From the sequence record MK335533: a stretch of 50,414 nucleotides of DNA; one strand, given 5' to 3'. Positions 1-50,414 of the stretch are shown in pieces. The notes under the pieces are model-generated. The model saw only the letters and a program-made list of their open reading frames with translations. It was not told the origin of the DNA and did no database searches. Position numbers and translations under genes: made by a program. Source of the DNA: Shigella phage vB_SsoS_008. The first letter of the stretch is position 1. Every line of letters begins with the position of its first letter.

Positions 1-105
1 TTCGAATGCGTCCGTAGCTTCAATGGCGCTACTGCCCATGTAAGCGATCACGCTCTTCTGTGTCTTGCGTGAGATCGCCACTACGCGGTAAATATTATCA
101 CTCAT
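1..105 (-). CDS. hypothetical protein, N-terminal fragment (gene runs off the window start); paralog of the gene at the window end
   Basis: ATG at 105-103 preceded by AAGGAAG RBS; reads MSDNIYRVVAISRKTQKSVIAYMGSSAIEATDAFE, about 85 percent similar to the partial protein at 50160-50414. Confidence 0.45.
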   Translation of the reverse strand, partial: MSDNIYRVVAISRKTQKSVIAYMGSSAIEATDAFE

Positions 106-469
106 CAAATGCTTCCTTAACACGGTCCGCCGCGCAGGAGTTAACGGCACCTGAATAGTTAGCCACACCCCATAATGCAATATTGCCAAGCTCGGTCAAT
201 ATTGATGGGTGAAGTAGCTGAATGATTGTCCGGACCGTGTCTTTATCGACGAAGCGAGACACGCCAGAATGGTCCACTACGCGGGTTACTCGGTTCACGC
301 ACTCCATTGCATCACTTACACCGTAATAAGCGCTTAGAGCGGCTCTCACTGCCTTCTCTTGCTTGTTGTAAATCTTGCGCGCAATGTTCTCGATCGCTAC
401 GTTCTCTTTCTCGTCAGTCTGGATTGCTGTGCTTGCTGAGAAGTCCAGGTTTATGAATTGCTTAATCAT
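95..469 (-). CDS. hypothetical protein
   Basis: Open frame from ORF track 98..493; ATG at 469 (MIKQFINLDF) with GAGGG RBS; stop overlaps the start of the next gene. Confidence 0.55.
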
Positions 470-1019
470 ATAATTACCCTCTGAAACTATCAATAGTGTC
501 GTTGATGTATTTCACTTGCGCCTCAACGCGGCAAATATTTCGAAGCAGTTTCTAAAAGATTCTTTGTGTGATGCTCTTTCAGGCCGCCCATGTGACCGTA
601 ATGCGTGCAAAGGTCATTAACAATAGATTGCTTTCTTTAATCCGGGATGCTTAATTGCCATCTGGTGATTCTCCTGATTGGTTGATGCGTTAACCATACC
701 CCGATCTCGCTCGGGGCGTTTAGCAGGAACGACTCAAGGATATTGTATGTCGCAGAGTCGCTTACTGATTTTGCGCGGGAATTTGTACTGGCTGTTAGGC
801 ATCACCCACCAGAAGCAAGCAGTTATCGTCCAGCTTGCAGTGAAGGTATCGCGTTCACATTAACGGGCCGAGGAATTTAACTGCCTTGTCTTCAGTTTTG
901 ATTTCTTCCCAAACGAAGTTGTGCGGGTTGATACCGGCTGATACTTCGATTTTGATGATTTCGTTACCGCGATTTTCGTAAACGATTGCTCCTGATGTGT
1001 ATCTCGTTTCGATGAGGTA

Positions 1020-1063
1020 ATTATGCCAAATCAAACCGATCGAGTTTTAACAAAAAGTGCTAT
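1020..1063 (-). promoter_or_regulatory. conserved bipartite promoter-like element (ATAGCAC-N3-TTGTTAAAA, 22 bp spacer, CATAAT)
   Basis: Reverse-orientation motif copy with a -10-like hexamer 22 bp downstream on the minus strand. Confidence 0.45.
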
Positions 1064-1716
1064 CCGCGATTGCTTTGAAAAATCCCCTCTCGTGATCAAC
1101 TTAGTTTTGGCAGATTTGCCGCCTAGCTTACTGTGCTGTGCAGAGTACCCGTCAGGTATGCTTACAGGTTTTCTCTCTGGCATGACAAAATCGTCAGAGG
1201 TCCAAAGGCAAGTTTTCTTCGGGTAAGCATCGCGCGGCGCAATATACATCGGGAACCAGGGGTGTGAGTCATTCTCAGGAAGATAGCCGCCATACTCCCA
1301 GGGATTGAAGGAGTGATTTGGTTTTCTCCAGGCAGATGCCCTAGGATGGTTCGGAGAAGCTTACACTGACCAATGTTCGCGGCAATCCTTGCGGTGGCAA
1401 CGGCCTTTTCCTGGAATAACGGATCGCGTTCACGCTTTCTTGCGAAGTGGGCGGCACCGCTAACAGCCAGGTCGGTACACGGCGGGAAGGCCATAATGAA
1501 ATCCGGCTTGCCATACACGCCAGCTATAGCATCACGCTCAAACGCTGCGTCAATGAACACGTTCACATACTCAATGTTCGGATGCTCCACCCGGGCATTG
1601 TACTTTGCATAATTAACCAAGCCGTCAAAGTTGAAGCACATCACCTTGTGACCTTGCTTAGCCAGTTCATGACCAGCAAGACCGGAACCGTCGAATAGCG
1701 ACCAAATCAACTTCAT
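1028..1716 (-). CDS. DNA (cytosine-5)-methyltransferase-like protein, apparent frameshift near 1335
   Basis: N-terminus LFDGSGLAGHEL (motif I, FxGxG-like) and FPPCTDLAVSG (motif IV, PC motif-like); AAGGAG RBS before ATG at 1716; protein-like translation continues in another frame to about 1031. Confidence 0.4.
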
Positions 1717-1872
1717 TTTGCGATCTCCTTTTTGTAGTGATTCAGCTTGTCGATGATTGACTTCGACTTGTTGGCTAGCGCCATGTCAGAGAACAGAGCC
1801 ACGCGATTAACCCACCCACGCGTTGATGTTTGCAATATTCATGTCGATTCCTCTATCTGGTTGATGAGATGA

Positions 1873-1917
1873 ATAATACCCGATCTACCCGGGTGACGTG
1901 TGGCAAAAAATGCTATT
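1873..1917 (-). promoter_or_regulatory. conserved bipartite promoter-like element upstream of the minus-strand methyltransferase cluster
   Basis: AATAGCATTTTTTGCCA, 22 bp spacer containing inverted repeat CCCGGG..CGGG, then TATTAT; followed by RBS and ATG of minus-strand genes. Confidence 0.5.
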
Positions 1918-2099
1918 CCAATAGTTGCTCATTATTCCACCATCAATGGAATATCTGGAATAATTGCGATCCCGATTGATCTCGAATGATGAAATGTGAT
2001 TGTTGCATGGTGTGCAACTGTTGATGTGATTTTGCTAACGATTGGCACAGCGCGCGTGTTACCCGGTTCGCCTGGTGGTCATCTCCATTTTTAGCAAAA

Positions 2100-2460
2100 C
2101 GTGCTATCGATTACTGCTGCTGATAGCAGATATTTGTCTAGATCAATCTAGCCAATACTCGCATCACAATAGACATATAGATATATGTATATATATAATA
2201 TATATAGTGTTTTTTTTATTTATATATATAGATAATCATATTGTAATATGGTGTGTCTTTATGTCTAGCGTACTGTTGGCATATTATGTGCTCATGTTTG
2301 CGCGGGCGGCACAGGAGGGCTATATATTTCTATAGTGACTCTAGACAGCTAGACAAATATTACACGGCTTAAAATTGGCTTGCAGAGAGCACCTAACTAG
2401 CGCGTCACAATGGCAATTGTTGACATGTTATGACATGTTAATCATGGTGTATATTGAAAC
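2100..2460. promoter_or_regulatory. divergent control region: AT-rich tract, inverted repeats, tandem direct repeat; candidate operator or origin region
   Basis: Inverted repeat ATATTTGTCTAG (2129-2140) versus CTAGACAAATAT (about 2349-2360); GCTATC..GATAGC; (TA)n-rich 2160-2260; TGACATGTTA x2 at 2422-2441 with TTGACA; lies between divergently oriented gene blocks. Confidence 0.5.
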
Positions 2461-2481
2461 TAAGGAGAAAGCTTCGAAGCC

Positions 2482-2787
2482 ATGACGCATTTACACACCA
2501 ATAGACAAAGAGGGCACATTATGAGCAATACCAATCAGCAGCGACCGGAATTAAAAATCACCGATATGATTCGACTAACCTGCGATGTAATGTACCGCGA
2601 CAAAGGTATGACCGAGTTCTCTTTCGTTGCTGATGATATGGCTGAGGAGGCCGCGCGATTCTACTTCCGGGGCCAGGAGGTAAGCGAACACGATCTTGAA
2701 TCTGCCGCTGAGTCCTGGGTGGACCAGAAGACGGGGGAGGTAGAGAAGAGATTCAAGTCCGCTTTCATTACTCCGATCATTGATTAA
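2482..2787 (+). CDS. hypothetical early protein
   Basis: ORF track 101 aa; AAGGAG at 2463 upstream of ATG; acidic protein-like composition. Confidence 0.45.
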   Translation: MTHLHTNRQRGHIMSNTNQQRPELKITDMIRLTCDVMYRDKGMTEFSFVADDMAEEAARFYFRGQEVSEHDLESAAESWVDQKTGEVEKRFKSAFITPIID

Positions 2788-3044
2788 CGTTTTGCAAGTA
2801 CGGCAAGGTGGCAAAGGTGAAGGTGACATGAATGACGCCGCAATCACAATGATAACCGTTCGTTCAGATCAGAGGTTCCGGTTAAGAAGCGCCGTAGCCG
2901 GAAAAAAGTTAGCCTGGCAGATTCTGGATTCGTTTGTCCTGATGTTATCAAGCTATCCGATAGCGAGTTAATTTCACCAGCCTCCGGAGATCGTGCGACA
3001 GATGAAATATCATATTGAAAAGTGTGTTCCGTCTAATAGGTGAA

Positions 3045-3088
3045 ATAGCACTTTTTGTTAAAGCCCGGTCGAGCGGATCGGGTATTAT
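3045..3088 (+). promoter_or_regulatory. conserved bipartite promoter-like element
   Basis: ATAGCAC TTT TTGTTA, 22 bp spacer (CCCGG..CGGG inverted repeat), TATTAT. Confidence 0.5.
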
Positions 3089-3335
3089 CAAACCATCGAC
3101 ACGATACAGAGGAATCGGCTCAGGCCACCAAACATGGTTGTTCAGCTTCGTTGCTTGAAAAGGGTCTGTTCAAGAAAGGAACCGAAATCAACTAGCCAAG
3201 GATATGGTTGCATATCACTCATTTTTTACCTGGAACGTGGTGCGCGTAGGCAGCGACTACAAACTCACCACCGACAGCCTTAGCATTTAATCATGGCGAC
3301 AATTACGTGCCGACTTAAAGAGAGACCGTGGCGAA

Positions 3336-3748
3336 ATGTCATTCTTCGCGTTTGAGCACAAGACCGGATCGCACTGGCATATGTACAGCCACTACACGGT
3401 CATCGATATCAACTCATACCGCGCAAGGATTAACGCTGAAAAGCTAAAGCTCTTCATTGGAGCTATCAAGGTGAACAATGGCTGCGAGTGGGCAGATGAG
3501 CACGCCGAGAAATGTGCAATATTGAGAACCCGGTCTATCTTGAGTCGTTCGATCTTGATGCTGATGTGGCTATTAAGGTGAGAAAGTCGGGTGAGTTGTT
3601 GCCAGGGATGCGTGTGCTGACTGGTTACTCGGGCCGTAAGGTGTGGCGCACCAGCCCAAGATTCGCCAGCGTTCGGCAACATGCTATAGCGTGTTCTTTG
3701 ATGACGGCTGGAATATGGAAATCCCGTGTGAAGTATCTTACCAAATAG
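3336..3748 (+). CDS. hypothetical protein, apparent frameshift near 3520
   Basis: Two overlapping ORFs (3336..3581, 3512..3748) in different frames, both protein-like; AGAGAG RBS before 3336. Confidence 0.35.
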
Positions 3749-3795
3749 CACGAATTGTTAAAACAGGATCGCCATGCGCCCGAGGGGGCTAAAAT
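3745..3795 (+). promoter_or_regulatory. conserved bipartite promoter-like element (longer spacer)
   Basis: ATAGCAC GAA TTGTTAAAAC then TAAAAT about 29 bp downstream; GAGGA RBS and ATG near 3816. Confidence 0.4.
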
Positions 3796-4552
3796 ACCAA
3801 CCAGAGGATTCACCATGTCAATCATCAAAGTGCAACAAGCCATCGACTGAACCAATAATCTTTGCTTTGCCTTCATTTTCACTCGCGACAACAAGCGATT
3901 TGCTGAAAGGGCGGTACCGGCCCAACACAAAACATAAATGGAAAATAACGGAAAGTGGGTGCGCTGCGACAACCTTGCAAACCCGGGAATATGGAATGGC
4001 GAGTTTCAAGGATTCGATGATATCAGCACTTTAATTGAGGAATAAATAATCATGCTTTTTTACGTCCGCCTAAATCCTCCCCCGCGTAAACGGGCACATG
4101 ATCCCGGCAAAATCTACTCACTGCGCGAAAGTAAGTCACACGCTTTATGCCTCGCATCAATGGAACTTCACATTTTCCGACAATTTTTACATGCGCGTGC
4201 CTGGAGACGATCCGCAATCAGTCAATACGAACTCAATCCTCAGCAACAAGATCGAGGTACAGCAATGAACTTCTTCCTTTTAGCTCGCCCGTCTGCCGTC
4301 TGGTTCTTCTGCATAAGTCACGTCATGGTCGGTATCGTGGTAATGCTTCTCCTGTGTGCGGGAGCGTTCGAATGCCACGCATTCTGATTTGCATGATGGC
4401 GGCGGTCGCCCTGAGTATCCTGGTAGTGTCCGGCTGTGGCGAGGTCAAAGATACAATTATGAAACCGGCTTGATTCTTACTACTTTCGTGATGGCGAGCA
4501 ATACGCAGCTACCAATCACAGTTGATTTATTACTTGCGAATAGGATTTAACA

Positions 4553-5020
4553 ATGGCTGATTTTATGCACCAAATGATTGCAGTATTCAAAGGTAGCGAA
4601 GATGAGGAAGTAAAGGAATGCTTTACCTTCAACAAGTCTTATAGCGCGTCGCTAACCAGCTTCGGGAACATCTCATTGCTTGATGATAATGGCGACCCCT
4701 GGATATTCGACGAAGATACTGATTGCTTCGAAATTAAAGAGCGCAGGATGATGTTAAAACTCAACAATCAGCTTGATGAGGATAACCCCATCGATAACGA
4801 ACGAGGATTTATCATGAAACTGCGGTGCATTGAATCAAATCAAATTAACTACTCAGAAGGCTTCGAATATGTCTGTCAAATCGATAGCTTTACAAACAAA
4901 AGCGGAGAGGTTATTGATGTGGTTCATGGAGTGTATACGTGGTTCTACTTTGACAAGAAAGCTCTAACAGCAACTAAGCGCAATGGCGATGTGGTGGCTA
5001 AATTTAAACGTGAACAATGA
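4553..5020 (+). CDS. hypothetical protein
   Basis: Intact 155 aa ORF with AGGA RBS; acidic protein-like composition. Confidence 0.55.
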   Translation: MADFMHQMIAVFKGSEDEEVKECFTFNKSYSASLTSFGNISLLDDNGDPWIFDEDTDCFEIKERRMMLKLNNQLDEDNPIDNERGFIMKLRCIESNQINYSEGFEYVCQIDSFTNKSGEVIDVVHGVYTWFYFDKKALTATKRNGDVVAKFKREQ

Positions 5021-5063
5021 GGATTGAAATCAGTGGCGCAAATTACTTTGGCTTGGCGAATTC

Positions 5064-5476
5064 ATGGGCTTTACTCGCGACCTGGGCGGCAACCCTATTA
5101 TCGTTGACGCCGTGAAGTGCAATGATAGCATTGGCGGCTACCGCGTCAAAGTCGATGACCTGGTTATTTTCATCGTGTACGATCTTGCCCATGGCCTATC
5201 GGTTAGTCCGGTATTTGGCCCGGCTGACTTCAACGAGAAGGACGATGTGATGTTCTTTTTCGATTGGGAAGTCAAGGCAAACATCAAGCCTCGTGTCCGA
5301 GACTTCTCAACATCGGCGGTTATCCTATGCTACCAGGTTATGAGAATCGCACATTCCCGGTTATTGCCTTCTTTGAAGAAATAACGTTCTTCTTAGCTTA
5401 TATCAACGGTGAACAGCTTCATGCTGTTGGATTCGTGGGAGGTATGAATAAAGAGGCGCTGTGCTTCTTCCCATGA
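5064..5476 (+). CDS. hypothetical protein, apparent frameshift near 5270
   Basis: ORFs 5064..5384 and 5264..5476 overlap in different frames, both protein-like. Confidence 0.35.
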
Positions 5477-5515
5477 AGAGCAGAGCCGTTCGGTATTGAG
5501 TGTGAGCTAGTATAC

Positions 5516-5559
5516 TAAGCACGAATTGTTAAAAGGGGATTCGTCCTGACTGGTACAAT
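5516..5559 (+). promoter_or_regulatory. conserved bipartite promoter-like element
   Basis: AAGCAC GAA TTGTTA, 22 bp spacer, TACAAT. Confidence 0.5.
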
Positions 5560-5577
5560 CCCCACATCGACGAAATG

Positions 5578-6056
5578 ATTATGTTGAAACAAAACGAGAT
5601 TAAATTCCCTGTAGTTTTTAACACCATTAGCTGCGGTCGAATAACCTGCCACAGCAAAGATCGTGCGCTATGTTCGTCATTCAATCGCCTACCCGTCGAT
5701 TGTTGGTAATCTCATTGAGCTTCATAACAATCACAATCCTGATAACATCCCATCTCTTCCATATTATGTTGAGAGTGCCGGGCCTGGTTGGAAGACGATG
5801 CGGGCCATCTTTCATGAATCAAAGCCAGAAACTCCTGATATTACAGTGCACTCAGATCGAGAATATGCCACTTAGCGCAACGCTAAAAGGTGTCCAACCC
5901 GATAGCACAACTTGGGTTGAGATTACCATCACACCAAAAACGTCGCAGGTGCACGACGATATCATCACGCTTCTATTGCATCACGGCGGCTTCAAGAACA
6001 AGACGGTACTGACATCATCAGCATTAAGCGCGGAACGCTTGTCCGCTATGAGGTGA
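5578..6056 (+). CDS. hypothetical protein, apparent frameshifts
   Basis: ATG at 5578 downstream of the promoter-like element; protein-like segments in ORFs 5663..5875 and 5670..6056. Confidence 0.3.
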
Positions 6057-6285
6057 AATAATGGCTGCATACCTCTTGATTATCTTGATGAGCACCGGGC
6101 CGGATCACGTATACATGGAAAGTCAGCATTTGAGTAACAAGAGATTCACAGTGATTGCAGAAAACAAGCCGTTCGGATCACGATGCTCAATGTGTGACTT
6201 GTTCAAGCACGAATTGCCCCTCTCCGCAAGGCCATTTTGCCTAGTGGCCTTATTCGTTCACGGCAACCAACTAGAGGAATCAGCT

Positions 6286-6492
6286 ATGGCTACACGACTC
6301 ACGCAGTGGCAGATTTACGACAAGGCTTCACGCCTTCGTGAATCACTTCGAGGTCTGACACCGAACGATCGCATAGAAATCATCGGTCATGCATTGCACG
6401 AACTAACGCCGCATGACGTAACCTATCATTCTTGCGGCAATAAATTTTGGAACGTAACATTCGAGGTGAAGGAAGATGAGCAAAACTCATAA
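6286..6492 (+). CDS. hypothetical protein
   Basis: GAGGAA RBS before ATG at 6286 (MATRLTQWQIYDK...); C-terminal part of ORF 6061..6492. Confidence 0.35.
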   Translation: MATRLTQWQIYDKASRLRESLRGLTPNDRIEIIGHALHELTPHDVTYHSCGNKFWNVTFEVKEDEQNS

Positions 6493-6763
6493 ATTAAAAA
6501 TCGCCACGGTACATTTCATTGGGGTAATGAACGGAACAAAAACGGCAGAGTTCCGCAGATATGACCGCAACTTGTCGCCTGGAGATATCCTGGAGCTATG
6601 CGAGTTCGATCGTGACGAGTTTACCGGGTGGGAAGTTCACGCCAGGGTGTCCGATGTTACAGACGTGACGCCATACATCAATCGCGGGTATGACGATCAG
6701 GAATGCGACTTCACGCAATACGTGATGTTATCAATCAAACCTTACAGGAAGGTTAGACCATGA
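6476..6763 (+). CDS. ASCH/DUF3850-like domain protein
   Basis: Pattern TAEFRRYDRNLSPGDILELCEFD resembles the DUF3850 (ASCH-like) signature; start overlaps the upstream gene end. Confidence 0.5.
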   Translation: MSKTHKLKIATVHFIGVMNGTKTAEFRRYDRNLSPGDILELCEFDRDEFTGWEVHARVSDVTDVTPYINRGYDDQECDFTQYVMLSIKPYRKVRP

Positions 6764-6925
6764 AATTTGAATGCGTATCAAGTGACGGAACGGGATTTAA
6801 GTGGGGAAAAATCTACGAAGGCGCTCGCGTCAATAACGACAGCTTCGTTGTCGTGGATGAGCACGGTAGCAATGTGAACATGCATTGTATCTTACCAAGA
6901 AATTTTCCTGCCGTATGGCGGTAGT
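6761..6925 (+). CDS. small hypothetical protein
   Basis: 54 aa ORF (MKFECVSSDGTGFKWGKIYEG...) with ATGA start overlap to the upstream gene; below the ORF-track cutoff. Confidence 0.3.
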
Positions 6926-7718
6926 TCAAAATATATCTTCCATCGAATCGTGGATGGTGTTAAATTTAACGACGTAATCGAAGCAATCAACCAACTGCAT
7001 AATAAAGAGGTAAAATTTATGAAATTCGAAAGATCAATCGTGTCCGGACTTGTGGCGACGTTCCCTCTGAGCACGCTAAGCACACGGCTGTAATTACCGA
7101 CGACACGGGCCGCAACCGCATTGCAACCGTAACTCACAACGGCGAGGGTCTTCGCTGGAATAGCGGCGGCACTAAGTTTGTGTACCATAGATTGATTTTT
7201 TTTGCGTAAATGGCAAGGTTATTAAAACCAGCAAACAAGATCCACAACGTCAAGCCATCGGAAGTTGATCGTAAGCCAGCGACGAAGTTGAAAGAGAAAG
7301 CAGATTTGTACAATCTGGCTATCTTGAAGAATCTCCTGGTCGACGCTATTTCGCTGATGTTCATCATGTAATGTTAACGGGGAATATGCTCTGAACGGTT
7401 CCCCTTTTCCCCATAAAAAGGGCCTCAGACTTTTCTAACTGCCAAAACGAGCCGCCATCATTTCAGGAGTTGCTATTCTGCCTCCTGGTTCTGACAATAT
7501 CTCGATAGGGTGTTTTATGGCTACTAATTCGACAGCGGAAGATGCAGCGCGTGACGCAGTGGAAGGGATGCGCCCAAATAATCATGCGGGAGCACACTAT
7601 CGTAATTTTGACGTGTCGGCAGTGCAGCTGGTCCAGCAAATTTAGGGGCTTCCACAAGTCGATTCAGCGCGACTGGTGACGTGCTTAAAAAATTGGCTTT
7701 GCATCACTATTAAAACGA

Positions 7719-7762
7719 ATAGCACGGGTTGCTAAAACCTATCAAGGGGAATTGTCTATGAT
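7719..7762 (+). promoter_or_regulatory. conserved bipartite promoter-like element
   Basis: ATAGCAC GGG TTGCTA, 22 bp spacer, TATGAT. Confidence 0.45.
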
Positions 7763-7800
7763 TCCCCTACACCAACGAACGGATATCGGAGTCTTTTCAT

Positions 7801-8046
7801 TTGATTCTGGATGAAGCACCTAACAATGGCTTTACCCTGCACGGACTTGGAATGAAGCAAGGCCACTACATGACAGCAAGCATTTATGATGCGCATCGAG
7901 GCGATGGCGATCTAATGATTACTTCAAATCCGGTTAATCCGTACATCATGCAGAATGCCGGGAACAATGTAAATATGGTCGTTTTTCTTAACGCGGTGTA
8001 CAAGCATATCAAAGACCGTGTAGTCGTAGTTCGCGCAGTCTTCTAG
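7801..8046 (+). CDS. hypothetical protein (start uncertain)
   Basis: ORF track 81 aa, protein-like; no clean ATG with RBS, so the start may be non-ATG or displaced by an indel. Confidence 0.3.
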   Translation: MILDEAPNNGFTLHGLGMKQGHYMTASIYDAHRGDGDLMITSNPVNPYIMQNAGNNVNMVVFLNAVYKHIKDRVVVVRAVF

Positions 8047-8068
8047 ATTGCAATTAAATACTGGAAGA

Positions 8069-8239
8069 TGAGCAAGAAGGACGCCGGAACATGGGCGGTC
8101 AACGTTGCTGATTCATACTTCTATCGTAACGGTGAGTCGTGCTACTTCCTGATCGATGATATTCATGACAATTACGGCGGCGACTTCAGTCAGGAAGAGT
8201 TTGATACGGAGGCTGAATACGAGATCAGTTGCTGGTAAT
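8069..8239 (+). CDS. small acidic hypothetical protein
   Basis: 56 aa ORF MSKKDAGTWAVNVADSYFYRNGESCYFLIDDIHDNYGG...; TGGAAG upstream. Confidence 0.35.
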
Positions 8240-8332
8240 ACTGAGAATCAAAGGTGTACTGCTAAAACTTGCTCAAGGGCATTTGATAGAATGCCCTTCG
8301 TTGAGTGGGCCAACCAATCATAGGAATAAATC

Positions 8333-8878
8333 ATGGATAAAATTACCATTTGGGGTCAAACTATCAACCTACAAAACGGCACGCTCGAAGTGGCAATCTT
8401 TGACTTTGACGGAACCAGTAGTGATGGATCTTTCCGCCTTCACCTGTTGCCGACGCCGGATTTGCACTTAACTGAAAGCTGGTCTGAGTTTAACCGAGCG
8501 GCAATATTTGATAACCCAATCCAGAGCACGCCATTCATTATGAACTCTATGTTGAATGCCGGGTATCACGTAATAGTTGCTGAATTGCGAAGTGATGAGT
8601 CGCGTTACGCATCTGAGTTATGGCTTAAGCATCACGGGATCAGATATGATTTTTTAGTCATGCGACCGCACACAGACAACAGGAAAGACACGGTGATGAA
8701 AGAAGAAGCGGTGCGAGCGATAACCTTTGAAAACATCTCAGCAGCTTGGTCGATATCACCGCAAATTATTCCATTATTCCGAGATCTTGGAATCCCCACA
8801 TATGCGGTTTGTGACTATGCATGTAACCACCACGCGACCGTAATCGCACGGGGTAGAGAAATGACAAATCAATGGTAA
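8333..8878 (+). CDS. HAD-superfamily phosphatase-like protein
   Basis: Intact 181 aa ORF with AGGA RBS; N-terminal IFDFDGT matches HAD motif I (DxDGT). Confidence 0.5.
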   Translation: MDKITIWGQTINLQNGTLEVAIFDFDGTSSDGSFRLHLLPTPDLHLTESWSEFNRAAIFDNPIQSTPFIMNSMLNAGYHVIVAELRSDESRYASELWLKHHGIRYDFLVMRPHTDNRKDTVMKEEAVRAITFENISAAWSISPQIIPLFRDLGIPTYAVCDYACNHHATVIARGREMTNQW

Positions 8879-9151
8879 GAGAGTTATTTACTTATCTGAC
8901 ACCTATACGAATTTAAGCAGCACATCCGGTATTGACGGCAGGAATCCTGCTAATCATCGGATACATAATCATCAATATAAGAAAATTATTTTTAGGCGCT
9001 CACAGGCTTGTATGGATATACCGAGAACCATTAGAAAACCTAAGATTGGTAACAAATAACAGGAATCAAAAAAAGAGATCTGATAACACAACCGGAGTAT
9101 CCGATGAGCGGGATAGATTAGGTTTATTCACAAAAAGACACGAGATACTAA

Positions 9152-9719
9152 CATGAAAACAGCTATCATTTTAAACGGCGCTCCTGGAGCAGGCAAGGAC
9201 ACTATCGGATGCATCCTGGCTGACACTTACGACACGTTAGCTTTGCGCAGCTTCAAACACTTGATGTTTGAGTACACGAGCAATCCTGGGTGAGGTGAAC
9301 TACGAGTATTTCATGTTCTTGTATGGGAACCGGCGTGACGTTAAAGAGTTGTATCTCGTGAACGGTAAAAGCCCGCGCCAGTTTATGATCTGGATTAGCG
9401 AGATGCCAGTTAAGCCACAGTTCGGAAATCGCTTCTTCGGCATGCGAGCGGAAAGCAAGGTCAAAGAATCAGTTTTTCGAAAGGTATTTATTATGGTGGA
9501 TCGCCAGATGAGGTATTGCAGATGATTGAAGGTGATATCCAGGTCAAGCTATGCCGAATCCACCGCAAAGGCTGCAACTCCTACAACGACGCTCGTGCGC
9601 CCGTTTACCTGGAAGATATGATCGGGGTTAATGCATATCAGGAGTGCTATTTCTTCTCTCCTTCAGGTCATCCAGAAATTACCGCTCAGCACATAGCCGC
9701 TACTACTGTCAATAAATAG
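9152..9719 (+). CDS. P-loop nucleotide kinase-like protein (dNMP kinase-like), apparent frameshifts
   Basis: N-terminus MKTAIILNGAPGAGKDT (Walker A, resembling phage dNMP kinase N-termini); continues in ORFs 9268..9525 and 9516..9719 in other frames. Confidence 0.45.
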
Positions 9720-9736
9720 CACGAATTGCTAAAACG
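9716..9736 (+). promoter_or_regulatory. conserved promoter-like motif copy
   Basis: ATAGCAC GAA TTGCTAAAAC immediately after the upstream stop codon; -10 ambiguous. Confidence 0.4.
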
Positions 9737-9788
9737 TCGGTGGGGTGATTTGATGAGGTTGGCTCATCGATTCCGAAGAGAGAAAATC

Positions 9789-10001
9789 GAAATGATGGTA
9801 TCAACTGATAAGTTTTTCACTAATACTAAAACTTCTGAGGTATTCGAACTGGTTCATACTGATAACGGATTCCACATGCATGATAACCTCGACGCATTCA
9901 TCCTCTCGCTTCCAAGCGACTATGATGACCTCGTTTATTACAACCCGGCAGTTAACACTCAGTTTCCGGTCCCGATCGAGACGCGCGGAGAAGAGGCATG
10001 A
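9789..10001 (+). CDS. hypothetical protein
   Basis: GAGAG RBS before ATG (MMVSTDKFF...); C-terminal part of ORF 9726..10001. Confidence 0.35.
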   Translation, partial: EMMVSTDKFFTNTKTSEVFELVHTDNGFHMHDNLDAFILSLPSDYDDLVYYNPAVNTQFPVPIETRGEEA

Positions 10002-10342
10002 TCACGATTAACGATTCAGAGAAGCCAGCTCGTGAAATGGCTGATGCGATCGGCGACCAATTGCACGTAAAAGGCCTTGATGCCGAGTTGCTCAACCAGA
10101 TCGAAAAGCAACTTACTGACAGATCAACGAATTGCTCTGGCGTTGCAGCCTGGAAGAGCGAGCGCATCCTGCCAAATATTTTCAAGGCATGGAAGCGCAA
10201 GCATAAAAAAGAAATCAATGTTGATGACTTATTGATCTATGAATTAACCCCTTCAAAGGTTGCTCAATATCAGTTGCGATACATGGAATCGTTTTGCAAT
10301 TCACTCTTAAATCCATGTTTTTCATTCAAAGGTGGTAAATAA
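9998..10342 (+). CDS. hypothetical protein
   Basis: Intact 114 aa ORF, start overlaps upstream stop (ATGA). Confidence 0.45.
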   Translation: MITINDSEKPAREMADAIGDQLHVKGLDAELLNQIEKQLTDRSTNCSGVAAWKSERILPNIFKAWKRKHKKEINVDDLLIYELTPSKVAQYQLRYMESFCNSLLNPCFSFKGGK

Positions 10343-11068
10343 TGTTTGGTGCTTTTCATTCGCGTGGTAAAGCGCGCGGCGAAGGAATTGAATAAATTCG
10401 TTAGCGGAATGAAGAAAGAAGATCGGAAAAACGACAAGATTATGATCACGACAATCGTCGCTCAATTCCTTTAGGTTGGGCTACTCATCGACCGCTACAA
10501 ATTTGTATGGACCGCCGGGTATATTGCAGGGCTTTAGAGTAACAAAGAGGGTGATTACGAATAATGGCTAACTTACCCTTCTTAGGCGATCAGGTTCGCC
10601 AACTACATCACGCAATGGTGATGCTTTCTCAGCGGGGTGCTTGTATGACGTTGAAAAAGTAAGTAAGTCAAAGAGACTCGTATTTGTATACGGCGACGAT
10701 GGAAATATTCATGAGATTGATTACCCGCAGGATGTAACTAAGGGCCAATTTGAAATTAATGATTGACCTGAATCTCTGAGCGGTGATAGTATTAATCCCG
10801 TAGACAGACGAGGCGCAAATAAGCGCAACAAGTGCGAAGATTCTCACACTTCCAGCTAACAAGCTCGGTTGCATAATGGTTAAGCAACGCCGCAGACCCG
10901 TAAATAACAACAATTCAAGAGGATTGCGTAATGCAAAATATCCGGATAATCAGTCAAAATTATTGCTGTTAACTCGCAACGGCAAATTCACTCGTTATTT
11001 TGTGCGGTTAAATCATGGAGAGGCTGTTATTGGTTTTTTCGATGGCGTTATGATTAAGGCCTGACTGG

Positions 11069-11254
11069 ATGCTGCGATTCAAAGTTCGATTGATCATTCG
11101 AAAGATGGGGAAAACATGCCAATCATGCGAACAATCTTTCGAACTTGAATTATCGGCAACTTCCTGCGCAGAAGCCATAACGAAAGCAAAAAAACTTTCC
11201 AATAACAACCTTGACACTCAGGAAATAAACATTGAATTAAACGAGGAGATCTAA
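11069..11254 (+). CDS. hypothetical protein
   Basis: 61 aa ORF, protein-like with CxxC pair. Confidence 0.3.
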   Translation: MLRFKVRLIIRKMGKTCQSCEQSFELELSATSCAEAITKAKKLSNNNLDTQEINIELNEEI

Positions 11255-11255
11255 C

Positions 11256-11482
11256 ATGGAAATTTTTTTTAATTTTAATTTTGGCTGATTTATTTTTGGT
11301 GCTTTGCATTTTTCAATCTTCGCACTTGTGGCGGCAGCAATTGCGATGGACGCGAAGGACGGGTCTGCGGTATGGCTTACCTACTATGCAAAGAAGGATC
11401 AATGGGAAATGACTGGCGATCTTGCTAGCTGCTACTCTAAGAATCAGACCCACCCTAAAGGCATTAAACGACGATTATCGTG
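11256..11482 (+). CDS. small membrane protein, apparent frameshift near start
   Basis: ATG at 11256 then hydrophobic helix FIFGALHFSIFALVAAAIAM in an adjacent frame; followed by stem-loop AACCCGC-TACG-GCGGGTT. Confidence 0.25.
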
Positions 11483-11533
11483 ATGCGCCTAAACCCGCTA
11501 CGGCGGGTTACGGGATGCCTACAATATGGTAAA

Positions 11534-11555
11534 ATAGCACTAAATGTTAAACAAA
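11534..11555 (+). promoter_or_regulatory. conserved promoter-like motif copy
   Basis: ATAGCAC TAA ATGTTAAAC upstream of RBS and ATG at 11613. Confidence 0.4.
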
Positions 11556-11612
11556 GAGGGTATATTTCGAAGTGAACCTAAGAACGCTCATATAGTTCAG
11601 GGTGGTAATTTC

Positions 11613-12071
11613 ATGAAGCTATACAAGAAAAAGTTCGGCACTGTACTTGCGAAGAATCGGACCATGACGCCTGAGAGTCTATTCGCTCTATCAGTTAAGT
11701 ATTCAACATGGGCTGAGGACAATGCGATCAAGGCGTCAGAATCAGCCAGCTTTCAGGGTGGCGTTTACGAGTCTCTTGTCGGTAAGCTAGCCATTATTCG
11801 TAATCCCCTTCTTTGTTACCTACGCGCTCGGGTGTTCACCTGGACAGGGTATCGACTATTCATCGGTCGAAGTGAGGCCGCGATCATTATTTGGAAGCGA
11901 GAAATCACGTATAGCGAGGTTATGGAGTTCGTACGATCTTCAATCAACGAGCAAAAATTCCTTCTTGCCGCCAACGAATTTATTATAATCTCCTTTATCG
12001 CGCGCTTTCTCGGGATCGATTCAACTTCACTTAAAGCCAGCCTCAATCAATATCGAAAACTCAGCAGCTAA
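11613..12071 (+). CDS. hypothetical protein (small terminase subunit candidate by position only)
   Basis: Immediately upstream of the large terminase; GGTGG RBS before ATG (MKLYKKKFG...); no motif support. Confidence 0.3.
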   Translation: MKLYKKKFGTVLAKNRTMTPESLFALSVKYSTWAEDNAIKASESASFQGGVYESLVGKLAIIRNPLLCYLRARVFTWTGYRLFIGRSEAAIIIWKREITYSEVMEFVRSSINEQKFLLAANEFIIISFIARFLGIDSTSLKASLNQYRKLSS

Positions 12072-12138
12072 CATCTCTACCCTGTTAGTCGAGTACGCAC
12101 TACTCCGAATTTCCTCACCAGATAAAGTTGCCACCACG

Positions 12139-13902
12139 ACTCCTGCAATGAAAGAGGCAGTGAACAGCATTCTTGACATGCTTTAATTCATCGGGCGCGA
12201 AAGCGCCCATGAAGATTTCTTTTTTATGATTCACGCTTCCGACCTCGACGCAACTCAGAAGGAAGCGATCAAGAAAATGAGTGAGGCGAATTTCGAAAAG
12301 ATGATTAGGATCTGGTTCCAGCTTATGCAGGCTCAGCAGTTCCAGCTCAACTGGCATCACCTTTACCTATGTCATCTGCCTGAGGAAATAATTGCAAAGA
12401 TTACCGTGCCTACGTCACGCCAGGTTCGGGTAAAACCGAGGTGTTCCGTGTCGGTTAATCGTAATCATGCCTCTTCTCCTTCTTCTTCGATCAATTCAAA
12501 GACCTGTTTACGCAATGCTGGGTTGCAAGAAGGTACGAAACCTTCACGTTTCATTTGCCGACAGATAAATAAAGCGCAACAGTACGCGAGTTCGTGGGAT
12601 TATCAGCAGCAAAGAGTTCCAAGAGTTGTGGCCCTGCAAGTTCGGCAAAAACTCATCGAAAGATGTAGTCATGCAAGTTCTTTCGATAACGAAGATGGCA
12701 AGGTCTGGTTCGAGCTAATATCCGCAGCAGCCGGAGGTCGAATCACAGGTTCGCGTGGTGGCTATATGATGCCGGGATTCTCCGGGATGGTAATGCTCGA
12801 CGATATAGACAAGCCTGACGATATGTTCTCAAAGGTTAAGCGTGAGCGTACTCACATGCTATTGAAGAACACCATACGATCCCGTCGTATGCACAACGAG
12901 ACGCCGATTATCGCAATCCAGCAGCGACTGCACGCGCAGGATTCAACTTGGTTTATGATGAATGGAGGTATGGGTATTGAGTTTGACCTTTCCGCTCGCA
13001 TACCGAGCTCGATCCCGGCACTGGTGACTGAAGAATACGGAAAGACACTTCCTGACTGGCCAGATCCTTATTTCGAGCGCGGGCTTTTGTCGTTCAGGTA
13101 TGTAGAATTGGATGGTGTTGGCTCTTATTCATATCGGCGGTCCTCCAGCAAGGAGAGAAATCACGACCTATTGGCTTTGCGCGAAGCGGACCAGTACACC
13201 TTAAACATTGGCGCTTTGAAGCTGCGCAAGGCTACGCGATTCTCAGTACCAGCAGAAGCCGATCGCACTTGGCGGCTCCGTGTTAAACTCGGAATGGTGG
13301 ACTTATTACGGCAGCAGTCTCGACGCGGACGAGCCAGATCCGGGCAAATATTTTTACCGTTTCATCACTGCCGATACCGCTCAGTTGATAGGTGGACTAA
13401 ACGACTACGTCAAACCTGCTTATGGGGTAAGAAAAACGATAAGGTTTACTTTATCGACGGCATTCGCGGCAAGTGGGAAGCGCCTGATATGGAGAAACAA
13501 TTTACCGCCTTCGTGAATCAGGCATGGAGGCACAATAAATCAATGGGTGTGCTTCGCAAAATCTACGTGGAAGATAAGGCGAGCGGGACGGGCTTGATTC
13601 AGAACTTAAGGAAAAAGACTCCGATCTCAATCACACCATTGCAGCGTAACAAAGATAAAGTTAGCGGTATCCCCCGAGCTATGGATGCTCAGCCAGTAAT
13701 TAAGGCCGGGCGCGTGGTTCTTCCAGAAGAGCACCCTATGCTTGCGGAAATCATCGCAGAACATAGCGCCTTTACTTACGATGACACCCACCCGCATGAT
13801 GATATCGTCGATAACTTCATGGATGCGGCGAACATCGAATTGCTGACCATTAGTGATCCTATCGAGAGAATGAAGCGACTCGCTGGGATGGTTAAGCGGT
13901 AA
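12139..13902 (+). CDS. terminase large subunit, multiple apparent frameshifts
   Basis: Walker A-like AYVTPGSGKTEV in one frame near 12400; ATPase centre MVMLDDIDKPDD; C-terminal nuclease-like region; alternate-frame segment WWTYYGSSLDADEPDPGKYFYRFITADTAQ at 13280-13450. Confidence 0.6.
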
Positions 13903-13920
13903 TAAATGAGATATAATCAA

Positions 13921-13946
13921 GGCTGTCAATTGACGGCCTTTTTTAT
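13921..13946 (+). terminator. rho-independent terminator-like hairpin between terminase and portal
   Basis: GGCTGTCAA/TTGACGGCC stem (one G-U pair) followed by TTTTTTATT. Confidence 0.45.
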
Positions 13947-13956
13947 TGGAGGAAAC

Positions 13957-15284
13957 ATGAAAATTGTTAAGCATGATGGATATAACGATATCTTTAACGG
14001 CGGCAAACTAAGTTCATCACCTAAGCCATTCTTTGGAAGGTTGTCATATCACGTCGGCTCTTTCTACAACGATAACGCCACAGCAAAGAGGATTGTAGAT
14101 CCTTTACCTGAAGAAATGGTTACGGCTGGATTTATCGCTAAGTGCGTCAAGGATGAAAAAGAGTTCAAATCTCTGTGGGATAGTTACAAAATTGATCCTA
14201 GCTTGGTCCCAAATTGTGATGTTCTTTGCTGGGCGCGCCTATACGGTGGGGCGGCTATTGTAGCAATCATTAAAGACAACAGAATGCTAACCAGTCCAGT
14301 TAAACCTGGAGCTAAACTTGAAGGTGTGCGTGTTTACGATAGGTTCGCAATTACAATCGAAAAAAGAGTAACCAATGCAAGATCGCCTCGCTATGGTGAG
14401 CCTGAGATCTATAAGGTGTCGCCCGGTGACAACATTCAACCTTACTTTTCCATCAATCCACCACACGAGAATTTTCATTGCTGATGGTGAGAGAGTTACC
14501 CCTCAGATGCGGAAGCAGAATCAGGGGTGGGGTGCTTCAGTTTTGAATAAGTCACTGCAATTTGATGCAATCTGCGACTAACGCTATTGCGAATCACTAT
14601 ATGCTCAGATCCTGCGGCGTAAGCAACAGGCGGTATGGAAGGTCAAAGCCGTTGCCGAAATGTGCGATATCGACGATGCTCAGTATGCTGCGCGCCTTTA
14701 CTTTGCTTGACGTGATGACAACTCCGGAGTAGGCCGTGCGATCGGTATGAACATTCGCTGAGACGGAAGAATACGATGTTAGCCGTTCTGATATCAGCGG
14801 AGTGCCTGAGTTCTTATCGAGCAAGATGGATCGTATTGTTTCCCCCTTGATAGGTTTCCGGGATTCATGAGATTATCATCAAAAATAAGAAAAAATAATT
14901 TTAACCAAAACACAGCACTTGAGACTTTCTATAAGCTGGTAGATCGTAAGCACCTCATTTGTTTACAGGCCTCTTCTTGAGTTCTTTGGGCATCCTTGAC
15001 GAGCAAGAATGGTCGATCGAGTTCGAGCCTTTATCCGTTCCGAGCAAGAAAGAGGAATAACCCTTAAGAATAACGTTGATTCGGTTACGAAAGCTATCAC
15101 TGAGCAAATCATCGATCTGGAAGAAGCTCGCGACACGTTGCGATCTATTGCCCCTGAGTTCAAACTCAAGGATGGTAATAACATCAACATTCGCGAACCT
15201 GAAGAAACAACCGAACCGGAACCGGGATTAGGGGAGAAGTTAGAAGATGAAGGTATTAGAGTGCATCTTTCAGAAAGGCGCTAG
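13957..15284 (+). CDS. portal protein, multiple apparent frameshifts
   Basis: GGAGGA RBS before ATG at 13957; portal-like segments LCWARLYGGAAIVAIIKDN and HHTRIFIADGERVTPQMRKQNQGWGASVL; position after terminase; reading frame changes several times between 14440 and 15000. Confidence 0.5.
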
Positions 15285-15334
15285 GCTTCCCGACTAATTA
15301 ATGAAACAAGACCAAAACAAGCCCAGCAGCGATA

Positions 15335-15925
15335 ATGTCGCGCTCCCTACAGGATATTGCAGCCAAACTAACTGAAAAAATGCGTGACGAATTAAAGCTG
15401 ATGAAATTTGATGCTACCGACGAAGAGATAGATCAGGCAGAAAGGTCATTGCTTAATTACGTTGAATCACTCATCGCGCCGATTATCGGTTCTCTATCAT
15501 CCGTTGCGCCGCCATCCTCTCAGACTCCATGCTGCGCATCGCTCGCAATGCTGGAGGTAAGAAGAATCAAGCCATGATGCTACTTGCCCTGATTGGTCCT
15601 ACCGCTGCCCGTCTCGAAGGACAATATAATCTGTGGCGATCGCAGGTGACTACTTCTATCAGGAAATTTGCCGCCAACATGGTTACTGATTTCACTGATA
15701 AACTTCGTGCGGCATCCGGTCAGGGCAAAAGCAAATTCAAAATTTGAGCTTGCTAAGGAGCGATTTGGTATTTACCGGAATTGGGCCAAAAATTTTAAGA
15801 GCATCGGGAATTGTCGGAACCTGGAATTTGAACTAATGCGGCAGCGCATAAAAGACGCTGGTGTCTCTTATTATTTCTGGCGAGGGGTGATGGATTTACG
15901 CGAACGTTCTCTGTATAAGCTGTAA
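15335..15925 (+). CDS. putative minor head / head morphogenesis protein, apparent frameshifts
   Basis: Three overlapping protein-like ORF fragments (15335, 15529, 15668) between portal and scaffold genes; assignment by position. Confidence 0.3.
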
Positions 15926-16031
15926 GCGTATAGCGGTAGATTCCGATCACGTATTTCCGGGTGAAGAATACAATTGCCGCTGTTGGGCTGTTCCAGACTT
16001 TTCCACAGGAGATTAAAAATACATCCTAAGC

Positions 16032-17129
16032 ATGAGCACAGTAAAAATCAAGGCGCACTTTGATGATAATGGTTTTTTGGTTGACCGCCCCATTGTGGCA
16101 CGAATCGGTGCTCAGGTTTACACTTCACACGGCGATCGAGTTGAGTTCCGTCCGGCGTCCGAAGTTTTCAAGCAAGATTCCTTGCAAAGTTTTGCAGGCA
16201 AGCCGATCACAGTCGGTTTGTCTCTTAACTGACTAAGGACGTTGTTGTAGGATCGTGCGCTGGCGCTGGTATTGCTTCAGGTGTTGGAGTTGAAGTCCCT
16301 TTGAGCATTTACAGCGTTCCAGCGATCAGCAAGGCTAAAGCAAAAGAAGCTGGTGAATTATCTGTTGGCTACACGTCAGTAGATATTCGGCGATAAACCG
16401 GGATGGGGTTCAAATGAGACTGGAGAATATATCTTCGAAGAGGATATGAAACAGGACGAAGAGCGTATCCATAGCTGATTCGCCTGAAGGTTGGGTTAAA
16501 TTCGATGCTGTACAGACTAATATCAAGGTCAACCATATTGCTCTGGTTTTTAAAGGTCGCGCGGGAATTGCCAAATTAAATCTTGATGCTGAGCAGGAGT
16601 TCCCGTATGATAATAACGTTCAATTAACTAACGAGGACAAGCAAATGAAGAAAATTAAGATCGACTCAGTTGATGTGGAAGTAACCGAAGATGTTGCGAA
16701 CCATATCGAAAAATTAACCGCGCAGATTGCCACCATTCAGGGCAAAGCTGACGGCTTCACCTGATCCGCGATGCGCTGAAGGTTAAGGTTGACTCCCTGC
16801 CGGAACTGATGAAGGCCGAAGTAGAGAAGCAAAAAGCTGACGCCGCAGCGCGTGCTGAAGTTTTAGTGGCGGAAACCGCAGGCGTTAAGCATGATGGTCT
16901 TGATATCAAAGACGTTAAGGTCGCTGTTGTCAAAGCCATGCTTGATAAAGATGTTAGTGAAAAATCAGACGCATATATCGACGCTATGTTTGATGTTGCT
17001 AAGGATTCTGATATTATGGCTATTCAGCGTAAGGCGGTAAAAGGCGATTCTATCGAAGGTGGTAAGCCGGAAGAGAAAAACGACGCCGCGCCATCAGTGC
17101 CAAATTCACGTTTAAGCAAAGTAATGTAA
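16032..17129 (+). CDS. prohead scaffold / protease-like protein (DUF2213-like), apparent frameshifts
   Basis: Segment NHIALVFKGRAGIAKL resembles the DUF2213 signature; Ala/Lys/Glu-rich coiled-coil C-terminus (16809..17129) typical of scaffolds. Confidence 0.4.
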
Positions 17130-17140
17130 GGGGAAATATC

Positions 17141-17686
17141 ATGGCACAGATTAATGCATCTTATCAGCGATTTGACATGGCTATTGCGCTTCCGGGTATG
17201 GTTGCGGATACTTCGCCATTCAGGACAAATCCCCTTTTAAAAGTATAATATTGACGGCGCTTGCGTCGTTAACGAAGGTGAAAGTATGTTTTTGTTGGCG
17301 CCGCCGTACAGGTTGTTCAAGCCCAAGCCGTTGATGGCCATAAATTGGTTAAGGCTATGGAATCGTCTACCACTCCGTATGGCGTAGCTATTCGATCTCA
17401 CTGGCAGACTATGAATGCTCATAATCAGATGATTTACGAAGATGGCGGCGCTATCAACGTGATTACCTCCGGCCGAGTTTGGATGCTTTCCAAATCCACC
17501 GAGGCGCCAACTTTCGGCTCCGCTGTAAAACTTGCCGAATACAGGGCTGACGTTGACGGTCAAGAGAAATCTGACGGTACGATCGAAACCACTTGGACCT
17601 ACGCTGGCGGTTGGACCAAATATAAAGACATTCAGCTTGTTGAAGTTGGCTTCAAGGCAGTTGCATCAACTGTAATTAGTGTTTAA
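17141..17686 (+). CDS. head decoration-like structural protein 1, apparent frameshift near 17220
   Basis: AAGGGG RBS and ATG at 17141; TPYGVAIRS...GRVWMLSKSTEAP is paralogous to the next gene. Confidence 0.45.
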
Positions 17687-17690
17687 TATG

Positions 17691-17721
17691 GGGACTATCC
17701 TTTTTGATAGTCCCTTTTTTT
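17691..17721 (+). terminator. rho-independent terminator
   Basis: GGGACTATC / GATAGTCCC stem followed by TTTTTTT. Confidence 0.6.
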
Positions 17722-17735
17722 ATGGAGAAATCACT

Positions 17736-18500
17736 ATGCCTTACGAAAATTGTCGCAAGTGCCCTGGTAATCTTTCGGATACTTCAAACTACAATATTGA
17801 TGGCGCTTGTGTTGCTAAAGGTGATATTGAGTTCGGCGCTGCTGTTAAAGTTGTCGGTATTGTTGACGGAGTTAAGGTTGTTTCGGCGCTTGTCAATGGT
17901 GCAACACCTTACGGAATCGCTTTCCGTTCCCAATATGAACACCTGAGCGGTAAAATCCTCGACGGTGAAGTTTGCAACGTCGTTTCTCATGGTCGCGTGT
18001 GGACGCTCACTTCTCTTGATGAAGCTCCCAGCTTATCACGAAAGTTGCAATTTGGATCTGGTGGTGTTGTTACTGGTAGCTCTGGTTCCGTAGGTTGGAC
18101 ATTTGACCTCGGGTTTGTTAAGCACGAGGACGGGTACATTATTGAGGTACAGGTTAAGCGAAATGCCTTCATTGTTCCACCTCCACCCCACACTGTGGTT
18201 CTTGTTGAGTCTGCGACGATTACAACTAACAAGGAGAGTCCTCAGCCAAACAATGCACCTGTGCAATTTGTAGTTGCTGTAAAACCTGACAACGCCACCG
18301 ATAAAACTGGCAAATGGTCTGTTGATGCTACCAATATTGCGACAATAGATCCGGAATCTGGCGTTCTTACTCCTGTTGGTGGAGATGCAGCAGGTGATTC
18401 ATATCCTGGACGGCTAACGATTCCAGCAAAACTAAAGAATCGATCACTTATGTCTTTGATGCTGTGCCAGGCCGTTTGTCATAACACAAAAACACTTTGA
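17736..18500 (+). CDS. head decoration-like structural protein 2 with C-terminal Ig-like (Big_2-like) domain
   Basis: GGAGA RBS and ATG at 17736; paralog of upstream gene (TPYGIAFRS...GRVWTLTSLDEAP); C-terminal VQFVVAVKPDNATDKTGKWSVDATNIATIDPESGVLTPVG resembles a bacterial Ig-like domain. Confidence 0.55.
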   Translation: MPYENCRKCPGNLSDTSNYNIDGACVAKGDIEFGAAVKVVGIVDGVKVVSALVNGATPYGIAFRSQYEHLSGKILDGEVCNVVSHGRVWTLTSLDEAPSLSRKLQFGSGGVVTGSSGSVGWTFDLGFVKHEDGYIIEVQVKRNAFIVPPPPHTVVLVESATITTNKESPQPNNAPVQFVVAVKPDNATDKTGKWSVDATNIATIDPESGVLTPVGGDAAGDSYPGRLTIPAKLKNRSLMSLMLCQAVCHNTKTL

Positions 18501-18576
18501 CGCTTTAACAAAAAGTGTGGATATTGAAGCCGTGAACATAATCACGGCTTTTTCGGGTAACTAAGGAGAAGTAATC

Positions 18577-19529
18577 ATGACTACTAAAAAATTTGATGAA
18601 GCAGATAAAAGCAATATTGAAATGTACCTGATCCAAGCTGGCGTAAAACAGGATGCAGCAGCAACTTCAATCCACTTGCCATTCTCCTCGCGATATTCCT
18701 TTATGGGTATCTGGACCGCTCAGGAGCTACACCGCATCAAGAGCCAGTCTTACGAAGAGGACTACCCGGCAGGATCTGCTCTCCGTGTATTCCCGGTTAC
18801 AACCGATCTCTCTCCGACCGACAAGACGTTTGAGTACATGACCTTTGATAAGGTTGGTTGGCATCTCGTTTCACTGCGCAGATTATCGCTGACTACACCG
18901 ATGACCTGCCGCTGGTTGATGCGCTTGGCACTTCTGAGTTCGGAAAGGTGTTCCGTCTGGGTAACGCGTACCTGATTTCAATCGACGAAATCAAAGCAGG
19001 TCAGGCAACTGGTCGCCCGCTGTCAACCCGTAAGGCAAGTGCGCCACAGCTAGCGCATGACCAACTGGTTAACCGTCTGGTGTTCAAAGGCTCCGCACCG
19101 CACAAGATCGTGTCTGTGTTCAACCATCCGAACATCACCAAAATTACTGGCAACAAGTGGATTGACTTTCCCTTAAAACCAGAAACGGCTGAAGCTCGAC
19201 GACTCAGGCCATCGAAACCATCGAGACGATTACTCATATTGCACACCGAGCGCTTTCGGCTGATCCCGCCGTCCATGCGTAAGGTTTTGGCTATTCGTAT
19301 GCCTGAAACCACTATGTCTTATCTGGACTATTTCAAGTCTCAGAATGCTGGTATCGAAATTGACTCTATCGCAGAACTTGAAGATATCGATGGCGCTGGA
19401 ACTAAAGGCGTGCTGGTGTACGAAAAGAATCCGATGAATATGTCCATCGAGATCCCGGAAGCATTTAACATGCTGCCAGCACAGCCGAAAGATCTGCACT
19501 TCAAAGTGCCTTGCACCTCCAAGTGTTAA
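18577..19529 (+). CDS. major capsid protein, apparent frameshifts near 18860 and 19200-19270
   Basis: AAGGAGAAG RBS; protein-like N-terminal ORF 18577..18975 joins ORF 18858..19529 (FGKVFRLGNAYLISIDEIKAGQATGRPLS...); position between decoration and head-tail genes; followed by a stable hairpin. Confidence 0.55.
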
Positions 19530-19587
19530 ATCCTTACAATTTATCGTCCGATGACTATTGTCTTAATCACTGGCGTGTAATATTATA

Positions 19588-19608
19588 GGGACTAACTTAG
19601 TTAGTCCC
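19588..19608 (+). other. stable hairpin after the major capsid gene (no T-tract)
   Basis: GGGACTAAC-TTA-GTTAGTCCC; shares the GGGACTA core with the terminator at 17691. Confidence 0.4.
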
Positions 19609-19627
19609 TTCGCCAGGAGAAATCAAA

Positions 19628-19930
19628 ATGGCTAAAGAAAAAACTGTTGTTATCGTAAACGTTGGTCGTGCGCTTCAGATGTTCCGTCTTGAAGATGGCT
19701 CATTTCATGAGGTGAGCCTCCTGAAGAGATGACACTCCCAGCATCCGCACTTGAATTGCCTGGGCTGCGTTGCTTGATTGCTCGCGAAGAAATCGAAGTA
19801 AAAGACGACAGTGCCACCAACCGGAAAATCCGCGCAGAGATGGCTAAACCCGAAAAGCCTGATCCGTGGGATAGTAAAAGTGTTATTTCTCAAAGGACGG
19901 CGGCGAATATTAATCATCAAGGCGCTCATG
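19628..19930 (+). CDS. hypothetical structural-module protein, apparent frameshift
   Basis: AGGAGA RBS before ATG at 19628 (MAKEKTVVIVNVGRALQMF...); ends near the terminator at 19921. Confidence 0.3.
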
Positions 19931-19945
19931 TAGCGCCTTTTTTTT
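19921..19945 (+). terminator. rho-independent terminator
   Basis: GGCGCT-CATGT-AGCGCC stem-loop followed by TTTTTTTT. Confidence 0.6.
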
Positions 19946-19956
19946 GTGGTGAAATT

Positions 19957-20355
19957 ATGAATCAAGAAACTTTAATTTCAGTTGTTGAGCAAGTGCGAAA
20001 GCTGGTCCCTGCACTTCGCAAAGTTCCAGATGAAACTCTTTATGCATGGGTTGAAATGGCTGAGCTATTCGTATGCCATAAGACCTTCAAAGACGCATAC
20101 GTCAAAGCGCTTGCTCTTTATGCTTTACCATATCTTGCTTTCCTTGACGTGATGATAAAAGGTGAAGATGAAGATCTGGAATCTTACTCACGACGCGTTA
20201 CGTCTTTCTCACTGAGCGGTGAATTTAGCCAGACTTTTGGTGAGGTTACGAAAAACCAGTCAGGAAACATGATGCTTTCTAACATCAACGTCAAACGCCG
20301 TGGGGTAAGATGTTTGAACAACTTAAAGCGCGACGCCGTGGTAGGTTCGCATTAA
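19957..20355 (+). CDS. putative head-tail connector / packaging-associated protein
   Basis: ATG at 19957 (MNQETLISVVEQ...) after the terminator; 132 aa helical protein in head-tail gene position. Confidence 0.35.
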   Translation: MNQETLISVVEQVRKLVPALRKVPDETLYAWVEMAELFVCHKTFKDAYVKALALYALPYLAFLDVMIKGEDEDLESYSRRVTSFSLSGEFSQTFGEVTKNQSGNMMLSNINVKRRGVRCLNNLKRDAVVGSH

Positions 20356-20384
20356 TGACCGGACTCCGTGGAGGATGCCACTAA

Positions 20385-20841
20385 TGAACTACTCACAGAT
20401 TGAAAGGATGGCTCGCAAAGGCGTGGCTTTCTTCACAGATCCATCAAGACCTATGAACCTGATAAGGGAAGGCGAACGGTCGACCTGAAGACGTTATATC
20501 GTGCCGCGTCATTCGCCTACTCACTGCCTTGACTTAGATGGTTGAATATGGATACGATGAAAATGGATTCGAGATTCCACCGATGGAACAGGTTATTCCA
20601 ATATCTGGAGCCATCCGGCACTCGCAGACCAAATGCTCGGGAGGTTAGCCACGACGGAGAAACAATACGCGCCTCCGACCTTTTGGGGATCTTCAATAAT
20701 GATCATGAAATAAACGAAGGCGACTATATAGAGATTGACGGTGTTCGTCATGTTGCCTCTGACGCTCGTCCGGTTCAGGCGGTGCTTGTGTCGCCTATCG
20801 TCCAGTATTGCGGAGGGTATCAGTCGGTGCCTGCGAGCTAA
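20385..20841 (+). CDS. putative head-tail joining protein, apparent frameshifts
   Basis: Protein-like segments in three frames (MNYSQIERMARKGVAFF; YGYDENGFEIPPMEQVIPISG; DYIEIDGVRHVASDARPVQAVLVSPIVQY); call by position. Confidence 0.3.
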
Positions 20842-20872
20842 TTATCAGATTCGTAGATTTCAAGGTGAGATT

Positions 20873-21380
20873 GATGCGTGGATTAAGGCAGCAGAGAGCA
20901 CGTTTGAGCACGCTATTGAGATATTTGTAAGAGATGTGCACGACGCTCTTGTTAGCCGATTATCTGTCGATACTGGGCGTTTTAAAAAAAACTGGCAGAT
21001 AACTTTTAACGAAATACCCAGCTACGCATTAAACCGATATGATAAAACTGGCGGTGTAGTCAGGTGAGGAACTAGCAAAGACTTATGGCATGTTCAGCCG
21101 TGGAGGTGCGATAACCTCGGTTCACTTTTCAAACATGTTGATTTATGCAAACGCACTTGAATACGGTCACTCACAGCAAGCGCCAAGCGGCGTAGTAGGT
21201 CTGGTGGCGTTCTCAGCAACATCGTATATGTCTGACGCAATAAAGCAAGCAAGGAGACAACAAAATGCACTATTTGTTATCAGCGGCGGCGCGAGCCGCA
21301 TTTCTGTCAAAGTACAGAGATTTTCCGATATGATGGAAAACCGCAACTTCACACCACCGAAGGATGGCGGTATGTGCTAA
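20873..21380 (+). CDS. tail component, HK97 gp10-like, apparent frameshift
   Basis: LSVDTGRFKKNW (DTG motif) and IYANALEYGHSQ resemble the HK97 gp10 family signature. Confidence 0.45.
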
Positions 21381-21665
21381 TGATTTAATTACATAGAAGG
21401 CGTATGGACACGTTATCTATCCATTGACAGAAAATGCAAGTCTTACATTGCTATCGTGCAAATTGGAATGGTCCGGTCTCCAGGATCAGGGGTTGACGAG
21501 GCAAGATCACAAGCAAAAGAGATTGCTGATTTTGACAAAGATGGTAACGGAGAAACGTTGGTTATATTGCCGAGGGTGCAATCGTGCATCAAATTGTTAA
21601 ACACGAGAGCGGGTGGATGAGCGTGGTTCGCTCGCGGGTACGAGTAGACACAAGCCGGACTTAAT

Positions 21666-22369
21666 ATGCACTTACCAAATGGCGCGCAAATTTTCGTGGA
21701 AACCTCTCGTCACTTTCAGAAGGCGACCGCTGTCACTAACGCAGAAAATCCTGTTGCTACAGTTAGGGCGAATAAGGGCGACTTGGCGAAAGGTGATTAC
21801 GTTATTGTAACTCAGTCAACTTCCTGAAAGATGGTTAGTCGAGTGCTAATTGTTACTGACGCTCAAGAAACAAGCATTACTCTTGCTGGGATTGACACCT
21901 CTGATGCTCTTGGTTTCCCGGCTGGATGTACAATGAGCTTTGCAAAAATTACTGGCTGGACTGAGATCCCTTGACCTCAGGAGATTGGTCAGGACGGCGG
22001 AAAGCAGCAGTAACCTGCTTATCAGTGTTTGTCTGACGATAAAGAGCAGCAGATCCCAGAAGCTAGTCTGCAATCTCGCTAACGTACACCTGATACGATC
22101 CTCGCGCACGAATTTGATAACCCTATCCAAATATCCTATTCTGCGTAAGCTGGATTCTTCTGGTCAGGTAACTGCGGTTCGGATGTATGTTCCAAAAGCG
22201 AACGAGAATGGCATGTGGGCTGGTATCTTGTCTTTTAACTTCTGAACAAAGAAAACGTAGTGACATTCCATCTACGCAAGTAAACGAAATGGAAACGGTA
22301 CAACTCGCCGTATCCCTGAAGGGTGATTTTACTTTCGTTTCCTCCACTCTGGCATCGCCTGGTGCCTAA
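21666..22369 (+). CDS. major tail (tube) protein, multiple apparent frameshifts
   Basis: ATG at 21666 (MHLPNGAQIFVETS...); protein-like fragments in all three frames to 22369; position immediately upstream of the G/GT chaperone and tape measure genes. Confidence 0.4.
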
Positions 22370-22486
22370 ATACCATCCACAGGGGGCTATGTTGCGCCCC
22401 CTTATTCATTTCTGTAAAATCATCCTATCAAGTTTATTCTATTAACTTTTAACAAAAAGTGCCATTAACCAATCAGGAGAAATTCG

Positions 22487-23142
22487 ATGGCTAAATTCAA
22501 TTTCGTGTGCGCTTCCAGACTTCAAACTTCCGGTCACCTTCACCATGCCTAACGGTGAAGATGCAACGATCATTTTCAAGATACGCCACCTTTCCAGTAA
22601 AGAAGTGCAAGATATGTATGCCAACCAGGGAGAAATGAACGACAGCGAGTTCATTACATCACAGCGTCAGGATGGAATCTGGAAGAAGAATTTAACGAAG
22701 AAATCATGCGAAAACTGGTTCAGTCCTGGACTTCAGCAGCGTACAACCTGACACAGACTTACATCAAGGCTCTCGCCGGATCGAGACACCGCGCAAAAAA
22801 CTAAAAAGGGCGGTCTATCTGTTATATCAGAAGCCGCCAACAGAGGAACAATTAAGATCGGTTGGTTTAACGCATTCAGACTATGAAGACGAGGAACCTG
22901 AAACGATAATTATTCAGCTTAGCGTACCGGGCGACGCTGAAATGGTGAAGGCTTGGAATGTTTTTACATCAATGCTCACTCAGTGGAGAAGTTCAGGCGC
23001 TGGCGCTTATGGTCTTGACTATAATGTTTTGCCTATGTTGTTTAAAATCTATAAAATAGAAGATGAAGAACTGGCATTGCAGGACGTTAGGATCATGGAA
23101 GCGACAGAAGCGCTTGAAATGATTGCTAAGCAGAACAACTAA
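22487..23142 (+). CDS. tail assembly chaperone G and frameshift extension GT
   Basis: CAGGAGA RBS and ATG at 22487; G-frame stop TAA at 22802-22804 immediately preceded by slippery heptamer A AAA AAC (22795-22801); the -1 frame continues to 23142 with a DUF1799-like segment ([20 protein letters not shown]). Internal indels also present. Confidence 0.5.
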
Positions 23143-23164
23143 GCCGCCGTCTGGCGGTTTTTTC
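23143..23164 (+). terminator. rho-independent terminator-like hairpin
   Basis: CCGCC-GTCT-GGCGG followed by TTTTTTC. Confidence 0.5.
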
Positions 23165-23183
23165 GTATATAAGGGGGGGTTAT

Positions 23184-26126
23184 ATGGTTGATAAGGTAGC
23201 AGGTCTATCGCTTGACGTTGATGTGTCGACAGTGCAGCGCGCCGTCAAGTCATTGAAAGAGTTTTCAAAAGCCAACGACCAAGCCGCTGACTCTATGGGT
23301 TCTTTAATCAATGAGTCAGAGGTTGCAAAACAGAAGGCCAAAGAGCACGCTGAACAACTTAAGCGCCAGCGCAAAGAGTACGAGGCTGTAGAGAAGGCAA
23401 TCGACTGTACAGTATCAAAAATGGTCATCCATAAAGGCTGAAGATTGCATCTCAGCAGCTTGATAAACTCTGGCAAAAGGGCGTTGTTCCAGATGAAACA
23501 TTTTTCCGTTTGGGTGAAATGCTGGATCTGCAAAATGCAAAACTTGCTCGCAGCCGAGCCATGCTTACGGAAGAAGGTCAGGCAGCATTGCAGGAAGCGA
23601 AAGCAAAAGAGCAGGCAGCAGCACGAAACAAAGCGTTCATGGATTCCCTGAATGGTCAAGTTAACGCTATCGGCAAAACTCACGCAGAATTAATGGAACT
23701 GAAAGCGGCTGAGCTTGGTTTATCAAATGAAGCAGCGCCACTGATCGCAAAACTTAAAGAGCAGGGTCGAGCCATGAATGCCGCAGGTCGTGTAGTTATC
23801 AAGATGGATAAGTCTTCCGGTATTAGCGCGGGGCAATATAGGCAGGCAATGCGAATGCTTCCTGCACAGATTACAGACGTCGTTACATCTCTTGCGTCCG
23901 GTATGCCAGTATGGATGGTTGCTATCCAGCAGGGTGGTCAGATCAAGGACTCGTTATTTTGCGGCGGGATCGGTAACACGTTTAAGGTATTGCTCAGCTA
24001 TATTAATCCGGTCACAGCAGGTGTTGGTGTTCTTGTCGGCTCTTTAGGTCTTCTGGCGAAAGCTGGTTATGACTCTTACAAGTCAATAACTGATATGCAG
24101 AAGGCGCTTATTGAGACTGGAGGTTATGCAGGTGTTACGGCTGAAGAACTTGATTCTGTTGCTAAAAAGGTGTCTCAGACGAGCAATTCAACAATTTCAA
24201 GCATTCGTGAGATTGTTACTGAGTTTGCCAGTACGGGGAAGTATACGCGAGAGCAGATCCAGAACATCACAAAGGCTACGGCAGAGTGGTCGACAGCAAC
24301 CGGAAAATCAGCAAGCCAAATCATTGCTGAGTTCGATAAAATCGCAAGCGATCCTGTAAAGGGTCTGGCTAAGTCTTTAACGAGCAATACAACTTCCTAG
24401 AAAAAGGGCAACTGACCTATATCGATACTGACCATCGCGCTAAGCCGTACTAAGGGTGAAACAGAGGCAATGTCTGAAGCCACGAAATTATTCGCCGACG
24501 TAATGGAAAAGCGAATGAAGTCGATCGCGGATAATGCTACCCCTCTGGAAAAAATGTGGAACGATATTAAACAATGGGCTTCTGATGCGTGGGGATGGGT
24601 TGGTGATCATACACTTGGAGCATTAAACCTGATTATTGACGTAGTTCAGGGTACGGTAATTCAGGTAAAAATGATTCTGGCGAAGGGTGATGAGTACAAA
24701 CTGAACTTTATCGCCTCTGCCATTAAGGCTACGCAGTCTCTGCCTGGAATGAGTGAAAACGGCGCTGATGTACTAAAGGAACAGGAGAATATTGTAAAAA
24801 GTTCTCGTGACAACTACGATCAGTTAGCTTCAGAGCTTGATGGTGGCAATAACCGTGTATTCAAAGGTGAGAAAGGATAAGCTGAAGCAATGAAGTTCCC
24901 GGTTTCAGCGCCGTACTCTTGAAAAGCAGTACAGCGAGGAAACTAAGGAAGCCATCAAGGAAGAAGCAGAAGAGATCGAAAAGCGAAACCGAGAACGAAA
25001 TAAGCAGTCGAAAATTGTACGCTCACCGACAGAGCAATTCGACAAGGAGTTAATTTCACTCAGGGCGCAGCTTAAGGTATTGCAGGAGCACAAGGAGATC
25101 GGTCAAAAAATATCCGCACAGAGAAAGGCGCTTTTTACTACTGAGGCTACAATCGCTGTTCTTCGCGAAGCTAGTTCTAAGCGTCAATTATCTGCGGAAG
25201 AAAAAGCACTACTTGCAAGTCAAGAGAAGGTTATCGAGCTTGCCAAACAGAAGGCTGAGATTGGAGATCAGATTGTTAAGCAACAGCAATTGAACGCACT
25301 TACCGACAAATCACTGAAGTTTGTCAATGAGATGACGGCAGCTACGGAGCAGCTTAACGCGTCTCGCGGGATGAGCACTCGAGAAATGGAACGACAAGCT
25401 GAACTAGCTAAAATAACCACTGATTATATTAATGCAGGAGGCAGCGAGGGAGACGAAAAACTCCAGAACATGATTAAGGCACAAAATGATTACTACGCTG
25501 CGGAAGATGCCAAACGCGCTGACTGGTTGGCTGGCGCTGAAAGCGCATTTGCTGATTACGGTGACGCAGCAATGGATATGTACGGAAATGTTAATGAGAT
25601 CGCATCAAGTGCTCTAAACGGTATGACGGACATGATGGTTCAATTCCTTACTACAGGGAAGGCAAACTTTGCTGACTTTGCTAAAAATATCATCGGCATG
25701 ATTATAAAGATGATTGCTCAAATGGTAATCTTCAATACGATCTCAGGAATGATGGGCGGTAAGACGTGGAGCTTTGCTGGTGGGGCTTCCTCTAGTGCTT
25801 CTGCGGCATCACAGGCAACCCCTGCGCCTGCCGCTTCTGTTTTTAGATCTGTATCTTCAGGCGGGGCCGTTGTCTCGCTTGCTGCCGCAGCGGGTAGTGT
25901 GGCAACCTCTGGATTCAACGCATCAAACTCCGCACCGAAGGTGGTAAACCATTCAGGAGGTGGAACGGTCGTTGATGTTAGGGGAATGGAGGTGAGAGTT
26001 GACAACGGCTCAGATCCGAGGGGGATTTCTCAGGGTGTAGAAATGATGTTCAAAAAAATGATTCGTGAGTCTTGCTCGCAGGGCGGCGAGGTTTATAATT
26101 ACATTCAGGAAAAAACAGGAGGCTAA
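23184..26126 (+). CDS. tail tape measure protein, apparent frameshifts near 23450, 24375-24450 and 24880-25080
   Basis: Long Ala/Gln/Lys-rich coiled-coil ORFs (23184, 23510, 24470, 25080) with hydrophobic Gly-rich segments; sits between G/GT and the M-L-K-I-J genes; about 980 codons in total. Confidence 0.65.
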
Positions 26127-26128
26127 TA

Positions 26129-26486
26129 ATGGCGACACTTGACACTTTTGGTTGGTGTACGCAGGTTCAAGGGGGCGGTGGCTCCCTTACCACTACCAAC
26201 AGCGACAGATCCATTCAGTTTGGAAACGGGTACATGCAGCTTGCATCGTCTGGATTTAACACCACTCGACGCGAGTATTCAGTTGTCTATGCCGGGGAAG
26301 ATTTCATTGCTGTTTACGACTTCTGTGACTCTCACCGCATTAAGCCGTTCGCATGGACTCCACCGGTGCAACGGTAAGATCGGGGTATGGGTAGTAAAGC
26401 CTAACAGCTTGGGTGCGAAGCCAGTATCGCGCGACGTGATGGAGATTAACGTCACGTTTATGGAGCAATTTACATCTATGGAGTAA
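26129..26486 (+). CDS. minor tail protein, lambda gpM-like, apparent frameshift near 26380
   Basis: ATG 4 nt after the tape measure stop; small protein directly upstream of the gpL-like gene, as in lambda-type tail operons. Confidence 0.5.
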
Positions 26487-26502
26487 CGCCATATAACAAA
26501 AG

Positions 26503-26524
26503 CCCGCCTTGCGCGGGTTTTTTT
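26503..26524 (+). terminator. rho-independent terminator-like hairpin
   Basis: CCCGC-CTTGC-GCGGG followed by TTTTTTT. Confidence 0.5.
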
Positions 26525-26569
26525 GTAGCTGTAGAATGGTTCAATGCAGGTAAACAAGAGGAAAAATCA

Positions 26570-27355
26570 ATGAGCGAAAACAAAAAACTTTATGATGAAG
26601 AAAGCGGAAAGAGCCTGTTTCACAACTGCCTTCAATCACTATATCCGGGAGAGATAATCACTCTCATCGAAGTGGATGGTAGTAAGTTCGGCGCTCAGGT
26701 GTACAACCGATTCCACGGTGAGAATATCCAGTACACTCCAGAAGAAATCATGCAGGCCCAGCAAACTGGAACGCTACCGCCGAAGGAAATTACATTCCGT
26801 GGCGAGAAATATGGGGCGCGACCGTTCGGTATATCCGGGATCTCGTTTGATAGTTCCGGCAAGGCAACAAAACCACAGTTGACGGTGGCAAACATTGATA
26901 GTCGAGTATCTGCAATGATTCGTGCATATAACGGACTAATGCAAGCTAAGGTGACAATCTGGATCACTCAGCGTGAGCTTATTCACTCCGATGGCTCAAT
27001 AGCTGACGGAGCTTACCGTAAACTGGTATACTATATCGAGCGTCCGAACTATGTTGATAAGAGCGTCGCCCGGTTCGATCTCACGTCTCCGTACGATATG
27101 GACGGCATCATGATCCCGTCTCGACTCACACAAAGCGTATGCTATTGGGCGCAAAGGGGGTGGTATAAAACAGGGAAAGGCTGCGGATACAACGGGCAAA
27201 ATGGTTATTTTGACAAAGACAATAATCCGGTAGACGATCCTTCGCTGGATTTTTGCCCGGGAACGGTAACGGCCTGCCGCCTGAGATTCGGCGCAAACAA
27301 TGAACTGGATTTTGGCGGATGCGCTGTCGCTTCACTACAGAGGAAAAATCAATGA
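26570..27355 (+). CDS. minor tail protein, lambda gpL-like
   Basis: Intact 261 aa; C-terminal Cys cluster CYWAQRGWYKTGKGCGYNG...DFCPGTVTACRLRFG...FGGC characteristic of the gpL family. Confidence 0.8.
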   Translation: MSENKKLYDEESGKSLFHNCLQSLYPGEIITLIEVDGSKFGAQVYNRFHGENIQYTPEEIMQAQQTGTLPPKEITFRGEKYGARPFGISGISFDSSGKATKPQLTVANIDSRVSAMIRAYNGLMQAKVTIWITQRELIHSDGSIADGAYRKLVYYIERPNYVDKSVARFDLTSPYDMDGIMIPSRLTQSVCYWAQRGWYKTGKGCGYNGQNGYFDKDNNPVDDPSLDFCPGTVTACRLRFGANNELDFGGCAVASLQRKNQ

Positions 27356-28092
27356 TTAGTGCAAAAATTAAACTTGAAATTATGACTCACGCTCAGGAAG
27401 AGTATCCCCGCGAATGCTGTGGGGTAGTCACCCAAAAGGGACGAGTGCAAAAATACCATAGAGTCGATAATGTTCATCGCGATCCTGAAAATCACTTCAT
27501 GATGGACGCTGTACAATACGCTTGCATTGAGGATGACGCAGACTCAACCACGATTGCGATCGTTCACAGCCACACAGGAGATGGGGCTACAACTCTACCC
27601 AGTGCTCACGATACGTGCATGTGCAATGAGATGGAAGTGACTTGGATTATTGTTAGCGTACCGGAAGGAGATATGCGATTTGTTAAGCCTGAGAAATTAC
27701 CTCTGATTGGTCGTCCGTGGTCATTAGGATCATTCGACTGTTACGGTCTTGTTATTTACTTGGCGTGGCACAAAGAGCACGGCGTAGAATTGCGCGATCG
27801 ACGATTGAATTTTGAATGGTGGAAACCTGAGTATGGAATTAATCTCTATCAGGATTATTACAAGCAGGATGGCTTCGTTGAGATTCCAGATCAGAATAAT
27901 CCGTCATTAGGTGATATGGTAATCATGCAGATAGGGCAAAACGTTCCGGTATGGAACCACGCAGGGATTTACCTCGGAGATAATCAGATCTTGCATCACG
28001 CCTTCGGTAAGCTATCTCGTCGTGATATTTATTCCGGATGGTATCAGGATCACACTGTTTTAATCGTTCGCCATAAGGATCTCAAACTATGA
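27352..28092 (+). CDS. tail assembly protein, lambda gpK-like (JAMM/MPN plus NlpC/P60-like)
   Basis: HSHTG metal-binding motif and DCYGLV...HAGIY cysteine peptidase-like motif; start overlaps gpL stop (ATGA). Confidence 0.8.
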   Translation: MISAKIKLEIMTHAQEEYPRECCGVVTQKGRVQKYHRVDNVHRDPENHFMMDAVQYACIEDDADSTTIAIVHSHTGDGATTLPSAHDTCMCNEMEVTWIIVSVPEGDMRFVKPEKLPLIGRPWSLGSFDCYGLVIYLAWHKEHGVELRDRRLNFEWWKPEYGINLYQDYYKQDGFVEIPDQNNPSLGDMVIMQIGQNVPVWNHAGIYLGDNQILHHAFGKLSRRDIYSGWYQDHTVLIVRHKDLKL

Positions 28093-28688
28093 ATGATGTA
28101 AAATTAATTAAACTATCAGGTTCGCTTGGGAGACGCTTCGGCGTCTTTCACCGTTACGCCGTTGACTCTTACCCGGAAGCCATACGGGCGCTATCCAGTC
28201 AGGTAGACGGATTTAAAGAATACATGCAAAGCGAGGTAGGATCTCGTAGCAAGTTTGCAATATTTGTGGATGGCGTTAACGTGGGACACCATGAAGAGGA
28301 AAAATTCAAGTGCGCGAAAGAGATAAGAATCGTACCGATCCCGACTGGTTCTAAGTCAGGCGGTCTATTCCAGGTTGTATTGGGCGCGGCAATAATGGTT
28401 GCAGCATTCTATACTGGCGGCGCGTCTCTAGCTTTAATGGGAACAATGTCCTCGTCTCTGTTTATGATGGGCGGCGCTATGGTGCTGGGCGGCGTGATGC
28501 AGATGATTTCACCGCAGCCGGGTGGCGCAAACTTTGAAGTTCAATCAAGCAAGAATAAACCTTCGTACGCGTTCGGCGGTGCTGTCAATACGACGGCGGC
28601 GGGATACCCTCTCCCGGTCCCGTATGGATATCGCGCCGGAGGTGGGGCAACTTTCTCAGCAGGTTCTTATGCCGAGGATATGAGTTAA
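28089..28688 (+). CDS. tail assembly protein, lambda gpI-like
   Basis: Intact 199 aa; Gly/Ala/Met-rich hydrophobic C-terminal half typical of gpI; start overlaps gpK stop. Confidence 0.75.
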   Translation: MNDVKLIKLSGSLGRRFGVFHRYAVDSYPEAIRALSSQVDGFKEYMQSEVGSRSKFAIFVDGVNVGHHEEEKFKCAKEIRIVPIPTGSKSGGLFQVVLGAAIMVAAFYTGGASLALMGTMSSSLFMMGGAMVLGGVMQMISPQPGGANFEVQSSKNKPSYAFGGAVNTTAAGYPLPVPYGYRAGGGATFSAGSYAEDMS

Positions 28689-28765
28689 AATTAACCCGCT
28701 CCGCATTCATTTTTTTTCGCCTGTATAATGAGTCCACCGATAAATAGCACAAAAAGGTAAACATC

Positions 28766-31700
28766 ATGATTCAAAAAGTGATAAGCGGATCTAAAGGTGG
28801 GTCACAGAAGCCCATTGGCATAACCCAGTTGAGATGGAGGACAATCTAATCTCAATCAACAAAATCAAGATTCTGTTGGCAGTATCTGATGGCGAAATTG
28901 ACGAAACATTCAACCTTAAGCAGTTGATGTTTAACTCAGTCCCGGTGCAAAACGAGGATGGATCGTTCAACTTCGAAGGCGTAAAGGCAGAATTCAGGCC
29001 GGGAACTCATTCTTCGACAAGTGACGCAGGAATATATCAAGGGAATGGAAGATAGCTCTAGTGAGGTAACTGTAAATCGTGAGGTTACTACCGATAACCC
29101 ATACACAATCTCAGTAACCAACAAAACGCTGTCGGCAATCCGTATCAAAATGTTCATGCCTCGCGGCGTACGAATTGAAAGTAACGGCGATAAAAATGGC
29201 GTTCGAGTTGAGTACGAGGTGCAGCAAGCGGTTGATGGCGGTTCGTTTGAGACGGTTCTTACTGACGTAATCGAAGGTAAAACAATGTCAGGTTATGATC
29301 GAAGCCGTCGCGTAAACCTGCCTAACTTCAACAATCAGGTAATATTCAGAGTTGTTCGAAAGACGCCTGATTCCACGCTCGAATGTCGTTGATGCAATCC
29401 AGGTAAGAAGCTATGCTGAGGTCATTGATGCCAAGTTCCGATATCCTCTGACAGGTCTTCTTTTCGTAGAGTTCGACTCGAAGATGTTCCCAAACCAGTT
29501 ACCTACGATCTCAATTCGTAAGCGCTGGAAGATTGTAAACGTTCCGTCGAACTACGATCCAGAATCGCGAACATACAACGGCAATTGGGATGGAACTTTC
29601 AAAAAAGCATGGACTAATAATCCGGCATGGGTGCTTTATGACCTGATGATTAATCAGCGTTATGGTCTGGATCAGAAAGAGCTTGGAATCGCTGTCGATT
29701 CCTCACTTCGTCTCGATGAAATGGGCGCTCTATGAGGCGGCGCAATATTGCGACCAGATGGTCCCTGACGGCAAAGGCGGCACGGAACCTCGCTACCTTT
29801 GTGACGTGATAATCCAGTCTCAGACTGATGCGTACAAGGTGATTCGAGATATTTGCTCAATCTTCCGTGGAATGAGCTTTTGGAATGGTGAAAGCATTTC
29901 TGTAATCATCGACAGACCGCGTGAACCTGCGTACATCTTCACTAACGACAACGTAGTTAATGGTGACTTCTCATACACTTTCGCAAGCGAGAAGAGCATG
30001 TACACGACGTGCAACGTGATGTTTGATGATGAGCAAAACATGTATCAGCAGGACGTTGAGCCAGTATTCGATCGTGAGGCCACTCTACGGTTCGGGAACA
30101 ACGTTACGAGCATTACAGCGATCGGGTGCACACGTCGAAGCGAGGCCAACCGACGCGGCGAGATGGATTCTGAAAACCAACCTCCGCAGCACTACGGTAA
30201 ACTTCGCTACCGGACTGGAAGGGATGATTCCGACAATCGGAGACGTGGTGGCAATATCTGATAACTTCTGGTCAAGTAACTTGACGATGAACCTGTCAGG
30301 GCGATTGCTCGAAGTGTCAGGTAGTCAGATTTTCCTGCCGTTCCGCGTTGATGCGCGCGCAGGTGACTTTATTATCGTAAATAAGCCAGATGGCAAGCCT
30401 GTGAAGCGCACAATCTCAAGTGTTAGTGCGGATGGTAAGACCATAGAGATTAACATCGGCTTTGGCTTTCCTGTGAAGCCTAACACGGTATTCGCTATCG
30501 ACCGCACAGACATTGCGTTACAGCAGTACGTCGTGACAAAAATCGATAAGGGTGATGATGATGAGGAATTTACCTACAAGATCACGGCGGTGGAGTACGA
30601 TCCTAATAAGTATGATGAAATTGATTACGGGGTTAACATCGACGACCGACCGACAAGCATCGTTGAGCCAGATCAGATCCCTAAGCCGGAAAACGTGCAA
30701 GTGTCCTCAGAGTCGAGAATCGTCCAGGGGATGAGCGTAGAGACGATGATTGTTAGCTGGGATAAAGTTCCGTACGCTGTTTTCTATGACGTACAGTGGA
30801 GAAAGGATAACGGCAACTGGCAAAACGTTCCGCAGACAGCAAACAAAGAGGTTTATGTTGAAGGGATTTACGCTGGCAACTATCAGGTTCGCGTGCGCTC
30901 CGTCGCTGGTTCGGGCACGACTTCAGGCTGGTCAAATATCGTCGCGGCAACGTTGACGGGTAAACAGGGTGAGCCGGGTCGACCGATTAACCTTACAGCT
31001 ACGGATGATGTTGTTTTTGGTATCCGTACAAAATGGGGGTTCTCTGATGGTTCTGGAGATACAGCCTATACAGAGTTGCAACAGTCACCGGATGGAACAG
31101 TGGATAACGCGAGTTTACTCTCTCTGATCCCGTATCAAGGACGGTTGACAGGATCGGTAACGTATCTCAGTGGACTGATTTTGTCAGAGGCATGGCATCA
31201 ACAAACGTTGACGATATCATCGGGGAGATTTCTGTCGATATCGAAAACTCACCTGGTTACGAGTGGCTTGTTGATAACGCAACAGACAACGCGTCGCAGA
31301 ACTCAGCTAATGCAGAGGCAGCAATAGAGAACGCACTAGCTAATGACAAAGACGCGATCTACATGAAGAAGGAGAACGGAAAACGAAAAGCAGAGTACAC
31401 CAAATCACTGAAGCTAATTGCTGATGAGACTGAGGCGCGAGTGACGGCAGTTGAGCAGTTAAGGGCAAGTTTTGGCGATCAGATTAGCGCAAGCAATAGT
31501 GAATTGCGTGAAGTTATCGCAACTGAAACCGGAGCGCTATCGCGTGAAATTGACCAACTCAAGGCTCAGATTGGTGATGATATTCAGGCAAGTTTGACCG
31601 ATATTCGGGAGGTTATCGCAACCGAGACTGAAGCACTATCGCGTGAGATTGACCAGCTTAAGGCTCAGATTGGTGACGATATTCAGGCAAGTCTGACTGA

Positions 31701-32322
31701 TATCCGTGAAGCCATCGCGAACGAGACTGAGGCGAGAACGCAAGCTGACTTGTCGTTAAGCGCGAGGCTTGGGAATAACGAGGCAGCACTTTCTCAAAAA
31801 CTTGACTCGTGGAGCAATGCGGATTCGACTGGTGCAATGTACGGCGTCAAGCTGGGTCTGAAGTATAACGGCCAAGAATACAGTGCCGGTATGGCTATGT
31901 CTCTGATTGGTTCTGGCGCAGCAGTTAAGGCGCAGATTCTGTTTGAGGCATCACGATTTGCAATAATGCACACAGGCATGAACGGTCAGACTCAGTACCC
32001 ATTCGTTGTTGAGAATGGCCAGGTTATTCTAAGTAGCGCGATCATCAAGGATGGCTTTATTACTAATGCCATGATTGGAAACTGGATTCAATCTAACAAT
32101 TGGGTATTTAACCATGGATGGAGGCTAAACAAGGGTGGCGACGCTTCATTCATGAATGCAACAGTGACATTAGAACACGCAAATAACGTTGAGGGTGCAT
32201 TTAAGCAAACAAATAACACGGTATCTGTAACAATAACGGTATCACGGTCAACTTACCTAACGGGATGCGAGTGGTCGCCTGAGTCTGGTAACAGAAAGGG
32301 GCCGATTGGCCCCTTTTTTTAA
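28766..32322 (+). CDS. tail tip / host specificity protein, lambda gpJ-like, several apparent frameshifts
   Basis: Conserved J-family segments (NNPAWVLYDLMINQRYGLD; KWALYEAAQYCDQMVPDGKGGTEPRY) across ORFs 28834, 29021, 29352, 29662, 30023, 31192; fibronectin III-like region; tandem repeat at 31.5 kb. Confidence 0.75.
31507..31740 (+). repeat. in-frame tandem repeat (99 bp unit, about 2.3 copies) inside the J-like gene
   Basis: Protein repeat REVIATETxALSREIDQLKAQIGDDIQASLTDI; nucleotide copies differ mainly at synonymous positions. Confidence 0.7.
32298..32320 (+). terminator. rho-independent terminator after the tail module
   Basis: GGGGCC-GATT-GGCCCC followed by TTTTTTT. Confidence 0.7.
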
Positions 32323-32626
32323 TACATGTTCGGAGTGGCAGGAATTGGCTGGTTCATGTTTATATCAGGGGGAATTGCGCTTTTCTTTTGGTGGATTTAT
32401 TATGGCGTACGGTTCCTGGGGCGCAAATCACGTTTATAATAACTATACAATTAAGCTTGTATCGAATGTTGGTATATCCACCTGTAACTCTGCATATCGT
32501 ACCTGTTCTTAGTATTGGGAAAAATCCACCATCTTTCTGCCACCAAGTGCCTCCTGCCATAGTCCCGCCGAGAACGTTATAAGCCCTAACGCTTGAGCCA
32601 TTAGTCTGACCAGCAGGAAATATTGG

Positions 32627-33488
32627 TTATTCCTGGCCCTGGGGGTGGTACGATGTTATTAACGCCAGAACCACTGGGCCAAACGCGCCAACGTCATCAA
32701 TCTGTTTATTAATTGCATCCCTGCACCATATTGTATTAATGTCAGATTCAAGTGTTACGTTTGGATTATCCCACATACCGAAAGGAACGCCCTGCATAAC
32801 CAACTGAGCCACGCCGTTAACCTGATATGCCCCAACAAATGCAGCGCTCATCAATCTGGCGTTATCACAGGTAGCTGCGAAGTTCGTTCGGATACCTACA
32901 AGTATCCCCTGATTTCCAGCCTGAGCGGACCCAATTTCGTAGCAGTTTCCATAAAGGGGACAAATCCTTCCACCGTGCCCGTTAAAATTACCTACCGTTA
33001 TTCGTCCGGTTTGATCATTTACCTTCTGCTGACTAGTCAAATAATAGTCCTTAGGGATGTAATTACAATCGTCTATGGCGGTAGCCTGAGATGGAAGGCA
33101 AAAAGCGGTAGATCCTACGAGTGCCAACCAAAATTGGCAACCGATCCAGACTGGGCAATAATGTCAGCTCAGCAGGTCCACACCATGACGGGGCGCGAAG
33201 CCCTGAAGTTATCTCCATTGCCGGGCGACCGTCGTTTAGGTTTATATATATTGGAAATATCATAATTACCACAGCAGCGTTTTGATAAGCACCTTGCGTT
33301 AAAGTTGCCCTGATCGTCGTCGGATGACAGACCTCCAGCACGCATATCAATTTCGCCAGCAGGAACCTTTTGACCATCAACGAATCGCATACTCTGCGCC
33401 TCGTATGCGTAAGTAACCGTACAAGTGCTTTTAAGATTCTGAGCACAACCAGCGGGTCAGGATGAATGCCGCAGCGATAATGGTGATT
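32627..33488 (-). CDS. putative outer-membrane lipoprotein (superinfection-exclusion / receptor-masking candidate), apparent frameshifts
   Basis: ATG at 33488 encodes MKKLITIIAAAFIL then, after a frame change, lipobox LTGC; Cys-rich mature region continues in ORFs 33169..33390 and 32627..33127. Confidence 0.35.
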
Positions 33489-33549
33489 AACTTTTTCATT
33501 TGTATGTCCTCGTCGTTAGTGTGATTTCATTGTATGTCGCATTTACTTT

Positions 33550-33960
33550 TATTGCAATAGCACGATTACAATTTTTTCGTGTAACAGGTGTCTATTTTTG
33601 TAACCGGAACGGGTGTTACAAAATCCACCCCATACGACAGCAGAGGGATATGATAAAAACTCTATATAATATATATAGATAGATAATATTTAATTTTAGC
33701 TTTATATATATAATTATTGTTGTGTAACAGTTGTCTATCGTGTAACTGGTGATTTGATTGATTCGTCAAATTTCTATCATATATGTTCAAAATATAATCA
33801 ATCTGGATTCTATTTGTGGATATCTTTGTATTTCTAAGAAAAAGCGGTTACAAGTATTACACAATAGACAGCGCATAAAAACATACCTAAGCCATTGATT
33901 CCGTTAATTCTGGTTGTAACTTGAGCGATATAGACACGCAATTACACGCCAATTACATGT
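33550..33960. repeat. iteron-like repeat region with AT-rich core; candidate replication origin or operator cluster
   Basis: GTGTAACAGGTGTCTAT (33578), TGTAACC-N8-GTGTTACA palindrome (33599), GTGTAACAGTTGTCTAT (33721), reverse copies near 33856 and 33928, flanking a (TA)n tract at 33661-33720; lies between divergent genes. Confidence 0.5.
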
Positions 33961-34025
33961 ATTCGATTGACTAAACGCCGTTAATGGCTATAATGGATTC
34001 ATCGTAAACGAAGGAGGTAAACGAA

Positions 34026-35090
34026 ATGTTCCAGGTATTCACATCAAGCCAGCTTTCTAATGACGAGTATCATAGAAACGAAGGTTGGGCGGCAGAGTAT
34101 GTAAGCGGTTCGAGCCTTGCAGAAATTTATCAGACTTGCCCGGCTAACTGGAGATTCAAGAAGAACGAGACAACGAAAGCTCTGGAGTTCGGCACTCAGT
34201 CGCATACCAACTTTGAGAGCCGAGATCTGTTTACTTCATCGTATGCCCGTTGCCCTGCTCCGTCAGAGTTTAAAGATCTTATTACTTCGCAGGCGGCGCT
34301 GGCAGCAAAATTAAAATCATTCGGTCTGAAAGGTACATCCGGTAAGCAGTACCCGGACCTCATCAAAATGATGGTTGATTGCGGTGAAGAACTCAACGTT
34401 CAATATCTTATTGAACTGATTGCTGAAGCTGAGGCGCGCGCTGAAGGAAAACAACTGGTTGACGCTGACAAATATGACGCATGCATGAAGATGAGGGCCA
34501 TACTTGAGCAAAATCCTGATCATGAGGCGTGCATTAACAGTGAAACGGCGCAGCGTGAGATTTCAATCTTCGGTGAGATATCCGGCGTCAAAGTTAAGGT
34601 TCGACTTGACCATCTTGACTACAAAGAGAATGTCCCGGGTCGTGTGCTGACTGGTTATGATGAGAATGGCGATCCGGTGTATGAGGACGTAATTTTCCCT
34701 GAAGCGCTGATTATTACTGACTTCAAAACTACGATGAGCGCAAACCCGTTAGAGTTCCCGCGACTGGCATACAATCACGGGTATTATCTGAAAATGGCAT
34801 TGCAGCATGACCTGCTGCGGCGAGCAATTCAGGCTGGAGCATTTGAAGGAAACTTCCCGGAAGATATCCCGATCGTAGTTCGATTGCTTGCGCAGGAGAA
34901 AAAGGAGCCTTATATCGCACTTGCTTACCGTATGACTATGGAGCAAATCAGAATAGGTCGCAACCAGTACATTAGCGTAGTCCACACTTACAAGGCTTGC
35001 TCTGAAATGGATGTTTGGCCTGGATACGCTGGCGACGCAAGCGAGATTGAACTTGAAACTCCGTCATGGGTGCGATACCAAAATAAGTAA
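34026..35090 (+). CDS. PD-(D/E)xK recombination exonuclease (RecE/RecB-family-like)
   Basis: Intact 354 aa; GAAGGAGG RBS; motifs RLDHL ... ITDFKTT consistent with a D...(D/E)xK nuclease core; directly upstream of Erf and SSB genes. Confidence 0.7.
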   Translation: MFQVFTSSQLSNDEYHRNEGWAAEYVSGSSLAEIYQTCPANWRFKKNETTKALEFGTQSHTNFESRDLFTSSYARCPAPSEFKDLITSQAALAAKLKSFGLKGTSGKQYPDLIKMMVDCGEELNVQYLIELIAEAEARAEGKQLVDADKYDACMKMRAILEQNPDHEACINSETAQREISIFGEISGVKVKVRLDHLDYKENVPGRVLTGYDENGDPVYEDVIFPEALIITDFKTTMSANPLEFPRLAYNHGYYLKMALQHDLLRRAIQAGAFEGNFPEDIPIVVRLLAQEKKEPYIALAYRMTMEQIRIGRNQYISVVHTYKACSEMDVWPGYAGDASEIELETPSWVRYQNK

Positions 35091-35164
35091 ACTGCACAAA
35101 TAGCTAAACAAATAATTAATGAGGTGTTATAATGCACCTCATACACCAATCAGGAGAAGTTAAG

Positions 35165-35812
35165 ATGCAATTATCACCAGAAACAAACGAAATCCTTCCA
35201 GCACTGTTTAATGCTCGCAATAAATTCGCGAAAGCAAAGAAGGATGCTAAAAACAATCACCTGAAAAATTCATACGCAACTCTTGATGCAATGATGGCTG
35301 CAGTTAGTCCTGCGCTAACCGACAACGATATTATGATCCTGCAATCAATGCTGGACACCAGCACTGAAACGACCTTCCATCTTGAAACGATGCTGATTCA
35401 CAAATCCGGTCAGTGGGCAAAATTCTTCATGATGATGCCGATTGCAAAGCGAGATCCGCAAGGCGTAGGTTCCGCAATGACGTATGCTAGACGTTACTCT
35501 CTAGCCGCAGCGCTTGGAATTAGCCAAAGTGATGACGACGCTCAGCTTGCGGTGAAATCTGTCAAAGACTGGAAGAAAGAACTTGATGCGTGTGAAGACA
35601 TCGAGTCACTGAAAGATGTATGGGCCAACGCTTACCGCCAAACTGACACGGCGAGCAAATCAATCATTCAGGATCACTACAACGCACTTAAGGCTAAATT
35701 TGAGATCGGCAAAGCTCGCGGCATTCGCCCAGCGCAACCGGAACAGAAAAAACAGGTTGAAGCAACGAGCGCGAAGCCTGTACAATCCCAATCAATCACC
35801 AACTTCGAATAA
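35165..35812 (+). CDS. Erf-family single-strand annealing protein
   Basis: NSYATLDAMMAAV and GSAMTYARRYSLAAALG match ERF family signatures; CAGGAGAAG RBS. Confidence 0.7.
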   Translation: MQLSPETNEILPALFNARNKFAKAKKDAKNNHLKNSYATLDAMMAAVSPALTDNDIMILQSMLDTSTETTFHLETMLIHKSGQWAKFFMMMPIAKRDPQGVGSAMTYARRYSLAAALGISQSDDDAQLAVKSVKDWKKELDACEDIESLKDVWANAYRQTDTASKSIIQDHYNALKAKFEIGKARGIRPAQPEQKKQVEATSAKPVQSQSITNFE

Positions 35813-35858
35813 TCATCAGGGCGGCTTCGGTCGCCCATAAAATTTAGGAGAGAAAAAC

Positions 35859-36272
35859 ATGCATATTATCACTGGCGAGATCCGCAAAGAACCAAAGATT
35901 CTGGAACGTAACGGAGGAAATACTTATATCATCGAACTGGCAGAAAGCTACAAGCCTCGTGATGGCGATCGCGAATACACAAACTACACGTTCTTTTTTA
36001 GCGATGGTGGAAAGCCTGGCCTTGCTGACTGGTATCGTGAAGCGTTTCAAGTTGGTCGCGTAATATCAGTATCTTGCGAAACGTTGAAGATCTCATCCCG
36101 TGAACACAATGGAACGGTTTACAATTCATTGCAGGCCGCTGATTTCCCTAAGTTGGTATTTAGTCAACGAGGTCAAAGCAATCAACAACGAGCACCTCAG
36201 CAACAACAGCGTTCGCAATCACAGCCACAGCCAAATCAACAATCAACATTTGATGATGATATTCCATTCTAA
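35859..36272 (+). CDS. ssb: single-stranded DNA-binding protein
   Basis: 137 aa; OB-fold-like N-terminus, Gln/Pro-rich linker and acidic C-terminal tip DDDIPF diagnostic of SSB. Confidence 0.8.
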   Translation: MHIITGEIRKEPKILERNGGNTYIIELAESYKPRDGDREYTNYTFFFSDGGKPGLADWYREAFQVGRVISVSCETLKISSREHNGTVYNSLQAADFPKLVFSQRGQSNQQRAPQQQQRSQSQPQPNQQSTFDDDIPF

Positions 36273-36277
36273 AGAAA

Positions 36278-36300
36278 ATCCCCGCAATGCGGGGATTTTT
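36278..36300. terminator. bidirectional rho-independent terminator between convergent genes
   Basis: ATCCCCGC-AAT-GCGGGGAT flanked by A-run upstream and T-run downstream. Confidence 0.7.
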
Positions 36301-36311
36301 ATTATTGGACT

Positions 36312-38070
36312 TCAACAGCCTTCGGAAATGAGTCTACTTTTTAAGCTTTCAACAAACTCTTCAACTTTCATTCTTTCATGATTTATTGTGCACTGTAAAG
36401 CTCTCATAGTGTCAAGCAAGTCAGGAGTTGTATCAAGCTCAAGCCTTTCAAAAACATCTTTTGGCCCGTTTATAGGATGGCTCTCGCTATACCTTCTCTT
36501 AACATATAGATTGAATGAAGGCGCTATCTCCTGAGCTATGACATAAGTCCTTATAACCAAAGACTCATCATCGTTAAAGATAAAGTTCCTAAACAATATT
36601 GATTTTATGTTGTTGTATGCAATGCTTGATTCATCATCCTTTATGCTGTGCTTTATACCCCTGTCAGATGCCGGAACCTGTTGGAAACTTCTCAACCCTT
36701 GCGGTCCAGCGTAAGATATTTGCCCTGAAGCCATAAACCTGAAATGCATTTGCAGACCAATATTGCCTGATCCATCCCTATCTTGAGTGCCCGCTGATAT
36801 TTGTGCCCTGGGCCATTCATTATTGCCCGTAGTCATCATAACAAAAGCTAAAGCGCCAACATACCCCAGACCCCTTGTATCACACGATCCAGCAATAAGT
36901 GATTGATAGTTTTCAGGGCTGCTAGCAACACTACCAGCAGTACTTGCATTAAACTGTATCCATGAAGCAGACTTTGCATGGTTGTAACCCATCATCCTTT
37001 TCTGGCATAAAAACTGATTAGCTCTAAATCTATTGTTAGTCTCGGGGTAGTTTGCAAACAAGTAAAATAATAAAGCCCCAGCATGCAAGCGCTCGCTATG
37101 TTCTTTTCTGACGTAAATCCCTGGTCGAGATATTCCATCAGGTGACATAATCATCAATGATGACAACATGGTCTTACTACCCCAATTAGAACCGTTCCAT
37201 GAGTTCCTTCCTGCCCCTCGGTAGCTCCACCAGTGCCAACAGTAAGAACCCCTACAGCATTGTTTTCACTTCCATCATTTCAGCATTGATGCTGTTAGCT
37301 GCGTCTTGAGCTTCTTGAGCACTTACCGCAGCCGCATCTTTTGAGCTTACCGCCGCGTCACGCGCTGCCTGGGCGTCGTTTTTTGCAGAGGTTGCAGTTT
37401 GTGCTGCCGTCTGAGCGTCATTAACGTAACCAGATAGATCGCCTTTCGCGTCATTGATTGCCTGAATGGCCGCCGCTTCTTCTGAGTCAATGTGAGTAAT
37501 GGCTGAATTTTCTTTTTGCTGCACATTAGTGATAGCCTTGTCCTTAGCCGCATTGATGCTACCAATAGCACTATCTGCAATCTGTTGCGTCTGATTCTTG
37601 ATTGAGTTAGACTCATCACGCGCTGAATTGGCTGCGTCACGCGCTAGCTCAGCCTGATTTTGCGCAGCTTGAGAATCAGATTTGTTTGACTTCACATCAG
37701 CAACTATTTGCTCAAGTTTATTCATATCAAGCTCGGCAATCATATCTATAGCCGATGCGATCTCAGTCTCTTTGCTTTGATAGTATCGAAGCGTCTCGGC
37801 AACGTTTTGAGCTAATCCGTTAACGGTTAACGAATCGTTAAGCAAGATCACATACTTACCGTCATCGGCAGTCTGACCATCAGTAGAGATAGCCTTTAGC
37901 TCTGTATCGCTAACAATATCGCTAATTACCGCCAGCTTAATTGGTTGCTCCAGGAATACGATAGTTGCACCGACTCGAATCAGAGCAAGCTGATCTTTCC
38001 ATTTTGTATCGGTTCCGTGAACCGTTCCGTCTGCATCCATTGATGCAGTACCGCGTCTATATAAAGCCAT
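36312..38070 (-). CDS. tail fibre protein with C-terminal intramolecular chaperone (peptidase S74-like), apparent frameshift near 37200
   Basis: Ala/Gln/Asp-rich coiled-coil repeats in ORF 37252..38070; C-terminal part (36312..37169) contains ASDRGIK (S-D-x3-K) as in self-cleaving tail spike chaperone domains. Confidence 0.5.
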
Positions 38071-38113
38071 AGTATAAACTCCTTAGGTAAATAGCACGAA
38101 TTGCTAAGCTCAG

Positions 38114-38142
38114 ATTTTATCATTGTGCTACCCGCCTTGCAA
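38114..38142 (-). promoter_or_regulatory. sigma70-type promoter for the minus-strand tail fibre gene
   Basis: On the minus strand TTGCAA, 17 bp spacer, TAAAAT, then leader with AAGGAG RBS and ATG at 38070; leader includes a copy of the ATAGCAC-N3-TTGCTA motif (38091-38106). Confidence 0.5.
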
Positions 38143-38150
38143 TGGGCAAT

Positions 38151-38172
38151 AAAAAACCGCCCGAAGGCGGTT
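38151..38172 (-). terminator. rho-independent terminator (minus strand)
   Basis: Minus-strand reading AACCGCC-TTCG-GGCGG followed by TTTTTTATT. Confidence 0.6.
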
Positions 38173-38662
38173 AGAGTAGGTCACTTGCTGAGAATAACTT
38201 GGCTTGCATTCCTGAACGGTATCCTCCAGGATTCGGGATGATTATTTTTAATTGTCGGTCGTCTGCCATGTATAAGGTATCCTTGTCTGAAGGTTCACAC
38301 GCCACTCTTACTTCTCGATCTCCTTTATACCTGTATGCAACCATTTCGAGATTTTCAGGGGTGAAGCAGGCCCATACTTCTTGCTTTGTGTGAAATGCAA
38401 TATGCTGAGCATCAATCCAATTAGTACATAAGTAGATCGCTTTTTCAGTTTTATTCTTCACGGCAACCGAGCAACTCGTGTATTTCTTCGCGTAAAATGA
38501 CTCCCTTCCTTCCTCATCAATAATCAAAATATTGCAAAACTCGTCATCAAGCCCATCCTCATGCACAAGTTGACACGGGATAGTGTGAAATACGCTCTCC
38601 CCGCCATCGTCGCGACGTTTTACGCCAACGTCGAATGATTCAGTGGGTAGTGATTCAAACAT
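38171..38662 (-). CDS. hypothetical protein
   Basis: Intact 163 aa ORF; start overlaps the upstream gene end. Confidence 0.5.
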   Translation of the reverse strand: MFESLPTESFDVGVKRRDDGGESVFHTIPCQLVHEDGLDDEFCNILIIDEEGRESFYAKKYTSCSVAVKNKTEKAIYLCTNWIDAQHIAFHTKQEVWACFTPENLEMVAYRYKGDREVRVACEPSDKDTLYMADDRQLKIIIPNPGGYRSGMQAKLFSASDLL

Positions 38663-39059
38663 ACTTAATTGGCGTGTTTACGCGTTTCTCTGTACGCTCC
38701 ATAACTTTCATCACCGCCTCATGGTCTGCCATCATGACATTGACACCAGATGTCGGAGTTCGGCGCGCTTTCTTGTTTGCCTTGACGATGTATTCCTGCG
38801 GAACCTTTCCGAGAAATCTTCCCAGGATATTTATGCATTCGCTGTACGGCATACCAGTCAACTTCATCAACCAACCAATCCCAGAGTCGTTACCGCAGGA
38901 GTTGCAGATCGCGCCGCCGTCTCCTGGAGTATTCAGATTGTCAGTCCAGCGAAAGACAACTTTACCTCCACAGTTAGGGCAAGGTTGGTGCTTCTTGTTG
39001 AATACCTTATTAGGCAATCCGCAGACTGACTGAAAAGCCTCACGCCATAACCCCTTCAT
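38655..39059 (-). CDS. zinc-ribbon protein, primase zinc-binding-domain-like
   Basis: CPNCGGKVVFRW...GGAICNSCG pattern resembles the zinc-binding domain of primase-helicases; preceded by a promoter-like element. Confidence 0.5.
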   Translation of the reverse strand: MKGLWREAFQSVCGLPNKVFNKKHQPCPNCGGKVVFRWTDNLNTPGDGGAICNSCGNDSGIGWLMKLTGMPYSECINILGRFLGKVPQEYIVKANKKARRTPTSGVNVMMADHEAVMKVMERTEKRVNTPIKYV

Positions 39060-39140
39060 AAGTTACAAGACGTCCTCTTTCTGAAACATCATAAACTCTT
39101 CGTTCACTTCCAGATCTCCAAATAAAAAACGCGACATAGG

Positions 39141-39185
39141 ATGTTAACCCGCTACGCGTCGATTGTTTTAACTAAAAATGCTATT
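39141..39185 (-). promoter_or_regulatory. conserved bipartite promoter-like element
   Basis: Minus strand: ATAGCATTTTTAGTTA, 22 bp spacer, TAACAT. Confidence 0.5.
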
Positions 39186-39236
39186 GGTCGTTCCGATATC
39201 TTCCTTCTTCCCGACTCGCATAAACTTCTTGTTCGC

Positions 39237-39614
39237 TCATCGCTTCTCAAGGCACTTGCCGTTACCGTCAAACTTCAGGTCGAATCTAAGCCATGCGGCG
39301 CGGAATCCTTTGCAACCCTGTCGGCGGTAAGCACGATGCGCTGCTTCAGCGCCTTGCCATGAAATCATATTGCGATCTTTCCAGCCTTGCACTGTTTGAT
39401 TGCTAACTTTCAAAGCCTTTGCGCAGGCCGCTGGGCCACCGTAATGCTCGATAAGAGCATCCAGCCGCGCTCTCAGTCCTGCGCGCGTTTCTTCTTTATG
39501 AATATAGAATCCGCAGCGCTGTCGAGGCTTTTTGTCTTTACCGCGCCGCGTTCCGTTGTTACCATTATTGTGACGTGCTCCGATTGTACCAGTAGACTCT
39601 GCGATACGTTTCAT
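39237..39614 (-). CDS. HTH DNA-binding protein (Cro/YdaS-like)
   Basis: GGPAACAKALKVSNQTVQGWKDRNMIS resembles the helix-turn-helix of the YdaS/Cro-like family; basic N-terminus. Confidence 0.5.
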   Translation of the reverse strand: MKRIAESTGTIGARHNNGNNGTRRGKDKKPRQRCGFYIHKEETRAGLRARLDALIEHYGGPAACAKALKVSNQTVQGWKDRNMISWQGAEAAHRAYRRQGCKGFRAAWLRFDLKFDGNGKCLEKR

Positions 39615-39635
39615 ATTCTATTCTGGGTTGCCCTG

Positions 39636-39678
39636 TAGCACTTTTTGCTAAAAACGTTTACTGTATGCCGTGTATTAT
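39636..39678 (+). promoter_or_regulatory. conserved bipartite promoter-like element upstream of the helicase
   Basis: TAGCAC TTT TTGCTA, 22 bp spacer, TATTAT. Confidence 0.5.
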
Positions 39679-39716
39679 ATCGTAAACGTTACAACGATTC
39701 AAAGGATTAAATAGCT

Positions 39717-41735
39717 GTGACAATGAACATTAAAAAGCAGATCGCATTACTTGGCGATGACTATATAAAGAGCACTCAAGAGCGATTCACTGTTGGTGAG
39801 GTTGTTCCGTATCCGTACCAGGTTGTTGCTTATGCCGAGATCGCGAAACGCCTATCAAATTACGAGCATCCATTCTTTGTTAAAGCGTCAGTATCTGCGG
39901 GTAAGACCATCATATTCGCTATGGTTGCAAAGCAGTGTCAAAAAATGGGACTGAAAATGCTTGTGCTTGCGCGACAGGGTGAGATTGTCGATCAGGATAG
40001 TGAAGAGATCGACAATTTCGGGGTGACGAACTCCATATTCTCAGCGTCGCTTGGAATCAAGTCCTGCTACTTCCCGATCGTGGTTGGCTCTGAGGGTACT
40101 GTTGCAAATGGTTTAAATAATGAGCTAGCTGATTTCGTACCGCATGTAATTGGGATCGACGAATGTCACCAGGTGGATTGGGAAGACCTTGCGCAAGCCA
40201 TCGAAGGCAAGGAAACGATGGAGCAGATGCGGGGCGAGAAGGGAAAGGTCATTATGGATGGAGATATTCCACTGATTGGTAATGATGGGAAGCCTCTACT
40301 TGGAACTAAGCGAAGCCAATACACGATCGTAATCATGGAAATGATGCGGCGCTGCAAAGAGGTTCACGGTCACGATCTCAGAATATTTGGTATGACTGGA
40401 TCTGAATTTCGGGGTGTAGTTCCTATTCTTGTTGAGAATCCTAAGGAGTTAGGATTCTGGCGTGAGCGAGTAACTGATATAGACACCAACTACCTTATTG
40501 AGTTCGGCTCTGTTGTTCCGACTATATTCGGCTCGACTGACGGAGTTCACTACGATCTGGATAAGTTCAAGGCATCAAGCGAGGACGGCGTACAGGACTT
40601 TACAGAGAAAGACATGAAGGCTATGGAAGATGATGCCCTTCATGATAAATCTCTTACTCAGCGAATCATGCAAATGGTCGCCAAAAAGGCAGAAGAGCGT
40701 AACGCGGTTCTGATTACATGCGCCTGGGAACGCCACTGCAAAGAGGCGGCGGCGGCACTACCGCCGGGAAGTACATATGCAATTATTACTGGCGACACAG
40801 ACACTAAAGCGCGCAAGAAGATTCTTGACGATGTGAGGGCTGGGAAAATTAAATACACCTTTCAGGTCATGGCGCTCACTACTGGTGTTAACGTTCCAAA
40901 TTGGGATTTCAGTGTAATACTTCGCAAGATAGGATCTCTCACTCTGTTGATTCAGCTTTTGGGTAGGGGTATGCGGCTGCTTAAATCCTGGCAGGTTGCT
41001 GAAGGAATGGTTAAGCAGGACCATCTGGTATGGGATTTCGCAGGCACTATGGATGAGTTGGGCCAGCTTTATTTCGATCCGATACTTGAGCAGGCGCAAT
41101 TCCAGAAGCGTTTTGAAAACGGAAAAGACCCGAAAACATGTCCGAAATGCGGTTGCGTAAATAGCTTCTATGCTCGCCGATGCGTTAATGTTATCGACGG
41201 TGAACGTTGCGATTATTTCTGGACTTCTCAGATTTGTGAGGACCAGGTTGACGAGCGAACCGGGAAAATCCTTGTTAAAGGGTGTGGTGCAGAGAATGAC
41301 GTTGTTGCGCGAGTCTGTCGTTGTTGTGATGTTTCGCTTGTCGATCCTAACCTGAAGTTATCAGGTAAGGCGTACACCAAGAATGACTGGTATGAGGTCA
41401 AGAATTTTGAGGTTACGCTAACCAAAAACCAAAATGGCATGATATACAAATACACACTGATTAACGACGATGGTGATGAGTTCAAGGCGTATGAAAAATT
41501 CTTCCCCGAGTCTGACTCTAAGATTTGCGGTACGCTATGGAAAACGAAAGGAGTACTTCCTCATGTGTCAGATCCTAAAATGCGACGCTACTTTATCGGA
41601 ATGAAGAACGCTATCAAGATTTTGCAATACGCACATCATATAGCGCACCCGGTGCGCGTTACTCATCGTCGCAACCAGAAGAAAGAAGATATCATCTCAC
41701 GTAAAGACTTCGGTATGGAGGATATCCCGGAATGA
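39717..41735 (+). CDS. superfamily-2 DNA helicase with C-terminal zinc-ribbon region
   Basis: Intact 672 aa; Walker A SVSAGKT, Walker B IGIDECHQ (DExH); C-terminal Cys clusters CPKCGC...CRCC. Confidence 0.8.
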   Translation: MTMNIKKQIALLGDDYIKSTQERFTVGEVVPYPYQVVAYAEIAKRLSNYEHPFFVKASVSAGKTIIFAMVAKQCQKMGLKMLVLARQGEIVDQDSEEIDNFGVTNSIFSASLGIKSCYFPIVVGSEGTVANGLNNELADFVPHVIGIDECHQVDWEDLAQAIEGKETMEQMRGEKGKVIMDGDIPLIGNDGKPLLGTKRSQYTIVIMEMMRRCKEVHGHDLRIFGMTGSEFRGVVPILVENPKELGFWRERVTDIDTNYLIEFGSVVPTIFGSTDGVHYDLDKFKASSEDGVQDFTEKDMKAMEDDALHDKSLTQRIMQMVAKKAEERNAVLITCAWERHCKEAAAALPPGSTYAIITGDTDTKARKKILDDVRAGKIKYTFQVMALTTGVNVPNWDFSVILRKIGSLTLLIQLLGRGMRLLKSWQVAEGMVKQDHLVWDFAGTMDELGQLYFDPILEQAQFQKRFENGKDPKTCPKCGCVNSFYARRCVNVIDGERCDYFWTSQICEDQVDERTGKILVKGCGAENDVVARVCRCCDVSLVDPNLKLSGKAYTKNDWYEVKNFEVTLTKNQNGMIYKYTLINDDGDEFKAYEKFFPESDSKICGTLWKTKGVLPHVSDPKMRRYFIGMKNAIKILQYAHHIAHPVRVTHRRNQKKEDIISRKDFGMEDIPE

Positions 41736-42148
41736 TTACAGACAAAGGTGATTATTTAGAATTTTACGAGAGAGATCCTAGCGACACGCGAAAGGAGGAC
41801 GCTCATCAAGTTGATTGCGTGTCATGGCTGAAATACAATTTCCCTCACCTTCTATTTTGGCACACTGTCAATGAAGGTGAAAAAACAATCACATCGGCAC
41901 TAAGGGATGAGCAGGCTGGATTACTTAAAGGCGTGTCAGACTTCGTTATCCTGATTGGTGTCAACTCACGATACCCGTTCGCAGCTATAGAACTTAAGCG
42001 GGTTAATAAGTCAGGCAAAGGAAAGGCGTCACCAGTCAGCGATAAGCAAAGGGAGTTTCTCAAAAAGGTTCGGGATCGCGGTGGATTCTCTGCCGTTGCA
42101 TACGGATTTGAGCAATTCAAGCTGGCAATATACGATTTAACGAAATAG
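41732..42148 (+). CDS. VRR-NUC domain nuclease
   Basis: GVSDFVILIG ... AIELK ... QREFLKKVRDRGGFSAVAYG matches the VRR-NUC (PD-(D/E)xK) pattern; start overlaps helicase stop. Confidence 0.7.
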   Translation: MITDKGDYLEFYERDPSDTRKEDAHQVDCVSWLKYNFPHLLFWHTVNEGEKTITSALRDEQAGLLKGVSDFVILIGVNSRYPFAAIELKRVNKSGKGKASPVSDKQREFLKKVRDRGGFSAVAYGFEQFKLAIYDLTK

Positions 42149-42188
42149 CACTTTTTGTTAAAACTGCCGGAATGGAATCTGGCATTAT
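42145..42188 (+). promoter_or_regulatory. conserved bipartite promoter-like element
   Basis: ATAGCAC TTT TTGTTA, 22 bp spacer, CATTAT. Confidence 0.5.
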
Positions 42189-42311
42189 ATTCTCATTGAA
42201 ACGAGAGGATTAAAAATGAAAGACTTCAATGATATAGAAACCATCGACTTTGCAGAGACTGGCTGCTCATTCACTCCGTAAGCAATAGCATCGTACTGTT
42301 ATTATCAGGCA

Positions 42312-42950
42312 TTGAAAACGCCAACCTGTAAAGAGATTTCAGGGCGTCGATACAAGGGAACAAATACGCCGGACGCTGTTCGTGATTTATGGTCAACTCC
42401 ACGCGAGGTTATTGCATACCTTGAGGGGCGTTATGGGAAAGCCAAAGCCAATGTTAACCTCTATGATCTAGACGCTGCGGCAAGCGAAGAAAATAAAGTT
42501 TGCGAGAAGTTTTATTCCCAGGAAACAAACTGCTTAAAACGTTGGTGGGGTAAAAATAAGCACGTATGGTTAAATCCTCCTTATAGTCGACCTGATATAT
42601 TCGTCAAGAAGGCGATTGAGCAAATGGAGCACAACAACCAGATCGATATTCTTTTACCTGCCGATAACTCTACAGCGTGGTTTACTGAGGCTCGACAGCA
42701 CGCGGCTGAAATCATCTGGATTGAAGCTGATTTGACTGAGGATATTGACGGGAACGAGTACGCACGATCCGGTCGCCTGGCGTTCATATCAGGTGAAACT
42801 GGAAAGGCCGTAGATGGTAATAACAAAGGTTCGGTTATTTTCATTATGCGCGAACTGAAAGAGGGTGAGGTTCAACAGACTCACTACATCCCAATCACAA
42901 GCATTTGCCCTTCGGTTAAAAACAAGCGAGCAAAGGTAAGGAAAGTATGA
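42312..42950 (+). CDS. dam: DNA N6-adenine methyltransferase (phage Dam family)
   Basis: DLWSTPREV ... LDAAAS ... HVWLNPPYS: the NPPY catalytic motif and Dam-family N-terminal pattern; no in-frame ATG with RBS, so a non-ATG start or N-terminal fusion is possible. Confidence 0.75.
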   Translation: MKTPTCKEISGRRYKGTNTPDAVRDLWSTPREVIAYLEGRYGKAKANVNLYDLDAAASEENKVCEKFYSQETNCLKRWWGKNKHVWLNPPYSRPDIFVKKAIEQMEHNNQIDILLPADNSTAWFTEARQHAAEIIWIEADLTEDIDGNEYARSGRLAFISGETGKAVDGNNKGSVIFIMRELKEGEVQQTHYIPITSICPSVKNKRAKVRKV

Positions 42951-43198
42951 TGAACGAGAAAATGGTTCCTGTTAAGTTAACTGATCAAGGTTTATGGCTA
43001 CTTTATCGAGCTACGTGCTGCGAAATTATGGAGCGAAACGGATTGACTCAGGATGTTATTGGTTGCGATCTGTGGGAGTTCACTAGTTCTCTTGATATGT
43101 CTTTCGGTGAGATAAAGAATGAACACATCGAGAATTGGCCTTCAATCATTCAGAAAGACGTGGAGGAACTTAAAGCCGACACGATCGTTCAGCACTAA
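42947..43198 (+). CDS. hypothetical protein
   Basis: Intact 83 aa ORF; start overlaps Dam stop (ATGA). Confidence 0.5.
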   Translation: MMNEKMVPVKLTDQGLWLLYRATCCEIMERNGLTQDVIGCDLWEFTSSLDMSFGEIKNEHIENWPSIIQKDVEELKADTIVQH

Positions 43199-43232
43199 TT
43201 GCTAAAACTACCCGGCGAAAGTCGGGTATAGT
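43190..43232 (+). promoter_or_regulatory. conserved bipartite promoter-like element
   Basis: CAGCAC TAA TTGCTA, 22 bp spacer (ACCCGG..CGGGT inverted repeat), TATAGT. Confidence 0.5.
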
Positions 43233-43263
43233 TATTTCATTGGACGAGATGAGGAATCAAAAG

Positions 43264-43473
43264 ATGGCACGCATTAACGCAAACTTTTTCAATATCGCTC
43301 AACAGTCCGCAAAAATGATTGTTCATATCACCAACAAGAAAGGCGGTAACTTTGATTGGGATATTGCTATGAACTTCCTTAAAATGGCTTATTATCGTAG
43401 CTCAGTCAAAGATGTTGAGTGTTTTATCTCTGACGTGGAGAAACTAACCAATGCTGATAAAAAAACAAGGTAA
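43264..43473 (+). CDS. hypothetical protein
   Basis: GAGGAA RBS before ATG (MARINANFF...). Confidence 0.4.
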   Translation: MARINANFFNIAQQSAKMIVHITNKKGGNFDWDIAMNFLKMAYYRSSVKDVECFISDVEKLTNADKKTR

Positions 43474-43955
43474 ACGAGAGGTTTGGGAGCACGCAAAGGA
43501 ATGCGGCATCTCAGACGATATAGCACTAATAGCGAAATATTTCGATATAAAGGATGTTAGCATTATATCAAACGGAAAGATTTCATTTATGGAAGGTATG
43601 CCGAGAAAAATGCAAAGAGTTCCAGCCACCCCGTCACTTGAGTTTTCTCGCGAAGAGGGAAAGAGAATTGAGCGAGAAAGAAAATACGCAAAAAACAACA
43701 AGCCTTCCAGGATTAAATATTAACGCAGAAGGCTACCAGACAATATGGATCTGGAAAAAGCAGGTTAAGCAAATCCCTTTCTCTGACTGGCTACCACCTG
43801 ACTTCGTTAATGTGCTTTGCACTATCGGTATGGAGAATGAGTTGCATATAGGTTATTACTCACCAGGTCGAAACAGCTCCCGGCTTGAGGTTGATGGAAA
43901 ACTCGTTGAGTTTAAATCTTCAGACCTCGGATTCTGGTTAAAGGCTGTGGCATGA
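43451..43955 (+). CDS. hypothetical protein, apparent frameshift near 43680
   Basis: ORFs 43451..43723 and 43554..43955 overlap in different frames; both protein-like. Confidence 0.35.
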
Positions 43956-44033
43956 AACTTTATTTTGCTGTAGTATTAACACCGCTAATTTCATTTTCAG
44001 TAATGTATTTCATTATCATGTGCTATTTAAAAT

Positions 44034-45239
44034 ATGTCACAAGGCAAAATCACTACCGAGCAACTTATTGAAACTCGCATCCTCGGCCTAACACTTCGCG
44101 AGATCGCGGAAAAGTTGCGTCCACACATCCGCGATATTGAAGCGCGTCACGCCAAACTTGCAAAAGAATCCCACTTCCACGGTAACGACAGCACCGCTAA
44201 GAACGTTCCCGAGGGCTTCATGGTGAAAGGCACGTCGACGATGATTGACGCGGATGGGACCGAGAAGATGCGATGGGTTAAGACATCAGTTGATAATGAG
44301 CGCCTTGCTGTTCAATGGAAGCAGCGCGTATTGCATTCTGTGAAGACTTGCCTAAGGCAAAACCAACCGAATCACCTGACTCGCAAGGGCTTAGTTTTGC
44401 TGAAACAAGCTGGCGATCTACCCGGTTTTCGATCTTCACATTGGCGCGCTTGCTCACAAGCATGAGTGCGGCGAGAACTACGACACACGACTAGCGGAAA
44501 AAGTTATGAATGACTTCTTTAATTACGCGATCGATAAGGCCCCCGGGTAAGAGAAGGCTGTTCTGTTAAAAACCGACTTCCTTCACTCAGACTCTTTGAT
44601 GCTAAGACCCCAGCATCAGGTCACGTTCTGGATCTGACAGACGATATGCGAAATTGGTGCATATGGCTATTCGATCGGTGCGACGAGCTATCGACAAAAT
44701 GCTGGAGAAACACAAAGAGGTCGATATCCAGGTTATAAGTGGGAACCACGACCAATCCGGAATGATTTGGCTGAGCGCTGCGCTGGCTGCATTTTATGAA
44801 GATGAGCCGCGAGTTTATAACATGAGGTGTACCCAGATGAGAACGATTATCTCGTAATCTCGCCATACGAACTTTCCTATCTGCTTCATTCGTTGACGTT
44901 AGTCCTGCCGCAATGATGAAGACCCGCTGGGGAAATACCTTTATGGGATACACTCACGGTCATCCGATGCGAAAGGCAGACACGCGACTAAGTGCGATGG
45001 CGACTGATTTCCGCGCAGATTTTGGTGAAAGCAAATACGTGTACACGCATAGCGGACACTGGCACAGCCAGAAGATCACTGAGACAAACCTAGGTATTGA
45101 TGAAGTGCACGGTCAGTTAGGCGCGAAGGATGCATACGCAGCCAATGGCGGTTGGAGCTCTCAGCGCCAAGCGGCGGTAATTGTTTACGATAAGCAATTT
45201 GGGGAAATCGGTCGTTTCATCTATCGTCCAGAAATGTAG
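44034..45239 (+). CDS. metallophosphoesterase-family protein (Ser/Thr phosphatase-like) with N-terminal extension, apparent frameshifts
   Basis: Motifs VFDLHIG, VISGNHD (GNHD/E) and HSGHWH across ORFs 44654..44857 and 44913..45239; the upstream 44034..44465 ORF may be a separate gene or an extension. Confidence 0.45.
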
Positions 45240-45561
45240 TAACCACATCGAAAGCAGAGATGCTATATCATGAAGATAGTCAAGTGCATCCGAAATGACT
45301 CCAAAACACTTCCATTCCGCGTAAATCAGATCTATAGTGTTGGTTATGATTTCGGAGGTGGATTGTTTGAGATTTACGATGGGCGAGGCTCAACAATCAA
45401 GACTCCTCTGAACGGCAGCTACCTGGAATTTATTGAGATAGATTAACAATATCATTCATAACCTTACAGGCTGGCATGATTTACATGCTGGACTTTTTGC
45501 GTTGTGTCAAATATATTTGAGGGTTAAAATCGACTCACTTGTTCAAAAAATATATGGTGAG

Positions 45562-45942
45562 ATTATGAAAGAATTTTTAACTGCTGCTACGTCCAGCACG
45601 GGCGGCGCTTCATTAGTCGGTGCCGCGACTGGTCAACTTTATATTGCTGGCGCTACATTACATATCGGCGTCGCTCAGCGATACGTTGACAAGAAGGTTA
45701 AGGTTGAGCTTCCGGTAACGATGCGCAAACTGCTCTACAGCTTCACTTTCAACGTCGGTACTGGCGCCGCCGGATCTTCTACAATGCTTAAGCTAATCAA
45801 AAGTGTCAAGCACAAGGAAGCGTGCAATCAGTTATGGCGATGGGTATACTACTACAATCCAAAAACCAAAAAGCGCGAAGTGTCGAGAGGGATCAAGAAC
45901 CGACGCGCTGAAGAATACGCGTACGCCGTTAAGGAATTATAA
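45562..45942 (+). CDS. lysozyme-like protein (endolysin candidate; T4 lysozyme-type C-terminal lobe)
   Basis: C-terminal [24 protein letters not shown]...WRWVYY...RRAEEYAYA resembles the C-terminal lobe of phage lysozymes; Gly/Ala-rich weakly hydrophobic N-terminus; catalytic Glu/Asp/Thr region not recognisable. Confidence 0.4.
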
Positions 45943-46344
45943 TGAAACTGGAGAAAACGTGCATTGCGATTGCAGTGGCATCAACGACCGTTTCTCTATC
46001 CGGTTGCTCGACGGCATCTGCTCTGAGCGGTTTACTCGGATCTAAACCGGATGTTACTGCGCAAATTGGCGCTGAGAACACAAAGCAACTAGCGGGAGTT
46101 ACCGCAAAATCCGACGATAAGCGAGAAGTGAAGGTTGAGAATTCCAATATTGGCAAGATTGACTCTTCCTTGAAGAAGTCAATGGAAGTGTCAACCATTC
46201 AGGCTAACACGGTTAACGCTGAAAGCATCACGGCCCACAAAACCGGGGAGCTGGTACGATGCTGTTGTTTGGTGGATTCTCGTTTTTATCATGCTGTTGA
46301 TGATTTATTTTTCTTACCGTAAGAACGGAATTGGGGAGGCTTAG
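45942..46344 (+). CDS. unimolecular spanin-like lipoprotein, apparent frameshift near 46255
   Basis: Lipoprotein signal [22 protein letters not shown] (lipobox LSGC); a C-terminal transmembrane helix VVWWILVFIMLLMIYFSY is read in an adjacent frame just before the stop. Confidence 0.45.
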
Positions 46345-46358
46345 CCTCCTTTTCTTTT
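46335..46358 (+). terminator. terminator-like hairpin after the lysis genes
   Basis: GGAGGC-TTA-GCCTCC followed by TTTTCTTTT; lies between convergent gene blocks. Confidence 0.5.
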
Positions 46359-46590
46359 ATGCGTCTTCCCACATATTGCTTTCGTTCGTGAGTGCAGCGT
46401 ATTCGTAAACCTCAATCTCGCTTTCAGCGCCGTACATCTCAGCAGAACGCTTCTCGTTCGCTACCGCCGTTTCTTCAGTCCATCCATCAGTCTTGCTGTA
46501 AAGGGTAGGAATCTCACTACTAGTGCCGTTAGAGTGGCTGTAAACGCGAACTACTAAAAATTTGTTAGCCTTGCCGCTTTCCTTCAGGTC
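46357..46590 (-). CDS. hypothetical protein (start uncertain)
   Basis: Protein-like C-terminal part of ORF 46357..46698; promoter-like element at 46610-46654 places the start near 46590. Confidence 0.35.
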   Translation of the reverse strand, partial: DLKESGKANKFLVVRVYSHSNGTSSEIPTLYSKTDGWTEETAVANEKRSAEMYGAESEIEVYEYAALTNESNMWEDA

Positions 46591-46609
46591 GTTTAATTTC
46601 GATGAAACA

Positions 46610-46654
46610 AATATACCCGATACGAGATCGGGTGTTTTAACGGTAAGTGCTATT
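46610..46654 (-). promoter_or_regulatory. conserved bipartite promoter-like element
   Basis: Minus strand: ATAGCAC TTA CCGTTA, about 22 bp spacer (CCGATCTCGTATCGG inverted repeat), TATATT. Confidence 0.45.
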
Positions 46655-46994
46655 TGCCTTTTTTTACGTGAAGGAGTAACTCCCCCTCCTGGTCGCAAAG
46701 ATTATGCTCGCTTTCGCCGTTGGACCTCATTGAAGTGAGTAACAATTGTAACAACCCTTGTTCAAATTCCTCTTTCGTAAGCTGGAGTCTTGCGCACAAT
46801 CTGACGTTCCGATCTATCAATGTTTCTACGTTCGCCAAACAATTCTTCATCACTCATTTCTCCAATGTGCTCCATCTCCCACGTATATCGATTGTTGTAG
46901 CCATCAATACACATCAGCTTCATCATTACCGGCTATACGATCTTTCCCTTGCACCAGTAAACTCCATCCTTGCGATCTAAGTAACCCTCAGTTT

Positions 46995-47168
46995 TTCAAC
47001 GAGCGCAAAACTCCTTAGATAGCGCGCTTGTAAATTCACGGCGAGTCATTCCAGCAGCCTTAGCAAAACGCTCCTGTTCCTTGTGGGCGTATACCAAAAT
47101 CGCTATGTGCTGTCGAGTGTATTTGTCGTAACCTTCGCAGAACCTGAACAGATCTAAAAGAAGAAGCA
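46995..47168 (-). CDS. small hypothetical protein, possible HTH
   Basis: 57 aa ORF MLLLLDLFRFCEGYDKYTRQHIAILVYAHKEQERFAKAAGMTRREFTSAL...; below ORF-track cutoff. Confidence 0.3.
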
Positions 47169-47247
47169 TATTATTAACCCATCAGTCGAGGATTGATGAA
47201 AACAATATCATCAATGTCAATAGTGTAGTTCATCTCTTCGAGCGTGA

Positions 47248-48741
47248 TCAGCAGGCTATCCCCACTCTCAGATACTTTCTGTTGACCGTTGAACGGCGTA
47301 ACGTTCCGGCACTTTGCAAGAGGTGATGAATAGGAGCGCGCCCTTTATTCTTCTTTGCGATCTCAGTGATAACATCAATCAGCTTCAGAGATTCAGCCTC
47401 ATCACCAGCATACCTTAGGGCGCTGGCAGACGACAGATAAAAATTGGAAAGCTCATTGAAGATCATGACCCTTTCCTGCATCGTTTCAAGGTCAATCTCA
47501 CGGTTGGAACGGTTCGGTGATTCACCCTCCCAATTCTCCGGTTGCTGGAGAACTGAAGCAATACGCAAGGGTAGCTTATCGAACTTTCCGAATCTGCCGC
47601 GAAGCATTGAGTGAGAGTATTTCCCCGTACTGGCGAAATCCGGCTCCATCGCCTGACGCGCAAGGTTTAATTCACGCATAGCATTACGACTTACAGAAAG
47701 AACAACGTTTTCCTCCTTCATAATGTTGTGCACGAGTCTGTAATATTTGCTAACCAGTCCGCGATCTACTTCCTTATACAGTGCATCACCATTTTCATCA
47801 CAAAGAATACGAGTACCTAAAAGAGGTTCCTCACGAACAAATAGGAAACGCTCAGATACGCCGATGCCGCGCTGGCCTGCGTCCATGATACCCTTGATTG
47901 TTTCATCCTGAGCAATAACGCAGATGGAACCGACCGGGCAAAGAGACAAGTTATTGTCCTGGTTTGAACGCGCGACCTCCATATGGTTTTTATCCCACGC
48001 CTTAAGGATAAGCTCACTGTTTGATTTCTTGTCTGAACCCCCATACGTCAGGCCGAGCAATGTATTGATTGCCGTTGCCTCATCAGATATTACGGAAAAG
48101 TGACCTTGAACAGCAGCTACTTTCGCTAGACCTTTGCCAGTAGGATCTGATACCGCGAAAACAATATCAGCCATCTTCTTGATCTTCTCTTCCAGTTTTT
48201 CCTTGTCCTCGTACAGAGCCGCCGTCGTGTTACCCTTCGGGTCGTTTTTGATTTCCTTCTCGACCTGACGTAGCTGACTGGTTAAACGGATAAATTCCTT
48301 TTTTCGCTCTTCATTCAGTCGCTGAATCTCTGCGCGCATAGGCGTAATCGCCGCTGAGTTAATCGCTGATTTGCCTGTTGATGGTGGCTGGCTGATTACC
48401 ATGTAAAGAGCTGTCGGCTGTTCTTCTCCGTGATATTGCACCCAAAACTTCCCGAGCATCGCGGCTGAGATGCAACCAATAAAATGAGCATACGCGGACG
48501 AAACAGGGAACTGTACAGACTCGGCTTTTGCTTTTGCATATTCGAATACCAAGTTATCGCCACCTAACGAAATCAGAGGGAACTTATCGTTTCCGCTGTT
48601 GATATCGATCGGGTCTTGCCAAAAAGAAACTGAATCCCCGTAGCTGTTTTCACGAATTGCGATCGCCACCGGATTAACTCCAGTGCTATTTGCGATCTCA
48701 AATGCCTGTTGGTAATTCAGTTTTGGCTTAATATTAAACAT
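47248..48741 (-). CDS. P-loop NTPase, primase/helicase-like replication protein
   Basis: AAGGAG RBS and ATG at 48741 (MFNIKPKL...); Walker A-like QPPSTGKSAI; about 500 aa; C-terminus may be affected by an indel. Confidence 0.45.
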   Translation of the reverse strand: MFNIKPKLNYQQAFEIANSTGVNPVAIAIRENSYGDSVSFWQDPIDINSGNDKFPLISLGGDNLVFEYAKAKAESVQFPVSSAYAHFIGCISAAMLGKFWVQYHGEEQPTALYMVISQPPSTGKSAINSAAITPMRAEIQRLNEERKKEFIRLTSQLRQVEKEIKNDPKGNTTAALYEDKEKLEEKIKKMADIVFAVSDPTGKGLAKVAAVQGHFSVISDEATAINTLLGLTYGGSDKKSNSELILKAWDKNHMEVARSNQDNNLSLCPVGSICVIAQDETIKGIMDAGQRGIGVSERFLFVREEPLLGTRILCDENGDALYKEVDRGLVSKYYRLVHNIMKEENVVLSVSRNAMRELNLARQAMEPDFASTGKYSHSMLRGRFGKFDKLPLRIASVLQQPENWEGESPNRSNREIDLETMQERVMIFNELSNFYLSSASALRYAGDEAESLKLIDVITEIAKKNKGRAPIHHLLQSAGTLRRSTVNRKYLRVGIAC

Positions 48742-48754
48742 CACAATAAACTCC

Positions 48755-49186
48755 TTAGTTGACGGCGTGAATGATACACCGCCAATGGTACACGCGTTTT
48801 TCAAAAAATGCTATTCGATCAAAGATGTAACCAGCTACGCCACCGAGAGCGCGACCGCTTTCAACCTGGTAACGCTTGCCAACTTTGAATGATTTTTTCA
48901 TTGGGTTGCGATGGTCAAGTCCGGTGCACTTGAGCGTCTTTGTTTTCAACTCGTTGAACTTCGCGAAGAAGATTTCATCAGATCCGACAATATGTAATTC
49001 CACATGCTTTTCAAGTTTTAAATACTTGCCGCATTTTAACTTGAACCGCTGAGTGCCATCCAGACGCTCACGACCTTTGTATAGGTTGTTTACTTCAAAT
49101 CCTGTGATTTTATCTGCGTGAGTGCATTGGGACTGATGGATTTCATCGTCGGTTAACTCCTGAGTAATTATCTTGAATAAGGTCAT
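48755..49186 (-). CDS. hypothetical protein
   Basis: 143 aa ORF; 3' end reads through the downstream promoter-like element, so the true stop may lie earlier. Confidence 0.4.
   Translation of the reverse strand: MTLFKIITQELTDDEIHQSQCTHADKITGFEVNNLYKGRERLDGTQRFKLKCGKYLKLEKHVELHIVGSDEIFFAKFNELKTKTLKCTGLDHRNPMKKSFKVGKRYQVESGRALGGVAGYIFDRIAFFEKRVYHWRCIIHAVN
48771..48815 (-). promoter_or_regulatory. conserved bipartite promoter-like element upstream of the primase-like gene
   Basis: Minus strand: ATAGCATTTTTTGAAA, 22 bp spacer, TATCAT, then AAGGAG RBS and ATG. Confidence 0.5.
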
Positions 49187-49229
49187 TTTATCAAATGACC
49201 TTACGGCAATATTAACAAATCGTGCTATT
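49185..49229 (-). promoter_or_regulatory. conserved bipartite promoter-like element
   Basis: Minus strand: ATAGCAC GAT TTGTTA, 22 bp spacer, TAAAAT; the -10-like hexamer overlaps the annotated ATG of the downstream ORF. Confidence 0.4.
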
Positions 49230-49668
49230 TACCAGGGAATATAATCGTCGTCGTCCTCACTAATATCATCACCGGGTAACTCGAAGTTTGGATCGTATTC
49301 GCTTTCTTAGTCCATATCCATATTCCCGTAAGCGTCGTCAAGTGTAATTTCTTTATATGCAACCTTGATACACCATTCGGCACTAAGCCCGGCATCAAGA
49401 GCGGCAAAATAACGAGTACAGAAATTATCTTGTTCCATTTGGTAACTCCATGAATTAATGTAAATCGAGTTAGCCTCAAGCGTAGCGCGCACATCAGCAT
49501 CTGTTGCATTTATCAGTCGCGAGCCTGGCGTGCTGCCGATAACGTTATTACCGTTCTGAGTCTTAGTTACCGTCATTGAAATAAAACCGGAAGAGCAATC
49601 CATTTTGATAACTATCTTGCCTCGTCAACGCAGGTGCTTGATGATATGAACAACTGCGATGCTCATCT
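49230..49668 (-). CDS. hypothetical protein with acidic C-terminal tail ending DDDDYIPW, apparent frameshifts
   Basis: AAGGA RBS and ATG at 49668; body in ORF 49307..49603; an adjacent frame ends ESEYDPNFELPGDDISEDDDDYIPW at about 49230. Confidence 0.35.
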
Positions 49669-49698
49669 TTAATTCCTTTGTTTGTTTGGATAAAGAGT

Positions 49699-49743
49699 AA
49701 TATACCTTACTCCCTATTTGTTGTCTTTAGCTATTCGTGCTAT
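49699..49743 (-). promoter_or_regulatory. conserved bipartite promoter-like element
   Basis: Minus strand: ATAGCAC GAA TAGCTA, about 22 bp spacer, TATATT. Confidence 0.45.
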
Positions 49744-49882
49744 CAGTACTCGGAAATTACTTGGCACTCCTTGATTGTGCCACCTAGAACTACTTTCTGC
49801 ATGCCTGCTTTTTGGCGGCTATCGTAAACGATAACATTTTTTACGCTGTTAAACTTGCCGTACTAGAAAGTGTGAATGTAAA

Positions 49883-50203
49883 TCATTTTTTACCGTCCCA
49901 AGTTTGATACGCCGATGTTAGGTTGATGCTATGGTCGAACTCATCAATGCTGAGAGATCCGATTCGAACCAGCTCTTTTTTGTGCTTAATATCAATCATC
50001 CGGCTATATGGATGACCTGGCACGTATTTGAAAAGTCGCTTGCTGTCAGCAATGTCAGCGTTGATCCCGTAGAATCGGCCTACCGCCGCCTTCACGCGCT
50101 CCATGATGTTTTTTTCGTGGATTGCCGCCGCGTTATTCAATGCCGCGACCGTACTTCCGTTAATCTTCGAAATCTTCGTTGTGATCTTGTAAGTGTGGTT
50201 CAT
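49883..50203 (-). CDS. hypothetical protein
   Basis: GGGGG RBS before ATG at 50203 (MNHTYKITTK...); 106 aa. Confidence 0.5.
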   Translation of the reverse strand: MNHTYKITTKISKINGSTVAALNNAAAIHEKNIMERVKAAVGRFYGINADIADSKRLFKYVPGHPYSRMIDIKHKKELVRIGSLSIDEFDHSINLTSAYQTWDGKK

Positions 50204-50414
50204 TATTCCCCCTAATACTGGAGGATAGCTTTCGAGCTTCATCAATGATAACAGGTTCGAGACGCTCAAGTCGAACGCTGAACGTGTCGTTAAATCCCTC
50301 GTTGTTCTTCAATAGCTCGAATGCGTCCGTAGCGCGGATGGCGCTACTGCCCATGTAGACGATCACTTTTTTCTGAGTCTTTCGTGAGATCGCAACCACG
50401 CGGTAGATATATCC
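50160..50414 (-). CDS. hypothetical protein, partial (5' end beyond window end); paralog of the gene at the window start
   Basis: Reads ...IYRVVAISRKTQKKVIVYMGSSAIRATDAFELL...; the first about 100 nt are roughly 85 percent identical to positions 1-105; 3' end uncertain. Confidence 0.45.
   Translation of the reverse strand, partial: GYIYRVVAISRKTQKKVIVYMGSSAIRATDAFELLKNNEGFNDTFSVRLERLEPVIIDEARKLSSSIRGNNEPHLQDHNEDFED

Follow-up and report, generated by a model that had tools for sequence, protein, structure and literature searches.

A repeated intergenic element in a T1-like Shigella phage resembles host MarA/SoxS/Rob class II promoters

The genome of Shigella phage vB_SsoS_008 (MK335533), analyzed here as a single window of 50,414 nucleotides, carries a short element that recurs between its genes, raising the question of what these copies do and which protein, viral or cellular, reads them. 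The genome corresponds to a T1-like phage of the Drexlerviridae, with approximately 90% identity to Shigella phages phi2457T and Sfin-1. The same element was described in 2024 in phage TLS, and also in T1, Rtp and Rogue1, as a family of intergenic 21-nt direct repeats (consensus aaATAGCACnnnTTGnTAAAA; TTT, GAA and AAA subgroups), co-oriented with the genes and located ~76 nt ahead of start codons, whose function was left as an open question, with stoperators, enhancer sites or UP elements being suggested (PMC11447400). The copies studied here display these same traits. The repeat itself is thus already published; its match to the host marbox, a -10 element at a fixed distance of 18 bp and an associated hairpin are absent from the TLS paper and are contributed by the present analysis. 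Based on these features, we consider it probable that the copies constitute class II promoters dependent on a host activator, each overlapping a hairpin that probably ends or stabilizes the upstream transcript, and our findings suggest that the phage uses host MarA, SoxS and Rob to start its genes.

An earlier note on this DNA had proposed that ATAGCAC-N3-TTG(T/C)TAAAAC recurs in the early and replication blocks. When the whole window was searched with the pattern ATAGCACNNNTTGYTAAAAC, allowing at most 3 mismatches, ATAGCAC-N3-TTGYTAAAAC was matched 17 times, against 0.36 ± 0.59 in shuffled sequences, and none of 100 shuffles yielded 17 matches. Furthermore, a weight matrix trained on 87 box copies from five genomes identified, at a cut-off of at least 10 bits, 23 sites in the window, whereas a 49-kb Vibrio phage unrelated to it contained none. 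The recurrence is genuine, and the element marks what are probably the early and replication promoters of this T1-like phage. All the strong positions listed in the earlier note proved genuine; the copy at 1901 exists as a weak box, that at 18505 scores below 10 bits, and at 33553 the ATAGCAC half is present without the remainder of the box. One strong copy (2088-2107, minus strand) and weak ones at 28744, 35091, 42557 and 43520 had been overlooked. The element is indeed nearly confined to the early and replication blocks, with only degenerate or antisense copies in the structural module, and orientation follows gene direction except in three antisense or odd copies (18502-, 22446- and 38091+). 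The comparison with related phages, proposed at that time as a check, gave 15-21 copies per genome in T1, TLS, Rtp and Klebsiella phage KP36.

The published marbox consensus is 5'-GCAHWWWWTGYYAAA-3' (PMC6900184), a second version being gcannwwntgnnaaa (PMC12052159), and its halves are known as the A site, GCAC, and the B site, CAAA (PMC9638938). The phage box fits all three descriptions: it is asymmetric as in class II sites, of ~20 bp (GCAC, ~7 A/T-rich bp, YAAA), and the logo over its copies reaches 1.6-2.0 bits at GCAC, TTG and TAAA. With at most one mismatch, the pattern GCAHWWWWTGYYAAA was found 16 times in the window, against 1.5 expected, with 7 perfect matches. Likewise, a matrix built from phage boxes only, applied to E. 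coli loci, gave 15.2 bits for the mar marbox, 14.8 bits for that of micF and 12.4 bits for a site lying upstream of rob, which were the sole strong matches in those loci (P ~2e-7 per 20-mer). By matrix score, phage boxes (18-34 bits) are much more uniform and nearer to consensus than host sites (-8 to 15 bits).

Class II promoters are defined by a forward box overlapping the -35 region, centered near -41 and ~18-19 bp away from a canonical -10; they have no recognizable -35 hexamer and a canonical sigma-70 -10 (PMC10268841). The layout of the phage box matches these MarA/SoxS/Rob rules. A TAnnnT hexamer lies exactly 18 bp past the box in 58 of the 87 copies (runner-up offset, 7), and the remaining copies mostly carry CATAAT, CATTAT or CATACT at the same offset; the hexamers include TATAGT, TATTAT, TATCAT and TATAAT, canonical for sigma-70. 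This is the hexamer that the earlier note had placed 22 bp after TTGYTA, a distance that it rightly considered non-canonical, and which is explained because TTGYTA is the promoter-proximal half of a marbox-type site replacing the -35 hexamer, as in class II MarA/SoxS/Rob promoters. The -35 position itself reads AAAACN, with 2-3 of 6 matches and no recognizable hexamer. Across the 87 copies, an A (in cA) is conserved 7 nt past the hexamer; if it is taken as +1, the center of the box falls at -40.5, overlapping the -35 region, and GCAC...AAA points to the downstream gene as in micF. An early/middle promoter class and a family of regulator sites had been offered as alternatives; the element appears to be both, joining a regulator box to a -10.

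The spacing is that of E. coli micF base for base: in MG1655, ACAGCACTGAATGTCAAAAC is followed after 18 bp by TAGAAT, with 7 nt to the annotated +1. At nfo and inaA, whose promoters we take to be class II, the best matrix match faces the gene exactly 18 bp ahead of TATCAT or TATAGT. Among the 70 of 87 copies for which a Shine-Dalgarno site and start codon were found, the median distance from box start to start codon was 76 nt (IQR 74-78). Canonical -35/-10 promoters were not enriched in early regions (21 against 22.1 expected, and 23 against 22.0), and only three were found in the TLS paper (PMC11447400); literature searches for mapped 5' ends at these promoters returned none. A G is conserved at -14. 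A TG extension is frequent and, as a counterpoint to the host-activator reading, could make the promoters partly activator-independent. Within the window, a -10-like hexamer follows 12 of the 17 strong boxes at a distance of 18-19 bp; the other 5 lack a correctly placed one, indicating that not all copies are promoters.

In the left part of the window, the box ATAGCACTTTTTGTTAAAAC (1044-1063, minus strand; 33.7 bits) is followed by CATAAT at 1020-1025, preceded by TG, with a predicted +1 near 1013 (tcAtcgaaacgaga). The weak box ATAGCATTTTTTGCCACACG (1897-1916, minus; 13.5 bits) lies upstream of a 184-aa ORF (1162-1716, minus) and has TATTAT 18 bp downstream, after a terminator-like hairpin at 1878-1894, with a predicted +1 near 1866. 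The strong box at 2088-2107 (minus; 32 bits; T1 orthologue at 101, minus) has no -10 at 18 bp and is probably a putative binding site only. On the plus strand, the box at 3045-3064 precedes TATTAT at 3083-3088 and a predicted +1 near 3095 (ccAtcgacacg). The perfect box at 3745-3764 (plus) has a disrupted -10 region here, its T1 orthologue (1450+) having TATAGT at 18 bp. Box TAAGCACGAATTGTTAAAAG (5516-5535, plus; T1 2830+) precedes TACAAT at 5554-5559, with TG ahead and a predicted +1 near 5566, and the box at 7719-7738 (plus; T1 4344+) precedes TATGAT at 7757-7762, which lies within the hairpin AGGGGAAT...ATTCCCCT, and a predicted +1 near 7769. Another perfect box, at 9716-9735 (plus), is accompanied by a long hairpin (z -3.2) and an ATG at 9792; its -10 is degenerate (TGAGGT) versus TATAGT at T1 6531+. 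The degenerate box at 11534-11553 (plus; T1 8362+) overlaps the start of the small terminase gene and has no -10. In the tail module, an antisense box (22446-22465, minus; T1 18831, minus) has TAGGAT with TG at 18 bp.

In the right part, the box at 38091-38110 (plus), beside a terminator at 38155-38172 and antisense to its flanking genes, lacks a -10 and is conserved in T1 (34902+) and Rtp (33762+). The box at 39165-39184 (minus) lies where the Cro/C2-like regulator gene ends and precedes the primase gene; its TAACAT (39141-39146) occupies the loop of a terminator-type hairpin. The box at 39635-39654 (plus) is followed by TATTAT (39673-39678), a predicted +1 near 39685 and the helicase GTG at 39717. 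The perfect box at 42145-42164 (plus) precedes a GC hairpin (42165-42184), CATTAT (42183-42188), a predicted +1 near 42195 (tcAttgaaacgaga) and the dam ATG at 42217; that at 43189-43208 (plus) precedes a terminator-like hairpin (43209-43228), TATAGT (43227-43232), a predicted +1 near 43239 and an ATG at 43264. A weak box at 43520-43539 (plus; 15.7 bits; T1 40308+) has TAGCAT at 18 bp. On the minus strand, the box at 46634-46653 is followed by a hairpin (46615-46633), TATATT (46610-46615) and a predicted +1 near 46603 (tcAtcgaaatt). The copy that had been reported at 48800 is the degenerate box ATAGCATTTTTTGAAAAACG (48795-48814, minus; 14.4 bits; T1 46139, minus), with TATCAT 18 bp away, upstream of a DUF3987 ATPase gene. 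For the box at 49209-49228 (minus), the hairpin GTAAGGTCATTT...AAATGACCTTAT (z -4.7) encloses TAAAAT (49185-49190), and the predicted +1 lies near 49178. In the last one (49724-49743, minus), TATATT is likewise within a hairpin (z -4.5) but follows a spacer of 19 bp, with a predicted +1 near 49692.

The short inverted repeats noticed in the spacer are part of a general property: for the 42 nt located 3' of the box, folding z-scores average -2.2 to -2.3, compared with -0.09 in random windows of the same genomes (Mann-Whitney p = 5e-20). The hairpin comprises the spacer, the -10 and the discriminator, and its sequence is variable. The more stable fold corresponds to the sense strand in 45 of 51 copies, with 68 G-U pairs in sense and 34 in antisense hairpins, an excess partly due to the conserved T-rich -10 and TG motif. 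The hairpin could form only in RNA reading through from upstream. The TAG or TAA of the box is often the stop codon of the upstream gene. The hairpin probably ends, protects or stabilizes the 3' end of the upstream transcript.

In the mechanism that we propose, each copy would be a compact promoter cassette of ~76 nt. Its 20-nt box, a near-consensus marbox/soxbox/robbox, would take one monomer of an AraC/XylS-type activator, MarA, SoxS or Rob (RamA in Klebsiella); spanning about -50 to -31, with its center near -41, it would stand in for the -35 hexamer. The sigma-70 -10 18 bp on, often as TGn, and the conserved cA seven nt further, the likely start, would be followed by a leader of ~26 nt with a Shine-Dalgarno site. 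The activator would recruit sigma-70 RNA polymerase through sigma region 4 and the alpha C-terminal domain, as at micF; in unstressed cells it would most plausibly be the constitutive Rob, with MarA or SoxS possible under stress. With a host activator at work no phage protein would be needed, which would suit early and DNA-metabolism genes. A point against this mechanism is that the mutations of classical T1-resistant strains lie in fhuA and tonB and are not known to map to rob, marA or soxS; the redundancy of three activators would keep single mutants hidden.

Among other explanations, a phage-encoded protein not detectably related to AraC/XylS could bind the box and activate or time the promoters in the manner of T4 MotA. 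The uniformity of the boxes, which exceeds that of host marboxes, could mean a more specific factor than the host activators, and candidates exist, namely a conserved Cro/C2-like helix-turn-helix protein of the replication block and numerous small early ORFs without known function. No MarA/SoxS/Rob homologue was detected in any frame of the window or of T1 (best E-value 0.12), and no HTH_18 domain among the helix-turn-helix candidates. However, the host marbox is matched position by position, with the spacing of micF, nfo and inaA; the asymmetric box is ill suited to a dimeric Cro-type protein; and the one additional conserved base, the A at box position 3, is accounted for by the TAG stop codon. 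The box also stands on the earliest genes of both arms, so its reader must be present already at DNA entry, and we regard a viral reader as unlikely. Somewhat less likely still, the promoters could be activator-independent extended -10 promoters, the box serving mainly as a recombination or shuffling cassette (as in T4-type promoter-early stem-loops), a regulator-titrating sink or a UP-like element. The G at -14 and the frequent TG, a uniform 76-nt cassette beside small variable ORFs, strong boxes without a -10, and two linked box subtypes suggesting spread by duplication are consistent with this, but conservation across lineages with only ~50% identity in their major capsid proteins is concentrated at the marbox contact positions rather than even over the cassette, and a polymerase-contacting activator requires just such exact 18-bp phasing to the -10. 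UP elements, for their part, occur together with a -35 element and contain no GCAC core; here GCAC never varies, a -35 is absent and the box extends to -31, and this candidate was rejected.

The stoperators already raised for TLS (PMC11447400) would imply a repressor on the box that blocks elongating polymerase, as in mycobacteriophage L5. The sites are indeed asymmetric, multi-copy and oriented with transcription, and a few have no -10; most, however, are followed by a -10 at a fixed 18 bp, the box coincides with an activator site, and this virulent phage has no L5-type repressor, only the Cro/C2-like protein, so L5-type stoperators were rejected as very improbable. A sigma-54 -24/-12 promoter is hardly credible: the likeness of TAGCAC-N3-TTGC to TGGCAC-N5-TTGC is as loose as had been judged before, and although one copy (22446) reads TGGCAC, all the others have AG for GG, every copy has N3 where N5 is required, 2 bp too short, a sigma-70-type -10 lies 18 bp on, and no enhancer-binding protein was identified among the genes covered; this candidate was also rejected.

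Returning to the host-activator reading, the element shares with class II MarA/SoxS/Rob(/RamA) promoters such as micF, inaA, nfo, fumC and lpxC P2 the asymmetric 20-bp forward box in place of the -35, centered near -41, and the 18 bp to a canonical -10. Unlike them, it is carried by a virulent phage, with 15-24 copies per 50 kb, is a predicted site of binding and activation, has a box much nearer to consensus that doubles as an upstream stop codon, and embeds a hairpin between box and +1. In T4 middle promoters, a MotA box centered at -30 acts with AsiA, both activator and co-activator being phage-encoded. There too, an activator box takes the place of the -35, ahead of a sigma-70 -10, and defines a temporal gene class, whereas the box described here differs in sequence, matches a host-regulator site and has no detectable phage activator. 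T4-type promoter-early stem-loop cassettes, which use plain sigma-70 early promoters, are similar as short repeats joining an early promoter and a stem-loop between small variable early ORFs. The box is kept in four Drexlerviridae lineages infecting E. coli, Shigella and Klebsiella, and contigs with multi-copy exact box matches in IMG/VR are nearly all of ~41-53 kb.

The element ATAGCAC-N3-TTGYTAAAAC (hereafter, the box), which an earlier note had described as recurring along the window, proved to be a genuine repeat: the pattern ATAGCACNNNTTGYTAAAAC has 17 window matches at ≤3 mismatches against 0.36 expected, and 0 of 100 shuffles reached 17. The coordinates listed in that note were correct overall, except that 33553 carries the ATAGCAC half alone, 18505 is weak, and a strong copy at 2088-2107 (-) had been missed. 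Coliphage T1 (AY216660), which is collinear with the window in blocks at 66-93% identity, has 21 matches at the same threshold (0.40 expected), and phages TLS, Rtp and Klebsiella phage KP36 have 19, 17 and 15, respectively. With a matrix built from the 87 copies pooled from these five genomes, 23 sites score ≥10 bits in the window, against none in an unrelated 49-kb Vibrio phage; this phage, chosen via capsid similarity, proved to be a myovirus and served as a negative control only, not as a non-enteric comparator. Megablast of window positions 39000-46000 matched T1-like phages, the best hits being Shigella phages phi2457T and Sfin-1 (~90% identity, 99% query coverage), and the window sequence is present in IMG/VR as IMGVR_UViG_2974611450_000001. 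Compared with T1, many window genes are broken: dam has a stop after ~22 codons and an ORF resumes at 42312 (42217-42312), the primase gene is found as two ORFs of 163 and 134 aa (38171-39059), and a small early ORF is cut short at 11 codons (3816-3851), which suggests assembly indel errors or gene decay, so that ORF-based gene calls in the window are unreliable.

The repeat itself is already known; its interpretation as a class II marbox promoter is apparently new. A 2024 re-annotation of TLS described a 21-nt direct repeat, aaATAGCACnnnTTGnTAAAA, with 18 intergenic copies co-oriented with transcription and start codons ~76 nt downstream, also carried by T1, Rtp and Rogue1; stoperators, enhancer sites or UP elements were floated as its function, which was listed as an open question (PMC11447400). 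No Rfam family matches the element, and no promoter class is marked at the box sites in the T1 GenBank annotation. In the literature searched, which covered part of the journals, no T1-like phage was tied to the marbox, MarA, SoxS or Rob, and no mapping of T1-like phage transcription starts was found. Two linked box subtypes, GCAC-TTT-TTGT (n=30) and GCAC-GAA-TTGC (n=22), occur among the 87 copies, with mixed forms being rarer (10 and 3); these may represent two cassette lineages or differing activator preferences.

Across the 87 copies, information reaches 1.4-2.0 bits at ATAGCAC, TTG and TAAA, and is about zero upstream of the box. Downstream, TAnnnT is located exactly 18 bp past the 20-nt box in 58 copies, every other offset accounting for at most 7, and most copies without it display CATAAT, CATTAT or CATACT at this same offset; the most frequent hexamers are TATAGT, TATTAT, TATCAT and TATAAT. 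A conserved G (1.0 bit) two bases 5' of the hexamer matches the TGn of an extended -10, and 7 nt past the hexamer there is a conserved A, preceded by c (1.1 bits), which is the predicted transcription start. Numbered from this A as +1, the box extends from -50 to -31 (centre -40.5), with AAAACN at the -35 position. Where a start codon accompanied by a Shine-Dalgarno site was found (70 of 87 copies), it lies a median of 76 nt from the box start (IQR 74-78); the predicted leader is therefore ~26 nt, a length that is nearly constant. The first bases past the predicted +1 are conserved as cATCGAAACGAGA (e.g., window 42195-42216 and 1013-990), and this conservation of leader start and length may be linked to promoter escape, to translation or to the stability of the RNA. 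In T1, at least 6 genes upstream of a box use its TAG or TAA as their stop codon (e.g., 1451-1453, 2270-2272 and 38954-38956).

The box agrees position by position with the E. coli marbox, the binding site of the host activators MarA, SoxS and Rob (RamA in Klebsiella), published as 5'-GCAHWWWWTGYYAAA-3' (PMC6900184), as gcannwwntgnnaaa (PMC12052159), or as an A site GCAC plus a B site CAAA (PMC9638938). The GCAHWWWWTGYYAAA pattern has 16 window matches at ≤1 mismatch, 7 of them perfect, against 1.5 expected. In the literature, class II MarA/SoxS/Rob/RamA promoters carry a forward marbox over the -35 position, centred near -41, with no recognisable -35 and a normal -10. Read directly in MG1655, the E. 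coli archetype micF consists of ACAGCACTGAATGTCAAAAC, 18 bp, TAGAAT, and a 7-nt stretch up to the annotated start, a geometry identical to the bp to that of the phage cassette; the mar marbox, likewise read directly, is ATGCCACGTTTTGCTAAATC. A phage-only matrix assigned 15.2 bits to the mar box, 14.8 bits to the micF box and 12.4 bits to a site upstream of rob, these being the sole strong matches in their loci (next best <3 bits), with a chance of ~2e-7 per random 20-mer for such a score. The rob-upstream match, AAAACACTGAATGCTAAAAC, is located ~70-90 nt before the rob start codon (1079-1098 (-) of L004, the MG1655 rob locus), at a known marbox, and is consistent with rob being, as reported, controlled by the regulator family to which Rob belongs. 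For nfo and inaA, the top matrix match is directed at the gene and is followed, after exactly 18 bp, by TATCAT and TATAGT, respectively, and fumC shows ATGGCACGAAAGACCAAACA; the matches at these three class II promoters support the geometry only, because they are individually weak. Every sequence-level feature of class II membership is present in the cassette, which differs from the host promoters in its higher copy number, its closeness to consensus, the stop codon within the box and an embedded hairpin.

These findings support the interpretation in the earlier note of an early/middle promoter class or a regulator-binding site family, for which the best explanation is class II promoters on host-activator boxes; judged from sequence, the boxes are probably host-activator-dependent promoters of this class. 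Reading by a phage-encoded factor is one rival. The annotated helix-turn-helix proteins showed either a Cro/C2-type match or no match. With filters off, a six-frame phmmer search and an hmmsearch using a three-sequence profile detected no MarA/SoxS/Rob homologue in the phage (lowest E-value 0.12), and none emerged from Pfam, PHROGs or PDB sequence searches. Furthermore, the outermost early genes on both arms are preceded by boxes, and the protein reading them must therefore be present at DNA entry. Rob is an abundant, constitutive protein and hence the most probable reader when cells are unstressed; an additional stress input would come from MarA and SoxS, or from RamA in Klebsiella.

Another rival takes the cassettes as activator-independent extended -10 promoters whose box has some other role; the TGn match speaks for this unlikely reading, and the agreement with the marbox against it. 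Boxes acting as stoperators, as floated for TLS, are also unlikely, the hexamer being held at a single offset in most copies. A sigma-54 promoter was rejected, as it fails on spacing and on GG. If TTGYTA were the -35, the spacer would be 22 bp, which is unworkable for sigma-70, and the marbox fit accounts for the sequence. A dimer site TAGCA-N5-TGCTA was also discarded: its halves are unequally conserved (left G invariant, right Y variable) and only one of the two sides has a conserved AAAAC, and thus the box is asymmetric. Canonical -35/-10 promoters were not enriched over shuffled sequence in the early regions, in agreement with the three found in TLS (PMC11447400). That nearly all early and DNA-metabolism transcription of T1-like phages is tied to the host MarA/SoxS/Rob(/RamA) antibiotic and stress activators is a broader proposal, which we put forward tentatively and with some doubt.

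For the 42 nt past the box, folding z-scores average -2.2 to -2.3, compared with -0.09 for windows drawn at random from these genomes (p = 5e-20). Stem sequences vary between copies, and two layouts recur: in one, the stem flanks or takes in the -10; in the other, the spacer is occupied by a GC hairpin, with a T-rich -10 after it, as in window hairpins 43209-43228, 46615-46633, 42165-42184 and 1878-1894, all flagged by a terminator scan. Terminators are annotated at comparable places in T1. A single fixed register was rejected, the commonest (i+j = 35) occurring in only 11-15 of 87 copies. Because its 5' arm is upstream of the predicted start, the hairpin could form only at the DNA level or in transcripts that read through from the gene upstream. 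Of 51 structured copies, 45 have the more stable fold on the sense strand, and G-U pairs number 68 on this strand against 34 on the antisense, an asymmetry that tentatively favours an RNA hairpin over a DNA cruciform; the conserved -10 and TG supply some of the pairs. Transcription units would be interleaved, with the hairpin ending or protecting the upstream message and the following unit starting at its 3' edge.

T1-like phages are common laboratory contaminants, phage-therapy candidates and a classic model, and the class II marbox reading makes the function of their repeat testable by simple experiments. If this reading is true, a virulent phage would depend on the regulators of enterobacterial intrinsic antibiotic resistance, which would be relevant for phage-antibiotic combinations, for phage growth in the bile-rich gut, where Rob is activated, and for designing promoter cassettes that are compact, strong and regulator-responsive. 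Under the broader, more tentative proposal, infection speed and yield would vary with the bile, oxidative or antibiotic stress state of the host, and the near-consensus boxes, numbering ~20 in each genome and multiplied as it replicates, would titrate these regulators and alter host intrinsic drug resistance during infection.

Five strong window boxes have no -10 at 18 bp: 2088 (-), 3745 (+), 9716 (+), 11534 (+) and 38091 (+). The T1 orthologues of 3745 (+) and 9716 (+) have a good -10, and the other three are conserved without one. Box 2088-2107 (-) adjoins the divergent point of the genome, 38091-38110 (+) adjoins a bidirectional terminator (38155-38172), and 11534-11553 (+) overlaps the start of the small terminase gene (terS); these three may be binding sites with another role. 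Directly right of box 2088 lie two divergent near-consensus sigma-70 promoters, 2170-2199 (+) and 2240-2267 (-), with 11/12 and 10/12 matches, which are possible immediate-early promoters where leftward and rightward transcription part. In the structural module, boxes 22446-22465 (-) and 18502-18521 (-) are antisense and both are kept in T1 (18831 (-) and 15067 (-)); a box antisense to capsid/tail genes is also found in TLS (15023 (-)). The window copy in the tail genes (22446) is followed by a -10-like hexamer with a TG extension. Early antisense transcripts directed at late genes may start from such boxes. Finally, the Cro/C2-like regulator gene has a canonical sigma-70 promoter, TTGAAT-17-TATAAT (39674-39702 (-)), sharing its -10 with that of the helicase box promoter on the opposite strand (39673-39678 (+)); these back-to-back, overlapping promoters lie within an inverted repeat, CGTTTAC...GTAAACG, and could constitute a direction switch.
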